Positions 1 through 64,000 of a stretch of DNA of 64,000 nucleotides are shown piece after piece (within the stretch, counting starts at the first letter, position 1; each line of letters starts with the position of its first letter). Made by a program: the position numbers and the translations under genes. The stretch comes from a virus, in IMG/VR virus record IMGVR_UViG_3300030397_000361, positions 25-64,024 of that record; one strand, given 5' to 3'. The notes beneath the pieces are model-generated. The model saw only the letters and a program-made list of their open reading frames with translations. It was not told the origin of the DNA and did not search any database.

Positions 1-1043
1 ACCAAATCGCCAAGGTCTGACCACTGGTCATCATCGTGCCAAAATACGTGATGATACCTGTTGGCGAACGTTAGTTCGATAGATTGGTATGGCTGGTTGG
101 CGATGGCGTTCAGCCGACTGGCAAACTGTTGCCCCTCGGTTTCTGAGGCCAATACCACGCGCCGAAAGTCCACCTCAGTTGGCTCGGCATCTGCGCTTGG
201 TACGTATTGACTCGCCAACAAAAACGCATCGGCCCTGTCTGCGCTGTCAACGTCACCATCTGACACGATGCCAGATAGCAGCGTCCTTACCCGCGCCTTA
301 CGCTCGATTTTGTTAAGCGTGCGTGTGCCTGGTACATCGCCGGTCGTTATGGTCATCGTTGTGGCTGGTATCGCCCTGGTTGCGGATTGCTCAATGTTAA
401 TGTTTCGCGTGATATTGAGCCGGTTTGACGGCCTAAAACTGGCTTCATATAGCCGACTATTGGCAAAAGCCCGAATGCCATCGAGGATATTGCCCCGGCT
501 GAATAGCTCATTTGCCACCCGTTTTTGGTTGTCATCCCACGGCATATGGATGTCCATCACTTCAAATAACGTACTATGACCATCAACGCTCAGGTATATG
601 CCGCCACTGGCCGTCATCACAGCCGGTCGCGCCTCAAGCCAATTGCTTGGTGACGATTTGCCGGTGATGGATTGCGCGAACGTGAACCTTGGTGGCACAG
701 GATCGAGCGACAATTCAACGCTCGGCGCTCCGTCCTGACCAGACAAATGGCGCTCACGCGAGCCGGTCACAAATGCAAAATAGATCACATTGGTATCGTT
801 TTCGGTTTTGACGCTGATGTTGTCAGATGTACCGCCGAAATAGTCCTCCTGCGTGATTATGACAAGAGATTCGTTCTTTACGCTTGTCCAGTCGATAGCG
901 TTGGATGCGCTGCTGAATGAATCGTCAGGTGCGGTAATCGTGACTGTTGACCGTGGCGCAGTGTTGTTTCGGCTTAGTGCCGGTCGCCGCCAATCAAACT
1001 CTTTGATGTGGACATCAGTGGCGCTTGTGTCCTCAAAAACAAA
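1..1043 (-). CDS. Tail protein, 3' segment (partial; open to the left window edge; continues ORF 974..1807 across a frameshift)
   Basis: Manual translation gives a stop-free frame (FEDTSATDVHIKEFDW...FGTMMTSGQTLAIW) from about 1043 to base 1. It has no ATG/GTG/TTG for about 90 codons after the upstream stop. It is missing from the ORF track. Confidence 0.65.
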
Positions 1044-1807
1044 GCCCGGTGGGCTGTGGTGATACCGCCTTCGCTGTCCTCAACTTTGACGTGCAAATAG
1101 CCCCGCCCCGCCTGTTGAGGCGTGACGCGAATCGAGCCGGGTACTGGTGTGGCAATGGTCGCCAGTGACGAGGGGGAGCAGGTTGCAGTGTAGGTCAATA
1201 CCGCGCTTGCATCTGGGTTGACGACCTCGGTATCTGCGGTGAATTGCGTAAACGTTGCCGCTGGTATCGCACCGCGATAGACAAACGCGCCAAGGTTCAG
1301 ACGGCAATGCGGTCTGAGTTGATGCGTTTCGTCGTAGGCAACGCCCGCGCCGGTCGGACTCGGCGGGCCTGACTGGTAAAACACGATGTTGCTTGGATCG
1401 GAGTAGTCAGCATAGGCGAGCTTAGGCCATATTGGATACAGATTCCACAGCGTTATGTTATCCCCATTACTCGCCTGATAATCGTCGGCATAGTCCAGCG
1501 TGATTGACGAGCCGCTGAATGTGCCACTAGCCAGGATGCAAACCCGGCGCGATACGTCATCGCCTTTGGCGCTTGAGCCAATCGTCACATAGCAATGTTG
1601 GTGGACATCGGCGGCGCTAAATCCAGTCTCATAGGAGCCGGATACGGTGTATATCTGCTGCCCTCTGGTTGGGCTGGCATCGCTAATCGTGCCTTGCCAC
1701 ATTACGATCTGAGAATCATCGTTGAACAGATACAGGCGGCGGGTGTAGCTATAGCCCGCGTTTTTATTGCGTAATGTGGTTAGATCGCCTGCGGAGATTG
1801 CTGTCAT
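974..1807 (-). CDS. Tail protein (hub/baseplate-region), 5' segment
   Basis: 277 aa ORF, two genes downstream of the tape measure; beta-rich composition. Confidence 0.6.
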   Translation of the reverse strand: MTAISAGDLTTLRNKNAGYSYTRRLYLFNDDSQIVMWQGTISDASPTRGQQIYTVSGSYETGFSAADVHQHCYVTIGSSAKGDDVSRRVCILASGTFSGSSITLDYADDYQASNGDNITLWNLYPIWPKLAYADYSDPSNIVFYQSGPPSPTGAGVAYDETHQLRPHCRLNLGAFVYRGAIPAATFTQFTADTEVVNPDASAVLTYTATCSPSSLATIATPVPGSIRVTPQQAGRGYLHVKVEDSEGGITTAHRALFLRTQAPLMSTSKSLIGGDRH

Positions 1808-2236
1808 TTAGAAACTCGCAGGATCATTTTCAGTTGACAAGTTATTTATAACCAAGGTGATTGCATTCATTACAAGACCCTTGCTCCCACCTACGGGAGC
1901 AACATTGCTATCTATGAACGCTTTGCCTGACACGTCGATCCAGTCATCTATGTTAATTGCGCTCCAGCCCCGGTTGACTGTGGCGTAAACGTCCCCAAGA
2001 TCGGCGATTTCGTTGATTCTGATTGCTTGGTAGACTGTTGGTTCAACCCAAGTTAGCCTAACGCTGGCAATCCCTCGCTTGGTAGCCCCGCCATCCGAGA
2101 GAGAGATCAGGTCTGAATAAGCCCTATACAAAGGTGTGGTTGGCGGTGGAAGCTCCCAGGCCGGTTGCAGCCATCCCACCGTTAGACCCGCCAAAGAAGA
2201 AGATATTCTGATCTTGCAGACTTGCGATACGCTCAT
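1808..2236 (-). CDS. Putative distal tail protein
   Basis: Position immediately after the tape measure with an overlapping start/stop; 142 aa. Confidence 0.5.
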   Translation of the reverse strand: MSVSQVCKIRISSSLAGLTVGWLQPAWELPPPTTPLYRAYSDLISLSDGGATKRGIASVRLTWVEPTVYQAIRINEIADLGDVYATVNRGWSAINIDDWIDVSGKAFIDSNVAPVGGSKGLVMNAITLVINNLSTENDPASF

Positions 2237-4893
2237 CGTAAAAATACCCTTTGCATTGCGCGTTCGGCCATTTTCTCGAAGATAGCCATCACTTCGGGAT
2301 CGTTGATCATGTTCGGTGTTAGCCCCGCATTGAGGGTGTTGTTGTTGGTCACACTGCGATTGACGCCACCTGCCCCAAGGCCGCCTATCGGACTAAACAT
2401 ATCGCTTCGCGGAATGACCGTTCCGCTAACTGACGGTGTAAAAAGCCGCTCGTCGGGAAGGAATCCTTCGCCCGTTTGCACCAGGGCAGTTTGCCCCGCG
2501 CCAATCGCACCGCCTTGATGTAGTACGGGTATTCCGCCCCCCACCGTGCTTTGTCCTGACTGGTTTACCCGTTGCCTTGCTGCGTTTGCCGCCGCTCTGC
2601 GCCTCGCGTTCTCCTCAACAATGCGGGTGCGCTCTGCCTCCTCTGCCGCAACCTTGGCGGTTTTGGCTTCCTCAGCCGCCGCTATAGCGGCAAACTCGGC
2701 CTTAAGTGAGTCTTGCAGGGCTTCTTGCTTGCGTTGGAATTGAGTCTCCAGATCGGCGATCTCTTGAGCGTTCCGCGTTAATCTGTCTTCGGCCTTCTGT
2801 GCCTCAACTCTGGCTTGCTCTTCCAGGTCACGTTGATTTGCAATCCTTTGCTCTTCCAGCTCTCGTGCCAAGCGCATTTGCAGGTCTTCGAGTTTTTGCC
2901 GATTGGCTATTCGAGCATCCTCAACCTCGGCCCGTAACTGGACTTTTAGCTCTTCGCGTTGCTGTTGAGCGGTGATCCGCGTTTCTTCAAGCTGGTTATC
3001 CCTTGTCGCTTCAGCGTCAGTTATTTGATTGTCACGGGTTCGTTTGGCGCGTGCGAACGCTTGAGCGTCAACGTTAATCGCCGCCTCAGTTGCGGATTGC
3101 TCGAACGACCGTCTAATTCCGTCAAGCCTTTGCCTGAAATCACGCTCGATGGATAGCTTTTGGTTGGCTTCGTCTGTGGCTATCTTGGTCTGTTGTCTGG
3201 CCCCATCACGCGCTATCTTCTGCTCTTCGCGTGACAAATCCTTGATCTCATCTTCGACAGATTCAAGGTTTTTCCGGTTGATGTCAGCGACGGCTTCGGC
3301 ATTGGCCTGGGCGATCTTTTCCCTAGCTCGGGCATTGTCCAAAAGCTCTTTGGTCAAGCGTCTTTCTTGCTTGATCTGCAAGTCAAGATCGGCATCTTCG
3401 CGGGCCTTGTTCGCTTTTTCCGTGGCTTCCTCGACCCGCTCCTCCGCACTAGCCGCTTCATCCAAGGTTTTGGTCAGCTCCTCTTCGGCGGCTTTGCGCT
3501 CCAGGGCGGCATTTATAGCATCTTCGTCTACTTCGACTTGCTGCTTGGCGCGTTCTGACCGGGTTTCGGTTGTCTCTGCGCTTTTGGCTTGGGCTTCGTC
3601 GAACTCCTCAAAGGCTTCAAGGGACTCTCGGAGCGATTGCTCGTAAGCTTTTTGCCCTTCAGCAGCGGCCCGCACCTTTAGTTCCTCGTCAGCAAAAAGA
3701 CGACCTACGGCCCGCAGTGCCGTTTGATTCACTAATGGGCCATCGGTGTTAACCTCGCCAACAAAGCTTTCGAGATTATCTTCGAGAGCTTTGTTCTCGG
3801 CCAAGACCTGTGCCCGTTGCGCTCTGGAAATAGCCGCTATCCTGGCCGCTGTTCTCCCTGCTTCACCCAGCTTTTCCAGCAGGGTGGTTGCACCATCAAT
3901 AAGGGAGTTAAACGCATTAGGCGCATCTATCAAATCGAGCAAAAGCCCCGCCGTGTTGAATACATCAATAAATCTGTCGGCAAACTCCTGAACGCCGTCC
4001 GTGTCCACGTCCTCGATGAAATCAATAATGCCCGAACCAACCAAATCAACCGCCGCTGCTGCCATATCCCCCAAGGCAAGCGCCGCTTCGGTGATGTCGC
4101 CTTTGTTGTTCTCGAAGGCTGACAATACATCGCCCAATGTTTCTTTTAGTTGCTCGAAGATCGGACTACCCAACACGGCTTGCAAGTTGGAAAACTCAGA
4201 TCGGATGGTTTTCAGGTCTGCATCAAGCGTATCCGTTAGCCTGACCTTGCCCAAACGCTCAAATTCTCTGCCAAGCTCTTGAGCCAAAGCTTTGTCCAGG
4301 CCGATTTCTTGGCCTAGCTCCTTGATGCGCTCGACAGTCTCGCGTGATAGGTCAAAGCGATCCCGAATCGAGACAAAATCGCCTGACAGGGCTTCCCGAA
4401 TGGAGAACTCAAGGTCATCAACGGTGGTTCCTGTGGCGCTGGCTTGAACGGCGGTAAGTTCTAGCAGCTTTTGAAAGGTTTCGAGGTCACTGGTGCGGGG
4501 CAATATGCGCTGGCCAAAGCCGATAGCCTCATCCTGAGCGATCTTCAAGGCGTCGGCTGTATCTCTGAGGAATTGAACCGTCTGCTTGCCCAGGTTCGGA
4601 TCATTGAAGACATTGCCGAAAACCCGTTCGGCTTGCTCGAACGTTTTGTTCATCTCAACGCCGCGCTCGGCTATCCCCTTTAGTTCAGCGGTGGCCCGTG
4701 CCCCCAATTCGATGATTTTTTCGGTCAGGGCACCGACAATCCCCGCCGTGACACCCATCTGAAGCCCAAGTCCCTTAGCCCCTTGCGTGGCTCCGCCAAA
4801 GGCTTTGCCACCATCGTCTTTTAGTCGTTTTAGTTGTGTGCGAAAGGTCTTTCCGTCTATCTTCGCCTGAAAGACCATCGTTCTAGTGGTCAT
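2233..4893 (-). CDS. Tape measure protein
   Basis: 886 aa, Ala/Glu/Gln/Arg-rich helical/coiled-coil; TMP-like N-terminal region; position in the tail module. Confidence 0.88.
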   Translation of the reverse strand: MTTRTMVFQAKIDGKTFRTQLKRLKDDGGKAFGGATQGAKGLGLQMGVTAGIVGALTEKIIELGARATAELKGIAERGVEMNKTFEQAERVFGNVFNDPNLGKQTVQFLRDTADALKIAQDEAIGFGQRILPRTSDLETFQKLLELTAVQASATGTTVDDLEFSIREALSGDFVSIRDRFDLSRETVERIKELGQEIGLDKALAQELGREFERLGKVRLTDTLDADLKTIRSEFSNLQAVLGSPIFEQLKETLGDVLSAFENNKGDITEAALALGDMAAAAVDLVGSGIIDFIEDVDTDGVQEFADRFIDVFNTAGLLLDLIDAPNAFNSLIDGATTLLEKLGEAGRTAARIAAISRAQRAQVLAENKALEDNLESFVGEVNTDGPLVNQTALRAVGRLFADEELKVRAAAEGQKAYEQSLRESLEAFEEFDEAQAKSAETTETRSERAKQQVEVDEDAINAALERKAAEEELTKTLDEAASAEERVEEATEKANKAREDADLDLQIKQERRLTKELLDNARAREKIAQANAEAVADINRKNLESVEDEIKDLSREEQKIARDGARQQTKIATDEANQKLSIERDFRQRLDGIRRSFEQSATEAAINVDAQAFARAKRTRDNQITDAEATRDNQLEETRITAQQQREELKVQLRAEVEDARIANRQKLEDLQMRLARELEEQRIANQRDLEEQARVEAQKAEDRLTRNAQEIADLETQFQRKQEALQDSLKAEFAAIAAAEEAKTAKVAAEEAERTRIVEENARRRAAANAARQRVNQSGQSTVGGGIPVLHQGGAIGAGQTALVQTGEGFLPDERLFTPSVSGTVIPRSDMFSPIGGLGAGGVNRSVTNNNTLNAGLTPNMINDPEVMAIFEKMAERAMQRVFLR

Positions 4894-5012
4894 CTACAAC
4901 CCCAATGCCTTAACCCACTTGTCAAAGCGTCAATGGACTTTTGTATCTTCGTTTGATTGCTCATGCTACGCTTCCAACCACAGCCAAAGATCGAGCGTGG
5001 ACACCCCCACCT

Positions 5013-5360
5013 TTAGGCGGTATGTAGTTTATTCAATAAATCCGCTACCTGTGACATAATGCGGTGATACTCTTGAAATCGGTCGAAAATATCCTCTTGC
5101 TCTTCAGCGGTCAATTCCGCGTCATCGTCAATGCTATCAACAATCTGGGCCTGTTGGCGCTGTGCCTCCCTGCCAATGGCTGTCAGCAAAGAACGGTTAA
5201 ACGCTTCTCTACTGCGTGCTTCGTAGGCCAGAGCGGCGTATCTGGCAAAGGCATCCATTTGCGCTGTTTTTACGTTTGCCTGCCAGTATTCCAAACGCTT
5301 CATTTCATAGGCATAAAGCAGAATGGATAATTTCCAGAAACGAGGCTCAACTGGTCGCAC
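5013..5360 (-). CDS. Hypothetical tail-module protein
   Basis: Probable GTG start at 5360 with GGGGG SD, overlapping the upstream stop; ORF track begins at 5426. Confidence 0.5.
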   Translation of the reverse strand: MRPVEPRFWKLSILLYAYEMKRLEYWQANVKTAQMDAFARYAALAYEARSREAFNRSLLTAIGREAQRQQAQIVDSIDDDAELTAEEQEDIFDRFQEYHRIMSQVADLLNKLHTA

Positions 5361-5796
5361 GTTCCCCCGCTTCAGCAACCGCTTCCAATACTTTTGGATA
5401 CTCCGCGTCTTGTATCCGATCAACATCGCCCGTTGGTCTAAAGCCAGGGTGATTGACTGGATTTCTGGTGAACACTGTTTTGCTTCCGATAGGGAATACC
5501 AAAAGCCCGTGCGGTTTTGTTGCTCTGATTTGATGCGGCTGAGTGCCAGTCATATGCACCCAGGGGTACAATGGCTTTTCTCGGTCAACGGCAAATATCG
5601 TTGAAGTTGCGCCGCCTAAGTCTTGCTCGTGATCGGTGTCAAATGTCGGCCTATTTCCCGCTGACCAATCGGCAACCGTGGGCGGAAAAGCTTGCAAGGC
5701 AACGCGATTTGTTTCGCGTCTTAGGGTTTCGCTAGATACGTCTAACCACTCCCGATATATGGCTTTGTCGTCGATGTTCTTTTTAAGCGTGAGCAA
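5347..5796 (-). CDS. Hypothetical tail-module protein (possible assembly chaperone)
   Basis: TTG start with GGGAG SD, coupled to the upstream gene; lies between tail tube and TMP. Confidence 0.5.
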   Translation of the reverse strand: MLTLKKNIDDKAIYREWLDVSSETLRRETNRVALQAFPPTVADWSAGNRPTFDTDHEQDLGGATSTIFAVDREKPLYPWVHMTGTQPHQIRATKPHGLLVFPIGSKTVFTRNPVNHPGFRPTGDVDRIQDAEYPKVLEAVAEAGERATS

Positions 5797-6502
5797 GCCG
5801 CTTCTCCCGTTCCATTTCTTTCCGATGATCTTCTGAAATTAGCGCCTGTGTTGCGTTTGGCATTAACTGAGAGAGCATCATGCAGCCGATCTCGAATTTA
5901 GATCGGCTTAAAAACTGCTCTGACGTTTCGCCTAGCTTGACTATCAAATCCCAAGTCATTTGAGGAATCCAGGCGTATGATATGTCTGATCCTTCCAGGT
6001 TTTGAAAGGCATCAAAAAGCGATACTTCCTTTTTCTTGCCTTGCCAAAGTTCGTCAGCAAGCTTTTTGAGATAGTCAGCATCGGGCAAGTCGGGTGTCAC
6101 TGCTGTGTGCACAGCGTCCCAATCTTGCCAGGTTTCTATCAAACTCCTGTCATCTTCCGCAACGCAATGCTCAAGGATGTATTGCTCTATCTGCCGAAAG
6201 TAGGCAGACAGGGCTTCGGCTTGATCCTGATAATGGGCAATGCCATTTTGCCAGCGAAGATGTTCTTGCCACTGATACCACTCTCTGGTTTTTTCTTCGC
6301 ACTCTTCTAGCGGTTTATCGGGCTTTGGCCGAACAGTCGTTATGTCGAAAACCTGTTCGTATATTTGGCCGCTGGCAAATAAAATTGTAACGCGATAGTG
6401 CCCCGGTATCTGGCTCCGGGGCACGTTGTATTCAAGCTCAAATAAAGCAAGGCTTTCGACTTGAATGATCTTTCCACTTGTCAGCGTTACATCAACTAGC
6501 AT
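5783..6502 (-). CDS. Putative tail assembly chaperone
   Basis: 239 aa acidic helical protein directly after the major tail protein; called on position only. Confidence 0.45.
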   Translation of the reverse strand: MLVDVTLTSGKIIQVESLALFELEYNVPRSQIPGHYRVTILFASGQIYEQVFDITTVRPKPDKPLEECEEKTREWYQWQEHLRWQNGIAHYQDQAEALSAYFRQIEQYILEHCVAEDDRSLIETWQDWDAVHTAVTPDLPDADYLKKLADELWQGKKKEVSLFDAFQNLEGSDISYAWIPQMTWDLIVKLGETSEQFLSRSKFEIGCMMLSQLMPNATQALISEDHRKEMEREKRLAHA

Positions 6503-8022
6503 CAGGCAGTAGCAAAATACTTGTGAATGATCCCCGTAGTGCCATCATCATCGCCGACAATCCAGGCTTTGTTGTCATTAATCGAGCTAAAGTAAGCGTC
6601 GTTATATCCGCTGTTGGTCAGGTTAGTCACTTCGTCGAAGTAATCACCATCATAAGTGCGCCAAACGTCACCTTCATTGCCCGAGGTATCACTGACCACA
6701 AGGTCAACGATATGCCCATCGCCAGCCAAGATTCGATTGCCGTGGGCCTTCATGCGCCGGACAACGTGATTGGTCCCGAAATCCTTTTTCTGTGTCCACT
6801 GGTTGGCTAGAGTTGGGCTTGGGTTTCTGGACAAAAACACCTTGTCCCCGTTCCCAAGCCAAATACCTTCACGAGTTACTTGAATAGCAGTCGAAGGGCT
6901 TGAGCCAGTCGGACCCGTTAGCGATGCACTCAAGGTTTTGCCGGTGGCATTGCCTTTGAGCAGCGTATTAGATGCGCCGCAACCGTACACGATGCCGTTC
7001 TCATCGACCGTTAGCTGATTAATCTGGTTCCCGCTGTAGGCTTCGGTCGGGAATGATACGCCTGCGTCTTCGCTCAAGAAAACCTTGCCGTTATCATCAG
7101 CAACGTACAGCCTTGTTAGCCTGTGCCAAAAAATAGCGGTGACAACATCGCCATTGTTGCTGCCAACGTTTACCGTTGTCCAGCTTGTCGTGCCTTCATC
7201 GCCAAGCGTAATCACCGCTCTGGCAATCTCACCTGGGTTGCTGACATCGGTCGTTATGCGGCTGGCAATGAGTACAAACTGCGTGGCGTTCAGGCGATGA
7301 ACGGCTAAATAACTGATATGCTCATCGGTGCCGAATGGGTCAGCCGAAACATTAGCCCAAGTGTCGCCGCCATCGGTGGTGTATTGTATTTTTGCCGTAG
7401 CAGATGATCCAGCGTCAAAGGCCATGTAGCCGATCTTGTCAGGACCAGGGTAGCCATTGCCACACTCTGCCCAAGAAATATCTTCGCTCAAAAACACGAC
7501 GCTGTTTATATCCGTGGTCAGGGCTGTTGTTGCCTGAGTCAGTGATGACTTATGCACCCAGGCGAAGCGGGGCGAAACGTAAGGAACGCTATGGTCAAGC
7601 GCCGCATTGGTGAACGTTTTATCCACATCTGATACAGACGCATCGCCTGCTGTGGGCTTTGACCAGTGCATAACCCAATCGGGATCAGACGGAACATCCA
7701 GGCTGTTGCAGCCGCTTCGCCGTAATTGAATGTAGGGAAGCGAGCCTATGTGGTGCGCCTCATCTACGGCATCAAAGGCCGCATTCAGATACTTATCAAT
7801 AGTGATCGTGGCGTTACCAGGCGTTCCTGTTTCCTCATCCAAGGCAATCGCCCGCCCATTTTCATCTTGACCGTACACAACGGTTAAGTCTCCGTCGCCG
7901 GGAACATTTAGACCGCTGAATCCAGCCTCGTGCAGTTGAAATGGTTGGGCTTGCTCAAAGTCGCCATCAATAGGCAACCATATCACAAGCTCGTTTGCTT
8001 TTGCTCTTGTTACCGGCATCAC
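6502..8022 (-). CDS. Major tail protein with C-terminal Asp-box beta-propeller
   Basis: N-terminal tail-tube-like region; Asp-box-like motifs YTTDGGDTW, FLSEDAGVSF, WRTYDGDYF; follows the neck genes. Confidence 0.6.
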   Translation of the reverse strand: MMPVTRAKANELVIWLPIDGDFEQAQPFQLHEAGFSGLNVPGDGDLTVVYGQDENGRAIALDEETGTPGNATITIDKYLNAAFDAVDEAHHIGSLPYIQLRRSGCNSLDVPSDPDWVMHWSKPTAGDASVSDVDKTFTNAALDHSVPYVSPRFAWVHKSSLTQATTALTTDINSVVFLSEDISWAECGNGYPGPDKIGYMAFDAGSSATAKIQYTTDGGDTWANVSADPFGTDEHISYLAVHRLNATQFVLIASRITTDVSNPGEIARAVITLGDEGTTSWTTVNVGSNNGDVVTAIFWHRLTRLYVADDNGKVFLSEDAGVSFPTEAYSGNQINQLTVDENGIVYGCGASNTLLKGNATGKTLSASLTGPTGSSPSTAIQVTREGIWLGNGDKVFLSRNPSPTLANQWTQKKDFGTNHVVRRMKAHGNRILAGDGHIVDLVVSDTSGNEGDVWRTYDGDYFDEVTNLTNSGYNDAYFSSINDNKAWIVGDDDGTTGIIHKYFATA

Positions 8023-8336
8023 GCACCTGCCTTGGCGGGTTCAATATCTTCCCGCAAATCTGTAATGTAATAAGCGACTGCTTCAGGGCTGGTGCCAAAC
8101 TTCCCCGGATGAGGAACGGGCTTGCCATCATCGCCAACGATTTTATGCTTTTTGCCGTCGTCGTCGGTTGTCTCCAGCGGTTTTCCCTTTTCATCCACCT
8201 GAAGCAGAACGCCATCAATGGGTTTCCCTGCCTTGTGCTGACTGATTAGCCAGAGCATCGCCGGGAACCCTTGGCGCTCAAGTGCTGCTGCGTTCTGTAG
8301 CAACCCTTTTTCAAAAACTGGTTTTTCTTCGGTCAT
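8019..8336 (-). CDS. Hypothetical protein
   Basis: 105 aa ORF coupled to its neighbours. Confidence 0.6.
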   Translation of the reverse strand: MTEEKPVFEKGLLQNAAALERQGFPAMLWLISQHKAGKPIDGVLLQVDEKGKPLETTDDDGKKHKIVGDDGKPVPHPGKFGTSPEAVAYYITDLREDIEPAKAGA

Positions 8337-8346
8337 AATTTAATCC

Positions 8347-8838
8347 TTAGCAATTCTCTGCTAAATCGGTTTCCACGGAAAAGCGCAATTCACATCCGTG
8401 ATGCCACAACTGCGAGCGCAACGGATAATTAATGAGTTGGTAGCCTGACAGATCAAAGGCATCTTCCCCGCCTGAAATTTCAATTTTTACTGGCTGCTTC
8501 TGTAATACTCTCAGCCCTTTTATTTCATAGCTGGTGTCTGTGGTGTAATGCCGAAACAGATCATCCATAACCTGATGAATTTTCAGCATTGTGTCCCCAT
8601 AAAACCCCTGCTCGACTGGCAGATACAACAGCCTGCAAACCACTCTCATTGAGAGATAATTTGCGCCAGGTCGCCCAAAAGTTACCCCCTCGCTGCTTGT
8701 AAGCATTATCGGGTGCAGCAAGTCGGCCATCGGCGGATAATCATTCAGGCACGGCGCTTTTATGTCGTAGGTGGACACAACGCTCTTGTTGAACTCCTGA
8801 ACAATGTCGATGACCGCTACAATATGGGCATCGCTCAC
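8347..8838 (-). CDS. Putative tail terminator / completion protein
   Basis: 163 aa, position between the head-tail adaptor and tail tube. Confidence 0.5.
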   Translation of the reverse strand: MSDAHIVAVIDIVQEFNKSVVSTYDIKAPCLNDYPPMADLLHPIMLTSSEGVTFGRPGANYLSMRVVCRLLYLPVEQGFYGDTMLKIHQVMDDLFRHYTTDTSYEIKGLRVLQKQPVKIEISGGEDAFDLSGYQLINYPLRSQLWHHGCELRFSVETDLAENC

Positions 8839-9782
8839 AGTTCCATCCTTCGATAAACACCGATCAAGCTTCTAACCTCTTCGGGGAGTTGATTGGGCAT
8901 TAACACAACGCCAGTTGGCGAAGCTAAGGCTCTGTCGGCCTCACTGCCTACGCTGACCGGCCTACGCCAAGCGTAGGTGACAAAGACCTTCATTGCGTGA
9001 ACGATCTCGGGCATCGGGCGGTAAACGTAGATTTCTGTTGTCGCCGCCTGTTCAACAGCGGTTGTGCCATTGACACCCCTGATTAATTCAATCGTGTTGG
9101 CAGACGAATTAACGCTGATAACAAAGGCCATTTCTGCGCTAGTTGTGGTGCCAAACCGAATCAATTGAAACTTCTGAAACCGCGCCGAAAGGTTTAATGC
9201 GTCTTGTCCATCAGCGTTAGCCACGCTGCAACTTGTTCCAGACACAGCCAGGGTGCTTTGTACGGCATCAACCTCTTCCCAAGCATTGCTATACTGATCG
9301 TGATACCCCCACAAGCCATCTGCTTGATTGGCCTTTTGCGGTGTCCCCGAGAAGGTGAACACCTCGGCGCTGTCAAGGGTTAGCCTGATGCGGTTGTATG
9401 GCGCAAGGTTGTGATTGTCACCGCTTTGCAACAAAATGTTGCCTGACGTGACCGTTGTTGATCCGTTTTGGGTCTTGAGCGTGTCAAGGGCAAGCAGGTC
9501 TTCATCCAGACACAAAACCTTGTCTTGTCCGTAGACCAGGCGCGTATGCTGCTGGTCTACGGACGATATAGCTCCCCCACGGTCGGGATGGTCGTAATAG
9601 CGCGTTTCGTAAGCCGGATAAAAGCGTCGATGACAGTGAGCATCAAAGCGGCGTGAAGCCTCGACACAAAAGCGAGCTATGCGCTCGTCGTAGCGTATAT
9701 TTGTGCCACTTTGCGCCCCGTGTGTATCAGTGAGATACTCTTTGATCTCGTAGGGCGTAGCGTAAACGCCATAATTAGCCAT
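8835..9782 (-). CDS. Head-tail adaptor/connector
   Basis: YATPYEIKEYL ... ASRRFDAHCHRRF ... ETRYYD and C-terminal PEEVRSLIGVYRR resemble gp6/gp15-type connectors. Confidence 0.7.
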   Translation of the reverse strand: MANYGVYATPYEIKEYLTDTHGAQSGTNIRYDERIARFCVEASRRFDAHCHRRFYPAYETRYYDHPDRGGAISSVDQQHTRLVYGQDKVLCLDEDLLALDTLKTQNGSTTVTSGNILLQSGDNHNLAPYNRIRLTLDSAEVFTFSGTPQKANQADGLWGYHDQYSNAWEEVDAVQSTLAVSGTSCSVANADGQDALNLSARFQKFQLIRFGTTTSAEMAFVISVNSSANTIELIRGVNGTTAVEQAATTEIYVYRPMPEIVHAMKVFVTYAWRRPVSVGSEADRALASPTGVVLMPNQLPEEVRSLIGVYRRMEL

Positions 9783-10098
9783 TCACGAGAGCCTTTACAT
9801 CGCCAAGTGTGATACGTCCGCCTGCACCAGTTCCCGCGACATCTTTCAGATCAATGTCGTTCTCACTGGCAAACGCCAGAGCGGAGTCGGTCGCGTTGAC
9901 CTCTTCGGCCTCGACCTCTTCTTGTGGGTCCGGCTTGGACACATCAACCTTTTCGGCTAGTTTGCTGTCCACAAGTGATTGAGCGTACCAATCAGGATAA
10001 TCAACCTCATCATCCGCCGAGAGCGTTTGCGCTTTCTGGAATCCAGGCTTTGCTTTGAAATCGGCATAAGGCCCATCAACAAGGATTTTAACCAGCAT
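9775..10098 (-). CDS. Small head-region protein with E3-binding (PSBD)-like domain
   Basis: C-terminal ATDSALAFASENDIDLKDVAGTGAGGRITLGDV matches the peripheral subunit-binding motif (GIDLxxVxGTGxGGRITxxDV). Confidence 0.75.
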   Translation of the reverse strand: MLVKILVDGPYADFKAKPGFQKAQTLSADDEVDYPDWYAQSLVDSKLAEKVDVSKPDPQEEVEAEEVNATDSALAFASENDIDLKDVAGTGAGGRITLGDVKALVNG

Positions 10099-10106
10099 TT
10101 AGTCTC

Positions 10107-10541
10107 CTATCCAGCAACCAAGATTTGTTCTGCGTACTCGGTTGGCTGTGTTGGCGGCTGATGTCGGGCGCAAAGCATCAAAAGGCCCGAGCAAGTTGTT
10201 CCGGTGGTGCCATCGCCAGCCGTTACAGACAAGCGAACATAGTTGAAATTGTTGGCAATGTCGAGCTTGGCGGGTTCCAGGTCAATCGAAACATACTTGT
10301 TGTCGTCGGTCGCAGTTAGCTGCGTAACGGCTGCGCTGGTTACGTCTTTGGCTCCGGTGCCACTGCTGTCGGTCGCTTGCTCGATCTTGGCATCAAAGGT
10401 GATGTCCGTTGCGCCAACCTGAACAAATGCAGTGACCCAATCGGCATCGCCAGCATCGCGCCAGGCGGTGGTTGCTGATGCATTATCAAGCGTTTGCGGT
10501 GGAATATCATCAACCAAATAAGTTTCATACATTGGACTCAT
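10107..10541 (-). CDS. Putative capsid decoration/cement protein
   Basis: Directly after the MCP; start MSPMYETY at 10541 with GGAG SD; beta-rich. Confidence 0.55.
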   Translation of the reverse strand: MSPMYETYLVDDIPPQTLDNASATTAWRDAGDADWVTAFVQVGATDITFDAKIEQATDSSGTGAKDVTSAAVTQLTATDDNKYVSIDLEPAKLDIANNFNYVRLSVTAGDGTTGTTCSGLLMLCARHQPPTQPTEYAEQILVAG

Positions 10542-10560
10542 AATAATAAATCTCCAGTGC

Positions 10561-10581
10561 AAGGGGGCTTGCAGCCCCCTT
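10561..10581 (-). terminator. Hairpin after the major capsid gene
   Basis: AAGGGGGC-TTGCA-GCCCCCTT inverted repeat. Confidence 0.55.
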
Positions 10582-10601
10582 AGTTAGTTATAATTGTTAA
10601 T

Positions 10602-12008
10602 CTACGATGCAACTTTTTGGACTGCCATTCGCCACGGCTCTACCGTTTGACCGCCTAAGCGTCGGCGCATCTCGTACTTGACAATGTTTTCGCCGGGGTT
10701 GACATCGTAACGCTGCACAGACATCCCTACACGGTCAACGATCATGTAGGCTTCAGGATCACCGAATAGGATCGGGAAGGCGTTAGCCGCTACATCGGGC
10801 ATTGATTCTTGCTCAAGTACGGGGTAGCCGCGCAAGGTATTAGGCGTGCCAGCGGCATTGTTCCCGCGCATCTCTGTCCAGAAGTACGCGCCGTCACTGT
10901 CAGCCAAAACCGCAATAGCCTCAAAAGTGGCTCGGTTAGCGATCCAGGCGGCACGTTGCCGGTACTGGGCCGCAATCTCAAAGGTGAGCCGGATCAAGCC
11001 CGTAAAAGTCAGGGCTGATGCGTTGCCACTGTTTTGCTCGGACAAGCTGTTGCCATTGGCACTGCCTGGCAGTAAGCCTTGTGGCTTCCCTGCACCCGTG
11101 CCAACCAAGAAGGTGTTGTCCTCATTGATAGCAGCGGCTTGGGCAAATTGACGCACCAGATAGCCACCAAGCTCAAAGGCGCTGTCTTCCAGCAAGTTCT
11201 TGGACAGCGGAACAAGCCCCATTGCGGTGTGAATGGGGATGTTTTCCAGTCCAAAGGTAAGGTTAGTTTCGCTTGCGCTACTGGTGGGCGTTTCATCTAC
11301 CCAGGTTTCGCGGACTGCGCCCACATACTGATCGTCGCCCCCCGTTGCTTTGGGGAACTGAACGCGATCACGGCTAGTTCGTTCGGTTTGGGCACGTCCA
11401 CGCATTGCCGTAAGACCGGGCAGACGCTCAATAACTCGTGCCTGAAAGTCAACTGGAACAACGAAGCCGCCCAGGCTGTCTACCGCTTCAACCATTGTTG
11501 ACTTAAGGTGTTCGATTTCCCAGCCTTCCTCGATAGCTTTCTTGGTGTAATCCGGGGTCAGGACGATCTCGTGAAGCAGATCAAGCGATTTTTGATCAAG
11601 CGTGCGCTCGCGTCCGCGCATGTAAGCGATAAAAGCCTTCCACTGATTGGCCCGTTTCCACTCATAATCTGCGCCGTGCAAGTCAACCAAGATAGCCTTG
11701 ACCGCATTATCAGTTTCGCCGTAGCGCATCTGATAAATGGACTTGGCCATTAAATCCTTGGGGTCTTCCTCGCCCTTGGCGGCTTTAGCCTCTGTAGCGG
11801 GTTCAGCAGAAGGCAGTGGCGCTGGCATCTCTGGTTGATCCAGATCGGCCATCAGTTCGGCGGCTGACTTAGCGGCTTCGCCTTGCTCTTTGAGGTTTTT
11901 TGACTCCTCGATGAGCGTAGCGAACTGCTGCAAATCGCCGGACTCAGCGGCGGCTTTGGCTTCCTCTGCCTTTGCTTTTGCCTTTTTGAACAATTCTTTA
12001 TAGTTCAT
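10602..12008 (-). CDS. Major capsid protein (HK97 fold, with N-terminal delta domain)
   Basis: GGFVVPVDFQARVIERL, GTGAGKPQGLL, LRGYPV, FGDPEAYMIVDRVGMSV, RRLGG motifs. Confidence 0.95.
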   Translation of the reverse strand: MNYKELFKKAKAKAEEAKAAAESGDLQQFATLIEESKNLKEQGEAAKSAAELMADLDQPEMPAPLPSAEPATEAKAAKGEEDPKDLMAKSIYQMRYGETDNAVKAILVDLHGADYEWKRANQWKAFIAYMRGRERTLDQKSLDLLHEIVLTPDYTKKAIEEGWEIEHLKSTMVEAVDSLGGFVVPVDFQARVIERLPGLTAMRGRAQTERTSRDRVQFPKATGGDDQYVGAVRETWVDETPTSSASETNLTFGLENIPIHTAMGLVPLSKNLLEDSAFELGGYLVRQFAQAAAINEDNTFLVGTGAGKPQGLLPGSANGNSLSEQNSGNASALTFTGLIRLTFEIAAQYRQRAAWIANRATFEAIAVLADSDGAYFWTEMRGNNAAGTPNTLRGYPVLEQESMPDVAANAFPILFGDPEAYMIVDRVGMSVQRYDVNPGENIVKYEMRRRLGGQTVEPWRMAVQKVAS

Positions 12009-12025
12009 AGTAAATTCCTTGTTTT

Positions 12026-13555
12026 CTAAACGTTGTTTGCTTCTAATTCAACAAGTAGCAGATTGGCCTCGGCTTGAGCCATTGCCTTTTTGACCTCATC
12101 AGACGCCCCCGCGTCTTCGGATTCAGCATCAAGGCAAATACCTTTGGCTTGGCATATTTCTGCCACCTGGGGAATGTCATTAGCCAACGCCTTAAGCGTT
12201 GAAAGTTGGTTGCCCTCGATCATGCGAGGTTCCATCGGGGTAAAAGTCAGCGTGTCACGGCGAATTGGCCACACGCGAATTTCGCCATTGTCGCCTTTTT
12301 GCACGGCTGATGATACGGCCTCGCTTGAGGTGCCGATCCAGCCCTTTTCAAACACGCCCAACTGTTCAAGCATTTGAATGTAGCGATTACGGCGGTTCAG
12401 GGCACGTTGCACCCATAGCCCGGTGCCGTCTTTGGTTGCGGTATTCCACAAGACCCGCCCAAGCGGCTCATCGCGGCCTGGCCCTTCTCTGTCTGGTTTG
12501 CGTCCGTGTTCAAAATCAACAACAACAGCGTCCACATCGGTGTAATCGCTGCCAAAGGTTGTGTTTTTGGTGAAGTATTCGCCTTTGGTTCCATCGGGGT
12601 TTACGTTGTTGCTTAATTGGCCTTCCAGATCGCGCCCGCCCCACAAAGCAATGTAGTTGCCAACAATGATCGCGTCATCGGTCTGAGAAATGGCCTTTAA
12701 GGCATTGCTTGGGGCAAGTGCTGCCTTGTAAGCGGGTTCGTCGTGGTCAGGGTCGTCGTTTTTCATCCCTTCCTTATCACGATCTTCACCGCATTTGGCT
12801 CCCAACCCCTTAGTCATATCGTGAATACCTTGAATAGTCTCTTGATCCTCGCGGTTGTTACGCCGCCCTGCTTTGGCGGCTTCATCGTCATCGCCTGCTA
12901 CAGCGCCCCACGAGTCGCAAACATAGCCAACGTCATAGTTGAAGCGATATTCGGAGCAAAGCCGATCATCGTTATTACCAAAACGACAATTGCTACACTT
13001 GATATTACCTCGTGAGATGTGATAGTTTGGCGCATCTTCGCGCCCCTTTGTGGCCTTTACGCGTTCAAAGCCGCCCTCAAGCTTTAGCTCGTGGCGCTCG
13101 TCGCCTATGGCCAGCGACAATGTGTCAATCTCAAATTCGACAGAAGGCAGGGTGCTGATAGGGGAAGGCTCATCAGGAGCCAAATAAGCCAAAGTGATGT
13201 GCGGGGTAAAGCCGTGCTGTTTTGAGATTTTCACATCGGCTTCATCTTCCCAGCGCAAGGTGGAGATAAGCGCCTCTCGGAATCGAGTTAGCTGTACGCT
13301 ATCAATGGACGCATAAAAGGGTTCTCGTTCATCATCTCGTGACGCATTGAAGCGCCCAACGCCGCTAATCCGTGCCGTGAATGGCACTTGATGCTGTGCC
13401 CACTGTGCGACCGTGTGCTTTAGCGCCTCAGTGTCTTCAACGTCTTCTAAGGGAACAAGCGTAATATGAAGATCATTAATCGCTTCGCCTTCTGGCAGGG
13501 CGATGCGTTGAGCCACTTGCGGCGGGAGAAAAATACCTAGTATTCCTGACGGCAT
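12026..13555 (-). CDS. 2H phosphoesterase fused to Cys-rich linker and prohead protease/scaffold
   Basis: Two HxT motifs (LHITL, PHITL) in the first ~130 aa; CSNC..C..C segment; C-terminal EYFT..., DFEHG, GTSSEA, TLTFTPMEPR prohead-protease-like motifs; upstream of the MCP. Confidence 0.8.
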   Translation of the reverse strand: MPSGILGIFLPPQVAQRIALPEGEAINDLHITLVPLEDVEDTEALKHTVAQWAQHQVPFTARISGVGRFNASRDDEREPFYASIDSVQLTRFREALISTLRWEDEADVKISKQHGFTPHITLAYLAPDEPSPISTLPSVEFEIDTLSLAIGDERHELKLEGGFERVKATKGREDAPNYHISRGNIKCSNCRFGNNDDRLCSEYRFNYDVGYVCDSWGAVAGDDDEAAKAGRRNNREDQETIQGIHDMTKGLGAKCGEDRDKEGMKNDDPDHDEPAYKAALAPSNALKAISQTDDAIIVGNYIALWGGRDLEGQLSNNVNPDGTKGEYFTKNTTFGSDYTDVDAVVVDFEHGRKPDREGPGRDEPLGRVLWNTATKDGTGLWVQRALNRRNRYIQMLEQLGVFEKGWIGTSSEAVSSAVQKGDNGEIRVWPIRRDTLTFTPMEPRMIEGNQLSTLKALANDIPQVAEICQAKGICLDAESEDAGASDEVKKAMAQAEANLLLVELEANNV

Positions 13556-13595
13556 TGCTTTTACCTCTGCGTTTTTCTCGATTAAATCAGATGAA

Positions 13596-13752
13596 CAAAA
13601 AAGGACGGCTTACCAACCACCCTTGCAGATGCTTGATAAGCCGTCCTTTCAGACGTGTTAAATTAAATTGTCGAGAACGTCAGTACTGCATTGACGAACT
13701 GACGTTCTCAGTTTGCGAACAGACAAAGCGCGAGCGGCGTGCTTTGTCTGTA
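13596..13752 (-). promoter_or_regulatory. Structured leader (three hairpins, last a terminator) before the protease-capsid operon
   Basis: IRs ACAGACAAAGC/GCTTTGTCTGT, GAGAACGTCAGT/ACTGACGTTCTC, and AAAGGACGGCTTA/TAAGCCGTCCTTT followed by a U-tract on the minus strand. Confidence 0.65.
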
Positions 13753-13757
13753 TAGTT

Positions 13758-13786
13758 ATTTTACCGCTTTGCACCGATTACGTCAA
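13758..13786 (-). promoter_or_regulatory. Putative late promoter A
   Basis: TTGACG-17-TAAAAT; flanks identical to the promoter at 29357..29384. Confidence 0.65.
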
Positions 13787-13961
13787 CACAGCCAGAACGA
13801 AAGTTCTGTTTCAGCCAAACGCGCTCGTGCTTGGTTGGCACCGGGTTAGATCGACCAAGGATTTTCGCTATCTCTCGGATTTCTTCTATAAGCAAGTCAT
13901 AGCGTATTTCGTAATACGTTTTAAGTTGCGGCGTCATTTGTTTTTTGTGCTGATCGCTCAC
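13761..13961 (-). CDS. Hypothetical protein
   Basis: 66 aa ORF; promoter A lies in its 3' end. Confidence 0.55.
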   Translation of the reverse strand: MSDQHKKQMTPQLKTYYEIRYDLLIEEIREIAKILGRSNPVPTKHERVWLKQNFRSGCVDVIGAKR

Positions 13962-14154
13962 TAATTAAACCTTGACAATTGGCGCTTAATGCTTTTAAGC
14001 GCATTGATAATCACCCTTCTTACATTCTTGGAGCCTAAAGCCAATCCGATCACAAAAACCCACCAGTATGCGAGAAATGCTTCAATCATTTCCTTGCTAC
14101 TACCTTTCTTTAGATGCCCCGCCTGATAGCGTCGAACTCTTGTGTTTTACACGC

Positions 14155-14469
14155 TTAATTAAACCTTCGTAACTTTACTACAATTTCTCTGTCCGCACCT
14201 TGCGGAAACGTTGTTGACATGCGGAATTGCTCGCCCAGCCAGTGAGACTGATCATAGGTAAGTGTCGTCCAGCACGACAACGCGATACTTAGTGATAAGT
14301 CGTTGATTCTATAAAACACGCCGGTTGCGTCTGGTACCCACAGCCCAACGGTGGTGCCTGTAAAGGCTGCGGGCGCTAGAATTGCAACTGGCATGTACTC
14401 GGGCATCGAAACAACATCGCTTTGGGTTTGTCCTGACTGAATAGTTGCGGTTGCGTATGATTCTCTCAT
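14155..14469 (-). CDS. Hypothetical protein (possible virion accessory)
   Basis: 104 aa beta-rich ORF with GGAG SD. Confidence 0.6.
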   Translation of the reverse strand: MRESYATATIQSGQTQSDVVSMPEYMPVAILAPAAFTGTTVGLWVPDATGVFYRINDLSLSIALSCWTTLTYDQSHWLGEQFRMSTTFPQGADREIVVKLRRFN

Positions 14470-14640
14470 GTTCTAGCTCCTTTTTGTCGATTTCGTGCGG
14501 CCATAAACCGTGAAATTTCCAAACACAATGGTCGCGTTGTTTGGCATGTCGCTCGTCACTTCTACGGACAATCCCTTCCCGCAAGCAAAACTCACGGCAC
14601 TTACGCATAAATTCTTCAGCGCCCCTTGCGTTTTTCATCG

Positions 14641-14934
14641 TCAACCCTCTTGGTTCCATTCAAAAGAAAATTCGCCCCAAGGGAACGCCGACGCGCTCCC
14701 CGTTATTGTGGCTGTGATTTCAGGAAGCTCCTCAGATAAAGGCACTTCGCGCAAATCATCGTGTTCAACGTAGAAAAGGAACGTTCCATTCAAGTGATGA
14801 TGCCTGACAATGTTATGGATAATGGCATCGCTTGGCATCCCCAAAGCCTCTTTTATGAAAGATTCGTCTACCCGCATCACTGCCCTTCTGCGAGATGGCA
14901 ATTCGCTTTTATCGTGCGTCTTTTTAATTTCCAA
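14641..14934 (-). CDS. Hypothetical protein
   Basis: 97 aa ORF coupled to the MuF-like gene. Confidence 0.55.
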   Translation of the reverse strand: MEIKKTHDKSELPSRRRAVMRVDESFIKEALGMPSDAIIHNIVRHHHLNGTFLFYVEHDDLREVPLSEELPEITATITGSASAFPWGEFSFEWNQEG

Positions 14935-15613
14935 GTTTTTCTACCTCCAGCGGATCCCATTCTTTCGACAGGTTGACACAATCCTGGCAATGTTCGGCCT
15001 TGCCAAGCTTCCAAAAAACCTGCCATAGTTTATCAGTTTCCTTGATGCGAAGATGGCACCGGCAATTGGCCTTGCATTGCGTGTTTCCATCGCCTGGGTA
15101 CTGCCTTAGCCTGGGAACGCCTCGCCCTTCTGTTTTGGCGCGTTCAAATGCTTGGCTTGATGCTTCGATGTACATATTGGCCCTGGCTGCAACTGCGCCG
15201 ATGCTGTCTACCGTGTAGCGCCCGGAGGCAATGTCTTGAGCAAATCCGCGCAGAAATTCATATTGCCTGCGCAACATAAAGCCAAGTCGCCCGTAATCGG
15301 CCTGAGTCATATTATTGCGCCCGCCTCGCCCAAGCATATACTGAGCCACAAACACCGTCTTTATATTATTCCGCATCTCGGCTTCCCACTGCTGAATGGT
15401 AATCCGCTTGTCAAACAGGCGACGATGAACGACTTCAAGCCGTTGCTTGTAGCGGTCGTTGAACTGATCGCGCAATGCAACAGCTTGTGTGATGCGCAAA
15501 AAGCGCCCGTCACGACCTCGGTATCTTTGTGCGGCATCGTCCCACACCCAAAGCGGTGAGGGTGAAGCTTGCTTGTATTCGGTTTCTCGCACATCGCTAA
15601 ATACAGCCATCAA
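14924..15613 (-). CDS. MuF-like head morphogenesis protein
   Basis: Follows the portal; C-terminal PGDGNTQCKANCRCHL motif. Confidence 0.7.
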   Translation of the reverse strand: MMAVFSDVRETEYKQASPSPLWVWDDAAQRYRGRDGRFLRITQAVALRDQFNDRYKQRLEVVHRRLFDKRITIQQWEAEMRNNIKTVFVAQYMLGRGGRNNMTQADYGRLGFMLRRQYEFLRGFAQDIASGRYTVDSIGAVAARANMYIEASSQAFERAKTEGRGVPRLRQYPGDGNTQCKANCRCHLRIKETDKLWQVFWKLGKAEHCQDCVNLSKEWDPLEVEKLGN

Positions 15614-17235
15614 ACCTCAGCGTCTAAAACGCCCTCGTGTTCTGGCATTAGGTCATCCCATTGAGCAGTGGTTTCATTCAGGAACCTGGAAGTTTGAACC
15701 TCTTCGCCCAGCCTGTCTGATTGCGGTAAGTCATCAAACAATTGATCTGCCCCCTCGGGGATGAACATTTCAGCGGCTTTGCCGTTCGTGCCAAAAGCGG
15801 CTTTTATCTCTTCCTCGGTGGTTGCCCTGAGCAAAGCAGTTTTTATGGCGGCTTGTTTGCCAATATCAATGTGCTGGCTTTCAAAATCATACCCCCCCGG
15901 CTGTTCCCCTCGTTTCAGCATTCGCCTGGCCACGGACTCCCATCGCTTCAGGTCGGCTTTCTCTTCGCGTTCGCTCTCTTCCTGTGCTTGCTGAACGCCA
16001 TTACCTCTTTGGACTTTTATTTGAGCGATGGAAGCCGCCGCCTCGTAGGGTGCATCGCCGATGTCTGGATCGGGGTGTGGCGGTCTTCCCTTGGCCTCGC
16101 GGGCCTCATTGTACGTCATTGTGCGCCGCTCGTTTTCTTCCTTGCGAATATCTTGCTCAACATTGGCGGGCCGGATGTCTTCAAACACAGCGCGGTATTG
16201 GTTGCCGTAGTAGGGCTGTACCATTTGGATGGTGATGTCTTCGGCAAGCATCTGCATAAGCGGCCAAACAGTATCGTTGATAAGCGCCTGGTTGTGAACG
16301 TGGGCGCTTGCTTCGGTTGCGTTGCGTTCCCAAATGGCATCAGGTACGCCATAGATGTCATTGGCCTGACTTTCGGTAAGCTCGAAAACGGACAGGCTAA
16401 ATTCGTTGCGCGGCGAACTGGTAGACGCTACCGAAATATCGCCAGCTCGTATCACTTTCCACCGTGCCCCAGCCTCGTTTGCCTCTCGCAAGTCTGCCTG
16501 GGCCTGCACAAACTGCGTGCGTGACGTGTCTTGACGCACGCTGATAAGCTGCTGAAGGTTTAGCTTGTTCTGGAAATCGTCAAGCTGTGTTTTTTGGGCT
16601 TCAATGTTGGTTCTAAGCCCCATCAGATAAGCCGAAATTGGCGATAACCCCCGATGATAGTCGAAAGGATTAAAGAAGCGATGGAAACAGACCTGCTCGG
16701 GCTTCAAGAAATTGGGCGGTTGCCCATTGACAGGTGTATACCAATAGCCTCGAAACATCTCTGCTTGGCCAGGGATAGGCTGCACTCTGTTGGCGGGTAA
16801 GGGGTAAACACTGTTTAGCTCGCCGCCTCGGGTGGGCACGAGCATCCAGTACGCCTCCCCACGAAGCAATAGCCAAGCTACTTGATACATCCAGATAAAC
16901 GATTGCGACATCCAGCGATTAGGGCGATACTCTATGATCTCCTCAAAGGGATGCGCCGTGATGTCTTGCCACTTTTCGCGGTTGTCATTGTCGCGCTCTT
17001 GGACCTTGGCCGTACCGCCAGCAACCATTTTGGCTATCTTCATAATATTGCGGTAGACGGCGTAGTTGGTCATTGCCAGCTTTTCAAATTCTTGTGATGA
17101 ATAAGCGGCAAATGGCTGATCCTTGCCCGGTGTTATTTCGCCTGTCAGGGCGACAGGCATCCTCACATCCCCTGCCTTTACATAGCCAAGGCTGCCAACA
17201 AAGCGATCTACTGTGTTTTTGACGATATTAAACAT
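15610..17235 (-). CDS. Portal protein (HK97-like)
   Basis: RPNRWMS, LLRGEAYW, YPLPANRV, VCFHRFFNPFDYHRGLSPI, YGVP, MTYNEARE motifs; probable start MFNIV at 17235. Confidence 0.93.
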   Translation of the reverse strand: MFNIVKNTVDRFVGSLGYVKAGDVRMPVALTGEITPGKDQPFAAYSSQEFEKLAMTNYAVYRNIMKIAKMVAGGTAKVQERDNDNREKWQDITAHPFEEIIEYRPNRWMSQSFIWMYQVAWLLLRGEAYWMLVPTRGGELNSVYPLPANRVQPIPGQAEMFRGYWYTPVNGQPPNFLKPEQVCFHRFFNPFDYHRGLSPISAYLMGLRTNIEAQKTQLDDFQNKLNLQQLISVRQDTSRTQFVQAQADLREANEAGARWKVIRAGDISVASTSSPRNEFSLSVFELTESQANDIYGVPDAIWERNATEASAHVHNQALINDTVWPLMQMLAEDITIQMVQPYYGNQYRAVFEDIRPANVEQDIRKEENERRTMTYNEAREAKGRPPHPDPDIGDAPYEAAASIAQIKVQRGNGVQQAQEESEREEKADLKRWESVARRMLKRGEQPGGYDFESQHIDIGKQAAIKTALLRATTEEEIKAAFGTNGKAAEMFIPEGADQLFDDLPQSDRLGEEVQTSRFLNETTAQWDDLMPEHEGVLDAEV

Positions 17236-17237
17236 AA

Positions 17238-18800
17238 TTAAACCCAACCTATCATTGTTTCTTCGATTGGCGCGAAGGTGAGGCATAGGGCGTCTGCACG
17301 GTCTGGGCTGCGCTTGAGCAAGTCCTTCATTACATCCTTGCTCATCACCTTGATCTTGCCATTAATGATTGCGTACTTTGGCGTTGTTAATTCTTCGATC
17401 AAATACTCATCAGGCGGCAACATCGCGCCTGTATCTGTTCTAAGCCACTCTCGCGCAGACCACCACAATTGATCCCGCATGTTGCCAAACTCACCCATCT
17501 CAGTGCTGTAAGTTGGGCTACTGGCCACCTTGACACCTGTAGCCGCGCAGTCAAGGCGGCTCATCTTGGGAGCTACGCCAGCGCCAACGCCAGTGGCGTC
17601 TATCATCGCGCCGGATGCTTTGTGCTGATGATACAACTCAGCCGCTTTGCTACCGGTCAGATCAATATCCATTCCAGACCAAGAGATGAGCGGCTTCACC
17701 CATCCACCATAGCGGAAACAAGCAACGTTCGCATCTGCGCCGAACTCGGCTACATCTTGCCCCATCAGCGGGCTAATGCCTTTGGGCGGCACTTCGCCAT
17801 TCTCGGCTACGTATAAATCCCATCTGCTGCGAGCGTCATTGATCCACGACCGGCTAATCAATTGCGACTCGCTTAAGGCGCTGTACTTGCCCAATACCAT
17901 ATAGCTGAAGGCGGGGTTCGTGATCTTGCGCCAACCACTGGGCAGGGGCGGGTACTCTTTGCCGCCAAGCGACTGACAGGTTAGCCCCACGAGATAAGGA
18001 CACTCTTCGTCAACGCTAAAGCATTCCTGATCCGGCTTTTCGCCATTCGCAAGCGCCCTTGTCCATTCGTTGATCCGGCGCAAGGTCTTTTCTTGATCCA
18101 CTGCGCCAGGGATAACGTCATTGCCTGTTACAACGTTTGGGTGTCTAAACGCCGACAGTTCGACAACATTACCTAATCCGTCGCGTTCCATCCGGTAAAC
18201 GGGGCCTGACTCGTGGCGCGGGTTAAACATAATCAGCAGGCGGGCGTGCCCACCTGACATACAGCTTTCAATACCACTGTAAACCTCATCCGGTATCGCA
18301 TCGCCTTCGTCAATGACAAAGAGCAAGTAGGGCGCGTGTTTTCCGCTGAATTTGGCCTCGCGTTGGGCTGATGTGCCCGACATCGGAATTGTTACGCCGG
18401 TGATAAAGCTTTGCGGATCACGTTCAATGTGCAAGGTCAGAACACGGTCGTCGGAAAACAAAGCGGGGTTCTCCGATGCGATTGCGCCTAGCTCGCCCCA
18501 TAGCAACAAGCGCAGGTTGTTTACTGGTGGAGCCGCCGTGGTGTAAACCTGGCTGTTCTCAAAGGCTTTGTAAAACCAAGTCACAACACGGGCCGCGGCG
18601 TGGGTCTTGCCAACAGCATTAGCACTCCGAGCAATCGTGACAGGGTAATCACGCACCGAGTTCATGACCGCGATCACGTCATCGGTGTACGCTTCGCCTA
18701 AGACCTCCTCGCCAAAAAGGTGCGGGCTATTCTGATATTTCAGGTGCGGATTGATCTTCGGGCGGGATTTCGTCTGTCGCCGCCTCCGCTCGATCTCCAT
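17238..18800 (-). CDS. terL: Terminase large subunit
   Basis: Walker A ARSANAVGKT, Walker B FVIDEGD, coupling motif FNP, nuclease GQDVAEFGAD, SPDRADAL; probable start MEIE at 18800 (ORF track 18851). Confidence 0.93.
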   Translation of the reverse strand: MEIERRRRQTKSRPKINPHLKYQNSPHLFGEEVLGEAYTDDVIAVMNSVRDYPVTIARSANAVGKTHAAARVVTWFYKAFENSQVYTTAAPPVNNLRLLLWGELGAIASENPALFSDDRVLTLHIERDPQSFITGVTIPMSGTSAQREAKFSGKHAPYLLFVIDEGDAIPDEVYSGIESCMSGGHARLLIMFNPRHESGPVYRMERDGLGNVVELSAFRHPNVVTGNDVIPGAVDQEKTLRRINEWTRALANGEKPDQECFSVDEECPYLVGLTCQSLGGKEYPPLPSGWRKITNPAFSYMVLGKYSALSESQLISRSWINDARSRWDLYVAENGEVPPKGISPLMGQDVAEFGADANVACFRYGGWVKPLISWSGMDIDLTGSKAAELYHQHKASGAMIDATGVGAGVAPKMSRLDCAATGVKVASSPTYSTEMGEFGNMRDQLWWSAREWLRTDTGAMLPPDEYLIEELTTPKYAIINGKIKVMSKDVMKDLLKRSPDRADALCLTFAPIEETMIGWV

Positions 18801-19272
18801 ATCCGCTTGAAGTTGCAATGACAAAGTAGGGGTCTTCTCCCTTTGACACACGCTCTAACTGCTCGTCCGTCATCTTGGTAACATCAATGTTTAATGTTTG
18901 CGTTTGGTTGCGCTGCTTGGGCGGCGCGAAGCTGTCGGGGAACTTTTGCTCAAGCATATACTTAGCCCAGGCAGGATCAACCGTCGCCGCATTGTCGATC
19001 ACATTAAGCCAACCTATGCCTGCGTCTGCCTGAGCTTCCTCTATAGACTGCAATAACTTAAGACATAGCTTTGTGTATCTGTCACCGGACGGTTTCGCCT
19101 CCGGGTCATTGTCCAGCCGCTCTTTTTCAGCCTCGCCAACACGTTTCCACAGGTAAAATGCCCCCTCAGAAACGCGGGCGTAGGTGTACGCCATTTTGTA
19201 ATCGGCACCGATAGAAATGGCGGCGCAAATCTCTTCTATTACTTTGTTCGATAATTTATATTTTCTAGCCAT
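18727..19272 (-). CDS. terS: Terminase small subunit
   Basis: N-terminal HTH (EEICAAISIGADYKMAYTYARVSEGAFYLW), AWAKYMLEQKFP; directly upstream of terL. Confidence 0.8.
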   Translation of the reverse strand: MARKYKLSNKVIEEICAAISIGADYKMAYTYARVSEGAFYLWKRVGEAEKERLDNDPEAKPSGDRYTKLCLKLLQSIEEAQADAGIGWLNVIDNAATVDPAWAKYMLEQKFPDSFAPPKQRNQTQTLNIDVTKMTDEQLERVSKGEDPYFVIATSSGYGDRAEAATDEIPPEDQSAPEISE

Positions 19273-19278
19273 AATTTT

Positions 19279-19353
19279 TGGTAGCGGGGGCGGGAATTGA
19301 ACCTGCGTGGCCCTGTTAATCAGACAGGATCGGGAACCAACACCCTCCCCGCG
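19279..19353 (-). tRNA. Atypical tRNA-like gene: initiator-like acceptor stem, GAT anticodon
   Basis: CGCGGGG/CCCCGCT acceptor with C1:U72 mismatch; anticodon arm CCTGT-CTGATTA-ACAGG; T-loop GGTTCAATTCC; encoded ACCA end; D-arm irregular. Confidence 0.65.
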
Positions 19354-19550
19354 ACAATGTTGAGTGAGGGGGCGGGTTGCCCCCTCGGTGATAAATCGCG
19401 CAATGCCTAGTAGGCAGCGCCACCACCACGACCAGCAGCGCCAGGAGCGCCACCACGGCCACGGATGGCATTAACGCCACGTCGCACCAGATTCCGCGCA
19501 CGGTTTACTAATCCTTGGATTCGCAATCACCCCCTTTCATTGTAAAGTTA

Positions 19551-20006
19551 TTATTTCCGTCCCAAAACAAAGGACTTAAGCCGCTGTGACGTGCGGCCCT
19601 GCGTAGTAAGCCGCTCTTCTTGTAGTTCGATACCTTGCTCGGCTGCGATCTTCAATCCGTTGAGGTATTTGTCACCGTATTTAAGCCAGTCCATTGCTAT
19701 CAAGAATTGCTCTTTTTGCTCTCTGGACTGGAAGTAAAGACAACACCAGTACTCAGTATCCACAGCTACATCAAAGCGGCGCTTGTCGGCCTTCTCCTGC
19801 TCTTTGAGGGTCTTTAGGATTTCCCCCTCTTCGGCCTTGGTGTCGTCTGCAATGTCTCCGGTGTAATCTATGTTGTCGAGCGGGTTATCGGCTCCCGCTG
19901 GGTCAAACAATCCGTCTAAGTTGGCCTTGCTGACCTTGGTCTTGCGACGTTTGATCGTGTTGCCGGACTTGCCGATTTCCGGCTTCTTCTTGAGATTAAG
20001 ACTCAT
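19551..20006 (-). CDS. Hypothetical partner of the PAPS-reductase-family protein
   Basis: Coupled to the upstream gene; acidic/basic N-terminal region then DTEYWCCLYFQSREQKEQFL; probable start MSLNL. Confidence 0.7.
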   Translation of the reverse strand: MSLNLKKKPEIGKSGNTIKRRKTKVSKANLDGLFDPAGADNPLDNIDYTGDIADDTKAEEGEILKTLKEQEKADKRRFDVAVDTEYWCCLYFQSREQKEQFLIAMDWLKYGDKYLNGLKIAAEQGIELQEERLTTQGRTSQRLKSFVLGRK

Positions 20007-20712
20007 ATCTAAGTAACTCCATTTCAGCCAACGGGAACCATTCAAGAATGCGCTCCCAATCGGCGGGGTAGTGGTCGTGAATTGGTTTCAAGAATCGGTA
20101 GTCCATTCCATCATATGAACGCCCAAATAATTCGTAATCCACTGACAGCTTGATTTGATGTCGCTTTAGCAACTCAACCAACTCATCCATATACATGTCC
20201 CAAATAGGATAGAAATATCGACGTTTGGCATTGATCGAACCACGCTGTTTGATGGCCGTTCGACGCATCATATTGTCTGGGGCACGAATGCCAGTGGCAC
20301 ACCAGGGGTCGGGCAATTCGTAGACACGTCCCAGTATTTCGTTGATGTCATCGTAATCAAAAACGTGCAAATTCATTGCTCGAATCTTGGCCACGCGCTC
20401 AGGCGTTTGATAACTGAAGTTGGCCAGCATCCGGTAGAACGTGGGATGAGGCAGGCGGACGATCTCTTGATCGAACCATCTCTCGTAATAGTCGAGCGTC
20501 TCCTCGACAAAAGAAATGTCGGGGATGCGATACAGATAGAACGGAATGATTTCAAAATGATCCATTAACTCTAGCCATAGGGCCACCGAATCCTTACCGG
20601 CACTGAAGGACAAGAGGATAGTATCCACGCCTAAATCATCCTTCATATATTTGATTGTATCCTGACGGTTTAGCACTTCGCCGTCAGGATAAAAGCCAGG
20701 ATAATCCGTCAT
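19996..20712 (-). CDS. PAPS-reductase / adenine-nucleotide alpha-hydrolase family protein
   Basis: PP-loop LSFSAGKDS, ATGIRAPDNMMRR, YPIWD motifs. Confidence 0.85.
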   Translation of the reverse strand: MTDYPGFYPDGEVLNRQDTIKYMKDDLGVDTILLSFSAGKDSVALWLELMDHFEIIPFYLYRIPDISFVEETLDYYERWFDQEIVRLPHPTFYRMLANFSYQTPERVAKIRAMNLHVFDYDDINEILGRVYELPDPWCATGIRAPDNMMRRTAIKQRGSINAKRRYFYPIWDMYMDELVELLKRHQIKLSVDYELFGRSYDGMDYRFLKPIHDHYPADWERILEWFPLAEMELLRYES

Positions 20713-20828
20713 ACAGTGAAATTCCCTTTCCCATCACCTATCCCAAACTCTACCGCAATTACATTCATAATGTACACAGGTGTTTTTTTGTTCGGTCGTT
20801 TATTCCAGTACTCTTCATTATATTTCAT
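20709..20828 (-). CDS. 39 aa small ORF coupled to the PAPS gene
   Basis: CAGGAG SD; MKYNEEYWNKRP...GDGKGNFTV; ATGA overlap with the next start; below the ORF-track cutoff. Confidence 0.45.
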   Translation of the reverse strand: MKYNEEYWNKRPNKKTPVYIMNVIAVEFGIGDGKGNFTV

Positions 20829-20918
20829 AATCACACGTCTCCTGTCTGTAATTAATTTGTCTTCATTGTAAATCATAACGTTACCGTTATAAATAGGCCA
20901 TAGGTACTATTCTTACTC

Positions 20919-20947
20919 TGGACAATTCATAACGGTTGTGATATGAT
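20919..20947 (+). promoter_or_regulatory. Promoter of the amidoligase cassette
   Basis: TGGACA-17-TATGAT with extended -10 TG; spacer contains TAACGGTTGTG, shared with the promoter at 23362. Confidence 0.7.
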
Positions 20948-21000
20948 TTATACAGTAGTTCATAACGATAACGTTACCAACTGACAGGAGATTACAAAAA

Positions 21001-21774
21001 ATGTTCGTACACGGTAAAAATTTGACCTTTGGGATCGAAATTGAGTGTCACATACCTACCAATCGTTACACTCACGGCCAACTGAGATTCCGTAAACGTA
21101 GTTTCACTTTGGATGGCATCTCAGGTTGGAAAATCGGCACCGACAGTTCATTAAGTCACATCAACGGCCATCATTCAATCGAAATCTGTTCCCCTCCATT
21201 AAGTGGTATAGATGGTCTGTCACAGGTCGTCACCGTACTCGATTATCTGAATTCAATTAACACAATCGTTTCTCAGTCCTGTGGTATCCACATCCACGTA
21301 GACGGAAAACATCTGGAACGGGCAAATTTAGACGGTTTGATCAACTCGTTTTTGAGATACGAAGACCTGTTTTTCTCGACCAATGGTACACAGTCACAAC
21401 AAAGATTTTCATCTAGTTTCTGCAAACCGTTTAACCCTCGGCACCCTGGTGACAGATACCAGTCACTCAACATTTCAAACGTTCACCGTAACCCGACCAA
21501 AAATACCGTTGAATTTCGTTTATTTAAGTCAACCCTCGACCCCGAAACCGTTTTTACTTGGTTGTATATGTGTGTCGGGTTGGTCAGTCGAGCCACCAAA
21601 ACAACACGGCCCGTTCGTGTCCCCCGGAATGTCACCACATTTGAGAAAATCGAGTCTTTTGTATCTCAGGTGTTCTCCAAAAAAACCTATCAGATCGACC
21701 CCGATTACGCACCCGATAAAAATGATAGTCTGTATCAAGTTCTATTCAACGAAGTTCCCCTGTCAACGATTTAG
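21001..21774 (+). CDS. Putative amidoligase (COOH-NH2 ligase type 2)
   Basis: FGIEIE, TDSSL, EICSPPL, CGIHIHVD, RYQSLN, TVEFRLF motifs. Confidence 0.88.
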   Translation: MFVHGKNLTFGIEIECHIPTNRYTHGQLRFRKRSFTLDGISGWKIGTDSSLSHINGHHSIEICSPPLSGIDGLSQVVTVLDYLNSINTIVSQSCGIHIHVDGKHLERANLDGLINSFLRYEDLFFSTNGTQSQQRFSSSFCKPFNPRHPGDRYQSLNISNVHRNPTKNTVEFRLFKSTLDPETVFTWLYMCVGLVSRATKTTRPVRVPRNVTTFEKIESFVSQVFSKKTYQIDPDYAPDKNDSLYQVLFNEVPLSTI

Positions 21775-21789
21775 TTAGTGTTTAGATTG

Positions 21790-21818
21790 GTACCGGTTTC
21801 AATACTTGAAACCGGTAC
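21790..21818. repeat. Perfect 13-bp inverted repeat between amidoligase and GGCT
   Basis: GTACCGGTTTCAA-TAC-TTGAAACCGGTAC. Confidence 0.8.
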
Positions 21819-21863
21819 TGATGTGTACATTAACCCAAAATTCAACCGTAGGAGGTTTTTATT

Positions 21864-22253
21864 ATGTACGATGTGTTTGTTTACGGCACCCTGATGAAAG
21901 ATCAACCCAATCACAAATTTTTAATCGGATCACAGTTCATTTCTCGTGGTCTGGTTTACGGTCAGATGTATCGGTTATGGTCGTTTCCTGGTCTAAAAAT
22001 GGACACAGGGAAAGAATTTAGACCGTATTGGGGTGAGGTTTATCGGGCGGATGATAAGACCCTGTCCAGACTGGACATTCTGGAAGGACATCCCAATATG
22101 TACACCCGAACCACGGTGAAAATCATTAATGAATCGGGCGATCTTCAGGTCTGTTTCATTTATCTTTACAATGGTTCAGTGGAGTCAAAAAACTTGGTTT
22201 TGAGTGACTCCTGGCCAAACGATGTCAACCAAATTTTAGCAATAGGAGCATAA
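21864..22253 (+). CDS. Gamma-glutamylcyclotransferase (AIG2-like)
   Basis: VFVYGTLM, WGEVY, LSRLDILEG, YTR motifs. Confidence 0.9.
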   Translation: MYDVFVYGTLMKDQPNHKFLIGSQFISRGLVYGQMYRLWSFPGLKMDTGKEFRPYWGEVYRADDKTLSRLDILEGHPNMYTRTTVKIINESGDLQVCFIYLYNGSVESKNLVLSDSWPNDVNQILAIGA

Positions 22254-22257
22254 ACTT

Positions 22258-22683
22258 ATGGCAACTCGTAGCAACGTAGTGATTAAATTCCCTGGCACCT
22301 CTGATGTTTATCTGTGTCGACATTGGGACGGTTATCTATCTGAGAATGGCGCAATTGTGGCCATCGCAGCCCGCAAACTCGCTGAAGGATCGTTAAACAC
22401 TGACAACATTGTTGATTGGTTTACCAATCAACAATATGAAGGCCGTCCATTGTATCACCTGACAGACGATATTCACGGCGACATTGAACACCTGTATTAC
22501 ATCGAATTGACCGAACGTGGCAATGTGATTGTGTCTCACGGGCAAGGATATGGAGAAAACATACCAGTTAAACGATACAAGGTGTCAACCTTCATTAAAA
22601 AGATCAACGCCAATCGAAGGTCAATCAATCGTCGCTTTGATCCAAACGAGTGTCAATACCGAATGTTAAGACAGCCTCAATAA
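22258..22683 (+). CDS. Hypothetical protein
   Basis: 141 aa, RHWDGY motif, GGAG SD. Confidence 0.7.
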   Translation: MATRSNVVIKFPGTSDVYLCRHWDGYLSENGAIVAIAARKLAEGSLNTDNIVDWFTNQQYEGRPLYHLTDDIHGDIEHLYYIELTERGNVIVSHGQGYGENIPVKRYKVSTFIKKINANRRSINRRFDPNECQYRMLRQPQ

Positions 22684-22733
22684 CCAAGCCCTTTACCCTT
22701 CGCCCGGTTGGTGGTTAAACCGGGCTTATTATT

Positions 22734-23372
22734 ATGAAACAACTAAAACTATTCCATAAACGGGTTTTGACTACCAGATCAAACCGGTTTGAAGACTTCA
22801 AGCAATTATTTGATTGTTTAGGTGTAGACCTGATCCCCATTCGCACCCTAGATCAAGCCAGGAAGGCGAAAGGCGATTTCGTTCTACTCACCGGAGGGCC
22901 AGACATAAACCCCTTTTTTTACGGCGAGACAAACACCGATGCCCGATTCGTTGACAAAAACAGAGACATTTTAGACTGGACTCTGTGTCGCCGGGCCTTG
23001 TCTGAAAAATTACCTCTACTCGGCATATGTCGCGGTATGCAGATGATCAATATCGCCTGTGGCGGCTCACTGCATCAAGACATTTACCGGGCAAAAGTAA
23101 CGAAAAAGCACCCATCATATCATAAAATACACTCGTGCTATCCTTTGTGTGACCATATCCCAACCGGAAAAGTCAATTCCAGGCACCACCAAGCAGTTAA
23201 AGCGGTTGCCCCAGGACTTGACGTGATCGCCACTTCGACCAAGGACAATATCATTGAAGCCATTTACGCGCCGGGAATCTTGGGCGTACAATGGCATCCT
23301 GAAGACCTTTGGGCCAGCGACTACAAATGGCAATCGCTGTTTGATTGGTTTCTCAAGGGTCTTGAATGTTAG
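22734..23372 (+). CDS. Class I glutamine amidotransferase, peptidase C26 (gamma-glutamyl-GABA hydrolase-like)
   Basis: LLTGGPDINP, LGICRGMQ (catalytic Cys), NSRHHQAV, GVQWHPE (His-Glu). Confidence 0.92.
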   Translation: MKQLKLFHKRVLTTRSNRFEDFKQLFDCLGVDLIPIRTLDQARKAKGDFVLLTGGPDINPFFYGETNTDARFVDKNRDILDWTLCRRALSEKLPLLGICRGMQMINIACGGSLHQDIYRAKVTKKHPSYHKIHSCYPLCDHIPTGKVNSRHHQAVKAVAPGLDVIATSTKDNIIEAIYAPGILGVQWHPEDLWASDYKWQSLFDWFLKGLEC

Positions 23373-23390
23373 TAACGGTTGTGTTACAAT
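23362..23390 (+). promoter_or_regulatory. Promoter of the cassette HTH gene
   Basis: TTGAAT-17-TACAAT with TAACGGTTGTG in the spacer. Confidence 0.7.
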
Positions 23391-23412
23391 CTTGTCCAAG
23401 GAGGCGCTAATT

Positions 23413-23706
23413 ATGGACGCTATTAAAGACTTGCTGAAAGATTGGGACAGACTCAACAAGAGACAAATCAAGGAGCGGCTAATCACTCTTGTACTAGAGG
23501 GCAAGCAGGAGCCTATTTTGTCCGTTTCTGATATGGCCCAAGAGCTTGGCATTGCTGAAATCACCGTTCGGGTCAAAGCGGCTAAGAATGGCATCGGGAC
23601 GAAGGTAAATCCCAAAGCCTGGGTTTTCCGTCCAAGCGACGTTGATTTATTTAAGGCCATTCCAAGCACCCCAGGCCCGAAGCCGAAAAAACCAATAGAC
23701 GACTAA
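23413..23706 (+). CDS. HTH DNA-binding protein (excisionase/MerR-like HTH)
   Basis: AAGGAGG SD, start MDAIK; LSVSDMAQELGIAEITVRV. Confidence 0.75.
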   Translation: MDAIKDLLKDWDRLNKRQIKERLITLVLEGKQEPILSVSDMAQELGIAEITVRVKAAKNGIGTKVNPKAWVFRPSDVDLFKAIPSTPGPKPKKPIDD

Positions 23707-23707
23707 G

Positions 23708-23751
23708 AAAAAGGACTGAGGCAAGTTTAACCCCGCCCTCAGTTCTTTTTT
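23708..23751. terminator. Bidirectional terminator at convergent genes
   Basis: A-tract, ACTGAGG...CCTCAGT stem, T-tract. Confidence 0.7.
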
Positions 23752-23789
23752 ATGGAATTTGTAAATCATCTCCTCAGTTTTAATGTCGC

Positions 23790-24068
23790 TCAAAGTTCCT
23801 CATTTTCTGCGCTCTTATAAATATCAACGATCTCCAGCGCAACCGATTCGCCAACTCTTAACAGGTCATCATCTTTCAACTTGAAAGGCCAAAACCTATC
23901 CATTGCCAGCGTGACGACCATCGAGCCATCATCAGAAAGCGTGATGTTATGTCGCTTGCCTCCGGTTGGCGGCAATAGCTCATTGAGTTTTGTTAGTAGT
24001 CCGTGCGCGTGTTTCAAGATACCTCTTTTCGCTATATGGTCACACAACTCCAGAAGAAGTGTAACCAT
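23790..24068 (-). CDS. Hypothetical protein
   Basis: Probable start MVTLL just after the upstream stop (ORF track 24317). Confidence 0.5.
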   Translation of the reverse strand: MVTLLLELCDHIAKRGILKHAHGLLTKLNELLPPTGGKRHNITLSDDGSMVVTLAMDRFWPFKLKDDDLLRVGESVALEIVDIYKSAENEEL

Positions 24069-24072
24069 AATT

Positions 24073-24348
24073 TCAGTGAATTTCGCCGACCAAAACCCAA
24101 TTGCCGTTCTTGTCAATGTCGTAAATTGGTCGCTTATCGCCGCCAACCTGAATTGCAATTGATGTGCTACTGGGGCGGCTTGATTCAATCGTCGATGCCC
24201 AGTCAGCACCAAGCCAATGCGGAGCAGGCTTGCATTCTCCATCTGGCACCTTGACACTAACCGCAGTCTCGTCTGCTTCGCCTTGCCCTGCAACCAATGA
24301 GCCTGCAATGGCGGCAATCGCGCCGCCTAGAAATGTTCTACGTTTCAT
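24073..24348 (-). CDS. Small protein with twin-arginine (Tat)-type signal
   Basis: MKRRTFLGGAIAAIAGSLVAGQGEA. Confidence 0.6.
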   Translation of the reverse strand: MKRRTFLGGAIAAIAGSLVAGQGEADETAVSVKVPDGECKPAPHWLGADWASTIESSRPSSTSIAIQVGGDKRPIYDIDKNGNWVLVGEIH

Positions 24349-24361
24349 TTTGATCCTTTCG

Positions 24362-24700
24362 CTAATCGGTAACAACGATCTTCATCCACGGTATACCAGG
24401 CGACCAGGTTCCGTCCTCAAATGATATATTGCAAATGTAATCCCCGAGCGCGGCGGCGGCGGGTGCAACGATTTCAGGCAACGTGATAAATGTAGTGCTT
24501 TCAGATGTCGAGTTGACAGCAATAAAGTCCGCTATCACGTCCGATTCATCTGACTGCCGAATGATTGAGGCGACTGCCGACGATGTTACAGTAGCACTAC
24601 CCCATTGTGCCTTGTCGAGTGTCCAAAACGCCCCCTCGCCACGCCTTAACGTGCGCGGTCCCTCTTTGACCTGATGCTCTTTCGGTGGATTTATAGCCAT
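24362..24700 (-). CDS. Hypothetical virion-accessory protein
   Basis: 112 aa beta-rich, in the post-holin block. Confidence 0.5.
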   Translation of the reverse strand: MAINPPKEHQVKEGPRTLRRGEGAFWTLDKAQWGSATVTSSAVASIIRQSDESDVIADFIAVNSTSESTTFITLPEIVAPAAAALGDYICNISFEDGTWSPGIPWMKIVVTD

Positions 24701-24703
24701 AGT

Positions 24704-24982
24704 CTAATCCCTTGAATCCTGTAACGTTAGCGAGCTGTCACGAGGCTTGAGTGTTAGCGAGGATTCACGTTCTTCCAATGTTAGTGACGCATCGCGTGGC
24801 TTGAGTGTTAGCGAGGATTCACGTTCATCGAGTGTTAGTGACGCATCACGCGGTTTGAGTGTCAATAGCTCAGTTTCGATTGTCGTGACAGCAATCTCAA
24901 GTAGCGTATTATCGGCAATCTCAAGAACCGTGTTGTCTGCAATCTCCAATACTACGCCAATCGTCGCCGTGTACGTGGTCAT
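24704..24982 (-). CDS. Repeat-containing hypothetical protein
   Basis: LTLKPRDAS-LTLxERESS units. Confidence 0.6.
   Translation of the reverse strand: MTTYTATIGVVLEIADNTVLEIADNTLLEIAVTTIETELLTLKPRDASLTLDERESSLTLKPRDASLTLEERESSLTLKPRDSSLTLQDSRD
24719..24885. repeat. 54-nt tandem repeat (about 2.5-3 copies) in coding sequence
   Basis: GGCTTGAGTGTTAGCGAGGATTCACGTTC recurs with a 54-nt period. Confidence 0.85.
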
Positions 24983-25160
24983 TCGTCGAATGCCTCATCA
25001 TCGCTGGCTGACTCTGGTTGCTCTGGCTCGACATCGACCAGGCGCAGGGACCAGCCGCGAAACGCAGCGGGCAGGGCTTCGAGCAGCGGTATCCAGCCGT
25101 GGCCGCTTGGAGGGACCAGCACCGGCATTTGTTGGCGCGGCTTTTGTTCGTCTGTCATCG

Positions 25161-25553
25161 TCACACCAAATATCCAAACAAATCAACAGCCCACGTCTCG
25201 GTGGTCGCATCGCTACCGGTTTCAATGGAGATTCTAAAACTATCACCAGCCGCTTGTACTGTGACCTCGCTGCTATCGGCTGGCCCATCGGTCTGGAAGA
25301 AATCTTGATTGGCGACGGTGTAAGTGACCGAATTTATAAAATCATCATACGTGGCTGAGTTGCCGCCAAACGAGGCGACGGCCTGAACTGCCTTGCCGCC
25401 CGCCGTGAATGATGTAACGCGAATGACGACGAACATGGGTATTAATGTTTTCCCGGTCGGGACGCTGTAAAGCCCGGTCGTTGCCACCGTTTTGGCATCA
25501 ATGCCGGTTGTAGTCGATATTAGCGCGATGGTTTTCTCTTTTGCGTCAGCCAT
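25161..25553 (-). CDS. Hypothetical virion-accessory protein
   Basis: 130 aa Thr/Ala/Val-rich, beta-sandwich-like. Confidence 0.6.
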   Translation of the reverse strand: MADAKEKTIALISTTTGIDAKTVATTGLYSVPTGKTLIPMFVVIRVTSFTAGGKAVQAVASFGGNSATYDDFINSVTYTVANQDFFQTDGPADSSEVTVQAAGDSFRISIETGSDATTETWAVDLFGYLV

Positions 25554-25589
25554 TGCGGGTGCCTCTCCCTGTTCTTGGTTTCTTTGGTT

Positions 25590-25973
25590 TCAAAATTTTA
25601 TCAATCCGGTCTGGATTTTTAAGCAGTTGCCTGATTTTACTGGATGATTTTGCAAAGCCTCGATAAAATCATCAACCAGTCCAGGAGTGATGATAGCAAA
25701 GTCGAATCGCCTGAACTCGTTAATATCATTCGGGAATCTGCCGAGATAGGCTGATAGTGCGTCGCGGCTGGCTCCTGGTGCGCGTTGTAGGATTTTTGGT
25801 ATTCTGAACGTTGCCAAGTCGCGTTTGTTTTGACGCTCGATATTTGCAGTGTCAGCCACCTTGCGTCGGATTTTGGCCTGGTCAAAACTATTGGGGACAG
25901 CAACGAATTCTCCGGCTCTCCGAAAAACGCCATTTATTTCAGTGTCTTCTGACAAAGTAACTATTTGGCTCAT
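25590..25973 (-). CDS. Hypothetical protein
   Basis: 127 aa ORF coupled to its neighbour. Confidence 0.55.
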   Translation of the reverse strand: MSQIVTLSEDTEINGVFRRAGEFVAVPNSFDQAKIRRKVADTANIERQNKRDLATFRIPKILQRAPGASRDALSAYLGRFPNDINEFRRFDFAIITPGLVDDFIEALQNHPVKSGNCLKIQTGLIKF

Positions 25974-26230
25974 CAGTAATACAACGCCTCATTTTCCCAG
26001 CACAACACGTCGTTTTCATAGCACACCAATTCGCCAGATTCAAATGAAACCGGAGTGCCACCATCTGCCGGGAAAACAAATATCTTTTTACTGTCACTGG
26101 AAAATGCAATCTCTCCTTGGCGACCGATTGTGTTGCCAGATTCGTAAACCGTCTTGATATTGGCTTCTGTGTCTACACCCAACTGGATGATCACTGGATG
26201 TCCATTTAAGATCAGTGGGTTTACAGCCAT
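25973..26230 (-). CDS. Small fibre-associated protein
   Basis: QGEIAFSSDSKKIFV resembles fibre N-terminal motifs. Confidence 0.5.
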   Translation of the reverse strand: MAVNPLILNGHPVIIQLGVDTEANIKTVYESGNTIGRQGEIAFSSDSKKIFVFPADGGTPVSFESGELVCYENDVLCWENEALYY

Positions 26231-27111
26231 TATATAGACACTCCTCCACCAATTAATGTACTAGTAGGATCAAGATTGAAATTTCCGGTTGATGGTCCTA
26301 AAAACAGCGGGTCTACTGTGGTCATGTCGGTGCCTGCCGGTACATCAGTGATGTTACGAGTATTGACGTGTGATAAAATGTTGGTCGGTTCGGTTCGTCC
26401 CGCAGACAACGCAGGATCCTTCCACGTTAAACCTCCTCCTGTCTGATTTTCGATAATCGTGTTATTAAGCGTAATATTAAATTCAGATGCGCTGGAGTGA
26501 GCCTCGAATAAGTAAGTCCACGTGGGGCTTGAATTAGCAAAATAAAAAACGCAATGATTCAGCGTCAAATCCACGGGAAAACCTGAACTCCCTCGAAACT
26601 TCATTAAAACAACACCCGAACCATTTTTCATGATGTCGTCAAAAACGCAACTCGTGAACACGTAATTCCGATCCTCCCCAAGTATTGATTCCCCGTTAAC
26701 AATGGCACCCCTATTTACATTGTTGTTAGCCGTGATCGAGCTAAATCTAACTCTGGTAAATGTCAATGTTTCCCCGCTCGTCAGAGTGTCTGCGAATAAC
26801 CCGTCATCTGTATCCGTTGAAGCATTTTGAAAAACTATATCCTGAAATGTCGTGTCGGTGGTCACTGTCCACTGGACTGTTCCCGCAGACCCATCAAAAA
26901 CAGCAGGATTGATTATAGAGGCTCCTCTAACGGTACGATCTTCAATTGTATCAGTCACAAATGCGTAATTGGCTGTTGAAACTTGGCAGGTGATCGTATC
27001 GCCTGACCCACTGTTATCGTAAGCATAAGCCAACGTTTCCCACGGATTACCGCTTGAACCGTCACCGCTGCCATCATCACCTGTATCTGCATTGATAAAA
27101 TATTCTGCCAT
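26230..27111 (-). CDS. Beta-helix (pectin-lyase-like) virion protein
   Basis: YFINADTGDDGSGDGSSGNPWETL N-terminal motif; C-terminal DPLF...NFNLDPTSTLIGGG. Confidence 0.75.
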   Translation of the reverse strand: MAEYFINADTGDDGSGDGSSGNPWETLAYAYDNSGSGDTITCQVSTANYAFVTDTIEDRTVRGASIINPAVFDGSAGTVQWTVTTDTTFQDIVFQNASTDTDDGLFADTLTSGETLTFTRVRFSSITANNNVNRGAIVNGESILGEDRNYVFTSCVFDDIMKNGSGVVLMKFRGSSGFPVDLTLNHCVFYFANSSPTWTYLFEAHSSASEFNITLNNTIIENQTGGGLTWKDPALSAGRTEPTNILSHVNTRNITDVPAGTDMTTVDPLFLGPSTGNFNLDPTSTLIGGGVSI

Positions 27112-28070
27112 CAGCTATATGACCTTCCTTGAACTCGTAGTGGGTACGGATATGGCCCCAAACTAGAACTATACTGTTGCGACAATGGCAAACCATTCAA
27201 TCCCAATTCGTCTGAATTTCCGTTCATCAGTTGATAATACTGAGTCAATCCCACAGGCTTATGCTCCAACTCGTAATATGATCCTGATGATCCCACGCTT
27301 GAATCCTCTCGGAACACAAAGCCTGTGACCACATCACCCCAAGCGCCGTTCGAGTAAAACTGCAACACGCCGTTTGACGTTCGTAACCCTCTTGCTTCAT
27401 CAAAAGCCGACTCGCCTATCTTAATGTTAAAAAGCTCTTTGTTTGCTACATATGAGTCACTGTAGCCCGCCAAATCATTGACGACCATCGGAGGCTGCAA
27501 TCCAATATCAGGCGTCGTGCTGGCCGCCTGATGTTCCAGCGGTGCGACCTGGAAATCAGTGCCATCGTGGACAAAAAACTCTTCTGAATCGATCGAATAG
27601 AACATATCGCCCGATGATGGGGAAACGGTTGCTAAAATGTTGGCGCGGGTGTCAACGATGAGCGATGCGCCGCCACCCAACGCATCCCAACTGCTGCCAT
27701 TGTATCTCTCGTGTTGGCCGGTCGTCGTGTTGTAAATAATCGCGCCGGTTGCCGGGGAACCAATCGCATCACGCTGCGCTGTGGTCAGGTTGTTTGGCAC
27801 AATGCCAACGTGCCCCGTACCGGAAAACGTCAGTGGGCCAGTCATTTCGTCGCCAATCACGGCAACGAAATCCGTCGCGGATGATGTAGCAGCGGTGCCA
27901 AGTCCGCTAATGTTGGCCGATGTCAAGACGTAGGTCTTGAAATTGGCATAGCTCATCATCTCAGCCACGCCGGTTGCGGTTGGCACGACCATTAACAGAT
28001 CGTCACTGCTCGGCTCGGCGGCAAGCTCGATTATGCCTGCGTTGTTAAGTCGCCACTGGACTACGCCCAT
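27111..28070 (-). CDS. Fibre-like protein
   Basis: LTTAQRDAIGSPATGAIIYNTTTGQHERYNGSSW fibre repeat motif. Confidence 0.65.
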   Translation of the reverse strand: MGVVQWRLNNAGIIELAAEPSSDDLLMVVPTATGVAEMMSYANFKTYVLTSANISGLGTAATSSATDFVAVIGDEMTGPLTFSGTGHVGIVPNNLTTAQRDAIGSPATGAIIYNTTTGQHERYNGSSWDALGGGASLIVDTRANILATVSPSSGDMFYSIDSEEFFVHDGTDFQVAPLEHQAASTTPDIGLQPPMVVNDLAGYSDSYVANKELFNIKIGESAFDEARGLRTSNGVLQFYSNGAWGDVVTGFVFREDSSVGSSGSYYELEHKPVGLTQYYQLMNGNSDELGLNGLPLSQQYSSSLGPYPYPLRVQGRSYS

Positions 28071-28492
28071 TATTCTCTGCCCCCTCGCCTGGAATCAGTA
28101 TTCGCGGCTTGCTCGATGGCTTGCTGCCAGTGTGCTATCTGCTCAGTAGTCATATGCTCTGCAATGGTCTGGATCATATCAGGTTCTAAATGTCCAAATA
28201 ACTCAATTAGAAACGTGCTGTCAGTCGAGGCAATAAAGGCGTGATTTTCTAGCACGGTCAAAATGTCTAGTATCCGCGTCGCTGAATCGCGTGCAATGTC
28301 AAGCTCAACAGTCTCAATCTGCTCAATCGCGTCTTTGATGTGCCGAACCAGGTCGGCAATCCGACCTGTGGTCGCGATGTTTCGGTTAGCCTCTTCCCCG
28401 GCGTTGCTGATGGCGCGTTTGCGTTTTTTACTCACTGCCGCCGCCTTTTTTTTGATCGCGCCGCTTTTGCAAACTATTGAGCGATGAGGCAA
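28070..28492 (-). CDS. Hypothetical protein
   Basis: 140 aa; basic N-terminus, helical. Confidence 0.5.
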   Translation of the reverse strand: MPHRSIVCKSGAIKKKAAAVSKKRKRAISNAGEEANRNIATTGRIADLVRHIKDAIEQIETVELDIARDSATRILDILTVLENHAFIASTDSTFLIELFGHLEPDMIQTIAEHMTTEQIAHWQQAIEQAANTDSRRGGRE

Positions 28493-28907
28493 TATCGTTC
28501 AGTTCATCGACCGTTGCAGCGTCAATGTTGTCAGGATGGATAAGCGGCTCATAACCAAGGCTCCGAAATTGCATTGAAAAGATCGAGATAATCAGGCGAT
28601 ACTTCAACACCTGCGCGTTGAGGTTTTCTAGCGTTTTGCTGAGTGTCGCTAGTTCCACCTGCGCCTCGCGCATATCCTGACGGAGATTGGCAACCTCAAG
28701 GCGCAAGAAGTCGTTTTGCGTTTGCAGGTAGTCAGCTTGATTTTTGTATTCGTTTATCAGTTCCCGAGCCGCTTTGGTAGCAGTCTCGGCTATCGTCGAT
28801 TCGGCTGCGGCATTAGATTTCCGGCGATTGAACAGGCCGGAAACAATGCCGCCGCTCATCGCGGATGCCAACGCAACGACGATTGTGATGATTGACGCTT
28901 GATCCAT
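28428..28907 (-). CDS. Membrane-anchored coiled-coil protein (lysis-region, holin/spanin-like)
   Basis: N-terminal TM helix followed by heptad repeats. Confidence 0.55.
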   Translation of the reverse strand: MDQASIITIVVALASAMSGGIVSGLFNRRKSNAAAESTIAETATKAARELINEYKNQADYLQTQNDFLRLEVANLRQDMREAQVELATLSKTLENLNAQVLKYRLIISIFSMQFRSLGYEPLIHPDNIDAATVDELNDIASSLNSLQKRRDQKKGGGSE

Positions 28908-29012
28908 CGTTACCCGATCCGCTGAAATGGTGCTATCATTTGGTTAGCCTCCCGCATCCCCCGATGCGTTAGGTTAGTGTCAGACGGCGGCGGGCGGCTG
29001 CCGTCTGGTACG

Positions 29013-29249
29013 CTACTGGAATTTTCCTTTAGCCGCCGTGGTAAGCGGCTGACCTGTCAGATGTCGCAAATACATCACAGCGGCGCTGACAATGATCGCC
29101 GCAATGCCTTGATACTCAGCCGGGGCCAGCTCGATCAATTCCTTGACTTGCGGCAATGTCAGAATGGCGATACCAAAGCCCGCAAGGATGATTGCGAAGC
29201 GGTTGGTTTTGCTCTTGAGCCACGGTTTGCCGGTGTTAAAATCTGTCAT
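29013..29249 (-). CDS. Putative holin
   Basis: 78 aa, KPWLKSKT, two hydrophobic segments, YLRHLTGQP. Confidence 0.7.
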   Translation of the reverse strand: MTDFNTGKPWLKSKTNRFAIILAGFGIAILTLPQVKELIELAPAEYQGIAAIIVSAAVMYLRHLTGQPLTTAAKGKFQ

Positions 29250-29269
29250 TTGTCCCCCAATTTGGGCAT

Positions 29270-29314
29270 AAAAAAAGAGGCGGCAATCCGATCTTTCGAC
29301 CGTTTCACCGCCCC
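29270..29314 (-). terminator. Terminator in the leader before the holin
   Basis: GGCGG...GCCGCC stem with internal CGGTC-GAAA-GATCG hairpin and a T7 tract. Confidence 0.7.
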
Positions 29315-29356
29315 AACAATGTTCCGTCTAGGCTAAAACATTCGTTCTATGTATTT

Positions 29357-29384
29357 ATTTTACCATACGATTACTTTACGTCAA
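29357..29384 (-). promoter_or_regulatory. Putative late promoter B
   Basis: TTGACG-16-TAAAAT with extended TG; shares TGTTGACGTAA and GGTAAAATAA with promoter A. Confidence 0.65.
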
Positions 29385-29613
29385 CAGTTTTACACGCTTC
29401 TTTAAGTATCTGCATCGCCTCGCCTGCGCTTTTATTGATCGTCGGGAGTAGGTTTAAGAGCCGTCGCTCGTCTTTTTGGTCGATGAATAGAAATGATGTC
29501 GTGTCCGGCTCTGATCCAAGCGCGTTCAAAACCTTTTCGGCTTGAAGATACTGGCTGACTGCTGAGTAAATAATTGATTTCTGCGCTGCAATGATAATTT
29601 CTTTTTTATCCAT
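29371..29613 (-). CDS. Hypothetical protein
   Basis: 80 aa; promoter B lies in its 3' end. Confidence 0.6.
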   Translation of the reverse strand: MDKKEIIIAAQKSIIYSAVSQYLQAEKVLNALGSEPDTTSFLFIDQKDERRLLNLLPTINKSAGEAMQILKEACKTVDVK

Positions 29614-29868
29614 CTATTCTTGATCCTTGTATTGCCAGTCTCCACCACCGAAAGGCACGTCAACCCACTCGTCATCTATCATTTGCTGGCAGGCGAAATA
29701 TGGCTTATATCGTCGCTCGCCTTCGCCCTCGAAACATAGTTTTTCCGTAACGACTTGAGCGAATGCCATTAGGATAGCAACAAAACCAAACGCCACAGCA
29801 AGGAAAAACACAGTCGTTATCAAACTCATTATAAACATTGATATTTTATCTAGAATCTCTTCCATCAA
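29614..29868 (-). CDS. Hypothetical membrane protein
   Basis: One TM segment; coupled to neighbours. Confidence 0.55.
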   Translation of the reverse strand: MMEEILDKISMFIMSLITTVFFLAVAFGFVAILMAFAQVVTEKLCFEGEGERRYKPYFACQQMIDDEWVDVPFGGGDWQYKDQE

Positions 29869-30101
29869 CTATGCCCCCAAATCATCACCACGCCATTTGA
29901 GAGGTGATGAGCTTCAAACTCAGCCGCGTTGGGGAACATTGGTATATGCGCCCCTTCACGCTCCCATACGTCATAGGGCGTAAACGCTAGCCAGTCTTCA
30001 TCGCCGCCAAGCGTTGACAGTCGCCTATACTCCATTGGTGCGTCCGCAAACTTCCATACTAAAATCGTTGTCATCAAATCCTCTGGTCGAAAAGTTTCCA
30101 C
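29865..30101 (-). CDS. Hypothetical protein
   Basis: 78 aa ORF in the operon. Confidence 0.55.
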   Translation of the reverse strand: METFRPEDLMTTILVWKFADAPMEYRRLSTLGGDEDWLAFTPYDVWEREGAHIPMFPNAAEFEAHHLSNGVVMIWGHS

Positions 30102-30356
30102 ACAGCGCCAATCAAAACCCCGACCATCAAAACCCTGTCGTAGCCAGGGTTCACAGCTTGGCTAACAATGTACGCAGCAATCAAGGCGATGACCGCAATC
30201 ATCAAGACAATGATTTCTTTATATGTTTTTTGTGATTTCATCAAATCCTCTCGTATTACACAACCACTGACCAGCAACCGACCGGGCCGAACAAACCAAT
30301 CCCTCATTAATTTAAGAGTCTAATTTAATGATTGATGGTCAGTTGCTAGTCACTGG

Positions 30357-30863
30357 CTATATACACTGGAGCCAGCCACCACCACGTTGGCTCGGCTTAA
30401 CTGGTATCCCGTTCTCTCCACCGATCCGCAATAGCTCTGGTTGACGACGCTTGGCTAGCTCGGCTTCCTCAATCGCGTCGATGTCCATTTGGCTCTGCGG
30501 CGTGTAGGCAACGATTGATTGTGCATTAAGCCCGTATTGTTCCATCGTGTCCAGTTGTCGGCGGGCGTGATGATTGCGATTGCAGCCCAAAATCTGCCGG
30601 GCTTTATCAAGGCTGATCCTGTTTTTGTTGCCAGCCTGGACGAAAGCCTGTTTAAGTAACTCATACTTTTGTTCGCGCTTATAATTCCGGCTATCCACCG
30701 GACTGCTGATGTCTAATCCATATTTTCTGATTTTCTTCCGGTAAGTGATCCAATCAGGGTATCCCGATATGCGTTTAACGTCTGCTATCGTGTATCCTTC
30801 AATGCTCTCGATCTCGGCAACCTGGCTTATGTATTTCGCAAGCATTTTCATTGATAGTGCCAT
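30357..30863 (-). CDS. Putative DNA-binding protein
   Basis: Basic and helical, two HTH-like segments; AAGGA SD. Confidence 0.5.
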   Translation of the reverse strand: MALSMKMLAKYISQVAEIESIEGYTIADVKRISGYPDWITYRKKIRKYGLDISSPVDSRNYKREQKYELLKQAFVQAGNKNRISLDKARQILGCNRNHHARRQLDTMEQYGLNAQSIVAYTPQSQMDIDAIEEAELAKRRQPELLRIGGENGIPVKPSQRGGGWLQCI

Positions 30864-30998
30864 AATCTAATCCTTACGGCTGGCAGAGTGCCCACCCTGC
30901 CAGCCTATCCAAAATCCACGCGGCGCAGTCAGTCGCGCCCCACAGCGGCCAATCTGGTTAGCCCCTATAGGCCGAGGCTAACGGCTCGACCTTGAATA

Positions 30999-31235
30999 CT
31001 ATAACAACCTCCATAGTTTGCGCGGCGTATTTCTTGTAGGCTCTTCCCGAAAAACAACATCATTATTATTATTGAGCATTTTCCTTAAATGATACCTTAT
31101 TGACGGCCCTGTAACATTGAATATCCTGCTCAATTCGACAACAGATAGCTCGCCTCTCTCAAACAAAACATCCCTGATTTCATCCACTGTCACACCTTTT
31201 TCAGCATTAGACAGATGCCTTTTCGTTCTCATCAT
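30999..31235 (-). CDS. Winged-HTH protein
   Basis: LSVVELSRIFNVTGPSIRYHLRKM; probable start MMRTK overlapping the MazG stop. Confidence 0.7.
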   Translation of the reverse strand: MMRTKRHLSNAEKGVTVDEIRDVLFERGELSVVELSRIFNVTGPSIRYHLRKMLNNNNDVVFREEPTRNTPRKLWRLL

Positions 31236-31597
31236 CGGCTGTCCCCGCTTCCGCTGATCTTGCCGCGTTTCTCGCGGTCGTATAATTTTTCGATGTTGGC
31301 TATAGCAACCTGATCGAGCGTGAATCCTAACGCTTTGGCAGCCTGCGTCAGATGCCACAAAACGTCGCCAAGTTCGTGCAACAGGGCAAGGTTATCTGTC
31401 GGGATCATCTCGCCATTACGATCCCTGATGATCTTCGACATTTTACCTGCAACTTCACCAGCCTCGGCGGCCAGGGCCAGGATATGATACTCTAAATTGC
31501 CAGGGCATTTATCCGTTCTGGCTGATAGCACCTGATATTCGCCCATCGTCATTTCGGTCAATTCTTGCCAGTTAATGCCGTCCTTTGATTGTTTCAT
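31232..31597 (-). CDS. mazG: MazG-like nucleotide pyrophosphohydrolase
   Basis: LAAEAGEVAGKMSK, HELGDVLWHL, NIEKL...GSGDSR. Confidence 0.9.
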   Translation of the reverse strand: MKQSKDGINWQELTEMTMGEYQVLSARTDKCPGNLEYHILALAAEAGEVAGKMSKIIRDRNGEMIPTDNLALLHELGDVLWHLTQAAKALGFTLDQVAIANIEKLYDREKRGKISGSGDSR

Positions 31598-31989
31598 TTC
31601 ACCCTCTCGATCAATTCAAGAACCTTTGGCACTACGCCTTTCTCGATTGCATCGCCCAAATGCAGATCATCGCGCCAGTTGATTTGCAGCAAAACAAACA
31701 CATCTTCCAGATGCCGCTTCACATCATTGCGTTCTGCCATCCAATGAAGCGCCGCGTCGTCAGTCGGCACGAATTCAACCGGCTGGCTTGGAACGTTGAT
31801 CTTATGTATCGCTGTGATTGTCTTGTCGGAGAATTGAGGTAAAGCCAAAATATCATTAATCCCAAAGCCAGCATCTTGGTTCACGGCAATGAACTTGGTC
31901 TGCTTGCCAAACCTCTCGAATACCCATTCAACTTGCCATAAGTCCAATGTATGCCTCTCCAAATCTCGCCACTCCATTACATTCATCAT
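31594..31989 (-). CDS. Hypothetical protein
   Basis: 131 aa ORF coupled to mazG. Confidence 0.6.
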   Translation of the reverse strand: MMNVMEWRDLERHTLDLWQVEWVFERFGKQTKFIAVNQDAGFGINDILALPQFSDKTITAIHKINVPSQPVEFVPTDDAALHWMAERNDVKRHLEDVFVLLQINWRDDLHLGDAIEKGVVPKVLELIERVK

Positions 31990-32207
31990 TTCGCTTCATC
32001 TCCTCTGAATCAACTTGCGGATATGTGTCTTTCTGTCACTTGTTGATTTGCCACCACGCGATAATGTTGGCAATGCCACCGAGAAAATGTCCAACTATCA
32101 GCGGTATGCCAACTGCTAAATAGTGCGGCAACTCATTACCTTTCATTAGGGTATATGTCAACACATATACCGATACCGATATAGCAATAAGAATGATTAG
32201 TGCCATC

Positions 32208-32468
32208 CTAAATACCTAGTCCTTTCTGCACAGCCCCAAGCCGCCGCGCTTGCTCATCCTCACTCAGTGGTCGAGACTTGAAATTGCCCCAACCTTCGAT
32301 GCTGCCCAGGCTGACATTGTTCGCCATCGCCCACTGCTGCTTGGCGAGGTTTTGCATCTTGACCTCGTTTGACGTTGATATGACTTCCATCTCGCTAACG
32401 TCGGCTGATTGCCGGTTGCCAGCGGCGTTGAAATAGTGGATGGTGCCGGTGACTTTATAGGTTTGCAT
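32208..32468 (-). CDS. Hypothetical protein
   Basis: Probable start MQTYK overlapping the upstream gene. Confidence 0.5.
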   Translation of the reverse strand: MQTYKVTGTIHYFNAAGNRQSADVSEMEVISTSNEVKMQNLAKQQWAMANNVSLGSIEGWGNFKSRPLSEDEQARRLGAVQKGLGI

Positions 32469-32654
32469 TGTCGGCCCCATCCACGATTGATTGCGCGATG
32501 TCGATAAACTCGCGGTTGATCCGGCCATTGTGCCACCTGACGATGAACCGGTGCAACAACGTCTCATATCGCATATAGCCAAACTGGAATGAGGTTAGGT
32601 CGTTGTGCGCCCGCTCGTCAGATTCGATAATTCTGATAATCTCTGGTCTGTCCA

Positions 32655-33146
32655 TTACTTATCTTCCTTTTTTCGTTCGTATTCAGTATTATTGTCAGAT
32701 AGTTTTCTGGCCTCATCCCACAAAGCTTCATATAAATCAGATGATATATGTTTCTTGACTAATTTGTTAAAGTAATACAATGGCCCGTATTTCTTTTTTG
32801 GTTGATTTTGAATGATGCACTTAATAGCAATGTCGCATCTATCCCTCATATGTATAGCAGCAATGCCCCATTGCGATTTCAAGCGGCGACTCCGCTTGTG
32901 CAATTGTCGCTTTATGTCTTTTTGTATGGACTTAACCGCCATTATAATCTGATGGCACTCTGACGGCTCAAGCCTTTCCACAAACATTGCCAGCTTGTCA
33001 TCTGGCAAATGTATGATTTCTTTTGCTAATTCGGCGGGTGATTCGCTTCGCTTTCTTGATAGCCACCTTTCGCGCAAATCGTCAAGATTATGCGCCATTG
33101 CGCGAGACCCTTGCGAAGAACTACTGGTAATCATCACTCCTCCCAT
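32655..33146 (-). CDS. Hypothetical protein
   Basis: 163 aa ORF after the DnaC-like gene. Confidence 0.55.
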   Translation of the reverse strand: MGGVMITSSSSQGSRAMAHNLDDLRERWLSRKRSESPAELAKEIIHLPDDKLAMFVERLEPSECHQIIMAVKSIQKDIKRQLHKRSRRLKSQWGIAAIHMRDRCDIAIKCIIQNQPKKKYGPLYYFNKLVKKHISSDLYEALWDEARKLSDNNTEYERKKEDK

Positions 33147-33982
33147 TTCATCGCCGGTCGTGCGCTGCCCTGGCGATTATGCACAATTGAAAATCGGCCA
33201 TCCCTCACGCGGTCAAGTATCGCTGGCGGTAGTGTCTCAGGATCAACATTGGAGGCAAACACGGTTACAGTCTCGCGCTTTAATGCCTGGTTGTATCGCT
33301 CGTCCAAAAAATCAAAGCGAAACTCATCTGCAAACCCGGTTTCTCGCACCTTGTCAAGCTCGTCAATTGCCAGAAACTTGATGTCCTTTAACCGATTGAA
33401 CCGCTCAATATAACCCAAGTTGGCATATGGATCATTGTCCAATTGCTTTTGTTCGCGGAAGCTGTCACGCATCCAATTGATGAGCGTCGAAAATTTGACG
33501 TACATCGCGGGCCCGTCACCCGCCTCATTGATCTCATTAACCATTGCCATCAGCGCGACGCTTTTGGCGTTGCCACTGCCGCCCCACAAATACAACCACC
33601 CCTTTGGATCATCTATCATCGCTTGGCACTTGTTCAGCATTTCGGCATTGTCATCCGTTTGGGCGATATGGCTTAATCGTATGTCCAGGTCTGATCCTAA
33701 TAATCCGTTAATTGACTGCAACCGCTCAAGACGCTCAGGGTTGTGGCTTGGATCGTCGCAAGGAATCGGCTTACCAAATTGCGAATGATCCGGCTCGACA
33801 TCGGCCATCAAAAAGCCTTTGTCACCGCACTTAAGACACATAGGCCGTGGTCTTTCCTGTGGCCGGGTCGAAGACTTTGGACATATGGCCTGTGGTGTTT
33901 GCGATTCGGTTTTGCTCGGATGAATCTTGCTTACTACCTCTGCTATTGCTTGCATATCGTTTCTGCTCCTTTCGTGAGCCAT
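33134..33982 (-). CDS. DnaC/IstB-like helicase loader ATPase
   Basis: CxxC zinc region (CLKCGDKG...PCDD); variant Walker A GGSGNAKS; Walker B LAIDELD; VFASN. Confidence 0.88.
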   Translation of the reverse strand: MAHERSRNDMQAIAEVVSKIHPSKTESQTPQAICPKSSTRPQERPRPMCLKCGDKGFLMADVEPDHSQFGKPIPCDDPSHNPERLERLQSINGLLGSDLDIRLSHIAQTDDNAEMLNKCQAMIDDPKGWLYLWGGSGNAKSVALMAMVNEINEAGDGPAMYVKFSTLINWMRDSFREQKQLDNDPYANLGYIERFNRLKDIKFLAIDELDKVRETGFADEFRFDFLDERYNQALKRETVTVFASNVDPETLPPAILDRVRDGRFSIVHNRQGSARPAMKWEE

Positions 33983-34880
33983 TTAACTTATGTGCGGCCA
34001 GTGATCTTGATCGCTTAACGCCTTTAATCACACCTCTGGCATACCCCCAATTTCGAGCATCACATAACACCGCCTGCTCAATCGCGTACAAAATCCAATC
34101 TTCTGCTGTCTCATCCCCCTGCGGCTGATCGGCTAATATCTGCCTGATTTCGTCAAGTTCCGCCTTAATGCCATCGCTAATTATCGGGCTAATTGCGCCA
34201 ATCTCGTTTTGGTATGCTTTGCTGATACTGGCAAAACCTTGGTCAATCGGGCCGAAGTCCAAATCAGAGCCATCGTCATAGTCGGGCGCGTGCGTGCGCG
34301 TTGTAGTAGTAGGATTCTTTTCTGACTCTATATCTAACCCTAACCCTAATACTATCGGCCCGCCCATCGCTTTAGGTGTTTCTTTAGGTAAAGCTTTGGC
34401 TGAACCTTTAGGTAACTGCGCATAGCAATCATCCACTCTACCATTAAGGTCGTTACCTGTCGGTGACTCTGACTTCGCCTCGTTTTCGCCCTTCCAATTA
34501 TCGGTCAACACTTGCCCCCCCTGGCGGTATCGTTTGCGATCCTGCCAGCCCTCCATTGGCGGCAACTCTGACGGATAGGCCCATTGCGGATGCTGGTACT
34601 GCCACCAGTTTAGAATCTGTATGCAAGTCTTAGAGCCAGCTTTGTAAATGGCAATACATTCGGCTGTTTCAATCTCATCCAAGTCGGCTTGCACATCATC
34701 GGCTGAAATGTTGTCGAATGGGAAGACGATGGCCTTGACAAGCTTTGGATTGCCCTTGAGCCTTCCTTGATCATCGGCATTACTGATAAGGCCGATGAAC
34801 AATAACCGCTGCCTGTAGTTCAATTCCATTAATGATTCGCTTTGCCAAAATGCCGGGTCAATCATTCTACGACTTGCCAT
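33831..34880 (-). CDS. Phage replication initiator (DnaD-like C-terminal region)
   Basis: RRMIDPAFW, LLFIGLISNADDQGR N-terminus; C-terminal AYQNEIG...AIEQAV...NWGYARGVI; start MASRR with GGAG SD. Confidence 0.85.
   Translation of the reverse strand: MASRRMIDPAFWQSESLMELNYRQRLLFIGLISNADDQGRLKGNPKLVKAIVFPFDNISADDVQADLDEIETAECIAIYKAGSKTCIQILNWWQYQHPQWAYPSELPPMEGWQDRKRYRQGGQVLTDNWKGENEAKSESPTGNDLNGRVDDCYAQLPKGSAKALPKETPKAMGGPIVLGLGLDIESEKNPTTTTRTHAPDYDDGSDLDFGPIDQGFASISKAYQNEIGAISPIISDGIKAELDEIRQILADQPQGDETAEDWILYAIEQAVLCDARNWGYARGVIKGVKRSRSLAAHKLNGSRKEQKRYASNSRGSKQDSSEQNRIANTTGHMSKVFDPATGKTTAYVS
34370..34415. repeat. Iteron-like 12-bp-period repeats inside the initiator gene
   Basis: CTTTAGGT at 34370, 34382 and 34406; degenerate CTTTGGCT at 34394. 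Confidence 0.55.
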
Positions 34881-34941
34881 AACTCCACCTTTACCGCCTC
34901 TGCGGTCTATCATATCTCTGTCAACTGTCTGACAGATTGCT

Positions 34942-35232
34942 TCATTTTTGTTTCTTTTGCTCTTCGGCTTTGTTCGCTGCATCAAGATGGGCACGCAATG
35001 TCTTTTCCCAGGCATCTGTCACGGAATGTCCCCTATCTCTATAGCAACCATAGATACCTGACAAAGCGGTTATGGTGATGTCTCCTGAGTAATCCTGGCT
35101 TATTTTCCGGTAAACCTGCTCATCTGTCACGGGCACGGTGTGTTTGTCAATCATAATTGATATTCCTATGCTGCCTATCTCGATACTGCCTAATCTCAAT
35201 GTCCAAAACATTAGCCTCGCTGATAGCCTCAC
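34942..35232 (-). CDS. Hypothetical protein
   Basis: ORF track; true start probably later (MIDKH). Confidence 0.45.
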   Translation of the reverse strand: MRLSARLMFWTLRLGSIEIGSIGISIMIDKHTVPVTDEQVYRKISQDYSGDITITALSGIYGCYRDRGHSVTDAWEKTLRAHLDAANKAEEQKKQK

Positions 35233-35362
35233 TCAGCATCTTCGCCAACGTTTGCCGGTGCCGATCTTCCAGCACCGCATGCAGGGCAGCACGCAAGGCG
35301 GCTTTCCGCTGTGCCAGTTTCCATTGTTTCTCGGTTAACGTTTGCAGTCTGATGTTGTGCAT
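35147..35362 (-). CDS. Hypothetical protein
   Basis: 71 aa helical ORF. Confidence 0.5.
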   Translation of the reverse strand: MHNIRLQTLTEKQWKLAQRKAALRAALHAVLEDRHRQTLAKMLSEAISEANVLDIEIRQYRDRQHRNINYD

Positions 35363-35641
35363 AATAATGGCTACGACTAAGACATATGTCTGACTAAACG
35401 TTAGCGGATCAACTTCAATTGATAAATGTTGATCACGCCCGGTCTGCTCAAGGCCCTGGCCCTGGCATCCGCTTTGCTTGGCGCTTCGATCTCGCGCCGC
35501 TCGTGAACAAACGCATTTGGATCGTCGGGCTTTTTTGGATTGCGGAGGATGGCAACGTAGGTGTATTTCACACGAACCAGCCTATCGCAAACGCGATAAC
35601 CGCGATGCCCAGCAGCGGGCCGAAATAGATGATTGCTTCGG

Positions 35642-35890
35642 TCATCGTGTTGCCTCCAACCGCTCTGGAACAATGCCATCAGCGAGTGATTCCAGCGCAT
35701 AGCGTATTTGCTCGGTTGTGGTTCCTTCACGGCTAAATGTCGTGCCGTAAATGATCCTTGAGCGCCCTATGATCTGACTAACCTGAGCGAACTCACCTAC
35801 CCATTGCAGCCGCATTGTTTTGCCGTTTACGCTACCCTGATACCATTGACCAGTCCAGATCAGGCCAATGGCTTTTAATTCGTTGCTCAT
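35642..35890 (-). CDS. Hypothetical protein
   Basis: 82 aa, coupled to the methylase. Confidence 0.55.
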   Translation of the reverse strand: MSNELKAIGLIWTGQWYQGSVNGKTMRLQWVGEFAQVSQIIGRSRIIYGTTFSREGTTTEQIRYALESLADGIVPERLEATR

Positions 35891-36444
35891 TTCGCTACCT
35901 CTATTGAGACATCGGAAACAACTTCATTTCCCCACGAATCCCAACCGGGCCAAGGGCGGCGCGCAAACATCTCAAGATATTTTCTCCCAGGGTACAGCGC
36001 CTCGATTTTGCGGTATTGGTCGTCTGGCTTGCGGCTATGCTCCATCACGGGTGCATAAATCAAAGACAAGATTCCTCTATCTTCTGGTGTTCCTAACCCT
36101 TTCCCTCTTGTAGCCAACAAGCACACTTCTGCATTTGCTCTGGTGTAGTACCCCATTCCCATAAAATGCCCGAACCCGCTAGGATTCGACTTTATCCACG
36201 TCCAAGCCTGTGTCTTATACGAGAATCCCCAAGCATCAATGACTGACAATGCATCTTTTAAGATCGGGAAAGTGATCCACATAAAAAGAACAGAGTCCTT
36301 GGCGGCTGGGACTGAAATAGAACACAAATCGTCAATGCTCATCGTGTTATAATGCGACTCAGCACTTCGGCCTTGCCCAGTGTCTTTATTCCAAACTCGA
36401 AAAGCCCACGGCGGATCAGCCAGAATAACATCATAATCGGTCAT
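35887..36444 (-). CDS. MT-A70-family adenine methyltransferase
   Basis: ILADPPW, SHYNTM, WGFSYKT, GMGYYTRANAEVCLL, HSRKPD, LEMFAR. Confidence 0.93.
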   Translation of the reverse strand: MTDYDVILADPPWAFRVWNKDTGQGRSAESHYNTMSIDDLCSISVPAAKDSVLFMWITFPILKDALSVIDAWGFSYKTQAWTWIKSNPSGFGHFMGMGYYTRANAEVCLLATRGKGLGTPEDRGILSLIYAPVMEHSRKPDDQYRKIEALYPGRKYLEMFARRPWPGWDSWGNEVVSDVSIEVAK

Positions 36445-37091
36445 CGTGTCACCGCCTCAAATTCAACGACCCACACCCACGGATTGCTTTTGTACGGATA
36501 GCCACGCCTTGCGTTGAGGCCGTCCCACAGATGTTCCCACCATCCATACATGGCGTGAGACATTCCGTTGTTGTTTTCCTGCCAGTATTCAGCGGGGCAG
36601 CCCTCTGCCTTGATGTCGTCAAGGCTGGCTTCGTGCAATCGCTCGATCCTGATGTCAGTCAATCGCAGCGTCAGCCGAGATGCCCAACGGGGCATAAATA
36701 TGCTCGGCATCCATTTGGGCGGCATTGGCAAATCGGGGTCGGGTGTTGCTCTGTTAATCAAGCTCCAGTTATATTGGTCTCTGCTATCCCTGGGTACTTC
36801 GTGCCACCATTGCCCCGAGTGATTTTGAGCTTGCCAAGTTTCACGAATCCACAACGTATCCGCTGTGCCATCGCCGTAAATGCTGCCATATGGCGATCCC
36901 TTTGCCCCATACACGTCATTGAACAAATGGTCTTTCATTGCCTCTACTGATAGATACATTTGACCATCGTATTCAAATCCGAAAGTACATTCAATTGGTT
37001 GAGGCTTGAATATGCGACGTGTATGTGTTTTCTGGCCTGACAACGTAGCGCGAACCATTTCGCCACTCATCAAAAGCGGTTTCTCAGCCAT
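36441..37091 (-). CDS. ASCH/PUA-like phage protein
   Basis: MVRATLSGQKTHTRR, LWIRETW, PSIFMPRWASRLTL, IKAEG, NPWVWVVEF. Confidence 0.75.
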   Translation of the reverse strand: MAEKPLLMSGEMVRATLSGQKTHTRRIFKPQPIECTFGFEYDGQMYLSVEAMKDHLFNDVYGAKGSPYGSIYGDGTADTLWIRETWQAQNHSGQWWHEVPRDSRDQYNWSLINRATPDPDLPMPPKWMPSIFMPRWASRLTLRLTDIRIERLHEASLDDIKAEGCPAEYWQENNNGMSHAMYGWWEHLWDGLNARRGYPYKSNPWVWVVEFEAVTR

Positions 37092-37104
37092 TTTGCACCG
37101 CCTC
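37078..37104 (-). repeat. Gene-junction repeat copy 1 (27 bp)
   Basis: GAGGCGGTGCAAAATGGCTGAGAAACC, identical to 37632..37658. Confidence 0.9.
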
Positions 37105-37302
37105 TCGTCGCTCAGCTATCGCATCCAAAACGACCTGTGATCCCTCACAGTCAGGATTAGCCAAGCAGCGGATAACCCAGGCGGCGATGGCAACATCACG
37201 GTCACACACGGGCAAGGCCATCTCGCTATACTCGAAGGATTTTAGCCCGGTCGGGCCGTTGATCACCTTCTCGCACCAAGCAGAAATGCTATTCTCAGCC
37301 AT
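37084..37302 (-). CDS. Hypothetical protein
   Basis: Starts MAEN in one junction repeat and ends EAVQNG in the next. Confidence 0.6.
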   Translation of the reverse strand: MAENSISAWCEKVINGPTGLKSFEYSEMALPVCDRDVAIAAWVIRCLANPDCEGSQVVLDAIAERREAVQNG

Positions 37303-37310
37303 TTTGCACC
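37292..37310 (-). repeat. Gene-junction repeat copy 2 (19-bp core)
   Basis: GGTGCAAAATGGCTGAGAA. Confidence 0.85.
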
Positions 37311-37645
37311 TCATCATTAGCCAATTCCAGCAACACATCAGCGTGGCACGGTTCTCCAGGCTTGCACCAGCAAGCTAGATTTTTTCCTCGAAGATCGGCA
37401 ATGTTATTCAGTATCCATTGCCGCCGATCTTCCAAGTCAGGCCGGGGTGATGGATTGGTGCCTTTAAGCCACTGGCGAAAAGCTGTCTTAGCATACAGTT
37501 TAGCAGTGGCTATGATGGTTAAATCCGAATCCTTCCAGTTAAACGGATTACCATATTTACTCGGCCTACTCACGATCACTGTATTCCCAGGCTTGCGCCA
37601 GCCCTTAGTTCGCTTTAGGTGGATGCGCTTTGGTTTCTCAGCCAT
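37295..37645 (-). CDS. DUF4326-like protein
   Basis: RPSKYGNPF, LRGKNLACWCKP, CHADVLLELAN. Confidence 0.8.
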   Translation of the reverse strand: MAEKPKRIHLKRTKGWRKPGNTVIVSRPSKYGNPFNWKDSDLTIIATAKLYAKTAFRQWLKGTNPSPRPDLEDRRQWILNNIADLRGKNLACWCKPGEPCHADVLLELANDEVQNG

Positions 37646-37658
37646 TTTGCACCGCCTC
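37632..37658 (-). repeat. Gene-junction repeat copy 3 (27 bp)
   Basis: Identical to 37078..37104. Confidence 0.9.
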
Positions 37659-37964
37659 CAGATTATTCTCGCAGTACCAGCAATGCCCATCTGCCGGTAT
37701 GTCAATCTGGCAATCGGGGCAGGTCACAATGCCGGTGCGTTTGGTGATCGCCTTGTATTTGACTTCGCCAATCTCATCGCGGGTGAAATGCAGAGCCACC
37801 ACATTCTGAGCGAAGAACACGCAGCCATCCGACACGAATGAGCAGACACAGCCATTGGCCAGTGTTATCTCGACCAAGGTCTGGTCGTGCTTCGGGCCCA
37901 ACTCGGCTATCCGGTTGTCAACATCAGGGGATTGTGTTATACTACCGTCGAATCGTTTTAACAT
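37638..37964 (-). CDS. Hypothetical protein with C-terminal zinc finger
   Basis: CPDC...CWYC; GAAAGGA SD. Confidence 0.6.
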   Translation of the reverse strand: MLKRFDGSITQSPDVDNRIAELGPKHDQTLVEITLANGCVCSFVSDGCVFFAQNVVALHFTRDEIGEVKYKAITKRTGIVTCPDCQIDIPADGHCWYCENNLEAVQNG

Positions 37965-38123
37965 CTCGATTTCCTTTCAAACGCGCCATAGGGTTGCAGC
38001 CCTACGATTGGCGCGTTTTCTGTTGCATTTGGGCCAAAATAAAAAGAGGCCCGGTTAGCGTTCGGATGACCGGCCAAGGTCGCAACATTCGAAAATGTCC
38101 TAATAGCTAATCGAGCCTCTTGT

Positions 38124-38152
38124 ATGATAGCAATGGTATTAACTTTTGACAA
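38124..38152 (-). promoter_or_regulatory. Promoter followed by a structured leader and terminator
   Basis: TTGTCA-17-TATCAT with extended TG; leader closes GAGGC...GCCTC-TTTTT. Confidence 0.6.
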
Positions 38153-38389
38153 CAAAAAAATGTTGCTCAGAACGTTGGCCGGTCTTTTATATTCTTGACT
38201 ATGATTATACCACATCTGAAACCCGATTTCAAGCATCATTTTTCTCACCACTTGCTATTTTGTGTATACTCTGCTGTGCCGTGCAATTCGACATCCAGCC
38301 CATCGGCCCGACGCTCGAAATACCAAGACAAAGATTCGAACAAGCGCACTAATTTGCGGTACAAGCGGAGCCGGAATCGGCGGCTGATT

Positions 38390-38632
38390 TCAAGCATTGT
38401 TTTTCTCTGCGATCTTGTAGAAATTGGTAGGGCGTTGCTGCTTTCTGCCATCACGCCTCGTGTGATCAACCTGCTCAGACAGCAGCACTTTGCCGCACCA
38501 CGGACACCACCAATGGCTTCGGCTTGGCGGCGCATCACCGATTGACCACCATTTGTTACACTGGCCACATTGGAAATGTGATAGGGTTTCGATTGATCGC
38601 TTGAATGTGTTGGTTGGTTGGCTATCTGACAT
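38390..38632 (-). CDS. Zinc-finger protein
   Basis: CGQC...CPWC. Confidence 0.6.
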   Translation of the reverse strand: MSDSQPTNTFKRSIETLSHFQCGQCNKWWSIGDAPPSRSHWWCPWCGKVLLSEQVDHTRRDGRKQQRPTNFYKIAEKNNA

Positions 38633-38639
38633 AAAAATC

Positions 38640-39188
38640 CTAATTTCGTCGCTTCGCTATGTCTATTGCTTTGTCGAGGGCACCGATCTTCTTTTCCAGG
38701 TGTTCAATATAAGCCTTCCTGTATACCTCAGTGACCTCGATCAGATTTTGGCCCTCGCACTCTAGCGGCCACTCCTCGATCCTGTAATACCCATCGCCAA
38801 ATCCGACGGTAACATTGTTGATTTCGAGCCACCTGACAGCCTGCTCTAATGTGTGTATTTCGTGCTTGTTATCTGACATAAAATCCTTGTCCACATCGCC
38901 AGATGACGCATCGCCACCGAGCCGGCGTCTGTCGCTTCGGCGTCTGTCGCTTCGGCATCGGGCAACTACATCTCGGATCGTATCGTCAACGCCCTCGGTT
39001 TCTATGTTAACGAAAGTGGTCATAATAGCCTCAAGTTTTCGCCTTAAATCTTTTGCAGTTTGAGGCATGATGATAAATTCAGTCTCTAAAGCGTCAATGG
39101 CGGCTGAGACTTCTGCCGCTAACTGAAATGAATCTTGGACCTGGCTCATATCAACGGCGTTTGTCATTTGTCCCAACCTCATTATCAA
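38640..39188 (-). CDS. Hypothetical protein
   Basis: 182 aa; contains a 15-bp tandem repeat encoding RRSDR units. Confidence 0.55.
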   Translation of the reverse strand: MIMRLGQMTNAVDMSQVQDSFQLAAEVSAAIDALETEFIIMPQTAKDLRRKLEAIMTTFVNIETEGVDDTIRDVVARCRSDRRRSDRRRLGGDASSGDVDKDFMSDNKHEIHTLEQAVRWLEINNVTVGFGDGYYRIEEWPLECEGQNLIEVTEVYRKAYIEHLEKKIGALDKAIDIAKRRN

Positions 39189-40101
39189 TAATCATCCGCG
39201 CCAGTTGCTTGGTTCGCATCCGGTTGTATTTCCGCTTGCGCCTCGACTTCGGATGACGCGCCAGGCAATAGCGGCCATCGGATTCGCGCCGGTAGATTTC
39301 CTGGTCTGGCCTTGCGGCGCGTTTGGCTTGCCAATACGTGCCGAATGATTCTTTGTACTCATCATCGCTGGAGTGGACTGGCTTAAACGTCATCTCTACA
39401 CCTGCACCGCGCCAAAACAGCCACTAACAACACACAGCACAATGCCGATAAACACGATGGCAAGATCAGCAGGCCCAATGAAATGGCTTGAGCGGTGGTC
39501 AGTTGGATTTCTTTTTTGCATTTCGCGCCTTCGGATTCTGACATTTACCGCCGGGCGGTAATGGCTTGTTGTTTGGGTCACTGCAATGTGGGCAGGGTTG
39601 CGCCGATTTTTGCTTTGCCATTTTGCTTTGCCTTCAATCGCTCAAGGCTCCTAATGTGCTTTCTGAGGCTGTATGCCCCGTTGCCGTTTTCGTAGCCAGC
39701 TTCGATCAATCGCCGCAATGCCCTGCGGCTATCGGCCAAATCCTCATCAATCGTTTTTTGCTTCACGTCGCTTTGCCTTTGCATCTATTGCGGCCTTGAT
39801 CGCCGCTCGTTTGAGTTCCAATACTGGCACCACTGACAGCAGCCCCGCCTCACGCGCTTCGATGATCTGCGCGTCAATCGTCACCAGAAGCTTTGTCGTT
39901 GGCTCGCTTCTCATTGCGTTCCATTCTCTCGTTTTCATCTAGTATCAGTTTGATGCCTTCGGCCAACTCAGGATCAATGTTTCTAAGGTCGCCTTTGCGG
40001 AAATGATGGCTGGCAAAGATCACGGCGAGCTTGGCTGATAGGGCTTCATTGTGGAATTCGTCCAATGCCTTGCGGAGTTTTGGGTTTAGGCTGAATTTCA
40101 T

Positions 40102-40401
40102 TTACACTGATCTCGGCTCGACCATCCCGGCCTCATTCGGCGGCAATTCGCTCTCACGAAGCGGAAAAATGCGCTCTGGATTGATAGCATCATCCAATGG
40201 CGTTCCTGATTTCATTTTTCGCAATCTGCCAACCGTGCCGTAATGAGCGCCGTTAATGTTGATACCGCACACATAGGTGATTTCTTCGCCCGGTTTGTCT
40301 GGAATAGCGGGGCCGCTGTGATCGTCATTGAATGGCGTTCCACAATTGATAGAAATTGTCATTGTCATAAATACAAATGTTGTTTCAATCAATGTCCACA
40401 T
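40102..40401 (-). CDS. Hypothetical protein
   Basis: 99 aa with GGGGG SD. Confidence 0.5.
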   Translation of the reverse strand: MWTLIETTFVFMTMTISINCGTPFNDDHSGPAIPDKPGEEITYVCGININGAHYGTVGRLRKMKSGTPLDDAINPERIFPLRESELPPNEAGMVEPRSV

Positions 40402-40575
40402 ATTACCCCCTCACGCACCACGCTAACCCGCAGCCGCAAGCCAGCAATAACATTGACACGACCTTGAGCGACACGCGATAGATCATTAATTGGCTCTTGA
40501 GGTGCATTAGCTCGATTGCTAAATAGGCGCTCTGATCGTCGCTGTAAATGATGCGGCGCAATTCATCGGCTGGTG

Positions 40576-40872
40576 TCATAATGCCCCGATTTCCCTAAGC
40601 GCCTGGTCAACCGTGAGCCAAATAAAATATTCACCACCAGCGGACTCGATGAGCGCCTTGCATTCCGCTTCGCCCTCAGTCAGCATTGATTCGACTGGCT
40701 TGCGCTTTGGCGCTCGAAGTGGGTTTTTAATCTCGGCTGGAAAATACCTGCCACGAAACACAACCAGAATATCGAAGGCGTTTTTTAATTCGTGACAATG
40801 GATGACAGTTGCCCCCACTTGCCGCAACGCCTCAACTATTTCGGGCTGGTTTTCGTCAACTCTACTCGCCAC
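40576..40872 (-). CDS. VRR-NUC / PD-(D/E)xK nuclease (resolvase-like)
   Basis: RVDENQPEIVEALR, FDILV, AEIKNP, LTEGE; probable GTG start at 40872. Confidence 0.85.
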   Translation of the reverse strand: MASRVDENQPEIVEALRQVGATVIHCHELKNAFDILVVFRGRYFPAEIKNPLRAPKRKPVESMLTEGEAECKALIESAGGEYFIWLTVDQALREIGAL

Positions 40873-41336
40873 GTTCAAACCACCTTGCCAGCAACAAAAC
40901 CATCCCGCCTCCTGCAACCGATGTCACGCAAAAGAACAAAACTCCCCAGGCTATCCACTCTAATATTTGCATCATCATAAACTCCGCCTTTCAACCTTCC
41001 GCGCCAAATCGCGCAATGATTTCGCCTCGATCATCGTGTAAGCCAGAATCACAGCCTCAGACACAGCCGCAAGGCCGATGAAAAATAGGCTTATGATAAT
41101 TGCTTGAAATGCGGTCATTGATCCATCCTCTGTAATTTGCCAGCAGCGATAGCAAGCGCAATCCAGGTGAAGAAAAACCAGGATGTGAAACACGTTGCGA
41201 TCATTAAACACCAATTCATCATTCACGTGCCCCTGGGCGGCGCGGGCCGAAAGGAGGAAATACCCGCGCCGCCAAGCAGAAGGGAGGAGCCGCGCCCCGG
41301 TAGCAAGATGGCATTACGGCGCGGCCCTGGTAGTTG

Positions 41337-41570
41337 TCATTTGTCGTCAGGATAGCAATCAACATCACTCAGTTTTATGCCAAGCCTCAAGGCATACCGG
41401 ATAGACTGGATAGTGCGGCGGCTGGGGCTGCGCTCGTTTTTGCTGACAAGCTCCTGAGAAATACCAAGTTTGTCTGCAAGCTGCTTTTGTGTTAGCCCCA
41501 TCTCTATGCGCTTTTGCCTGAATAAATCTGCTAACATCTTTTGAAACGCTTTCCAATCCTTTGACATCAC
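41337..41570 (-). CDS. XRE-family HTH regulator (Cro-like)
   Basis: RIEMGLTQKQLADKLGISQELVSKNER. Confidence 0.9.
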   Translation of the reverse strand: MMSKDWKAFQKMLADLFRQKRIEMGLTQKQLADKLGISQELVSKNERSPSRRTIQSIRYALRLGIKLSDVDCYPDDK

Positions 41571-41625
41571 AGCCTAATGGTACTAGAATACCAGCACGCA
41601 ATCTTAGTATGTTTGTGCTAAGACT

Positions 41626-41794
41626 TTGACAATAACGAATCTTTATCTAAAATTGAATTAGGGGAGACAAGCCGCAAGCGGATTGCGGCGGGAAGTGGGC
41701 AACAAAATAGCGGAGCCTGGTGAGCCTAGCGGCTTGCCTCGTTTTTGGTAGAGCGATGCTTCACCCGCAAAAGTTTCGCATCGCTCTTTTATTT
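41626..41794 (+). ncRNA. Candidate small RNA with its own promoter
   Basis: TTGACA-16-TAAAAT; closing stem GAGACAAGCCGC/GCGGCTTGCCTC plus T-run; second hairpin AGAGCGATGC/GCATCGCTCT plus T-run; no convincing ORF. Confidence 0.45.
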
Positions 41795-42158
41795 GGTTGC
41801 GGGTACGATGTGGCTGCTATAAACAAAAAAACCGCTAACGGTTAGCGGTCGTAAAATAACGCGCTAACCATAGCGGTCTAAATCTGCATTATCAGTATTC
41901 GGTTAGCGTTTGACATTGGTCGTAATGACATTTGTCTTCACTCCGAATTGGCTCCGAAAATTTACGGAACATTTACGTAGGATAGTCCCTACATTGTATA
42001 GTTGATTTTAATTTAGGTCAATTGACACTCTCAAGTGTCACGCGCTGGCCAGCGCCCCGGCTCGATCCCCCCAAGCCGTGAAACCATTATAGCACACTCG
42101 TTCAATATGTTCCAAGCCGAACATTTGTTTTTGGTTGAAAATATTCTGCTAAGAACAT

Positions 42159-42359
42159 TTAGAGTTCGTTTTTTTTCTCGCGGATAAACCGCTCTGCCGA
42201 TTCTTGCGGAATAATCCACTGGCCCACAACGGGCGGCAACCTGTAAGCGCCGCTAATCTCACCAGAGGCGCACAGCCGCCTGATGTGCTGCCTGGTGTAC
42301 GGCACGCCCTCACTTTTGCACAATTGTTCCATCGTTTTCGGTGTCAGGTCGTTTTCCAT
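42159..42359 (-). CDS. Excisionase-like HTH protein
   Basis: YTRQHIRRLCASGEISGAYRL...WIIP. Confidence 0.75.
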   Translation of the reverse strand: MENDLTPKTMEQLCKSEGVPYTRQHIRRLCASGEISGAYRLPPVVGQWIIPQESAERFIREKKNEL

Positions 42360-42610
42360 TGCGCTTCCAATCTATAATTTCCGATTGGAACATTGTATCA
42401 AATTTTAAGGTTAAGGCAAAACAAAAAAACCGCTGCAAGCAATACCGGGCCTTGTGGCCTTTATGGTCATCGCTCGAAGCGGTCTAGGTTCTAGGCTGTG
42501 CCGATCTCAGCGTCAAGCCAGCGTTGGCAGAAGATCGCGCTGACTGTGTTGTAATGGTAGCACGCTTGGCGCGATTTGGTCAAGGTGGAAATGCTGAGGG
42601 TTTGTGGCAA

Positions 42611-42642
42611 CAAAAAAGGCGGCTGAGTTGCCGCCTCTTGGT
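42611..42642 (-). terminator. Duplicated terminator, copy 1
   Basis: CAAAAAAGGCGGCTG-agt-TGCCGCCTCTTGGT; 29/32 identical to 44487..44518. Confidence 0.8.
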
Positions 42643-42935
42643 TAGTCGCTTGATACAACGCGCTTAATCCAATTCCAAGTACGCCATTGTCTAGTATTGT
42701 ATAATTCAGCGTTCTCATCATACCAGATACCAAACGCATTATTCCAAATTACGACTAGGTACTGATTAACGTAATCCTCTTTTGGAATATAAAACCAGTA
42801 CAGACCGATGATGCACAGCCCGCTTGGCAGAAACAATCCGATTGCATTATTCATTCGCGGGTTTTTGCGCTGATTATCGCTTTCGAATTCATCAATTACA
42901 TTTTGGTGACAGGGAGACCAGTTTAATGTCCACAT
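42642..42935 (-). CDS. Hypothetical membrane protein
   Basis: One TM segment. Confidence 0.5.
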   Translation of the reverse strand: MWTLNWSPCHQNVIDEFESDNQRKNPRMNNAIGLFLPSGLCIIGLYWFYIPKEDYVNQYLVVIWNNAFGIWYDENAELYNTRQWRTWNWIKRVVSSD

Positions 42936-43282
42936 TATGATAATGCCTTTCGTCTAACGTATTGGCTAAAATTCTCGCCTGTGCCATCAATAGCCATCTC
43001 AATTTTAGCTATCTCGGCCTCTGTGAATCGGATTGATTTTGATATTGTACCACCATCATCTGCTGCTGCCCCCACTATTGAGGCCAGTATAACCACATCA
43101 TCATCTCTCAAGTCGTTCTGTGGATTGTTTAGCGCATCGCTTACGGTCAGGTTCACCCGTTGCTGCAAGATCGGGCTGTTAGCGTTGGCGGCTTGGATAG
43201 TTTTAATTGCGTTGTTTGCGGCGCTCGATCCACCACGAGCTATGATGATCTGCATCGCCTTTATAATTGCTTGTTTATCCAT
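42935..43282 (-). CDS. Protein with C-terminal ribbon-helix-helix-like domain
   Basis: SKSIRFTEAEIAKIEMA...NFSQYVRRKAL. Confidence 0.7.
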   Translation of the reverse strand: MDKQAIIKAMQIIIARGGSSAANNAIKTIQAANANSPILQQRVNLTVSDALNNPQNDLRDDDVVILASIVGAAADDGGTISKSIRFTEAEIAKIEMAIDGTGENFSQYVRRKALS

Positions 43283-43643
43283 TGTATGCCTCGACTGATT
43301 GAATCAGTTCATCGCAGAATGATTTTACTTTTTTAGCAGATAGTGGCGACCACCATCCAGAATTAAGTGTCTGCCACTCGAATACTTCAATGACATTTTC
43401 TCGATAGGCTTGATGTCGATAATCGTGGCTAGTGTTTCCAACCTTTTCCAGATAAATTCGCGTCGATGCGTTTCGTGTGCTTGACGTGCTGCCACCCTTG
43501 CTGATCTGCAATCCCTTGGCATTGAGCATTGGAGCCAATTTTTTGGCGGTTTCGTCGATCTTTGCCAGGGCTTTGGCTTCGGTTCGTTCGGTGTATTTGG
43601 TGGGCAACTCACTGATTACATTTGCGATTGATTGAGCTTTCAT
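43275..43643 (-). CDS. Hypothetical protein
   Basis: GAAAGGAAACTGA SD region, shared with the gene at 56963. Confidence 0.65.
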   Translation of the reverse strand: MKAQSIANVISELPTKYTERTEAKALAKIDETAKKLAPMLNAKGLQISKGGSTSSTRNASTRIYLEKVGNTSHDYRHQAYRENVIEVFEWQTLNSGWWSPLSAKKVKSFCDELIQSVEAYNG

Positions 43644-43675
43644 CTCAGTTTCCTTTCGTAACTAACTGTTTATTT

Positions 43676-43710
43676 GTATTCTATTGTAGCACAAAAGAAT
43701 ACGGAGTCAT
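43676..43710 (-). promoter_or_regulatory. Promoter with an inverted-repeat operator
   Basis: ATGACT-16-TGcTACAAT; GTATTCT/AGAATAC arms flank the -10. Confidence 0.55.
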
Positions 43711-43738
43711 ATAGGCCATTTAGCCTAATACATATGTT

Positions 43739-44386
43739 CTATGCCCCCTCGACCCTCCCAACATCCACACACCAGCCGCGCCCCCGCTGTCCCATCACCC
43801 CCTCGACCTTTACGCAATCACCGGCACCAGCCGCGCCTACGTCACCCCGACACCACCATTCATTACCGCGATCATCGACGATGTACACATTGCAGATGCC
43901 GTCACGCCTGACGATGCGCCTGATCTGTCCGCTGACCACAATCTGTCCGCTGACTGGCATCGGCTTGCGTTGGCTGTGGTACAGACGACTAAAAGCCGCG
44001 GCTATTTGCGCCTCCGGTTCGCTCTCGGCTGATTCGCCGGTCAAATGCCTGATGAGTTTCGTGCCTGGTCCACTAATGCGCCACAGGAAACAGGCCACGT
44101 AATTCCTGGTCATCGGAATGCCGTCATCGTGGTATCTAAATGTGACAGACACCTCAACATAGCTATGCTCAGGCAGTACGCCGATGATGGCATAGCTCAG
44201 GTTGGCCGGGTTGACGGTCGCCGCCTGCATCTGTATCAGGCGATTATCGGCACTACTGCCCACGCCAAGCGGTGACATAAAAACACAGTCATCGGCTATC
44301 AGGTCACGCCATTTTTGCCAGTCTGCGGCGCGAAATGCCTCGTAATATTCGGTTGTTGCTTGTCTCAGCAATCCCTCAACGCTCAT
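43739..44386 (-). CDS. NTF2/SnoaL-like domain plus C-terminal OB-like domain
   Basis: YYEAFRAADWQKWRDLIADDCVFMSP; C-terminal GQIRRI...GDCVKVEG. Confidence 0.6.
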   Translation of the reverse strand: MSVEGLLRQATTEYYEAFRAADWQKWRDLIADDCVFMSPLGVGSSADNRLIQMQAATVNPANLSYAIIGVLPEHSYVEVSVTFRYHDDGIPMTRNYVACFLWRISGPGTKLIRHLTGESAESEPEAQIAAAFSRLYHSQRKPMPVSGQIVVSGQIRRIVRRDGICNVYIVDDRGNEWWCRGDVGAAGAGDCVKVEGVMGQRGRGWCVDVGRVEGA

Positions 44387-44486
44387 AAAAAAATGCCTCC
44401 ATTATCGAGGAGGCATTATATCAGGAAATCACGGTGTATCTGTTGGGGGTCTATCAGGTGTCTATCGTTTGTCTGTCACGTTGCGG

Positions 44487-44518
44487 CAAAAAAGGCGGCT
44501 GGGGTGCCGCCTCTTGGT
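44487..44518 (-). terminator. Duplicated terminator, copy 2
   Basis: CAAAAAAGGCGGCTG-ggg-TGCCGCCTCTTGGT. Confidence 0.75.
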
Positions 44519-44729
44519 CGCAAGAAACACAAACACTGTTATGTTTCCCGTGACTCTCTGCCTCTTCGACTTCTCGCGCCTTCGCTTGAGCGAACAACTC
44601 CCAATTGTTATCTGACGGATTACTGCAAAACGCTTCCCAAGCCGCATCAGCTTCTACTGCTAGCATTGATAATTCTTTTTCCATAATTCGGCTCCCTTAG
44701 TCGACTAAACTAGTAGGACTTAATTTTCG

Positions 44730-45167
44730 TTAAGTCACATCGACTTTCGATAAAAGTGATTTCACTTCTCTGTATATTTCATCGCGTGAAGGCAAGACAT
44801 ATTGATCCGGCCAATGCTCTAAGACGCCGATGGTTTGGTCTACGGCATTCGCAACGCTAACTTTGATAGCAAATTGCAAATCTTGAGTTGCGCCTTCGTG
44901 CCAAAAGCCACCCGACTGAGTTACCCACACGATACCGTTCAGACAATCCATATGGACATATCCGTTTATTCTCGATTGAAATGTGTCTCCATCAATGATA
45001 ACTCGATTATTTCGCCGCTTCACCCTGGCTTTTAGCACGCCAACTTTGGTTGTAAAGAAACCTTCTATTTCGTCGCCATCTTCTAAATTTCGGCACTCTG
45101 CCAGCAATGGGGAAGGCCAGACCATACTATCTAAATCCTTATAATCATCTATTTCAAATTTCATCAC
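44730..45167 (-). CDS. Hypothetical protein
   Basis: 145 aa, GAAGG SD. Confidence 0.6.
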   Translation of the reverse strand: MMKFEIDDYKDLDSMVWPSPLLAECRNLEDGDEIEGFFTTKVGVLKARVKRRNNRVIIDGDTFQSRINGYVHMDCLNGIVWVTQSGGFWHEGATQDLQFAIKVSVANAVDQTIGVLEHWPDQYVLPSRDEIYREVKSLLSKVDVT

Positions 45168-45429
45168 GCACCTTCTTTATGATTGATTCTGGATTTCAGC
45201 AACTCGTTAGCCATATCACACCGCCTTATTGACCGTGATGGTATCATTGTGGGCACCATCTTTACTTATATTTATTTCTAATTCGTAATGGTCTACAATG
45301 TACATTTTTAGGATTTTCCAAAGTTCGGTCAAGGTCTTTAATTGCTGGTAATTGTCGCCGCCTTTGAGTTTGAATCTGCATTTAAGTTTCATTATTTGCT
45401 CCTCTAAAAGACTTAAGTAGGTTTATGTA

Positions 45430-45633
45430 TTATTCGATTAGCCCAAGCCGCTGGGCTAACTCCTGTATCGCTTTTCTGATTCCTGCATCGCGGCTGATGT
45501 CTAATTTCTTGGCTATCTTCCAGGCTAACTCCTGATCTTGGCCGTATAGCCTCACGTTGGTTCGCTTGGCGGTTTCGGCTTTGGCGGCGTTCCGGTTGCC
45601 AGCCGGTGCGCCGCCTTTGCGTTTAGGTTTCAT
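45430..45633 (-). CDS. Small ribbon-helix-helix-like regulator
   Basis: KRKGGAPAGNRNAAK tail; RTNVRL strand; ISRDAGIRKAI helix. Confidence 0.7.
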   Translation of the reverse strand: MKPKRKGGAPAGNRNAAKAETAKRTNVRLYGQDQELAWKIAKKLDISRDAGIRKAIQELAQRLGLIE

Positions 45634-45637
45634 CTAA

Positions 45638-45841
45638 TTAGATTGGCGATACAACGGTGCATCCAAAGTCATTGGCCACTTTTTTCAATTGATCAACATC
45701 TGATGTCCAAATCTCTTCGCCGTCGCCGCTTTGTTCATCGGCTGGTATAGTAGTAGTAATATTCAGAGTGCTAACGTACTTCAAAAAATCAACAAGTTGG
45801 TCACTATCGTTTGTCCAAAAAACACTAACCTTAATCATCAT
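45638..45841 (-). CDS. Hypothetical protein
   Basis: 67 aa, AGGAG SD, first gene after the promoter. Confidence 0.65.
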   Translation of the reverse strand: MMIKVSVFWTNDSDQLVDFLKYVSTLNITTTIPADEQSGDGEEIWTSDVDQLKKVANDFGCTVVSPI

Positions 45842-45884
45842 TTTGCTCCTTTTTCGGCTAATACTGCATCACTTAACTATCTAA

Positions 45885-45926
45885 AGTATAACCTATTTTA
45901 GTTGTTTTGTCAACCCCAAACAACTA
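45885..45926 (-). promoter_or_regulatory. Consensus promoter with an inverted-repeat operator
   Basis: TTGACA-17-TATACT; TAGTTGTTT/AAACAACTA arms flank the -35. Confidence 0.8.
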
Positions 45927-46068
45927 ACTTTAAGGTTAGGAAACATATTGCCCTTAATGCTAATCTCGACCTCTCTGAACCAAAGCGGCCATATCGCATC
46001 GGCTAACCTGGCTCTCAGTTGATTGCTATTTAGTTGTGGCTGGTTGCAGGTTGGGCACGGTTGCTCTA

Positions 46069-46506
46069 TCATATCTGATAATCACCTAGCAATTGCTCAT
46101 AAAAATCATAGATCAGCATCGCCTCACGGTTACTGGCATCGACCATCATTACCAGTTCGGGAAGTTTGCCGTGCCATCGAACTATGGCAATCTGCAACGT
46201 TTGCCCGTTGTCGCGCTTTGCGAGCGACAATGTTTCGCTGCCGCCAATCCTGCGCCCTTTGTAGTAATGATACTCTATTTTCTTCCACCACTGCGCGTCA
46301 TATTTCAGCCACGCTCGCCACTCATCGTATGTGATGCCGCAATGGTTGGCGCAACCTGAACAGGCACAAGCCAGAAAATCATCCTCGTTTTCCGGCTCCC
46401 AGCCTTCGCCGCACCAGTTGCGTTTGAAATCATCTGGCAGCGGTGCGAGTAGTCGCTTAATCTCTGATATTGTTTTCATTGAGTTTTCCTGAGAGCAGTA
46501 TGCCAA
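46069..46506 (-). CDS. Hypothetical Cys-containing protein
   Basis: CACSGCANHC cluster; true start probably MKTIS. Confidence 0.55.
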   Translation of the reverse strand: MAYCSQENSMKTISEIKRLLAPLPDDFKRNWCGEGWEPENEDDFLACACSGCANHCGITYDEWRAWLKYDAQWWKKIEYHYYKGRRIGGSETLSLAKRDNGQTLQIAIVRWHGKLPELVMMVDASNREAMLIYDFYEQLLGDYQI

Positions 46507-46792
46507 TCTTCGTCAATCCGTCAATCTGTCCCCGCCAAAACATCTGTGCGCGCTCGAATCTAACCGCATCACCAACCGATTCGGCCTTGCTCGCCTTGCG
46601 CTCGAATTCGTCAAGAAACTCTTCCCCGATCTCCTGTATTGCCCGCGCTATCAGCAGTCGGATGTCGTCTGTTCCAGGTAGCGATACCAGATGATCGAGC
46701 CAGTCACTAGCCGCTTGGCACTCCTCACCGACATCATTCTGATTTTCGCTCAGGAATGATAGTGCGGTCTGGATTGTGTCATAGTGGCTCAT
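46457..46792 (-). CDS. Hypothetical protein
   Basis: 111 aa helical ORF. Confidence 0.6.
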   Translation of the reverse strand: MSHYDTIQTALSFLSENQNDVGEECQAASDWLDHLVSLPGTDDIRLLIARAIQEIGEEFLDEFERKASKAESVGDAVRFERAQMFWRGQIDGLTKIGILLSGKLNENNIRD

Positions 46793-47051
46793 CGGGTGCC
46801 TCGCTGGCTATAAAATTATTCTCAATCAAATGCCGCTTGATTATGGCTGTCATCAATGCCATAAGTCGATCAAAATCGCCATATACATGCGAGGTTTCAT
46901 CTAATACCATCTGAGACGAAACCCGCTCTTCGCTATCGACAAACATTCTCACCACTATTTGATGATGCCGATGATCGAGCGGGTCAGGATGATTGCGCGC
47001 CGCCGTGATTGTTATGCGCTCGATTGGCTTTTTTTGCGCCTTAAACATCAT
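46779..47051 (-). CDS. Hypothetical protein
   Basis: 90 aa, coupled to neighbours. Confidence 0.55.
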   Translation of the reverse strand: MMFKAQKKPIERITITAARNHPDPLDHRHHQIVVRMFVDSEERVSSQMVLDETSHVYGDFDRLMALMTAIIKRHLIENNFIASEAPDEPL

Positions 47052-47265
47052 TCGGCCTCTCTGGATTGTCCGTGAATATCAATAATATCCACCATTACAG
47101 GCAAATCAAATCTAGTCAGTTCGTTGCTCGTGTATCGGTTACGCAAATCGACTGATGTGCTGATAAGCCTGCATTGCTCCCAATGGCCGGTAGCAATAGG
47201 CAGGCCGCAAGATTCGCAGGTCATACTGGCTATGCTTTGCTCGAAATGGATCGGACGATTGCTCA

Positions 47266-47637
47266 TCATTCGCCCTCGCTTGCTGTCGTTTCCAGCGCAA
47301 TTTCTTCGATTTCGCAATCCTCGCAGATGAGAATAGTTTCGTGTTCGCCAGCCACGTTTTTTTGCTTGCTTTTCCACAAACTAGCTGGCATCTCAGCAAC
47401 GTGTCCGCAAGAAAAACGAACTGTTACGGTTTCGCGCTCTGGCACACCCATCCAGGCATCATTGAGCGCAGCGGCTAATGTGTCGCCCTGGCCGTGATAG
47501 GTGTCACTATCGCCAACCTGATTAACTGCGATCTCGAAATGCCAATCGTCGCCAGGGCTGAAAGTGATTTCGTATCCTTCGGCTATTAGTTGGATCATCA
47601 TCTGTTCTATGTTAGTCATTTTAGGTTGTCCTTTCAA
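47266..47637 (-). CDS. Hypothetical protein with zinc-finger-like C-terminus
   Basis: FSCGH...ICEDC. Confidence 0.55.
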   Translation of the reverse strand: MKGQPKMTNIEQMMIQLIAEGYEITFSPGDDWHFEIAVNQVGDSDTYHGQGDTLAAALNDAWMGVPERETVTVRFSCGHVAEMPASLWKSKQKNVAGEHETILICEDCEIEEIALETTASEGE

Positions 47638-47640
47638 GTA

Positions 47641-47749
47641 TTATTATAAGGCTATTAAAAGCTATTAGTAGTTCAGGTATCATTTTGACACTTGTATACA
47701 AAGGTCATTTTGATACTGTCGAAAACTTCGTGAGTATCATTTTGATACT
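47641..47749. promoter_or_regulatory. Candidate plasmid-type origin: three palindromic repeats plus an AT-rich tract
   Basis: GTATCATTTTGACAC (47677), GGTCATTTTGATAC (47703), GTATCATTTTGATAC (47734); AT-rich 47641..47670 with GCTATTA x2. Confidence 0.65.
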
Positions 47750-48471
47750 TTCGATAATCCTGCCTGGTCATCCGGTGTCAATGGCTCATCTAAGTATACA
47801 ATAAATTGCGTGCCTTCATTGCGTATCTTGTCACGACCAGATGAGTATTTTATGATCCGCATATCAGCGATGAAGTGACCCAAAAGCTCGTTTTGGAATG
47901 AGCCATCCTTGTTGCGTTTCAAGGCCCGCTTGATTGTCGGCTCCGAAACGCCAAGTGCATCGGCCAGCGTTTTATATGTGGTCTTGGTGGTATTGCGTTG
48001 CGATTTATGATGGCACAATTGGCGCAATTCACGAACCAATTCAGACAGCAATGGGCCGAGCAGCGGTCGCCATTTTTCGCGAAAGTAGCGCGTTGCCGCC
48101 CATTCTTTGCGATCTGGCTGGATGATGGCGTTTTCTGCGTTATGATATGCACCAACGAACTCGCGTTCGGAATCGTCGTCCGATTCTGCGTCAGGCAAGT
48201 GAATCGCCTTCGCCTCAGCCTTCACGAAAACCAGAGTAAAATCGACGCCATGCACGCTCTTGACTTTCTGCCTGACAATGCCTGACAGCCTGTTTTCTAT
48301 CATTTCCAGATTGGCCGACGCTGGCACCGACACGATGAGCCTGCCGCCGTCAATAGTCGCCACAGAGCCTAAAAAATGCGTGTTGAATGATCCGGCTGGC
48401 ATCGAGCCTTCGAGCGATTCCAGCACCGCTGGCCATTGACTATCAAACTGATTCGTGCTATCGTTGTCCAT
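47737..48471 (-). CDS. DnaA N-terminal domain fused to HTH (second replication initiator)
   Basis: WPAVLESLEGSMPAGSFNTHF...LIVSVP...MIENRL (DnaA domain I-like); C-terminal TYKTLADALGVSEPTIKRAL. Confidence 0.78.
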   Translation of the reverse strand: MDNDSTNQFDSQWPAVLESLEGSMPAGSFNTHFLGSVATIDGGRLIVSVPASANLEMIENRLSGIVRQKVKSVHGVDFTLVFVKAEAKAIHLPDAESDDDSEREFVGAYHNAENAIIQPDRKEWAATRYFREKWRPLLGPLLSELVRELRQLCHHKSQRNTTKTTYKTLADALGVSEPTIKRALKRNKDGSFQNELLGHFIADMRIIKYSSGRDKIRNEGTQFIVYLDEPLTPDDQAGLSKVSK

Positions 48472-48517
48472 AGGAATCTCCTAAATAGTATGCAGTAGCA
48501 AAAGCGGCTGATGTGCG

Positions 48518-48898
48518 TCAGCCGTTTTTGTTTTGGTCTGCATCGTCAATAATTGCCTTGATCCGCTCCAAGACTTCAACGGAATAATCGTAATTATCCA
48601 AAGCGCCAATGACCTCGGCTTTGATTTGGCGATGTCGCTGGTATTGCTGATAATCCGTATTGGATTTTATTATATCGTCCGTCAACGGTTCGGCATACGA
48701 TCTTCCGCTGTTCCATCGTGCTCCATTGTCAGAGCCTATCAGGTATCCATTCCGTTTCCGGAATCGTTTATCTTGGCAAATAACCTGAGTTTTGGTTACT
48801 CGATCCACAGTAAATATTTTGTAGTGCATCATTGAACCAAATGAGTGGTGAGGAACCGCTATTTTGTCGCCCGGTTTTACGTCATTCAATACGCTCAT
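48518..48898 (-). CDS. Hypothetical protein
   Basis: VDRVTKTQV...RFRKRNG motif; ends NKNG. Confidence 0.65.
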   Translation of the reverse strand: MSVLNDVKPGDKIAVPHHSFGSMMHYKIFTVDRVTKTQVICQDKRFRKRNGYLIGSDNGARWNSGRSYAEPLTDDIIKSNTDYQQYQRHRQIKAEVIGALDNYDYSVEVLERIKAIIDDADQNKNG

Positions 48899-48917
48899 TA
48901 TCTAATCCTTCCCGGCC

Positions 48918-49118
48918 TCAGCCGTTTTTGTTTTTACGCATCTTCTCATACTGCTCAAGCATCCATTTGGTGCGACCTGAATTGGTATTGCCGTATGGAC
49001 TACCCGCCGCCCTGTATTTGTCCAGTGACGTGTCAACAGATTTCAGCAAGCGGTTGAATTGCCGATTAATGCGCCAAGTATCAATGATGGCCATTATTAA
49101 AGATAGTAGTTTAATCAT
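48918..49118 (-). CDS. Hypothetical protein
   Basis: Ends NKNG; shares a 17-bp 3' end with the gene at 48518. Confidence 0.55.
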   Translation of the reverse strand: MIKLLSLIMAIIDTWRINRQFNRLLKSVDTSLDKYRAAGSPYGNTNSGRTKWMLEQYEKMRKNKNG

Positions 49119-49128
49119 TGGGTTTCAC

Positions 49129-49344
49129 TCATTCCTTGTGTTCCTGCCAGTCGCAGCTTATACCACCTTGGTCAACAACCACGCACAGCATGCTATCGTC
49201 AACCTCGATCAGCCGATATCTTCCAGCGACCTCTATAGTTTTTATACGTTTGTCGCCAGAGTTTGATTGTGCATCTTGCCGAGGCAATGGCGCACAGCTT
49301 GTGAGGAGCAAGGTCATTGCCAATATGATGGCAATCGGTTTCAT
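49129..49344 (-). CDS. Putative lipoprotein
   Basis: MKPIAIILAMTLLLTSC lipobox. Confidence 0.7.
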   Translation of the reverse strand: MKPIAIILAMTLLLTSCAPLPRQDAQSNSGDKRIKTIEVAGRYRLIEVDDSMLCVVVDQGGISCDWQEHKE

Positions 49345-49574
49345 CCCGCCTCGCTTTCGGCGTTAGCCGCTTGGTCTAATGTGCCAATGCTCGCGTATTT
49401 GATTTCGCTGTGCCTAATACGCATATTGCCAGCCCAGCCGAAATGAATTTCATACAATTGATCTGACGGATTCTCAACCGCTTCTAACAGTTCTCGGATT
49501 CTGCCAATTGACCCATTATTCGTGATGACTGTATCGCCCTTTGAAAATCGTTTCATTGCTCTAAATCCTTTCAT
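49341..49574 (-). CDS. SH3/KOW-like small protein
   Basis: FSKGDTVITNNGSIGRI...YEIHF. Confidence 0.55.
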   Translation of the reverse strand: MKGFRAMKRFSKGDTVITNNGSIGRIRELLEAVENPSDQLYEIHFGWAGNMRIRHSEIKYASIGTLDQAANAESEAG

Positions 49575-49830
49575 CTAATCGCGTCAACAGATCATCAGCG
49601 CGGCTATCATATTTCGATTTCAGTTGGCCCATTCGTTCGCGCAACTCGGCGGCGGTTGCTGGAACCAAACCTGGATCGGCCATTACAATCTCGGTCTGCC
49701 GATGCTGGTAGACATTTTTGCACCAGCGGATCTCGTAGGCGATTTTAGGACTACTATCAGATGTCAGGACATCCTCAATAATGCCAACATAGGCATTGTG
49801 GAATCGTACAATATCACCTGGCTTGTACAT
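49561..49830 (-). CDS. SH3/KOW-like small protein
   Basis: YKPGDIVRFHNAYVGIIEDV...YEIRW. Confidence 0.55.
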   Translation of the reverse strand: MYKPGDIVRFHNAYVGIIEDVLTSDSSPKIAYEIRWCKNVYQHRQTEIVMADPGLVPATAAELRERMGQLKSKYDSRADDLLTRLDERI

Positions 49831-49846
49831 TATTCATATCCCTGTG

Positions 49847-50167
49847 CTAGTAATTGCTCGACCATGTCGACACTTCGGTTTCGGGCTTTTCTCGGGCCGT
49901 GCCTACGATGTAGTCGAATTCAATCACTGGTGCTCTTTGAGAGACTTCTTTTAGGATTTCCGCGAACCTGTTTTGACATTCTTTTTCGGTGCCTTCGAAC
50001 AGGAGAAGATCGTTGGAAATCGTTCTTCCCTCATGATTCCACCAGGCCCCGATTGGACCTGACGCTTTGATCTCGCACTCGAAGTCATCGTATTCGTTAT
50101 TGTACTGAATCTGGATCAGTGATCCAGTATTGATATTCAGAGCTCTTCCGTCTCTAACCATCCACAT
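49847..50167 (-). CDS. Hypothetical protein
   Basis: 106 aa, CAGGAG SD. Confidence 0.65.
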   Translation of the reverse strand: MWMVRDGRALNINTGSLIQIQYNNEYDDFECEIKASGPIGAWWNHEGRTISNDLLLFEGTEKECQNRFAEILKEVSQRAPVIEFDYIVGTAREKPETEVSTWSSNY

Positions 50168-50332
50168 AATTTTTCTCCTGTTGGGCCTTGCCTATTTTTA
50201 TCAGACCAGTGTTTTCATTCTCTACAAAATACACGCACATTACAAAAACCTCGCTACATATGCTATAGTAGCCTTGTTACCCCTTCGCCCTGGCTTGGTG
50301 GTCGAGGTGAGGGCGGTAACATTTAGCCACTA

Positions 50333-50557
50333 TCAAGCAGTTTTATTCTCCACTTCCAAATCATATAAATCAGTGACAGGAACATCAAGCGCCGTTGCGA
50401 TGTCCAGCAACGTGCCGATTGGTGTTGTCCGCTTGATGACTGCCTGATTCTGCAAGCGAAGCACCACGCGATAAGTCAGCCCGGTTTGCTTGCTGATTAC
50501 GTGCGGGTTTGTATCTCGTTCCTTTATTAGCTGCTTGATTTTATTCCGCATTATCAT
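50333..50557 (-). CDS. Cro/CI-type HTH repressor
   Basis: IKQLIKERD...ISKQTGL...LLDIATALDVPVTDLY; AAAGGAGG SD. Confidence 0.85.
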   Translation of the reverse strand: MIMRNKIKQLIKERDTNPHVISKQTGLTYRVVLRLQNQAVIKRTTPIGTLLDIATALDVPVTDLYDLEVENKTA

Positions 50558-50585
50558 AAGCCTCCTTTCGTAATAAGGTGATCTT

Positions 50586-50677
50586 ACTATACCATAGTGT
50601 TCACGACAAGTCAACCACGAATGTGTATACATATTCAAAGTTAGTACTTGACAATGTATACACATTCGTGGTATAAT
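50586..50677. promoter_or_regulatory. Divergent promoters with paired 19-bp operators (genetic switch)
   Basis: Rightward TTGACA-18-TATAAT; leftward TTGACT-17-TATAGT; ACCACGAATGTGTATACAT (50614) is the exact reverse complement of 50654..50672. Confidence 0.85.
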
Positions 50678-50943
50678 TCTCATACAGTCAAGCAACACCA
50701 GACTGGGCAGACCCGTAAGCACATCGACACCACGACAGGCACAAATCGGGCGGCAAAAAGGCCGACAACTGATCGTAGAGGACTAGACCGCGTAAAGGGA
50801 ACCGAACAGAGCAATAGCCGCGAAGTAGCTCTAAAAAAATCGGCTCAGAGGGTGGAAGCCCCAAACGCAAAGAGGCCGGTGGTTGTGATGAACCACCGGC
50901 CCCGATATCCAAAACCAACGTGTAATTAGTAAAGGATCGTAAA

Positions 50944-51180
50944 ATGACTGTAGCACAACTAGAAGCACTTGACAAACCGGGCCAATCGGCTTGTCTCATT
51001 AATGGTCGTCAAGGATGGCTACCAACCCATAAGGAAATGCTGGAATATCTCGGCATCATCCCCTTGGCCGAAGTTTACGCAGAAGCATCAGACGCGATGC
51101 AACGCCAGATGTCGGGTAAGCGATCCGAGCCAGTCGGGGAGGCTGGCTATCTGATCAGTAACGATGTCATACCGTTCTAG
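50944..51180 (+). CDS. Hypothetical protein
   Basis: First ORF after the ~260-nt leader; AAGGA SD. Confidence 0.65.
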   Translation: MTVAQLEALDKPGQSACLINGRQGWLPTHKEMLEYLGIIPLAEVYAEASDAMQRQMSGKRSEPVGEAGYLISNDVIPF

Positions 51181-51324
51181 GGGCAAGGCACAATCAACGG
51201 TTTGCGCGTGGTGTCAGCGTGAGGCTGGCATCACGCCAAAGGCAAATGAAAGTCACGGAATCTGCGAGAAACACGCAGAACAAATGAGACAAGAAATCGA
51301 GGCCGCGAGGCGGCGAAAGAGGAA

Positions 51325-51573
51325 ATGATGGACAATACACATTTAAGCGGCGTTGAGTTTGCCAAAGAATTGCAGCGATTGCAGGACGATATCCATTTGT
51401 CTATCAATGGTCTTCATCATTCCTACGCTATTCAGCAGATTGTGGCTACTGAACTTTCAAAATCATCTCTGAACGTTACCGCAGATATTGCAGCCAGGTT
51501 AATCGCCGTTGCTTATGTCAACGGCATCGACGATGGGAAAAATCAACTTAAAGAAGATATTAGCAACCTGTAA
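51325..51573 (+). CDS. Hypothetical protein
   Basis: 82 aa, GAGGA SD. Confidence 0.6.
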   Translation: MMDNTHLSGVEFAKELQRLQDDIHLSINGLHHSYAIQQIVATELSKSSLNVTADIAARLIAVAYVNGIDDGKNQLKEDISNL

Positions 51574-51626
51574 ACAAAATAGCCGCTGGCAACCGTCAGT
51601 GGCGAGTATAAATAGGAGTAATAACA

Positions 51627-52712
51627 ATGGCTAAGAAGAAACAAGAACCAACCGTGATTATTGATGAGAAGGACAACGATGTATTATCATTTTTGTTTGA
51701 TGGCGATACCGGGCCAGATGATAGCGATTATTGGCAGGAGCGATATAAGCGAATCCAGTGGAACAACAAAGAAAAATGCTGGGAATTTCCCCTGGCACAT
51801 TGGGCGGGGACTTACATCGAACAAGCCTATGATGTGCAGGACATCAAGCATAACAAAGGACAATCCGTTGAGAGCGGGATGCTAGTCCCTGAGATTTCAT
51901 TGTCCGTTTTGTCATATCGGACGACCTGGGAATCCTACATTGACGAAAAAGTTGTCTACACTGCCAAGCCCGATTTTGATGATGGCAACACATGGTCAAA
52001 GCGTTACAATTTCTTGGTTATGGCTAAGGTCGACGATTGGGCGTGTGACGAGCCAGTTGTTGTCACAGTCAAAGGTCACACCGGCGCATATCTGGAATCT
52101 GGCTTGAACAGTTACCGAAAGAAAATGATACAATTGGGGATTTCGTTGGGTGGTCAAAAAATGCCAGGGTATGTATACTGGTGCGCGATGTCAGCCGGTG
52201 ACGAGCAGCTAGTCGGCAAGCGCGAAAAATCCGAGATTTATCCACCTGCACCCATCATCGACAGCATGACCGACTTAAATGATGATGCTATTGGAGCCTT
52301 GCTATCATCGGCATATATCGGCCAGGAATTACATAGCCGAATCAAATCCGTTTTGTTTGATGAAGGAGAGCAATGGCGAACAGAGCATATTAATGCACCG
52401 ATGTTGGGAAGCGGCGATCCGCCCGAACCTGTAGCCGAACTGTTGCCCGGTGGCGTTGTGTTTTTGCCTGACCTGTCAAAGGCGAGTAAAGGCGACTGGA
52501 TTAAATGCGCTATGTCAACCGGCATTTTCCGTCACGAGAAACACGCCGGGAACGCATTGGCCAAGGTTCTGACCAAGGTCGGATACGGGTCTGGCAAGGC
52601 CGAGCAGTGGGAAGCATATCGTAGCGATATTGAACGGCGATACGCTAAGACAAGCGAGGCCGATGAAGAAATGGCCGAAATTGTAGAACGTCAACGGATG
52701 TTGACTGAGTAG
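51627..52712 (+). CDS. Hypothetical protein (possible ssDNA-binding/recombination protein)
   Basis: 361 aa, AGGAG SD; aromatic-rich beta core; function inferred only. Confidence 0.55.
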   Translation: MAKKKQEPTVIIDEKDNDVLSFLFDGDTGPDDSDYWQERYKRIQWNNKEKCWEFPLAHWAGTYIEQAYDVQDIKHNKGQSVESGMLVPEISLSVLSYRTTWESYIDEKVVYTAKPDFDDGNTWSKRYNFLVMAKVDDWACDEPVVVTVKGHTGAYLESGLNSYRKKMIQLGISLGGQKMPGYVYWCAMSAGDEQLVGKREKSEIYPPAPIIDSMTDLNDDAIGALLSSAYIGQELHSRIKSVLFDEGEQWRTEHINAPMLGSGDPPEPVAELLPGGVVFLPDLSKASKGDWIKCAMSTGIFRHEKHAGNALAKVLTKVGYGSGKAEQWEAYRSDIERRYAKTSEADEEMAEIVERQRMLTE

Positions 52713-52744
52713 CATAACCCAATCGCCAGCGGCTTCGGTCGCTG

Positions 52745-53098
52745 GTGGAAAGTGAGAGAATGATGCACATCTTTACGACAAATGAAGTTGACCGGAAAAA
52801 CGTAAAAAACCGAGACAAAGTGCCAACCGCGTCGTTGTACGATGTCGAGCGGAAAATCCAGTATTGCATGTGGATAAACAATGAATTGATCCGGCTCTGG
52901 CTGTACGTTCCCGGCACAATTTCGGAAAACGATTATCCGCAAGTGAGCTATGAAGATCACGAGGCATTAGACTTTTGGGAGCAATTGTGCGACATCGTTG
53001 AAAGTGATGGCGACAATTTTCTGGTAGTATCCGCAATGCGAGAGGTATTGACCGCTGGCCGTGATGCCTGGATGGGACCGGAGCCAGAACAAGAATAG
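52745..53098 (+). CDS. Hypothetical protein
   Basis: 117 aa acidic ORF. Confidence 0.55.
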   Translation: MESERMMHIFTTNEVDRKNVKNRDKVPTASLYDVERKIQYCMWINNELIRLWLYVPGTISENDYPQVSYEDHEALDFWEQLCDIVESDGDNFLVVSAMREVLTAGRDAWMGPEPEQE

Positions 53099-53116
53099 CA
53101 CCGATAATGGTGAAAA

Positions 53117-53323
53117 GTGAGTGAGATGATGCCAAACTTAGGCGATATGACAGTTGATCTTGAAGAGAGCTATACCGACGATTACGAATTGCTTGCGGTG
53201 CTGAAATCTGTCAGGGCCGATATCCTGAATTTGCACAAACAAGCGTGTGAGGTTGGGATGACAGACGAAGTTTACACGCCGCTGGCTAAAATGATTGATG
53301 CCTTGAAGGAGCAGGCAGAATAA
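53117..53323 (+). CDS. Hypothetical protein
   Basis: 68 aa ORF. Confidence 0.55.
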   Translation: MSEMMPNLGDMTVDLEESYTDDYELLAVLKSVRADILNLHKQACEVGMTDEVYTPLAKMIDALKEQAE

Positions 53324-53390
53324 CCCAACGCAAACCAAAAGAGCCTAGCGTCTGCTAGGCTCTGAGCCATATAACTAATTGAGGTAGGAT

Positions 53391-54368
53391 ATGACTATGG
53401 AAAGTATACGCAAGTCACCCGATTTTAACAACCTAATACCAGTCGGATTCGACCCTGGCAACGGTTTCGCCAAAATCGCGTTACTAGGCAAAGTCGCCAA
53501 GCTTCCAGCCAATTTCAGCTACACTCAGCCCGATGGCGAATTGTCGGCCAAAACGCTGGCCAGGATCAAGCCCAAAGCTTTTTCAATTATCGCAGATGGC
53601 CGCGAACTGTGGTTCGGCCTCGATAGCCTGAGCAACGGCAATGGCAGAGCTATCGACCAGGCCAAATATCACGCTGACTATTTGCGCCCATTGTTTGCGG
53701 CCTCATTGGTGCAATGGTTCAAACAGCATCGGCAAAGCCCTGATATGTTGGACGGCAAGCGGCTGAATGTTGTGGCGTCAATGCCGCCCGAGCTATACCA
53801 GGACAAAGCGACGCGCACCAAAACCGAACGGGCCTATGCTGAAACATTCAACCATCGTATTGACTGGCAGGTCAAGAATAGCCAGGTTGACACGTTTCAG
53901 CTATTCACGCAGTTTCAACAGGTCACGCCGGAAACGCTCACGTATATGTCGGTCAACCTGGCTAAAGCTGGCTACACCGTGGTGTTTGACCTCGGTTATG
54001 GGACGCTCGATATAGCGATCTTCGCGGCTGGCAGTGACGTGCCAGTGATGACAAAGAGCTTGAATAAAGGATTGCTGCACGCATTTTCGAGCATTAATGC
54101 GCTGGCAGTCAACCAGGTCGAACTTGATATTCTGCGCTCCAAATCCTACGACCGGCTGAACGATTACTTCAATGAGGTTCGCACCATCGTGCAAACAGTG
54201 ACGCGCAAACTGCCTGAGCCATTGAAGCTGGTAGGCATCGGCGGCGGCGTAAATCTGATGAGCAAAGCAGCACGCGATAGCTTCAACCTGGCGTTTAGTG
54301 GCTTGATATTTAAGGACGAATTTACAAACGCCAGGGCAAGCGAGAGGGTTGCCAGAAGTGCGTTATAA
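53391..54368 (+). CDS. parM: ParM/StbA actin-like partition ATPase
   Basis: Phosphate-1 GFDPGNGFAK; VASMPP; phosphate-2 FDLGYGTLD; adenosine GIGGGV; FTNARA. Confidence 0.88.
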   Translation: MTMESIRKSPDFNNLIPVGFDPGNGFAKIALLGKVAKLPANFSYTQPDGELSAKTLARIKPKAFSIIADGRELWFGLDSLSNGNGRAIDQAKYHADYLRPLFAASLVQWFKQHRQSPDMLDGKRLNVVASMPPELYQDKATRTKTERAYAETFNHRIDWQVKNSQVDTFQLFTQFQQVTPETLTYMSVNLAKAGYTVVFDLGYGTLDIAIFAAGSDVPVMTKSLNKGLLHAFSSINALAVNQVELDILRSKSYDRLNDYFNEVRTIVQTVTRKLPEPLKLVGIGGGVNLMSKAARDSFNLAFSGLIFKDEFTNARASERVARSAL

Positions 54369-54597
54369 AAAACTATCGGCTAAATTATCACGCAATAGCC
54401 ACGCGGATTTGATAGCGTGGCTTGAGCAAAACGACATCAATGTAAACCAGTTGATTATTCATCTACTCTATTGCGCGATGAATATGGGTCTGACCGCCTC
54501 GCCCCCTCTGCCAGTCGAGAAACCCGAGGTTGAAACGGTCGGACTAAATGACAGCGACCCGATAGCCGATATAGCCGACTTTTTAGACGGAATATAG
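54349..54597 (+). CDS. ParR-like adaptor
   Basis: Overlaps the parM stop; basic strand-helix N-terminus and acidic C-terminal tail (DPIADIADFLDGI). Confidence 0.6.
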   Translation: MPEVRYKKLSAKLSRNSHADLIAWLEQNDINVNQLIIHLLYCAMNMGLTASPPLPVEKPEVETVGLNDSDPIADIADFLDGI

Positions 54598-54612
54598 AAG
54601 CGAGGTGACAGG

Positions 54613-54825
54613 ATGACAGAGGCAACCGTAGATGAAGTTCGCGAGGTATTAAGACTTGCCAAGACCAATCGCGTAATCCGGCAATTGCTTGAGCTTGCCA
54701 TTATCACGCATTCTGCAACCACAAGCATTGATGAAAACATTGACTACGACACGCTGGATCAGCACATTGCCAATCACATTGACGAGGCTGTGCGGTTGGC
54801 ACGAAAAAGGAGGCTGGACGTATGA
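54613..54825 (+). CDS. Hypothetical protein
   Basis: 70 aa ORF in the operon. Confidence 0.55.
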   Translation: MTEATVDEVREVLRLAKTNRVIRQLLELAIITHSATTSIDENIDYDTLDQHIANHIDEAVRLARKRRLDV

Positions 54826-55043
54826 CACCGAAGGGATTTGCGGAGCAGTGGTATAGCTGGTCGATTGAAGCCGGTGACGATCCCGAGGACGTTGAGCGCA
54901 GGATTGCAGGCTTGGCGGCTGAGATAGAAAAGTATTTCGTTTCGCGCAAAACATATGATGCCGTGGTTGAAAATTTCAGAGCCTACGTGGACGCTATGAC
55001 ACCTATCATTCAGATGATAGAGGATGACAATGACACTCTCTAA
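54822..55043 (+). CDS. Hypothetical protein
   Basis: 73 aa, AGGAGG SD. Confidence 0.6.
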   Translation: MTPKGFAEQWYSWSIEAGDDPEDVERRIAGLAAEIEKYFVSRKTYDAVVENFRAYVDAMTPIIQMIEDDNDTL

Positions 55044-55251
55044 ATCATCCGATCTGATTGTGGCGTTCTGGCTGTGGCTGGCTTTGTTGCCGGTTGAGCG
55101 GTCGATATATCTGTATCGCTCGATCCGTCACGAAGTTATTGCGCCACGGCCAGCGGTATCAATGTGGCTCGACCGCGGGCATTATGCAGCGGTTGCGCTG
55201 GTTAGTTTGATTGCAGTAATCGCGATTCCGTCGCCGTTGGCGGTCGCGTGA
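55024..55251 (+). CDS. Hypothetical membrane protein
   Basis: Two hydrophobic segments. Confidence 0.5.
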   Translation: MTMTLSKSSDLIVAFWLWLALLPVERSIYLYRSIRHEVIAPRPAVSMWLDRGHYAAVALVSLIAVIAIPSPLAVA

Positions 55252-55264
55252 AAGGTGTAGGAGG

Positions 55265-55894
55265 ATGGCTAAACTAGATTATAAGCAGATGACATTTGCA
55301 TACGTTGGCGGCAGTATTGCCACAGTCACAACCGGCGCGGTAAGTGCCGGCATATGGTCAATGATCGGTGGGCATCCTCATTATGGTCTGGCCATCGCTG
55401 GCACTTGGATGCTGTTTATAGGTGGGCCGTCTGTATTTGTCGCTTCAAATACACTGCTCGAAGTGCTTGGGCAGAAACGGCCAAAGCAGATCAGCGTCAG
55501 TCCTGGCAGCAGTGGTCGCAAAGTGCCGATCCATTACGGCGGCGGTAAGACATCGCATGTGTTCCTGAATGAGTTCAACCCGTTCAACCGCAAGCGCGAA
55601 GTGATCGAGGTCGAGCCGCCTGAGTTGCCTATGTCGTTTGAAGTTGGATTGCAGGTCGTCACGCTTGATGCGCTCGACACGTTTTTGTATCGCGCTTGGC
55701 GCAGGCAATTATCCAACAAGCCAGGCTTGAGCCGGTCATACTGGCTGAACAACCAGCGATGGAAACGAGCCGAATACGAGGCAACTATTTTTTTGCTCAA
55801 CTCTGCAAATCTGATAGGGGGGAGGGCTGGCAACCAGTCGGGCAAACTCATCGCGCCGCCCAAGTTGGCGCTTGAAGCGATCAAGGCCATCTAG
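55265..55894 (+). CDS. Membrane protein with soluble C-terminal domain
   Basis: Two N-terminal TM segments; AGGAG SD. Confidence 0.65.
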   Translation: MAKLDYKQMTFAYVGGSIATVTTGAVSAGIWSMIGGHPHYGLAIAGTWMLFIGGPSVFVASNTLLEVLGQKRPKQISVSPGSSGRKVPIHYGGGKTSHVFLNEFNPFNRKREVIEVEPPELPMSFEVGLQVVTLDALDTFLYRAWRRQLSNKPGLSRSYWLNNQRWKRAEYEATIFLLNSANLIGGRAGNQSGKLIAPPKLALEAIKAI

Positions 55895-56226
55895 CCCTCC
55901 TATCACGTGCGGGCATACGTGGGCTAATGCTTTTGCAACTAGGCCCACAACGACCCGCAACGACCCGCGCCTGCCAGCAACGACCGGCAATTCAAGACCG
56001 ATATTCAATAATACATAACAACCCTTAAGTATTATAGAAAGGATAACGAACATAATGACTAAACAAGAGGCTTACGGCCTTGCCCTTCAAGCAATCGAAT
56101 TTACCAAATCAAATGCGTCGCTAAGCAAAGAAGATTATGAAGAGATGACCGAGGCCTCAAAAATTATTGAGGCGCAGATTATTATTGAAAATGTGATGTC
56201 ACACAAAAACCCGAAAGGATGATCTA

Positions 56227-56556
56227 ATGTCTAAATCAACCTACTACATACCAACCTGCGTCCCAGGAAAATACCGAATTCTAGAATTCGAGCATAATTG
56301 CGACGACGACACAACCGCCGCAACTAATGCCGCATTGCTGGCGGCATCCTGTCGCCATCGGCCCAAGCCTGAAACATTCCCCGAAATCCAAATGCTACGC
56401 CGCGTCATCAAAATCGCAACCAATCCACTGCCAGCGATCCTGAAGCGGTGCTGCAATCCGCACACGACAACGGCAGAGCCGCAACCGGATCAGCCAGAGC
56501 CGATGATACTGGTTGACGGCTGGCCAGTCAGAGCCGAGCAACCAGCAAGGTTATAA
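56227..56556 (+). CDS. Hypothetical protein
   Basis: 109 aa, AAGGA SD. Confidence 0.55.
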   Translation: MSKSTYYIPTCVPGKYRILEFEHNCDDDTTAATNAALLAASCRHRPKPETFPEIQMLRRVIKIATNPLPAILKRCCNPHTTTAEPQPDQPEPMILVDGWPVRAEQPARL

Positions 56557-56567
56557 TGGCCCCAAAG

Positions 56568-56600
56568 CAAAAGACCACCATTGCGGTGGTCTTTTTTGTT
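56568..56600. terminator. Rho-independent terminator
   Basis: AAAAGACCACC-ATTGC-GGTGGTCTTTTTT. Confidence 0.8.
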
Positions 56601-56645
56601 GCTGTACGCTAACGCGGAATTTCTAGTGTCGCGTGCCAGGTCGCC

Positions 56646-56698
56646 AAGGTAAGCAGCAACACAAGCGAAGGTAAGCAGCAACACAAGCGAAGGTAAGC
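56646..56698. repeat. 22-bp tandem repeat (2.4 copies), intergenic
   Basis: AAGGTAAGCAGCAACACAAGCG x2 plus AAGGTAAGC. Confidence 0.9.
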
Positions 56699-56878
56699 CA
56701 GGGGTTAGGAGGCGCGGAGCGAAGGGGCAACCCGGCACGCAGGAGAGAGAAATTGAACGGAGGTTCATTGTAAGCCACGGGTATTATACCGCATCTGAGG
56801 CGAGTTAACAATTGCGGGTTGGTCACAGTTGGCTTACGGTTTACTCACATTTTGTTTATGAAGTTCATAGAAACTCAC

Positions 56879-56919
56879 TTGATTATTTGCTTGACAAGAA
56901 ATCAAAAATAGAGTATAAT
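56879..56919 (+). promoter_or_regulatory. Consensus promoter with an inverted-repeat operator
   Basis: TTGACA-17-TATAAT; TTGATT/AATCAA arms flank the -35. Confidence 0.85.
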
Positions 56920-56962
56920 TTAGATAGTTAAGCGAAACAGTAGCAAGAAAGGAAACTGAAAG

Positions 56963-57217
56963 ATGACTAACTTAAACCCAAGAGTGCGAACACAGGAGCT
57001 CATGGATAATCTGGATAAAGTCTGGAGAAACGTAGAATTCAATAATGAGCCTGACAACGCAATTGATTTAGCATTTATGGAGTGCTTTGCAATGGAATTA
57101 GGCGAAGAGCACAAGTCAGATGGGAAACCAAATGATCCACCATTCAAAAATTCAAACCTACGACATGCTTTTAGTGAAGGGTGGCTAGGATGGGATAGAA
57201 ACGGATTAGCAGTATAA
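56963..57217 (+). CDS. Hypothetical protein
   Basis: GAAAGGAAACTGA SD region; 84 aa. Confidence 0.7.
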   Translation: MTNLNPRVRTQELMDNLDKVWRNVEFNNEPDNAIDLAFMECFAMELGEEHKSDGKPNDPPFKNSNLRHAFSEGWLGWDRNGLAV

Positions 57218-57267
57218 CCAATCAAGACCTGAGCCAAGTCACTAAACTGGCTCGAAAGGATCACGAG

Positions 57268-57519
57268 ATGACTACTAAAACCCAAACCATAGCAGGCCAC
57301 GAAATCACCCTAGAAACCGGAAAGAATTACATCGCAACCAGACCAGCCGCAACCCGCCGTAACCAAGTGTTCACCGTAACAATCATCCGCAACACACAAA
57401 ACGCCATCATTCAAAAGGGCGCAGGCTTCAAGGTGCGCCGCCTGAGTTACGATCAAGCCAATGACCTGATCAACGCATTTAACAATGGCGATTGCTCATT
57501 CTCAGGAAGGGACTGGTAG
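57268..57519 (+). CDS. Hypothetical protein
   Basis: 83 aa, AAGGA SD. Confidence 0.65.
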   Translation: MTTKTQTIAGHEITLETGKNYIATRPAATRRNQVFTVTIIRNTQNAIIQKGAGFKVRRLSYDQANDLINAFNNGDCSFSGRDW

Positions 57520-57522
57520 CCG

Positions 57523-57720
57523 ATGACCAAACACGGCGGCAAACGACCAGGCGCTGGCAGGCCAGCAGGCACGACCAAACCTGACAAGCGCCCGATGCTA
57601 CAGGTCAGAGTAGCACCCGCAACGCTCGAATGGTTCACGAGGCAGGCAGAGCTAAACGGGATGAAACTAGGAAGATGGTTCGATAAATTAGCAGATGAAT
57701 GCCGAAAGGCGAAAGGATAG
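57523..57720 (+). CDS. Small ribbon-helix-helix-like regulator
   Basis: GGKRPGAGRP tail; MLQVRV strand; TLEWFTRQA helix. Confidence 0.7.
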   Translation: MTKHGGKRPGAGRPAGTTKPDKRPMLQVRVAPATLEWFTRQAELNGMKLGRWFDKLADECRKAKG

Positions 57721-57818
57721 GATGAATGCTGAAAGCCTTGGGTACATTCAAGGCGAATCAATTACCCCCTAGCTGAAGCTAGGGGCATCCTTGAAAGGAA
57801 AGACGGTGAAGAAACCCC

Positions 57819-57845
57819 AAGAGCCTCAATCGAGGCTCTTTTTTT
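57819..57845. terminator. Terminator at convergent arms
   Basis: AAGAGCCTC-AATC-GAGGCTCTT-T tract; second hairpin CCCCTAGC/GCTAGGGG at 57766..57785. Confidence 0.75.
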
Positions 57846-58443
57846 ATGCCAATCTAATCACAACCCGATCCGCTTCCCGCTTCACCGTGTCAGTCTCAGT
57901 CAGCCCCGCTATAACGATCTCACGCGCAAGCCGAGGCGGCTCGGCTATCGGCTCGCCAATCGGCAACGGGTCAGGCACCACCAAACCCGCCACACGCTGA
58001 AATACCACGTAAAACGAGTGGTGGAATAATGTGTTGCCGCTGTCTTCGTCTGGATGGCCCGAATGTAGCCCAGTCACAACTTCGCTCGGCAACTCAGGAT
58101 CAACCATCGAAACCGAATAGCGTCCGCCTCGCCACATCGGGAAATTGTTAGCCGGTTCGTTTCCGGGCTTGTCCACGCCAAATTCGCGATGGATATCCTC
58201 GCCTTCAGCGGCAAGCGAGAATCGGCCAGATGCAAACCGTTTGCCGTCCTCGTCCAGGCAATCGAGGTAGCAGTTATGCTTTCCGCGATTCTCAGTGCCG
58301 GTCAAGTGATGCACGCCGATACAACGCCAGTGTGGTATGGTGCCTCGAAGTGCCACAACCCCAACGCCGTACTTGGCATCTGGTATCGGTCGCACCATTG
58401 TGGCTCTAAATATGGCGTTGTAGCGTTTGTGGTCGAAGCTCAT
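57844..58443 (-). CDS. Beta-sandwich protein resembling domains recalled from Chloroflexota surface/amidase proteins
   Basis: VHHLTGTENRGKHNCYLDCLDEDG, DKPGNEPANNFPMW, HPDE..GNTLFHHSFYVVFQR; family recognition from memory only. Confidence 0.55.
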   Translation of the reverse strand: MSFDHKRYNAIFRATMVRPIPDAKYGVGVVALRGTIPHWRCIGVHHLTGTENRGKHNCYLDCLDEDGKRFASGRFSLAAEGEDIHREFGVDKPGNEPANNFPMWRGGRYSVSMVDPELPSEVVTGLHSGHPDEDSGNTLFHHSFYVVFQRVAGLVVPDPLPIGEPIAEPPRLAREIVIAGLTETDTVKREADRVVIRLA

Positions 58444-58703
58444 ACCTCAAACTCCAGGTCAGTGTCACCTTGCACCGCGTCACGCGCCGCTGCCTCATCA
58501 ATAATCGCCTGATACTGTCTGGATTGCCGGGTCAAGCTGGTTTTAATGTGATCCATTACGAAATCGGCAACCGCCTGGTTGTCGTTTATGTTGCCGCTGT
58601 AGCCGTTGAGCCGTGCGACGTTGCGAAATACGGTCGCGGCCTTAGTGTTGCTGGCGGTGATGGTCGAAGTTATTGCGCCTGCTGTAAATTCTAATGTTGC
58701 CAT
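58440..58703 (-). CDS. Hypothetical protein (fibre-associated)
   Basis: Probable start MATLE. Confidence 0.55.
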   Translation of the reverse strand: MATLEFTAGAITSTITASNTKAATVFRNVARLNGYSGNINDNQAVADFVMDHIKTSLTRQSRQYQAIIDEAAARDAVQGDTDLEFEV

Positions 58704-59074
58704 AATGATCCCCGCTCTGGCTTGCACTGAGGCAAGCCGATAACATTGAGCGTTTTGTAATCGCTCAGACTTTTGGATAGTGCCAAAGCATCAGTCATCC
58801 TGTCACCTAATGATATAAATGTGTCACACTTCTGCGCTATATTTTGCACACTTTCCGGCGCAACTAGATTGGCGCAATGTGGATCGCCAGCGATGGCAAT
58901 GGCGTAGAGGCGGCGTGTCTCAGCCTGGTATCGGTAATCCTGCCAGTAAATGTCAAGGTGCCTGAAATCCTCTGGAACACTGCCAGATTGCACGAAGGCG
59001 ATTGAGGCGCATAAGAGTGCGATCATCAGCCGAGCAATCCTAGAAACCCGATGCCAGTGCCCCACAGCACGCAA
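58691..59074 (-). CDS. Hypothetical secreted/membrane protein
   Basis: Hydrophobic segment MIALLCASIAFVQ; start uncertain. Confidence 0.45.
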   Translation of the reverse strand: MRAVGHWHRVSRIARLMIALLCASIAFVQSGSVPEDFRHLDIYWQDYRYQAETRRLYAIAIAGDPHCANLVAPESVQNIAQKCDTFISLGDRMTDALALSKSLSDYKTLNVIGLPQCKPERGSLWQH

Positions 59075-59280
59075 ATGACAATAGGCAGTACAATCGAGAA
59101 AAACAGGAACCAGGCCACGGCAAAGCCGCCGCCGAATTCAAGCCCATCGCGAAATGTCAGTTTCACTCGTATCGGTTGCTCAACGCTCATGTGTGCGTTT
59201 GGCTTTTTCTTCGGCTTTGGGACTGTTGGTTGTCCGTCTTTTTTTATCAAACTCATAGCCAACTTATGACCCCCTCTCAC
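59026..59280 (-). CDS. Hypothetical membrane protein
   Basis: C-terminal TM segments; GAGGGG SD. Confidence 0.55.
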   Translation of the reverse strand: MRGGHKLAMSLIKKDGQPTVPKPKKKPNAHMSVEQPIRVKLTFRDGLEFGGGFAVAWFLFFSIVLPIVICVLWGTGIGFLGLLG

Positions 59281-61907
59281 TGTCGCTTCAGTTCGTCAAT
59301 CTCTGCCTTCAGGTCTTTAATCGCCTGCACCAAGACAACGGATAGCGCATCATAATTGAGTGAGTACAAGCTTGTGTCTTCATTATCAATGTGAGGCACC
59401 AATTCAGGCAAGATTTCTTTTACGTCTTGAGCCAGTAGACCAATTTTTCGCCCCGGTCTGGTGGACTTTTCAACGAACTCGCCATCTTTTAACTCGCCAT
59501 CTTTTCTGAGATATGATATTGGTTTGAGCTTTACAACCTCATTAAGGCCATAGCCGATTTCTTGAATATCAGTCTTGATCCGCTCATCTGAAAATGTAGT
59601 CCAGGCTACGTCCGCATAGGCTGTGCCATCCTCTTGGAAAATATAGCGCGTTGTTCCTGCGTCTTTGATCGCGAACAGGTTGCCGCCTGTGTTTACACCA
59701 GCTATAGACGTGCCGCTCTTAACATAGGCATTTGCTTCGATCACCGCTGTTGATGTCGTAGTCGTAGTCGTGTCAGCGTTGACGCCATTTAGACCCTGCA
59801 ACCTGATCGAGACTGGCACATCATCAGCATCACAAGCCGCCTGTAGAAGGTAGCCTCCTGATGTATTCGAGATTGGATATATTGCGCCATAGGTATCAGT
59901 CTCCATAATGCTAGTCATACCGTGCGCTACACTGCCGTGTTTGACAGTAAATATCTGATTGCTATTGGTACTAAGCATTGTTAGCCCAGCGGTCATATTG
60001 GCGTTGGCCGTGTCATTGATAAAAACGGCTCCGCCTGTGCCGATTCTCATTCGGTCAGTGTTGTTTGTCCTGAACACCATCGGATGATTAGTCCACGTCC
60101 CCGCGTAACAAATGCCGCCAGCGCCAGCAATCAAACCCATCTCTACATTGTTCGTGCTATCTCTGACCGCTACTTGCGCCCCGCTGCCATTGGTCGAAAC
60201 ATAAATACCATCAGACGATTGCGTTGGCGTATCCGTGCCCGGCCCAACGTGTAACAGTTTCAGCGGATTGGTATTGCCAATCCCTACGTTCCCTCCAGTC
60301 AAAACCCTAACTCGATCCGCGTTATTTGTTCTAAGCACCAAGTCGTGATTAGTCCACGACCCCGCGTAACAAATGCCGCCAGCGCCAGCAATCAAACCCA
60401 TCTCTACATTGTTCGTGCTATCTCTTGCGCTGATGTGCGTGCCGCCATTCATTGACACATACAAACCATCAATCGCCGATTGAGTCGGCGTATCCGTGCC
60501 CGGCCCTACATGCAATTTAGCCAATGGCGCAGTGTTATTGATGCCAACTCTGGTATTAGTGCTTTGGCAATAGACATAATTTGTGCCATCGTTTTTGCGT
60601 ATCTCCAAGTTGCCGCCATTGGATGACGACCCCGAAAACGGATACAGTGACACCAGCCCAGTCGATTCTGTTACCGCTGCTGTGAGGCCATAGTTGTTGC
60701 TACGATAGGAATCGGTTGACTGATCATAGCTGGTGTTTATTTGGAAGCCAGAGGTAATGTCAGCCGAGACGCTAGAATAGGCAGAGCCAATCAGCAAATA
60801 ATAATTAGCATCGTTCGTGTCTTCACCGCCTGTAATAGACAATCTCGGAAATGTCGGCGTGTTGACGTTCTTAAAGGCGCTGTGCCAGTCTGGGCTGCCA
60901 TCTCTGGTTAGCCGAAGCGAGCCCACAACCTCTACCGTTTCGCTTGGCGTTTCTCCGTTTGCGCCGCCGAATAATACATTCTGTTTGAATTGAACGTCGT
61001 CGGTGACAGTTATATCGTCTGCTGTTGTTGGCTGTGAAGCATTGCCGCCGCCGCCCAATGCGCCTGCGATTCGGTATGGCACATCAGCCGCAGTGATTGC
61101 CTGGCTGTCATCGCCGAACAGCGTCCGCATATCGTCAATGTCACTGTGCGTTACGGCTGTCTGTCCATCGTACAATCTGACATAGGCGCTGATAATGTAG
61201 TTGGATGCGCTGATCGTCGGATCAGGCGGACGCCCTGAGTTGATACCAGTCGTCGAACCATTGGACGTTTTTACCTTGTTGTCGTCACGGTCAAGATATA
61301 TTGCTACAAATCGCTGTTGATTGGTGCCGGGCGCGGCGCTTGACAGAGAAATACTAGTCGCGCCTGCAAATAGAACAGTAGCCCCGTCCTTGATGTACTT
61401 GAACTTTTTGACATCAACGGTCAAACCACTCGATGTCCCCGGTACGGTTTTGAGCGGTCTCAGGTTAGATACACCGAGCGCAAGCGGATCATAGCCCCTG
61501 GTTTGATACGGTGTATTAAAATTAAATTCGATCTCGTGAGATATAGCGTGTTCTGCAACATCGGTAAAATTGTGCCCATTTTCCAAAAATCCGAGGTCTG
61601 TATAATCATTGTCAATGATGCCAAGCTTCCCGGTGTAGATATTTGTCCCATACAAAACGCGTTTGCCAACCTGATTAGATCCAGCAAAATTATCAGCCTG
61701 CCATAGTGGAGAGGATTCGTTCGTGCTGTTGATGCCAACGGTCTTGAGCCAAACCCGCTGGCTATGGTCGCCTTCTGGTGAGCCATTCGGGCCGTCTGTG
61801 ATTTCAGCCGGTATAGCCAGACCGTTGCGCCAGTTGTCGATTTCTTCTTTCGCGGCTTCTCTGGCCACGCCTTCTACGGCCCGTTTAATGTCATCATTTA
61901 GCGCCAT
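59277..61907 (-). CDS. Tail fibre with C-terminal intramolecular chaperone (peptidase S74)
   Basis: GNVGIGNTNP fibre repeats; WTTFSDERIKTDIQEI...LKPISY...GLLAQDV...LNYDAL chaperone motifs. Confidence 0.9.
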   Translation of the reverse strand: MALNDDIKRAVEGVAREAAKEEIDNWRNGLAIPAEITDGPNGSPEGDHSQRVWLKTVGINSTNESSPLWQADNFAGSNQVGKRVLYGTNIYTGKLGIIDNDYTDLGFLENGHNFTDVAEHAISHEIEFNFNTPYQTRGYDPLALGVSNLRPLKTVPGTSSGLTVDVKKFKYIKDGATVLFAGATSISLSSAAPGTNQQRFVAIYLDRDDNKVKTSNGSTTGINSGRPPDPTISASNYIISAYVRLYDGQTAVTHSDIDDMRTLFGDDSQAITAADVPYRIAGALGGGGNASQPTTADDITVTDDVQFKQNVLFGGANGETPSETVEVVGSLRLTRDGSPDWHSAFKNVNTPTFPRLSITGGEDTNDANYYLLIGSAYSSVSADITSGFQINTSYDQSTDSYRSNNYGLTAAVTESTGLVSLYPFSGSSSNGGNLEIRKNDGTNYVYCQSTNTRVGINNTAPLAKLHVGPGTDTPTQSAIDGLYVSMNGGTHISARDSTNNVEMGLIAGAGGICYAGSWTNHDLVLRTNNADRVRVLTGGNVGIGNTNPLKLLHVGPGTDTPTQSSDGIYVSTNGSGAQVAVRDSTNNVEMGLIAGAGGICYAGTWTNHPMVFRTNNTDRMRIGTGGAVFINDTANANMTAGLTMLSTNSNQIFTVKHGSVAHGMTSIMETDTYGAIYPISNTSGGYLLQAACDADDVPVSIRLQGLNGVNADTTTTTTSTAVIEANAYVKSGTSIAGVNTGGNLFAIKDAGTTRYIFQEDGTAYADVAWTTFSDERIKTDIQEIGYGLNEVVKLKPISYLRKDGELKDGEFVEKSTRPGRKIGLLAQDVKEILPELVPHIDNEDTSLYSLNYDALSVVLVQAIKDLKAEIDELKRQ
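60085..60425. repeat. Internal duplication in the tail fibre (261-nt period; 80-bp core 79/80 identical)
   Basis: 60085..60164 versus 60346..60425. Confidence 0.9.
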
Positions 61908-63646
61908 ATGATCTCCCCCTTTCCGTTCGCCGCAACATCATTTGTTGCGGCGTTCCAGGTCGCATACAATGGAGCCTGAGCAATGGCGATTTGATCGGCG
62001 GCGCTATCCATATTGGCGATGGCTATCCGGTCATCTGATGTATTAATCGCCGCCGCTGAAACGTCGAACGGTAATGAACCAAGGTTTGTCCAGTTGTCGC
62101 CACCGTCGCTCGTGTACCAGAGCGCACGAGAGCCGCCAGTTACAAATGCGTAGATTGACTGCTCACTAATCACAATGATCTGGCTAACCCAAGCAGCTGA
62201 CCAACTTGCGTTGCCAATGTCGGTGTTGTAACTGGCCCCGCTATCGGTTGACAGCCTCAAATACTCGCCGCCGCCCAAAGGCCAGTAGCCGTATATATAG
62301 ACATAGCCGCCGTTGTTTTGGAATGGCGCTTTACATTGTGCGTAATAGGTGCGTGCATCCCATTGCGCTAGTGTTGAGGTGCCAAGCGCAAATGTTTGCG
62401 CTTCCGCAAGATCGCTGACCAATGCCTGAGCGGCGTATATGTTGCCATCCTCAACGTCAAGATAGGTGTAATATATCCGTGTGCCATCACCTATATCAAT
62501 ACTGTGATTGCCCGGTCTGATGTCGTCACCACCAGCGGGTGCTGCAACATCTGTAGTAATAACATATGCCTCAGATGAGTTGTGCGAGCCAAGGATGGCA
62601 TAGGCGCTGTCCAACACGCCCATTTTGTCACCCCGATATATTGTTACGCCACCAGTGGTAATTGTGTCATCATCTCCCTCTGTAATCGTTGTCCCATCAA
62701 TCTCAAGCTCGATAACCGGGGCTGAAGTGCCCGATACTGGCAACGTGTACATTATAGCAATATATGAGGCTAAGACCTTTATGCTTTGGATTCTGGACAC
62801 ACTAAAACTGCTAACATCTGTTTCGCCGCCAATGTCGAACGTAGTGCCGTTTAAGGTTAGTATTCGAGTGCGCATTCCAGTTGTGCTATTTATAAAGGCA
62901 AATATCATTGCCGTACCGCTGACCTTCGTTACCTCGACTTTATAAATGAATGAAGCGTTGGAAACGGCAATGGTATCAATGCGCTTCTCTGTTTCTGGCG
63001 TAATTGCGTGCGTCGTGTCGTCTATGGTAAGGATTTTCCCGTAGGGATAACTGCTGTCGTCCAAGTTACCATAAACCATTAGAGCCTTGGTTTCGCTGTA
63101 AACATCAAATGTAGGATTTCCACCAGCATGAGTGTTCGTGGAAACGATCTGGTAGGCTGTTTCTGTATCATCAATCGTTGTCCCGGAAATGGTTAAAACT
63201 TTCGCCCAAACTCCGGCACCGCCCGCCGCTCCTGTGTAAAGCATTAATACCTTTGTTGACGTAATAATATTGATTTGCGGACTTTGATATGCTGTTGTTG
63301 ATTGGTAAACTGTGTTGACAGTCACAACCGTACCACTAACAGACAAAATCACAAAGCGAACATTGCTGGCGCTGTTAGTGTAATACATCAGCACAAAAGC
63401 AGTGGTGTCACTCAGTCGTTTGATTTCGCAATAGTTCGGGTCTACACCGGTATTTTCGTCTATCTCGTACTCTGTGCCTGCCGCTGTTGCGGTCGTGCCT
63501 GAGACATCAACAACACGAGCATAAAACTTCCTGTTGGCATTGTCCTCATAAACAGCCAACGCCTTAGTCGAAGTCAAGGCAGTAATATCATACGCGCCGC
63601 CGGTGCGGCTATCAACCTGCTCGATGGTGCCTACGGTTAAGGTCAT
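61898..63646 (-). CDS. Beta-propeller tail-associated protein
   Basis: Repeated VLxxSGTTI blades; Asp-box LSTDSGASY and WYTSDGGDNW. Confidence 0.7.
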   Translation of the reverse strand: MTLTVGTIEQVDSRTGGAYDITALTSTKALAVYEDNANRKFYARVVDVSGTTATAAGTEYEIDENTGVDPNYCEIKRLSDTTAFVLMYYTNSASNVRFVILSVSGTVVTVNTVYQSTTAYQSPQINIITSTKVLMLYTGAAGGAGVWAKVLTISGTTIDDTETAYQIVSTNTHAGGNPTFDVYSETKALMVYGNLDDSSYPYGKILTIDDTTHAITPETEKRIDTIAVSNASFIYKVEVTKVSGTAMIFAFINSTTGMRTRILTLNGTTFDIGGETDVSSFSVSRIQSIKVLASYIAIMYTLPVSGTSAPVIELEIDGTTITEGDDDTITTGGVTIYRGDKMGVLDSAYAILGSHNSSEAYVITTDVAAPAGGDDIRPGNHSIDIGDGTRIYYTYLDVEDGNIYAAQALVSDLAEAQTFALGTSTLAQWDARTYYAQCKAPFQNNGGYVYIYGYWPLGGGEYLRLSTDSGASYNTDIGNASWSAAWVSQIIVISEQSIYAFVTGGSRALWYTSDGGDNWTNLGSLPFDVSAAAINTSDDRIAIANMDSAADQIAIAQAPLYATWNAATNDVAANGKGEIIWR

Positions 63647-64000
63647 CTAGAAAGTTCTCCAAGTGTACGTTGAGCCAGCGTCAGTGGTTTTACATAGATA
63701 CGTTCGCCATTTGTCGCCCTGATATTCTGCCAGAAACACGATTGTGTCTTCGGTGTAAGCACTGGCTTCGCATTTGACATAGGTCACGGTTGTCGCGGTT
63801 GGCGGCGTGGTATCACTATATGTATCTGTCGGATTGGTGCCAGGTGTAATATCAGTCCAGCTAACGCCGCTATCGGTCGAACGTTCGATCCAACCAACGC
63901 CGCAAGCGTAATAAATAGTACTGTCAAATGGATCAATCAAAATATCTCGACCCGTTGTCGCGCCCATTCCGGTTGTGCGCTGTGTCCAATCGTTACCGCT
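63647..64000 (-). CDS. Asp-box tail protein, 3' part (partial; frame open at the right edge)
   Basis: Frame continues upstream of the ATG at 63967 (SGNDWTQRTTG); ERSTDSGVSW and KTTDAGSTY motifs. Confidence 0.7.
   Translation of the reverse strand, partial: SGNDWTQRTTGMGATTGRDILIDPFDSTIYYACGVGWIERSTDSGVSWTDITPGTNPTDTYSDTTPPTATTVTYVKCEASAYTEDTIVFLAEYQGDKWRTYLCKTTDAGSTYTWRTF

Follow-up and report, generated by a model that had tools for sequence, protein, structure and literature searches.

The question raised by this locus is why a phage would join a 2H phosphoesterase to the protease that matures its head. The locus lies in a metagenomic phage contig, in a 64,000 nucleotide stretch (the window) that corresponds to positions 25 to 64,024 of the IMG/VR record IMGVR_UViG_3300030397_000361. 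The open reading frame (12026–13555, minus strand) has 509 codons, starts with ATG and has a Shine-Dalgarno-like AGAGG, read from the sequence, 8 nt 5' of the start codon (13564–13568, minus strand). Its 509 aa product consists of a 2H domain, a Cys-rich module, a conserved linker helix, a prohead protease and a C-terminal tail. The flanking genes encode a portal protein (15610–17286, minus strand; PF04860, 1.9e-30), which marks the upstream boundary of the head module, and an HK97-type major capsid protein (10602–12008, minus strand; PF05065, 2.2e-55, residues 180–458; phrog_10). The capsid protein carries a delta/scaffold-like N-terminal extension of about 180 aa, and it is likely to be both the substrate and the docking partner of the protease. 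Homologues of the 509 aa protein numbered 220, the best being 68% identical across 99% of the length. A search of IMG/VR with the single protein revealed no close relatives; a profile search of the same database gave 162 loci, and 80 of these were retained.

Residues 1–165 (13061–13555, minus strand) were assigned to the LigT/ThpR-like 2H phosphoesterases on the basis of PF13563, the structural model and fold matches. In Pfam, residues 29–150 matched PF13563 (1.4e-13; 51.6 bits with a cut-off of 27) and PF02834 (8.7e-07; 29.5 bits with a cut-off of 23.3). Residues 1–160 of the AlphaFold2 model had pLDDT values above 90, and the two-lobed 2H fold was evident from 68 PDB chains aligning with residues 1–165 at Z of at least 8, all entries above Z 9 among the matches listed being 2H-fold proteins. 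The protein includes only two HxT motifs, which place the H-x-T/S signature of the superfamily in each lobe, namely H30-I-T32 (13460–13468, minus strand) and H119-I-T121 (13193–13201, minus strand). In an alignment of 39 relatives with a mean column identity of 29%, H30, T32 and H119 were invariant and T121 was at least 90% conserved. Because the HxT residues are retained at this level of divergence, a 2H domain lacking catalysis is hard to reconcile with the alignment, and from its sequence the domain is apparently active. The initial annotation had proposed a 2H domain with both catalytic motifs intact, while allowing that the fold might turn out not to be 2H; that caveat can be set aside, given the Pfam match, the confident model and Z scores of up to 18.4.

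The closest structure was the D. radiodurans CPDase (drCPDase; 5h7e, Z 18.4, rmsd 3.1, 159 residues), and further matches included TT0787 (1iuh, Z 17.7), E. coli LigT (5ldm, Z 16.2) and Usb1 (Z 14.8). The LigT/ThpR proteins 5ldm, 5h7e and 1iuh shared about 20% identity and the same HxT pairs with the domain over 149–159 aligned residues, though the latter differs from them in its phage origin and its fusion to a protease. With the TIGR02258 model it scored 33.2 bits, below the equivalog cut-off of 65.7, and judged by sequence it is a distant relative of the LigT/ThpR equivalog and not an orthologue. Acb1 (T4 gene 57B; FBB1 Acb1, PDB 7t26/7t27; PF23474), which the initial annotation had brought in for comparison, is likewise a compact phage protein of 2H fold with two catalytic histidines, and could be superimposed on the domain with Z 11.2 and rmsd 3.1 over 129 residues. 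The shared fold therefore bears the comparison out, but the kinship is looser than had been implied. Acb1 is free-standing, whereas the present domain is fused to a head protein, and PF23474, the Pfam model for Acb1, had no match to the protein at E values up to 1. The 2H family profile found the LigT-type PH0099 at 6.6e-9, compared with E 0.053 for Acb1 (7t26) and 0.12 for 9q2g; some relatives matched the Acb1 model weakly, P0003 with 22 bits and P0021 with 21 bits. In both sequence and fold the 2H domain is nearer to RNA 2',3'-cyclic phosphodiesterases than to Acb1, LigT-type enzymes being far closer.

The remainder of the protein gave no such sequence matches. Residues 160–509 did not match Pfam, PHROGs, NCBIfam or PDB sequences, either as a single sequence or as a profile, and the described protease families (Pfam S78, S78_2, U35 and S77) did not match the protease half. 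For this reason its identity was deduced from fold, conservation and gene position. The core, of assemblin/T4 gp21 fold, spans residues 283–449 (12209–12709, minus strand). The protease model (pLDDT 82.7) aligned best with T4 gp21 (5jbl_C; Z 10.4, with an rmsd of 3.0 for 129 residues). Some 35 entries for proteases of herpesviruses came next, with Z scores of 5.5–8.7, and in Foldseek against the PDB the best 39 matches of the protease half were herpesvirus assemblins without exception. The predicted catalytic histidine, His350 in DFEHG (12506–12508, minus strand), and serine, Ser410 in GTSSEA (12326–12328, minus strand), were invariant in 109 sequences. An alignment of the family profile with HK97 gp4 (hhalign) had a sensible topology, with His350 opposite His65 of gp4, yet its statistics were weak (E 0.013, probability 3%) and it is taken as a hint only. 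The fold, the conservation of His and Ser, and the location of the gene between portal/MuF and capsid are those of the assemblin class, and they are shared with T4 gp21, HK97 gp4 and the assemblins, whose genes also lie next to that of the capsid protein. As in HK97, the capsid protein has its own N-terminal scaffold region and a separate scaffold gene is absent. What distinguishes the present protein is the N-terminal enzyme, the Cys module and the lack of a match to any sequence model. On the modelled fold, the protease half is a serine protease of assemblin/gp21 type, and no sequence model exists for its family.

Between the two domains, residues 174–216 (12908–13036, minus strand) form a four-Cys module, DAPNY..C187xxC190..C200..C213DSW, shared with 9–10 relatives, ChaB-bearing proteases among them. 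The pattern DAPNY..CxxC..C..CDxW, built around C187, C190, C200 and C213, was kept in 10 relatives. The module possibly binds zinc; the confidence of the model was low across it. It is missing from the closest relative, P0002, whose linker differs, and the linker region is consequently regarded as plastic. A conserved linker motif follows at K228–C255 (12791–12874, minus strand; alignment consensus KAGxRxSxxDxxxxQxIHDxxxxLGAxC). Its helix, modelled at residues 235–250 with pLDDT 73–89, stands ahead of the protease core in many members of the family, whether or not they have a 2H domain, and BLAST ranges at query residues 222–265 matched both 2H-less and capsid-fused relatives. T4-type (L/I)xE cleavage motifs occur twice in the protein, at residues 20 and 501, and neither falls in the linker that separates the two domains. 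The Cys-rich joining segment and the maturation protease read in the initial annotation were thus both recovered, the latter through the T4 gp21 match, the invariant His350/Ser410 and the location between portal and capsid genes. Its further claim, that through the fusion the enzyme is physically linked to the assembly of the head, is likewise supported.

The C-terminal helical tail, seen as helices in the model (residues 450–509; 12029–12208, minus strand), ends in the amphipathic peptide AEANLLLVELEANNV. Similar terminal peptides were found in most relatives without a capsid fusion. In all 53 of the 53 2H-bearing relatives the 2H domain stands N-terminal to the tail, including P0030 and P0181, in which the 2H domain comes after the protease core and the terminal peptide nevertheless remains last. 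Since the tail keeps its terminal place even with a 2H domain behind the protease core, its conservation suggests a capsid-docking tail, as predicted here.

The protease family comprises about 2,300 representative clusters. Some members are free-standing proteins encoded at the protease position, others are joined to the capsid protein, and others have N-terminal additions. Stand-alone homologues (P0062 and P0065) were located between the portal/MuF and capsid genes, and DUF5872 and ChaB domains were found in the same N-terminal slot as 2H. About 6–11% of the family carries 2H. The HK97 capsid protein was fused directly in 50 of 248 relatives, none of which had a 2H domain, compared with 53 of the other 198 (Fisher p 1.5e-6). 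At the 80 IMG/VR loci, a 2H domain was present within the protease ORF in five cases, and no separate 2H gene occurred inside 4 kb. In a FastTree protease tree the distribution of 2H required 22 changes, against 48 with shuffled labels, and the well-supported branches force only two; the sample was biased, its first 120 proteins having been fetched with the full-length query. Many independent gains of 2H on this tree are possible.

The association of 2H domains with head proteins has precedents. Iyer et al. (2017, J Bacteriol; PMC5512222) describe phage 2H domains that are joined to MuF or portal proteins and lack RNA-ligase partners, and predict for them either an RNase role like that of Usb1 or the breakdown of defence nucleotides. 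According to the same paper, phage polyvalent proteins end in assemblin-like peptidases and are predicted to be packaged and injected. The general idea of a head-linked 2H effector has been in print since 2017. The present protein likewise combines an effector-type enzyme and a head-assembly domain in one polypeptide, with a 2H domain lacking a ligase partner and a C-terminal assemblin-like peptidase, the fate predicted for the polyvalent proteins being packaging followed by injection. It differs in that the 2H partner is a prohead protease and not MuF or portal, and in having three or four modules where the polyvalent proteins have many. It is a fresh example of the head-linked 2H kind predicted in 2017.

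Cultured actinophages gave a second precedent. The 2H domain matched Edmundo gp18 and Ottawa gp87 (Arthrobacter) and ValentiniPuff gp7 (Microbacterium) with 27–35% identity over about 160 residues and E values down to 3e-17. All three genes follow that of the portal protein, and in Edmundo and ValentiniPuff also that of MuF. Edmundo gp18 and ValentiniPuff gp7 have the same order, with 2H at the N-terminus and a protease at the C-terminus, but the protease is Peptidase_S78_2 (XkdF-type), the Cys module is absent from the actinophage fusions, and the hosts of these cultured phages are Gram-positive. The proteases of these two proteins were considered as relatives of the present one and rejected (hhalign probability below 1%); with no detectable sequence relation between the proteases, the actinophage 2H-protease counts as an independent fusion. 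The three actinophage proteins are variously annotated as 'capsid maturation protease', 'RNA ligase' and 'aldolase', and no virion proteomics for them was found in the literature. Joining 2H to a protease is a recurrent design, whose purpose is probably either to bring the enzyme inside the capsid or to place it beside the protease as a counter-defence.

As the best explanation of the whole, the product is tentatively viewed as a head-maturation protease with an enzyme cargo, a reading held a little short of even confidence. The C-terminal tail would dock the fusion on the N-terminal scaffold region of the capsid protein, so that the whole polypeptide, 2H included, would be co-assembled inside the procapsid. 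Proteolysis would then free the 18 kDa 2H domain. Being folded and of this size, the domain would be retained within the head, and it could exit together with the DNA when the next cell is infected. It may hydrolyse a host immune nucleotide signal, whether a cyclic oligonucleotide of CBASS or type III CRISPR or a 2'-5'-linked signal. Proven viral degraders of immune signals are Acb1, the poxvirus cGAMP phosphodiesterases and the 2-5A phosphodiesterases of coronaviruses and rotaviruses. Breakdown of immune messengers is what the viral LigT-like enzymes characterised so far carry out (PMC11410667), and immune-signal hydrolysis is, as for them, the most likely job of the present domain. Against this reading, no site at which the protease would cut between 2H and the core could be identified, the domain is nearer to RNA 2',3'-cyclic phosphodiesterases than to Acb1, and 2H might be digested by the protease instead of being released intact.

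An RNA-directed role for the domain was also weighed. As in LigT/ThpR, the enzyme could act on RNA late in infection or after injection, opening the 2',3'-cyclic phosphate ends that anticodon nucleases or HEPN RNases of the host produce, re-joining such ends by 2'-5' linkage or trimming RNA in the manner of Usb1. The nearest structures are indeed RNA 2',3'-cyclic phosphodiesterases and 2'-5' RNA ligases. Among sequence models, PF13563, PF02834 and TIGR02258 match best, PH0099 is reached by the family profile, and a Usb1-like RNase is one of the two options named by Iyer et al. (PMC5512222). However, the TIGR02258 score falls far under the equivalog cut-off, an RNA-repair role is absent among the characterised viral LigT-like enzymes (PMC11410667), and in the record, which is about 75% complete, neither an RNA ligase or RtcB gene nor a tRNA gene was found, the search for Rnl1 having been run without a positive control. 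The absence of a ligase is not decisive, because of this incompleteness, and action on RNA ends is judged rather unlikely. Far less credit is due to a non-enzymatic 2H, serving as a structural or regulatory appendage such as a bulky pro-domain that delays activation, or to an artefact of assembly or gene calling. The plastic linker of P0002, devoid of the Cys module, could be accommodated by an appendage, but the near-complete conservation of the four HxT residues could not readily be, and the fusion is no product of sequencing or gene calling, since it recurs in 53 protein clusters from independent samples and in cultured phages. Both forms of this idea are very improbable.

The defence systems themselves suggest another arrangement. 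Prohead proteases trigger CBASS by cutting CD-NTase, a finding of 2026 (PMC12991175) which strengthens the reasoning of the initial annotation that some defences sense the protease, and which makes the fusion timely. The 2H domain could quench the signal of CBASS or a similar system in the producing cell, packaging being incidental, as fusion would match the quencher in timing, location and quantity to the protease that sets off the alarm. The gene is inside the structural block and the enzyme is probably co-made with the protease; moreover, the 2H fusion recurs with two unrelated protease families, and at the loci surveyed the 2H of this family was always in the protease ORF. On the other side, Iyer et al. 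(PMC5512222) report 2H fusions to MuF and portal proteins as well, and as these are not proteases, loading into the head fits better; DUF5872 and ChaB use the same N-terminal slot, and the 2H domain lies outside the Acb1 family. An antidote linked to its own trigger is accordingly considered unlikely. If true, it would constitute a new counter-defence logic, would explain the same 2H module on two unrelated protease families, and would single out the unannotated protease family, with its roughly 2,300 clusters, as something that defences sense.

Returning to the favoured reading, if the 2H domain is loaded into the capsid it would be a counter-defence made in advance and brought in along with the DNA, as are T4 Alt and the internal proteins; if it works beside the protease, it would answer the sensing of prohead proteases by CBASS. 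Either outcome would give a functional meaning to a domain now found in databases under the names 'RNA ligase', 'aldolase' or 'hypothetical'. The analysis also defines a sizeable prohead-protease family hitherto without a sequence model, whose conserved tail could be a capsid-loading tag.

The 509-residue ORF under study (12026-13555, minus strand; ATG start with AGAGG 8 nt 5' of it) lies within a head gene module, on an IMG/VR record of 64,402 bases that is estimated to be ~75% complete and is nearly wholly contained in the window. On the same strand are the genes for the large terminase (17238-18851, phrog_2), the portal (15610-17286, PF04860, 1.9e-30) and, directly after the portal, a 229 aa protein (14924-15613) that matches only phrog_24776, of unknown function (2.6e-27). 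The C-terminal part of this protein is Cys-rich, and its gene occupies the usual place of MuF-like minor head proteins. Three small minus-strand ORFs (66, 104 and 97 aa; 13761-14934) between it and the protease gene belong to no family, have no PHROG match, and look like accessory genes inserted within the module. The HK97-type major capsid protein (10602-12008, minus strand; PF05065, 2.2e-55) carries its capsid domain from residue 180 onward, and the ~180 residues ahead of it, with a charged, helix-prone stretch at the start, are likely a built-in delta-like scaffold region. As no separate scaffold gene was found in the head module of the window, the layout resembles that of HK97, with the protease beside a capsid protein bearing its own N-terminal scaffold region. 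Just 5' of the 2H-protease gene (13595-13800, minus strand) hairpins and a stem resembling a terminator (13601-13612 paired to 13637-13648) come after a promoter-like TTGACG-17-TAAAAT element; the T-run of the stem stops ~40 nt ahead of the start codon, so the protease and capsid genes may need read-through or antitermination.

The initial annotation had described a 2H phosphoesterase with both HxT motifs, joined through a Cys-rich segment to the maturation protease, and this was borne out in every detail. Residues 29-150 score 51.6 bits (1.4e-13) against PF13563 and 29.5 bits against PF02834, each value exceeding the curated cut-off. The protein contains only two HxT motifs, H30-I-T32 and H119-I-T121, and across 39 aligned relatives (mean column identity 29%), H30, T32, H119, G65, R68, F69, P118 and Y124 are invariant. 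The AlphaFold2 model from this alignment (pLDDT >90 over residues 1-160) was closest to the 2',3'-cyclic phosphodiesterase of D. radiodurans (Z 18.4, rmsd 3.1, 159 residues), followed by T. thermophilus TT0787 (Z 17.7), E. coli LigT (Z 16.2), Usb1 (Z ~14.8), the rotavirus VP3 phosphodiesterase (Z 13.6), Acb1 (Z 11.2) and the penguinpox cGAMP phosphodiesterase (Z 9.8). Ranking by sequence agreed, placing LigT-type enzymes nearer than Acb1: with the 2H family profile, the LigT-type PH0099 was matched at 6.6e-9, against no better than 0.053 for Acb1. Fold and sequence ranking together indicate a LigT-like 2H enzyme with its predicted catalytic residues intact. Assignment as a ThpR orthologue was rejected on the TIGR02258 score (33 bits against a cut-off of 65.7 bits), as was membership of the Acb1 family, given the profile value and the lack of a match between the protein and the Pfam Acb1 model. 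The interpretation given in the initial annotation is supported in part: the proposed tie to head assembly is sound, while the precedent of Acb1 is an analogy of function, not of family.

Residues 160-509 gave no match in Pfam, PHROGs, NCBIfam or PDB sequences. With a protease model built on 109 relatives (pLDDT 82.7), the best 39 Foldseek matches in the PDB were all herpesvirus assemblins; on re-alignment the T4 capsid assembly protease gp21 ranked best (Z 10.4, rmsd 3.0 over 129 residues, model residues 15-171), followed by the herpesvirus proteases at Z 5.5-8.7, with unrelated MlaD/MCE domains at Z 5.4 or below. His350 (DFEHG) and Ser410 (GTSSEA) are invariant in 109/109 sequences, likewise Asp347, Arg433 and Asp434, and a weak alignment places His350 on His65 of HK97 gp4. 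Stand-alone homologues sit exactly between the portal or MuF gene and the capsid gene, and in 50 of the 248 relatives collected the protease is joined straight to an HK97 capsid protein, an arrangement known from Microbacterium phages (PMC7302621). By fold, conservation, gene position and capsid fusions, the C-terminal half is identified as the prohead protease. Its family is sizeable and lacks a curated model: when its profile was run against 1.84 billion representatives, 2,349 clusters matched at E <=1e-3, 203 of them at <=1e-30. Distant similarity (26.5% identity to query residues 210-481) was also seen in the C-terminal region of gene 8 of Salinibacter phage 5_12 (locus L003, 2207-5008). 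Its 934-aa product, a 'hypothetical protein' found in cultured Salinibacter phages, has no informative Pfam domain before the protease-like region and is possibly one of the large polyvalent head proteins.

The segment joining the two halves includes a four-Cys module (residues 174-216, DAPNY..C187xxC190..C200..C213DSW), whose cysteines and flanking motifs are common to ~10 relatives, several with a ChaB domain replacing the 2H. It is an optional insert, since the closest relative (P0002, 68% identical) does not have it; it is modelled at pLDDT <50, and zinc binding would be a guess. The conserved helix motif that follows (KAGxRxSxxDxxxxQxIHDxxxxLGAxC, residues 228-255) lies ahead of the core in many members of the protease family, capsid-fused ones included, and is part of the protease unit, not of the 2H add-on.

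Among 80 IMG/VR loci retrieved by the protease profile alone, a 2H domain shares the reading frame of the protease in five, and no locus has a 2H gene of its own within 4 kb; a protease-only search found the domain on 14/128 new representatives. Other add-ons are DUF5872, ChaB and unknown N-terminal extensions of 100-400 residues. In a common variant DUF5872, inside a ~300-aa N-terminal extension, replaces the 2H domain (loci L027-L034, L037, L038 and L045), and other variants combine ChaB with the four-Cys module. The 2H domain is N-terminal in 51 proteins and follows the protease core in two (P0030 and P0181), which still finish in an amphipathic peptide of the same kind (RLALEIELLAMEAN and LLDLELELLSMEISR) as the LLLVELEANNV of the protein studied here. 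A similar ending is seen in most of the relatives that lack a capsid fusion; capsid-fused members terminate in the capsid domain instead, and none of these 50 bears a 2H domain, against 53 of the 198 others (p 1.5e-6). We read the terminal peptide as a predicted capsid-docking tail, by analogy with HK97 gp4, the C-terminal tail of which was reportedly found by Duda, Oh and Hendrix in 2013 to steer the protease and foreign fused proteins into the procapsid.

The best 2H matches among cultured phages all fall within head modules. Arthrobacter phage Edmundo gp18 and Microbacterium phage ValentiniPuff gp7 join a 2H domain to Peptidase_S78_2 (XkdF-type), after portal and MuF; Ottawa gp87, annotated 'RNA ligase', occupies the same place. 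No relation was found between the protease halves of gp18 and gp7 and the family described here, and therefore the pairing arose at least twice. Within that family, a FastTree built on the protease domain requires 22 changes of the 2H label versus 48 with shuffled labels; well-supported branches force just two, so repeated gain there is only possible. The fusion is of a known, computationally predicted kind: Iyer et al. (2017, PMC5512222) describe polyvalent-protein 2H domains fused to MuF or portal, never paired with RNA ligases and proposed to act as RNases or in defence-nucleotide degradation, and assemblin-like peptidases at polyvalent-protein C-termini. Nomburg et al. (2024, PMC11410667) showed repeated adoption of LigT-like phosphodiesterases by phages and eukaryotic viruses for the destruction of immune messengers, and Hobbs and Kranzusch (2026, PMC12991175) that CD-NTase cleavage by prohead proteases activates CBASS; an earlier screen tied CBASS escape to protease/scaffold mutations. 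In the searched parts of the CBASS papers and of Nomburg et al., no mention of a 2H-protease fusion was found.

An anti-defence role is a reasonable prediction for the 2H domain. Beyond the observed domain identities, catalytic-residue conservation, gene position and recurrence of the fusion, we tentatively favour, at slightly under even confidence, a course in which the fusion would co-assemble into the procapsid through its tail, proteolysis would free the 2H domain, and the domain would be kept in the head, delivered at infection and there hydrolyse an immune nucleotide signal. That the enzyme acts instead on RNA 2',3'-cyclic phosphate ends, as do its nearest structural relatives, is less likely but a serious alternative; neither RNA ligase nor RtcB nor tRNA was found in the ~75%-complete record, which leans against classical RNA repair, not conclusively. 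ARAGORN reported no tRNA or tmRNA gene over the whole window (1-64000), and did not confirm the initiator-like tRNA element with a GAT anticodon annotated initially at 19279-19353. A second serious alternative, of nearly the same lower likelihood, is that the chief effect of the fusion would be to have a signal-degrading enzyme produced alongside the protease that triggers CBASS, within the producing cell. It is very improbable, because the catalytic residues are invariant, that the 2H domain is inert or artefactual.

Specific to this instance are a protease from an unmodelled family and the four-Cys module in the linker, together with the conserved terminal tail of the family, which fixes where cargo can sit: if the docking-tail reading is true, whatever is placed upstream of the tail would go into the procapsid.

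Follow-up and report, generated by a model that had tools for sequence, protein, structure and literature searches.

A compact phage amidoligase module with two candidate gamma-glutamyl-amide-cleaving partners

Layout and predicted transcription signals

The window analysed here, a 64-kb stretch of DNA from an uncultured aquatic phage, contains a cassette of five plus-strand genes, g1 to g5 (21001-23706), opposed in the ORF calls by minus-strand genes on both flanks (Table 1). One flank holds a PAPS-reductase-like gene, terS, terL and the portal gene, all on the minus strand; the other holds minus-strand genes without an assigned function. The phage carries a partition-like gene, and no integrase was recognisable. 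None of the five cassette proteins has a transmembrane or signal-like segment, and all are predicted to be soluble.

The GC content of the cassette is 44.2%, compared with 49.4% for the window. The values for g1-g3 (42-44%) fall about 1.6-2 SD under the mean of the 73 ORFs (0.495, sd 0.035), and several other genes of the window are equally low. The description of the cassette as visibly AT-richer in the original prediction is therefore right in direction, but the contrast is modest.

Table 1 Features of the cassette and its borders
Feature	Position	Strand	Description
Divergent promoter-like site	20865-20893	-	related box TAACGGTAACGTTATGAT at 20889-20872
P1 promoter-like site	20919-20947	+	TGGACA, 17 nt, TATGAT; extended -10; 10/12
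TAACGGTTGTG box in P1 spacer	20930-20940	+	
g1	21001-21774	+	Amidoligase_2, GS-fold carboxylate-amine ligase (predicted), 257 aa; PF12224, 6.4e-21
Hairpin after g1 stop codon	21790-21818	+	perfect 13 bp, without U-tract
g2	21864-22253	+	GGACT / AIG2-like gamma-glutamylamine cyclotransferase (predicted), 129 aa; PF06094, 3.4e-24
g3	22258-22683	+	widespread viral family, 141 aa; no family model match
Hairpin before g4	22702-22725	+	GC-rich, 8 bp, then UUAUUAUUAU; ends 8 nt before g4 start
g4	22734-23372	+	Peptidase_C26 / class-I GATase fold, 212 aa; Pfam, 3.3e-40
P2 promoter-like site, ahead of g5	23362-23390	+	TTGAAT, 17 nt, TACAAT
TAACGGTTGTG box in P2 spacer	23373-23383	+	
g5	23413-23706	+	small HTH protein, terminal gene, 97 aa; HTH_17, 0.0035 (weak)
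Terminator-like hairpin	~23714-23751	.	U-runs on both strands; between convergent genes

Two promoter-like sites, P1 and P2, were predicted on the plus strand at the level of a sigma-70-like consensus. The exact 11-mer TAACGGTTGTG has only two copies in the 64 kb, one in each of these sites and in identical register. Because promoter-like sites in the region are not more numerous than in shuffled sequence, the two calls rest on their position and on the shared box, not on counts. The divergent minus-strand site faces a small ORF, the PAPS-like gene and the terminase genes, and together with P1 it forms a 35-nt inverted repeat (77%). Paired promoter-like sites analogous to P1 and P2 were found in two relatives (L005 and L094).

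The hairpin that follows g1 is stable (-34.4 kcal/mol, z -6.5), and four relatives (L094, L096, L007 and L009) have a hairpin at the same place (z -3.9 to -8.4) with a dissimilar sequence. The hairpin ahead of g4 (-16.2 kcal/mol, z -2.4) may be an internal attenuator. The terminator-like hairpin folds either way (z -4.1 on the plus strand, -3.8 on the minus strand) and separates g5 from a convergent minus-strand gene at 23790-24317. Five plus-strand genes set against their neighbours, with promoters and a terminator of their own, had been proposed for this locus; the five ORFs bear out the first part, and the predicted sites with their shared box and the terminator-like hairpin agree with the second.

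Predicted functions of the five proteins

The g1 protein matches PF12224 at 75.8 bits (Pfam cutoff 22) and the PHROG family 'amidoligase enzyme' at 2.8e-25. It holds every family-invariant residue (E13, E15, D48, S50, E61, H97, H99, N157, E171 and R173), and the ExE (E13/E15), HxH (H97/H99) and ExR (E171/R173) motifs are invariant or nearly so in an alignment of 33 homologues. By sequence there is no match in the PDB, and Amidoligase_2 has no NCBIfam equivalog. A Foldseek search with the AF2 model (pLDDT 90.7) retrieved 83 PDB chains at E<=1e-3; among the matches listed, 50 out of 50 have a GS-type fold (GS, GmaS, YbdK, glutathione synthetase and Dop), with TM by query of 0.42-0.52. Sequence and model together point to an ATP-dependent amide ligase of the glutamine-synthetase fold.

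The g2 protein scores 86.1 bits against PF06094 (cutoff 22.8) and carries the YGTL motif at residues 7-10. Its sequence matches in the PDB are 2kl2, 1vkb, 3jub and YtfP 1xhs, and the nearest solved relatives are mammalian entries named AIG2-like domain-containing protein 1, which are GGACT. Residue E74 lines up with the LDxFE-motif Glu of 2kl2 and 1vkb, which corresponds to the catalytic Glu82 of human GGACT. The known substrate of GGACT is epsilon-(gamma-glutamyl)-lysine.

The g4 protein matches Peptidase_C26 at 138.6 bits (cutoff 20.5) and class-I GATase at 6.6e-17, and its Cys99-His188-Glu190 triad is invariant in nine cassette homologues. The best PDB matches are 3fij, 7d4r and 6vtv. Scores of 73-88 bits were obtained against Lin1909, the 'probable glutamine amidotransferase' of P. 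aeruginosa (7d4r) and E. coli PuuD, compared with at most 36 bits against GMP-synthase subunits. The top NCBIfam model is PuuD at 74.9 bits, and any other model reaches at most 44. Assignment of g4 as an orthologue of PuuD (gamma-glutamyl-GABA hydrolase) was rejected since this score lies below the equivalog cutoff of 266; g4 is PuuD-like. By sequence, its nearest relatives are PuuD-type gamma-glutamyl-amide hydrolases, not ammonia-channelling subunits, which makes ammonia supply the less likely of the two roles originally proposed for it and favours the removal of gamma-glutamyl groups.

The g3 protein has no match in Pfam, PHROG, NCBIfam or PADLOC, and its family counts 167 representatives at E<=1e-3. 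The AF2 model (pLDDT 96) has no clear match in the PDB (Foldseek E>0.07, VIA Z<=4.7). Homologues in L012 and L013 sit away from amidoligases, g3-like genes are present in L096 and L094, and several cassettes lack the gene. The last residue of g3 is Gln, and the C-termini across its family are not conserved. We consider g3 a non-constant member that lies outside the chemistry of the cassette. Homologues of g5 are the terminal genes in the L096, L094, L005 and L009 cassettes (blastp 3e-9 against L096, to which L094 and L005 are chained). The g5 protein is probably the regulator of the cassette. The three enzyme assignments of the original prediction thus agree with the Pfam matches and the intact catalytic residues of g1, g2 and g4; g3, one of the five genes it grouped together, has no part in that chemistry.

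Related loci and exchange of partners

Five further phage contigs combine the ligase, cyclotransferase, C26 and HTH genes, which are 35-50% identical to those of the window and stand in altered order: Amidoligase-GGACT-C26-127aa-PAPS_reduct in the P0003 contig, Amidoligase-114aa-GGACT-C26-HTH in L005/L006, and with GGACT on the opposite strand in L007/L008. The L094 and L096 cassettes were recovered independently, with the PAPS-like gene as the start. The cassette genes have thus been kept together across diverged phages; a lack of co-conservation, which the original prediction named as a refuting outcome, was not seen. Because the phages of the six triad loci have related terminases (TerL 49-71% identical), this co-conservation is partly shared descent.

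The PAPS-like gene adjoins the cassette in five of the six triad loci (the window, the P0003 contig, L005/6, L094 and L096), on the opposite strand in four of these five and co-directionally in the P0003 contig. L094, whose PAPS-like homologue is the closest among those on long contigs, was binned with a Planctomycetaceae MAG. In L095 the PAPS-like gene occurs without the cassette and in L007 the cassette occurs without the PAPS-like gene; we conclude that this gene is part of the packaging backbone. L095 shares the packaging backbone of the window and carries different cargo in the slot, in line with the proposal of a self-contained unit. Judged by sequence comparison, the cassette behaves as a self-contained accessory block, placed upstream of the packaging genes in a slot of variable content, and it shows the traits of a moron-like unit: a predicted promoter and terminator, an opposed strand, a modest GC contrast, and presence/absence in relatives.

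A scan of IMG/VR returned at least 350 stretches related to amidoligase modules. We surveyed 88 phage amidoligase loci, in which the partner classes were spot-checked and confirmed with Pfam. In 81 of the 88, the flank holds a gene for GGACT, class-II GAT or C26, usually less than 1 kb downstream of the amidoligase and on the same strand. GGACT is the sole partner in 42 loci and is kept in all six triad loci. A class-II GAT is the partner in 30 loci compared with 6 for C26, as expected from the statement that class-II amidotransferases are usual in related neighbourhoods; C26 together with GGACT is a rare combination. Partner type is clustered on the amidoligase tree (17 changes, compared with 40 when shuffled). 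The g1 of the window falls in a clade of six members with C26 in all six (SH-aLRT 97), and the partner in the sister clade is a class-II amidotransferase. Three unrelated folds, the Ntn amidotransferase, C26 and GGACT, swap beside the ligase, and the activity common to them is the cleavage of gamma-glutamyl or glutamine amides.

Phage amidoligase modules were reportedly predicted from genome comparisons by Iyer, Abhiman, Burroughs and Aravind in 2009 (Mol Biosyst 5:1636). With g1 beside g2 and g4 on one strand, the cassette belongs by sequence to these modules, which include those of phiEco32, LUZ24 and Laroyevirus. Neither g1-g5 nor their flanks include the second COOH-NH2 ligase, the ATP-grasp ligase or the Ntn class-II amidotransferase that complete the phiEco32-type set. 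Like the window, the Laroyevirus-type triad of the cultured Arthrobacter phage Waltz (gp94-gp96) consists of adjacent, co-directional genes for GGACT, Amidoligase_2 and an enzyme of glutamine-amidotransferase type, and its amidoligase is related to g1 (tblastn 2e-14). The amidotransferase of Waltz, however, is of class II (GATase_6, Ntn fold), whereas that of the window is a class-I PuuD-like C26 protein. The Waltz trio lies at the genome end after the replication genes and lacks a terminal HTH gene, whereas the window cassette opposes the packaging operon.

Cassettes of the phiEco32/LUZ24/PA11 type likewise combine phage GS-like amidoligases with enzymes that cleave gamma-glutamyl or glutamine amides; in the PA11-like phage vB_PaeP_FBPa8, C26, class-II GAT, Amidoligase_2 and ATP-grasp genes form one block. 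The window differs in having a single ligase and neither an ATP-grasp ligase nor an Ntn amidotransferase; a dedicated HTH gene and predicted sigma-70-like promoters of its own come in addition. The phiEco32/LUZ24/PA11 type is part of the early operon of virulent podophages, whereas the window cassette is a divergent accessory unit. Cassettes of this type are often labelled 'peptidoglycan modification' modules.

A proposed gamma-glutamyl cycle and its alternatives

We assign a probability of about one half to the reading that this compact module is a self-regulated accessory unit that makes and removes gamma-glutamyl amides in the cytoplasm. With ATP, g1 would activate a carboxylate, most likely the gamma-carboxyl of glutamate, and join it to an amine. 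The resulting gamma-glutamyl amide could be hydrolysed by g4 to glutamate and the amine, and g2 would release the gamma-glutamyl group irreversibly as 5-oxoproline. By analogy with PuuA/PuuD, the target amine would most plausibly be a polyamine-like small molecule; a side chain of lysine or diaminopimelate within a peptide or protein is less probable. Host-type sigma-70 promoters would start transcription of the cassette, the terminal HTH protein g5 would probably act at the shared TAACGGTTGTG box, and the ratio of ligase to hydrolases may be tuned by the two hairpins that follow g1 and precede g4. Since no Amidoligase_2 member is known to us whose substrate has been identified, the term gamma-glutamyl is taken from the partners and the fold only.

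The closest metabolic parallel is the logic of PuuA/PuuD (E. coli putrescine) and of the Pseudomonas polyamine (Pau/Spu) pathway, where a GS-fold ligase adds the glutamyl group and a C26 hydrolase removes it. PuuA is a GS of a different type, whereas g1 is an Amidoligase_2 protein of 257 aa with the catalytic core only, and the enzymes that oxidise the intermediate between ligation and hydrolysis in these pathways are absent here. On paper, a ligase paired with two removers, with no enzyme acting in between, makes a futile cycle, unless enzymes of the host step in or those of the cassette differ in substrate or timing.

The class-II amidotransferase of the sister clade fits ammonia supply equally well. 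Under glutamine-dependent amidation, g4 would act as a glutaminase that gives ammonia to g1, which would convert R-COOH to R-CONH2, for example on a cytoplasmic precursor of peptidoglycan, at its D-iso-Glu or DAP carboxyl and in a MurT/GatD-like manner, and the changed wall would block superinfection; phage papers usually repeat this reading. Among the GATase partners of the sister clade, class-II glutamine amidotransferases are the most frequent (30 of 88 loci), and Waltz has one as well; g4 keeps the full Cys-His-Glu triad used by glutaminases, and phage papers credit the idea of cell-wall modification and superinfection to Iyer et al. 2009. We nevertheless regard amidation as unlikely: g4 is much nearer to stand-alone PuuD-type hydrolases than to synthase-coupled GATases, GGACT would be left without a role despite its presence in the six triad loci and as sole partner in 42, and the cassette, all of whose proteins are soluble, has no cell-wall or export component.

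PafA and Dop, which share the GS-like carboxylate-amine ligase fold with g1, are a ligation and removal pair on a gamma-glutamyl-lysine isopeptide. A Pup-like tagging system, in which g1, like PafA, would link lysines to the gamma-carboxyl of the Glu that ends a tag or protein, g4 would resemble Dop as a deamidase or tag remover and g2 would clear residual epsilon-(gamma-glutamyl)-lysine, fits the match of the g1 model to Dop (4b0r, E 3.3e-4) and the mammalian GGACT entries nearest to g2, and peptide tagging is said to have been proposed for related systems by Iyer et al. in 2009. It is improbable here: the compared cassettes have no conserved small ORF ending in Glu/Gln in or beside them, the terminal Gln of g3 belongs to a family with varying C-termini that is missing from several cassettes, the top folds for g1 are metabolic GS and GmaS, not PafA/Dop, and the remover is a C26 or GGACT protein instead of a Dop paralogue. 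No tag gene was found in the cassettes compared, although a tag could be encoded elsewhere.

Modification of DNA, nucleotides or a virion component, tied to packaging and to the PP-loop (PAPS-reductase-like) neighbour, would explain the adjacency in five of six triad loci and the TerL or ParB-methyltransferase genes that adjoin more distant cassettes. We hold it to be very unlikely, given that the packaging backbone includes the PAPS-like gene (as L095 and, in reverse, L007 indicate), that the cassette has its own predicted promoters and runs opposite to this gene in four of five adjacent loci, and that it contains no base-excision, kinase, glycosylase or nucleotide-binding component. Least probable are auxiliary metabolic genes (AMGs) that raise host nitrogen, glutamate or glutathione turnover: Planctomycetes phage ZRK32 has a GATase, amidoligase, glutathione synthase and GGCT listed as AMGs (eLife 2024) and L094 was binned with Planctomycetaceae, but that listing is based on correlation only, Amidoligase_2, lacking an equivalog and a PDB sequence match, is not a glutamine/glutathione synthetase, and a dedicated repressor-like gene in a cargo slot suits housekeeping metabolism less well than a role in conflict or lifestyle.

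That the target is not established, as had been stated, agrees with the literature consulted, where we found no tested substrate for a phage amidoligase module and where accounts of the target are speculation. The further idea of receptor masking or anti-defence in a carrier state found no support, with no PADLOC matches and five proteins predicted soluble.

Because three partner folds interchange beside the ligase, they may be equivalent removers. We tentatively extend the gamma-glutamyl cycle on this basis, while considering the extension doubtful: the Ntn amidotransferase, C26 and GGACT would all be removers, all phage amidoligase modules would perform reversible gamma-glutamylation of a cytoplasmic host amine (polyamines or protein lysines), and the window cassette would be the minimal form, a ligase with two removers and its own HTH repressor switch in a plasmid-like temperate phage.

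Amidoligase modules are found in many phages, and the labels attached to them since 2009 (cell-wall modification, superinfection exclusion, nitrogen AMGs) are speculative. The window cassette itself, a compact and rare form of a known module, is not surprising. Both of its partners point to the cleavage of gamma-glutamyl amides over ammonia supply, and its use is mainly as an experimental handle: three small enzymes, predicted soluble, with their own probable regulator and predicted promoters. Knowing what this minimal set acts on would probably also account for the larger cassettes. If the reading as reversible gamma-glutamylation is true, a carried phage could reprogram the physiology of its host.

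The five-gene cassette and its enzymes

The five plus-strand genes g1–g5, which lie between 20713 and 23790 in an orientation opposite to both flanks, form a cassette that is real, intact, co-conserved and self-contained. We give a probability of about one half to the reading that it serves to make and remove gamma-glutamyl amides in the cytoplasm. A search for hydrophobic segments in the five cassette proteins found none. Open reading frames (ORFs) were found for all five, and the gene calls of the original prediction were right.

The GGACT-type protein of g2 aligns with mammalian GGACT and E. coli YtfP, carries the YGTL motif and has E74 at the position of the catalytic Glu. In g4, of the C26 (class-I amidotransferase, GATase) fold, the triad residues Cys99, His188 and Glu190 show no variation in nine cassette homologues. 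Its nearest solved relatives are the stand-alone hydrolases Lin1909, 7d4r (a P. aeruginosa 'probable glutamine amidotransferase') and E. coli PuuD, at 73–88 bits, whereas synthase-coupled GATases reach at most 36 bits. The best NCBIfam model is PuuD at 75 bits, a score far under its equivalog cutoff, and all others reach at most 44. Because PuuD-type matches outscore both the synthase-coupled GATases and the other NCBIfam models, g4 looks, from its sequence, more like a gamma-glutamyl-amide hydrolase than an ammonia donor, and of the two roles proposed earlier, supply of ammonia is the less likely. Modeling a complex of g1 and g4 gave a score of 0.00, which counts neither for nor against binding. 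Glutamine-dependent amidation is an unlikely alternative.

The ligase g1 retains all residues that are invariant in an alignment of 33 homologues (ExE, HxH and ExR). Its sequence gave no match to solved structures, and its AF2 model (pLDDT 90.7) matches glutamine synthetases, gamma-glutamylmethylamide synthetase, YbdK and Dop. Pup-like tagging, considered alongside the Dop match, seems improbable. PADLOC returned zero matches for g1–g5 and the neighboring PP-loop, PAPS-reductase-like (PAPS-like) protein.

The g3 family is widespread and mostly viral, with proteins of ~150 aa, no Pfam family and strongly conserved polar motifs (N-terminal MSTRxN, YRHxDGY and HGDIEH). The AF2 model of g3 is very confident; no convincing solved relative of its fold was found (Foldseek E > 0.07; VIA Z ≤ 4.7), and AFDB and Atlas matches are to uncharacterized, mostly viral proteins only. 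One Atlas cluster of the family is fused to WYL_2. Genes resembling g3 recur in two related loci, within the cassette of L096 and, in L094, in a 259-aa protein adjoining the PAPS-like gene, whose N-terminal half is g3-like. We rejected g3 as a constant cassette member: it is missing from L005, L007 and L009–L011, and its homologues in L012 and L013 are not close to an amidoligase gene.

Coordinates of features in the window and, where a locus is named, in related loci
Feature	Position	Strand	Details
Major head protein	10602-12008	-	
Protease-like fusion	12026-13555	-	
Portal	15610-17286	-	
Large terminase (terL)	17238-18851	-	
Small terminase (terS)	18727-19272	-	
164-aa gene	19551-20045		
PAPS-like protein	19996-20712	-	PP-loop SFSAGKDS; Pfam cutoff not reached
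Small ORF	20709-20876	-	Shine-Dalgarno AGGAGA, ATG near 20828
Divergent promoter-like site	20865-20893	-	
P1, promoter-like site	20919-20947	+	TGGACA, 17 nt, TATGAT, extended -10, 10/12
g1	21001-21774	+	Amidoligase_2, 6.4e-21
Hairpin after g1	21790-21818		perfect, 13 bp; -34.4 kcal/mol, z -6.5
g2	21864-22253	+	GGACT, 3.4e-24
g3	22258-22683	+	no family in Pfam, PHROGs, NCBIfam, PADLOC
Hairpin before g4	22702-22725		GC-rich, 8 nt upstream of g4 start
g4	22734-23372	+	Peptidase_C26, 3.3e-40; class-I GATase, 6.6e-17
P2, promoter-like site	23362-23390	+	immediately ahead of g5
g5	23413-23706	+	HTH_17, weak match, 0.0035
DnaC-like loader and replication initiator	33-35 kb		
Partition-like ORF	53391-54368	+	PHROG 'partition protein', 1.3e-13
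Post-amidoligase hairpin, L094	4499-4608	-	
Post-amidoligase hairpin, L096	2993-3068	-	
Post-amidoligase hairpin, L007	6113-6238		
Post-amidoligase hairpin, L009	1170-1264		
g3-like gene, L096	2495-2992	-	
g3-like gene, L094	6145-6924	+	
Other cargo, L095	4048-6300	-	DUF2958/LPD29 protein and four small ORFs
MID, L010	7955-8398		
MID, L011	1640-2059		
MID, L025	3919-4362		
GGACT with C-terminal DUF4314 fusion, L089	5506-6432		308 aa; one group of phage loci

Genome setting, promoters and hairpins

The window makes up nearly all of a 64.4-kb IMG/VR phage record from an aquatic metagenome, and its genes lie mostly on the minus strand. A search of the phage collection for near-identical DNA found none. 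The stretch is present in three DNA runs of one aquatic-metagenome study, which may be its source; no RNA run is among the listed sequencing runs that hold it. No integrase was recognized in the window ORFs scanned, many of which have no match of any kind, in a record that is ~75% complete. Together with the partition-protein match, this is compatible with, but not proof of, the plasmid-prophage lifestyle suggested elsewhere in the original prediction. In the protease-like fusion, encoded upstream of the major head protein gene, residues 4–160 match PHROG 'RNA ligase' families, and a head maturation protease family is also matched, consistent with the 2H-phosphoesterase-like domain fused to a prohead protease that had been proposed.

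Promoter-like sites in the cassette region are no more numerous than in shuffled sequence. The spacers of P1 (ahead of g1) and P2 (ahead of g5), however, have in common an exact 11-mer, TAACGGTTGTG, in the same register; the 64 kb contain no other exact copy of it. A third, related copy of the box, TAACGGTAACGTTATGAT, lies in the divergent promoter-like site that faces the PAPS-like and terminase genes, and from this variant it follows that one regulator may be common to the cassette and the packaging genes. The divergent site and P1 form a 35-nt inverted repeat, and the divergent site would drive the small ORF, followed by the PAPS-like and terminase genes. The promoter plan of the window is matched in L005 and L094, with different sequences: TTGACA-type promoters, similar to each other, precede the ligase and the terminal helix-turn-helix (HTH) gene.

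The convergent genes at the end of the cassette are separated by a hairpin that has U-runs on either strand (z -4.1 and -3.8). The hairpin directly 3' of the g1 stop codon has counterparts after the amidoligase in L094, L096, L007 and L009 (z -3.9 to -8.4) that have no sequence similarity, so that, of six related cassettes, five keep its position but not its sequence. It may serve to set the ligase:hydrolase ratio, either as an attenuator or by stabilizing the mRNA 3' end. An Rfam scan of 20500–24000 returned nothing at E ≤ 1. As to the described AT-richness, the cassette is indeed lower in GC than the window (44.2% vs 49.4%; g1–g3 about 1.6–2 SD low), but low GC is not unique to it within the window.

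Recurrence and partners in related phages

Contexts of the closest amidoligase homologues were taken from a search of a 5.8-billion-protein set. The order is Amidoligase-GGACT-C26-127aa-PAPS_reduct on contig P0003, Amidoligase-114aa-GGACT-C26-HTH, divergent from a PAPS-like gene, in L005/L006, and Amidoligase-C26-HTH in L009; in L007/L008, GGACT lies on the opposite strand, followed by Amidoligase-C26. An independent protein search starting from the PAPS-like protein led to three further loci, of which L094 and L096 have the same divergent cassette. A scan of viral contigs with that protein found no relatives. The terminal HTH gene is homologous among the window, L096, L094, L005 and L009. Cassette proteins are 35–50% identical between these phages and TerL 49–71%. 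Given this identity and the changed gene orders, the gene set has stayed together through considerable divergence and rearrangement; part of the signal, however, is common descent within one phage lineage.

In the third locus, L095, the PAPS-like, terS and terL backbone is the same and the cargo differs (DUF2958/LPD29 and small ORFs where the cassette would sit), which marks a slot for variable cargo ahead of the PAPS-like and terminase genes. The order PAPS-like, 164-aa gene, terS, terL is kept in L094, L095, L096 and L005 at 47–65% identity. We considered whether the PAPS-like protein works together with the GATase, in the style of GMP synthase, and did not adopt this reading, since the packaging backbone accounts for the adjacency. 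DNA or packaging-linked modification is very unlikely.

For a partner survey we used 80 IMG/VR loci with Amidoligase_2 relatives (of at least 350 related stretches) and 8 other loci, whose ORFs were searched with HMMs built and iterated from the cassette proteins, with classes checked against Pfam. The flank contained GGACT only in 42 loci, class-II (Ntn-fold) amidotransferase only in 17, this enzyme with a ~140-aa protein (MID) in 8, GGACT with class-II amidotransferase in 5 (two also with MID), C26 only in 4, C26 with GGACT in 2, MID only in 3, and none of the four in 7. MID has no Pfam match, and in most of its 13 loci it is encoded between the amidoligase gene and that of the class-II amidotransferase. 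Thus, the ligase is almost always accompanied by an enzyme for cleaving gamma-glutamyl or glutamine amides, a role taken by three unrelated folds. Class II is the usual amidotransferase, as originally stated, and the window's combination of C26 and GGACT is a rare one. Partner type is strongly clustered on the amidoligase tree (17 changes vs 40 when shuffled). The clade that contains the window (SH-aLRT 97) has six members, all with C26 and four of them also with GGACT; its sister is a large class-II group.

A proposed gamma-glutamyl make-and-remove system

We regard the folds of the enzymes, their residues and the co-conservation of the genes as shown. In the proposed scheme, g1, whose gamma-glutamyl specificity we infer, as we do the substrate, would use ATP to form a gamma-glutamyl amide; g4 would hydrolyze this amide, g2 would take off the glutamyl group as 5-oxoproline, and g5 would regulate both promoters in a presumed transcription pattern. 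The main weakness is that, unless the host contributes steps in between, a ligase with two removers amounts to a futile cycle. A nitrogen-related auxiliary metabolic gene set is the least probable alternative.

Genes for amidoligase, GATase and GGCT are recorded in publications describing LUZ24-like, OM43, Clostridium and Planctomycetes phages, all of which credit Iyer et al. 2009 with proposals that include cell-wall modification, superinfection exclusion and secondary metabolites; in none of them is a substrate given. In literature up to 2026 we found no experimental paper on phage amidoligase cassettes. Among cultured phages, Arthrobacter phage Waltz has an annotated trio of GGACT, amidoligase and class-II GATase, and a PA11-like Pseudomonas phage has C26, class-II amidotransferase, Amidoligase_2 and an ATP-grasp gene in a single block. 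Any phenotype is conjectural, and we found nothing in support of the suggestion that the cassette masks receptors or counters defence in the carrier state. The cassette is a compact member, of rare composition, of a known and biochemically uncharacterized class of phage modules, and its value lies mainly in its use as a minimal test case.

Follow-up and report, generated by a model that had tools for sequence, protein, structure and literature searches.

The stretch of DNA analysed here (64 kb, referred to as the window) comes from an uncultured virus, a phage that carries several small, strongly promoted gene cassettes (Table 1). According to the preliminary description, at least four of these, units A to D, share one plan, in which an operator-flanked promoter is followed by orphan cargo and a small DNA-binding gene stands last. 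The whole plan is realized in unit C (56879-57840), which consists of a consensus promoter, an operator, two orphan genes, a final gene for a ribbon-helix-helix (RHH) protein, and a terminator, whereas units A, B and D deviate from it. Units A and B possess a promoter, an inverted repeat and an RHH-like gene, but further genes lie downstream of the regulator: in unit A a 97-aa ORF followed by a terminator (42617-42637), and in unit B, where no terminator stands behind the regulator gene, a 58-aa ORF that is probably co-transcribed. The regulator is cleanly the final gene in unit C only.

Table 1. Features of the four units in the 64-kb window.
Position	Strand	Feature	Basis or remark
20919..23372	+	Unit D: promoter, amidoligase, GGCT-like, 141-aa unknown, terminator-like hairpin, C26-like amidotransferase	
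23362..23706	+	Second promoter (23362-23390), same 11-mer as promoter 20919, then HTH_17-like gene	
42642..42935	-	97-aa ORF, start overlapping stop of regulator A	
42935..43282	-	Regulator A, 115 aa, C-terminal NikA-like RHH	Pfam PF21983, E 2e-4, below cut-off
43275..43643	-	Cargo A1, 122 aa, orphan	
43676..43710	-	Unit A promoter, extended -10, 12-bp inverted repeat over -10	
45216..45392	-	58-aa ORF, good ribosome site, after regulator B	
45430..45633	-	Regulator B, 67 aa, GAPAGNRNA tail and RHH-like body, predicted homodimer	
45638..45841	-	Cargo B1, 67 aa, acidic (pI 4.1); fold prediction ferredoxin/ACT-like, nothing specific matched	
45898..45927	-	Inverted repeat of unit B, perfect 10-bp arms on either side of the -35	Promoter 45913-45885
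56879..56905	+	Unit C operator, TTGATT...AATCAA half-sites straddling -35 hexamer	Sequence; motif also found at the head of family operons outside this genome
56891..56919	+	Unit C sigma70-type promoter, TTGACA-17-TATAAT, 12/12	
56919..56959	+	Leader of unit C, rich in purines; has a 14-mer in common with unit B and a 13-mer ribosome-site element in common with unit A	
56963..57217	+	Cargo C1, 84 aa, acidic, pI 4.7, orphan	
57226..57253	+	Structured element, conserved, adjoining C2 ribosome site; hairpin and possibly an H-type pseudoknot	
57268..57519	+	Cargo C2, 83 aa, basic; member of a small family without a name	
57523..57720	+	Regulator C, 65 aa, GGxRxGAGRP tail and RHH; final gene of unit C	
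57819..57840	.	Bidirectional terminator closing unit C	

A sequence scan located the promoters of all four units at the positions claimed for them. That of unit C is one of only two perfect sigma70-type matches between 41 and 58.5 kb, and those of units B, D and A score 11/12, 10/12 and 9/12, the last with an extended -10. Each promoter was also said to have its own distinct repeat, and the repeats of units A, B and C indeed differ from one another: in unit A, the arms contain one mismatch (a quality reached by 1% of 300 shuffles), and in unit B they are perfect (0/300 shuffles), while the 6-bp arms of unit C are matched by 53% of shuffles and are not significant alone, but are conserved in other genomes. 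Unit D has no significant inverted repeat (19% of shuffles). The operators of units A and B are read from this genome alone, because no homologs were found for their regulators: viral scans for regulators A and B found nothing, and word-based homolog searches with regulators B and C returned self matches only.

The exact leader element GAAAGGAAACTGA occurs only twice, in the leaders of units A and C as described, which is modest evidence by itself, since chance 13-mer pairs are common in the window and GAAAGGA is the usual ribosome site of this phage. Overlooked in the preliminary description was a 14-mer, TTTAGATAGTTAAG, which units B and C share directly after the -10. This 14-mer was rejected as a family marker, as only one of its three matches in viral DNA lies inside a promoter, and that one has no regulator. 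Leaders resembling that of unit C are found at loci L001, L023 and L026, and leaders resembling that of unit A at L006 and L023.

Unit D stands apart from the others as an enzyme cassette, inside which lies a terminator-like hairpin (22702-22725). Its amidoligase matches PF12224 (Amidoligase_2, E 6e-21) and phrog_2443 (E 3e-25), and the gamma-glutamyl-processing genes beside it, which are read from motifs, are presumably GGCT-like and C26-like. The HTH_17-like gene stands under its own promoter, and its product would probably control both promoters. The enzyme set is common to phage clusters of amidoligase (PF12224), gamma-glutamyl cyclotransferase and amidotransferase genes, which were reportedly described from genome comparison in 2009; unit D differs from these in being compact and in having the HTH gene under a second promoter. 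Its cargo is not orphan, and neither portability nor autoregulation, both of which had been proposed for all units, fits it well.

In units A, B and C, a small, RHH-like DNA-binding regulator is encoded within the same operon. The profile of the regulator C family matches CopG and antitoxin RHH structures (E 9e-6 to a CopG-family structure), and regulator A is NikA-like, with Atlas leads that are RHH clusters (scores under 0.9). For regulator B, the RHH assignment is based on a homodimer model that scores 0.54, compared to 0.00 for the best control; the mark for this score was reached by 21/30 solved homodimers and by 0/23 single chains. The runs agree in at least 90% of contacts, with pLDDT at least 69, but RHH dimers have already been solved, and the model may reproduce their likeness. 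The Gly/Arg tails of two regulators, which had been regarded as similar, are distinct in motif, with GGxRxGAGRP in regulator C and GAPAGNRNA in regulator B, and judging by profile comparison (probability 2.9%), regulator B would be a remote relative of family C at best. A pairing of GAPxGNxNA tails with a TGTT...AACA operator, as in unit B and L006, was considered and found unsupported: none of 115 viral pattern matches has such a gene, in a test that is weak because only 4/115 had a -10.

Neither by sequence nor by fold do the four cargo candidates of units A to C (43275, 45638, 56963, 57268) match known anti-defence proteins, and searches of Pfam, PHROGs, NCBIfam (for C1), phage records and fold libraries returned no known Acr homolog; a new Acr would escape this detection. 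No phage record matched cargo A1 or C2. The Atlas scores of A1 are 0.80 or less, the fold search with C2 gave nothing specific (best Z 3.8), and the fold of B1 is generic, with a best Z of 8.2 among many near-ties that implies no function. An RMF-like motif was noticed in cargo C1 by eye only, with no profile in support. With regard to a CasPR-type effector role, RHH proteins are not mentioned in the CasPR paper.

Regulator C is a member of an RHH family that has no name so far and is marked by the tail GGxRxGAGR(P/K); this family was found solely by a full HMMER search. The operator of regulator C, TTGATT-N6/7-TTGACA-N3-AATCAA (half-sites TTGATT-N15/16-AATCAA), straddles the -35 box. DNA-first searches of JGI metagenomes, IMG/VR and GTDB, which are blind to protein, led to the same RHH family downstream of the motif in eight unrelated loci. 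In the JGI metagenomes, the single match (1/1) is a promoter followed by an unrelated 59-aa cargo gene, a family RHH gene and a terminator; of two IMG/VR matches, one is intergenic and has a family RHH gene as fifth gene. In GTDB, 6/120 loci contain a family gene, always on the same strand and at most 1.6 kb downstream, which corresponds to six genes in 264 kb and none in 1.43 Mb elsewhere (p about 1.4e-5). Protein-first, the operator was found at the operon head in L008, L009 and L021 and half-intact in L171, i.e., in only three full and one partial of 12 independent loci with GG tails. The background in other viral DNA is 0 family genes in 991 kb, cultured phage records contain no credible member, and a Desulfobacterota-wide search with a narrow profile returned only the already known genome. 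A limited literature search for the GGxRxGAGR tail motif in phages, or for the operator-regulator pair, found no paper, which does not prove novelty.

Comparison also shows promoter, operator, regulator and terminator to form a frame with exchangeable cargo. Family C operons contain unrelated cargo of one to nine genes, and in about a third of them the regulator gene is not last. The homologous cassette L005 retains operator, RNA element (57226-57253 in the window, no match in Rfam), RHH gene and a nearly identical closing terminator, while its cargo differs and C1 is missing. Conversely, homologs of C2 are mostly the first gene behind a promoter and precede an HTH_17 gene (L024), another RHH-like gene (L026) or no regulator (L023); counting regulator C, this cargo is accompanied by three different regulators. 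Portability and autoregulation are thus well supported for unit C, where the operator predicts the regulator family and cargo and regulators are shuffled, and are plausible for units A and B. The pairing of regulator and operator itself is read from co-occurrence, and for unit C only.

The comparison with acr-aca operons made earlier is supported at the level of the family. Following the regulators by guilt-by-association, as had been proposed, led to Acr relatives in only two of roughly 20 family C operons. In Desulfovibrio piger, a homolog of AcrVA2 (FinQ-like, E 1e-20, HxR motif retained) directly precedes the family RHH gene behind the same operator; in L171, an AcrIII-1/DUF1874-like gene is found (E 2e-4 and 3e-5), a weak match below the Pfam cut-off. 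D. piger ATCC 29098 (NZ_DS996354.1) is a cultured example, with the family RHH gene at L078:5232-5438, two operator copies and the AcrVA2/FinQ-like cargo. Other family operons carry DUF932, ASCH and P22_Y8K6-type genes, with DUF3560 nearby.

The resulting hypothesis, which we hold with moderate confidence, is that units B and C, and probably also unit A, are exchangeable accessory operons of acr-aca-like build that are autorepressed by RHH proteins and whose cargo is likely directed against defence systems or competitors, with unit D being separate. A near-consensus sigma70 promoter and a purine-rich leader would drive strong transcription of the small cargo with no need for a phage factor, and expression is therefore likely early. 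The RHH protein from the same transcript would then dimerize, bind the promoter-overlapping inverted repeat and shut the promoter, so that the cassettes probably switch themselves off via their own DNA-binding protein. As the cargo pool of family C holds conflict genes, the cargo in the window would most likely act on host defence or competing elements. A bolder and rather doubtful extension is that the GGxRxGAGR-tailed proteins form an undescribed Aca-like family over several phyla, that recognition of their operator is mostly the task of the Gly/Arg arm, in an AT-hook-like manner, and not of the RHH strand, and that operator and tail serve as bait, with C1, C2, B1 and A1 including new inhibitors. 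Reading by the arm is suggested because the operator is constant while the strand residues vary among loci, and because in L006 a body that is 52% identical but has a different tail is associated with a different palindrome.

The same operons might be autoregulated early or accessory operons whose cargo is not counter-defence but a mixture of host takeover, inter-element competition and neutral turnover, with Acr relatives as occasional passengers. Most cargo of the family is unknown or generic accessory, the cargo in the window has no likeness to inhibitors, and AcrVA2 homologs, which usually occur without Cas12a and include the conjugation inhibitor FinQ, have non-CRISPR roles. However, two independent family operons contain relatives of two different Acr families, and newly found anti-defence proteins usually lack a recognisable homolog (PMC11065993). 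We consider this explanation unlikely. A type II toxin-antitoxin system, with an upstream toxin and a downstream RHH antitoxin that represses the promoter (a BrnT/BrnA-like order) for persistence of a plasmid-like prophage, would agree with the gene order, with the weak matches of family members to antitoxin models (BrnA, TacA) and to RHH structures of antitoxins, and with the ParM-like gene and RHH partner at 53391-54597 of the phage. It is very improbable nonetheless: no cargo matches a toxin family, most family members have no additional toxin-binding segment, and no fixed cognate toxin gene accompanies the RHH gene, since one regulator family stands behind unrelated cargo and one cargo before unrelated regulators or none.

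Finally, the palindromes might be bound by a regulator of the host or by another one that acts phage-wide, or might simply accompany promoters that are strong and AT-rich, with RHH genes being merely frequent in early operons. Consistent with this, the unit C repeat does not reach significance by itself, the strand residues vary between loci with a common operator, leader motifs occur in unrelated phages without the regulator (L001), and TTGAT/ATCAA is identical to the FNR half-site. An FNR box is ruled out by the spacing (17-18 bp between TTGAT and ATCAA instead of 4 bp), and this explanation as a whole is improbable: regulator and operator occur together in genomes of Desulfobacterota, Melainabacteria and Verrucomicrobiota that hold the family only once or twice (four GTDB genomes checked have only 1-2 matches each), the family is rare in viral DNA, and at eight loci with tail-less, MobC-like RHH genes the operator is absent within 1.5 kb upstream.

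Judged from sequence, the autorepressed accessory operons proposed here would be a variant of acr-aca logic, the general design of which is known. In acr-aca operons with HTH regulators (Aca1-13), a strong promoter and an operator likewise precede small cargo, and the regulator is often last; units A to C differ in having RHH regulators and no recognised Acr homolog in the window. Compared by description only, the closest system is Aca14 (WP_005725436.1), an RHH-type anti-CRISPR-associated repressor with proven repression, whose partners are AcrIF23, AcrIF6, AcrVA3 and Csx20 (Feussner et al., NAR 2026, PMC13551039; bioRxiv 10.64898/2026.07.27.740549). Like Aca14, the regulators described here would be small dimeric RHH proteins in operons with small conflict genes and an AT-rich inverted repeat on the promoter, and, as at Aca14 loci, the site is repeated on the neighbouring operon; this is seen in D. 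piger and also in L006, where the repeat is a different one. However, the Aca14 repeat overlaps the -10, as in unit A, and a long helical extension is present in the Aca14 model, whereas the sites of units C and B straddle the -35 and family C has a Gly/Arg arm. Arc/Mnt/CopG-type autorepressors and RHH antitoxins (BrnA, TacA) share the fold, the dimer and the expected binding of promoter palindromes with the regulators of units A to C; family C is set apart by its conserved arm, variable strand residues, variable upstream cargo and the lack of a fixed toxin partner. In archaeal viruses, anti-defence genes are preceded by common early regulatory sequences, which can be used as bait (Bhoobalan-Chitty et al., 2024, PMC11065993). 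The repeated strong promoters and leaders before small orphan genes are similar here, but in those viruses a single motif with a single regulator (Aca8) is proposed to serve many genes, whereas in the present phage repeat and regulator differ from unit to unit.

What is added here is a concrete regulator-operator pair that holds across phyla, and this pair is a new lead for counter-defence genes, because two members share operons with relatives of known anti-CRISPRs. Should binding be confirmed, a single DNA motif together with a short protein motif could retrieve many uncharacterised small-gene operons from hosts in which hardly any anti-defence proteins are known, Chloroflexota probably among them. 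Site recognition by the arm, if true, would be unusual for RHH repressors, and under the bolder reading given above, operator and tail could be used as a new bait to find counter-defence genes in hosts that have been little studied.

All four promoters proposed for the gene cassettes of the window (units A to D) were found, and the leader attributed to two of them is real: the 13-mer GAAAGGAAACTGA is present in the leaders of A and C only, and a 14-mer directly 3' of the -10 element is common to B and C. Compared with 300 shuffles, the inverted repeats of units A (matched by 1%) and B (0/300) are stronger than chance; those of C (53% of shuffles as good) and D (19%) do not rise above the shuffles. 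The plan laid out in the preliminary description, with the regulator as last gene, holds for unit C, where a terminator follows the regulator, and fails for A and B, which contain further ORFs: in A a 97-aa ORF begins before the RHH (ribbon-helix-helix)-like gene ends, with a terminator only after the ORF, and in B a 58-aa gene comes after the RHH-like gene, no hairpin separating the two. Unit D is of a different kind. Rather than orphan cargo on the shared plan, it encodes an amidoligase, along with what we take, by motif reading, to be GGCT-like and C26-like enzymes; a terminator-like hairpin lies inside, and a second promoter, sharing an 11-mer with the first, serves the HTH_17-like gene.

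Coordinates of the units and of accompanying features (window positions unless a locus on another contig or genome, L001 etc., is named)
Feature	Position	Observation
Unit A	43710->42935	
Unit B	45926->45430	
Unit C	56879->57840	
Unit D	20919->23706	
215-aa gene	43739-44386	Upstream of unit A, behind terminator; likely source of SnoaL/DUF4440 match
CCTAACCTTAAAG-like motif	45928-45940 (unit B); L005 ~2655	Upstream of -35, at distances of 14 and 24 bp, which differ by one helical turn
ACCTTAAA, shorter version	L023 ~1700	
Direct repeat	56646-56698	Immediately 5' of unit C; 31 bp, period 22 bp
Structured spacer	57720-57818	After regulator C; hairpin 57765-57785; whole stretch z -4.3; 16-codon ORF, 65-aa gene at corresponding place in L005
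Hairpin	21770-21865	Long, very stable (z -7.1); between amidoligase and GGCT-like genes
GGCCATAGGTACTAT	20896-20910; L026 ~515	Upstream of unit D promoter; exact copy upstream of C2-homolog promoter
Conserved element	57226-57253; L005:2743-2790	Before cargo genes
Conserved element	L014:11135-11157; L015:4705-4727	Upstream of scaffold-like head genes
Promoter-leader	L001:10329-10347	Unrelated AT-rich phage; B-type 14-mer joined to A/C-type ribosome site
GC hairpin	L028, minus strand, from 4737	Short, repeated between cargo genes, then ribosome site
D. piger island	L078:2832-7702	At prophage end; contains integrase, DUF3560 gene, AcrVA2/FinQ-like gene and family RHH
Divergent promoters	50586-50677	15-19-bp inverted repeats; beside XRE-like gene (50333-50557); only 12/12 promoter besides unit C's

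Regulator A ends in a NikA-like RHH domain (Pfam E 2e-4, below cut-off), and Atlas leads agree. A search for homologs of regulator B found none; its homodimer model passes (score 0.54, best control 0.00) a mark that 21/30 solved homodimers and 0/23 single chains reach, possibly through likeness to solved RHH dimers. Runs agree in at least 90% of contacts (pLDDT at least 69), and the predicted interface (residues 21-31 and 51-60) is as expected of RHH proteins. Regulator C has 26 homologs at E <=0.001, itself excluded, best conserved in the stretch GGxRxGAGRP (the "GG tail" or arm of family C); B is at most a remote relative.

The operator of C is a guide to its regulator, having led to family RHH genes downstream in other genomes. 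The locus of the closest homolog, L005, has promoter, RNA element and terminator nearly as in unit C and different cargo. A pattern built from the window and L005 and searched blind gave one match in JGI metagenomes, where the promoter precedes an unrelated 59-aa gene, a family RHH and a terminator, and two in IMG/VR, one within a coding gene, the other in an intergenic region with four small genes and then a family RHH after it. A looser pattern yielded 120 GTDB loci, mostly chance; six contain a family gene, always on the same strand and at most 1.6 kb downstream, which makes 6 in 264 kb compared with 0 in 1.43 Mb of DNA elsewhere (p about 1.4e-5). Four genomes checked (2-5 Mb) have only one or two family matches each; unrelated viral DNA, 991 kb in all, has none. 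Approached from the protein, 3 of 12 independent GG-tail loci (L008, L009, L021) bear the full operator at the operon head and one (L171) a half-intact site; in the remainder no operator was found within the 1.5-6 kb available. The operator-regulator pairing is thus real, and is limited to a subset of the family.

Operator-sharing loci vary in their strand sequences (MLQVR, VLNVR, MYSFR, TLATR, MVNIR, YVAAR) and have an arm identical in type, and L006 encodes an RHH 52% identical to C that has a B-type tail; the palindrome of L006 is another one and recurs at the next promoter. The arm may therefore contribute to site recognition in an AT-hook-like manner. However, many GG-tail proteins occur without the operator site, and a matching test, itself weak, for the B-type tail and its palindrome found nothing.

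Cargo is exchanged between such units. Cargo C2 of unit C has six homologs. Among the four whose context was read, three stand first after a promoter and one, in L026, has immediately upstream of it a promoter and leader resembling those of C; what follows is an HTH_17 gene (L024), other small genes (L025), nothing (L023), or another RHH-like gene, read by eye and cut by the contig end (L026). Leaders resembling those of A and C occur in L006, L023 and L026. About two thirds of the operons read end in the family regulator; in L005, L010, L012, L019 and L028 it is internal, and in L004 it comes first and is leaderless.

Two family operons contain relatives of anti-CRISPR genes. In Desulfovibrio piger ATCC 29098, a cultured test case, a predicted operator precedes a 127-aa gene, a homolog of AcrVA2 (E 1e-20; HxR motif conserved) and a family RHH. 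The next operon has a second operator at its head, and the island contains two long duplicated promoter-operator cassettes. The nine-gene run of L171, RHH last, includes an AcrIII-1/DUF1874-like gene (E 2e-4 to 2X4I; STIV B116-like at E 3e-5, below cut-off; GH motif aligned), AcrIII-1 and DUF1874 being one family (bioRxiv 10.1101/778746). Since most AcrVA2 homologs are found where Cas12a is absent, and FinQ is among them (bioRxiv 10.1101/2022.11.29.518452), "conflict gene" is safer than "anti-CRISPR".

Neither sequence nor fold comparison gave a specific match for the window's own cargo, and the remaining cargo of family operons is unknown or generic; still, accessory cargo outside defence seems unlikely beside these relatives. 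It is more doubtful that the repeats are the site of a host or global regulator, given the family genes downstream of the operator; and although the family C profile matches antitoxin as well as CopG-type RHH structures, toxin-antitoxin pairs are the least probable reading. We favour a putative role of the window's cargo in counter-defence. In the proposed mechanism the promoters of units C, B and probably A would drive strong early transcription until a regulator dimer, bound over the promoter, represses it by feedback. Such operons would work like acr-aca operons, a logic supported at family level by the Acr relatives in two operons. The closest system, RHH Aca14 (PMC13551039), is alike in design; in contrast to it, the family C site lies on the -35 and the protein has a Gly/Arg arm.

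Several features of the table invite comment. The CCTAACCTTAAAG-like motif is a possible host activator or UP-like site, the spacer after regulator C possibly a remnant of lost cargo, and the L028 hairpins possible junctions for cassette shuffling. The L001 leader implies that the leader design is widespread or convergent. The conserved element, without a match in Rfam, may fold into an H-type pseudoknot with a GAC/GUC stem and a loop, GAGC(C)A, that pairs with U(G)GCUC; the window copy has matched C and G insertions in this loop pairing.

The virus record is linear (64.4 kb, aquatic metagenome), and the window, spanning nearly all of it, encodes terminase, head and tail proteins, a ParM-like protein with partner and a DnaA-N-like initiator. 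The sole plasmid match of the latter, from Leptolinea (26% identity, E 4e-6), hints at a host in the Chloroflexota. The region of divergent promoters is likely a lysis-lysogeny switch.
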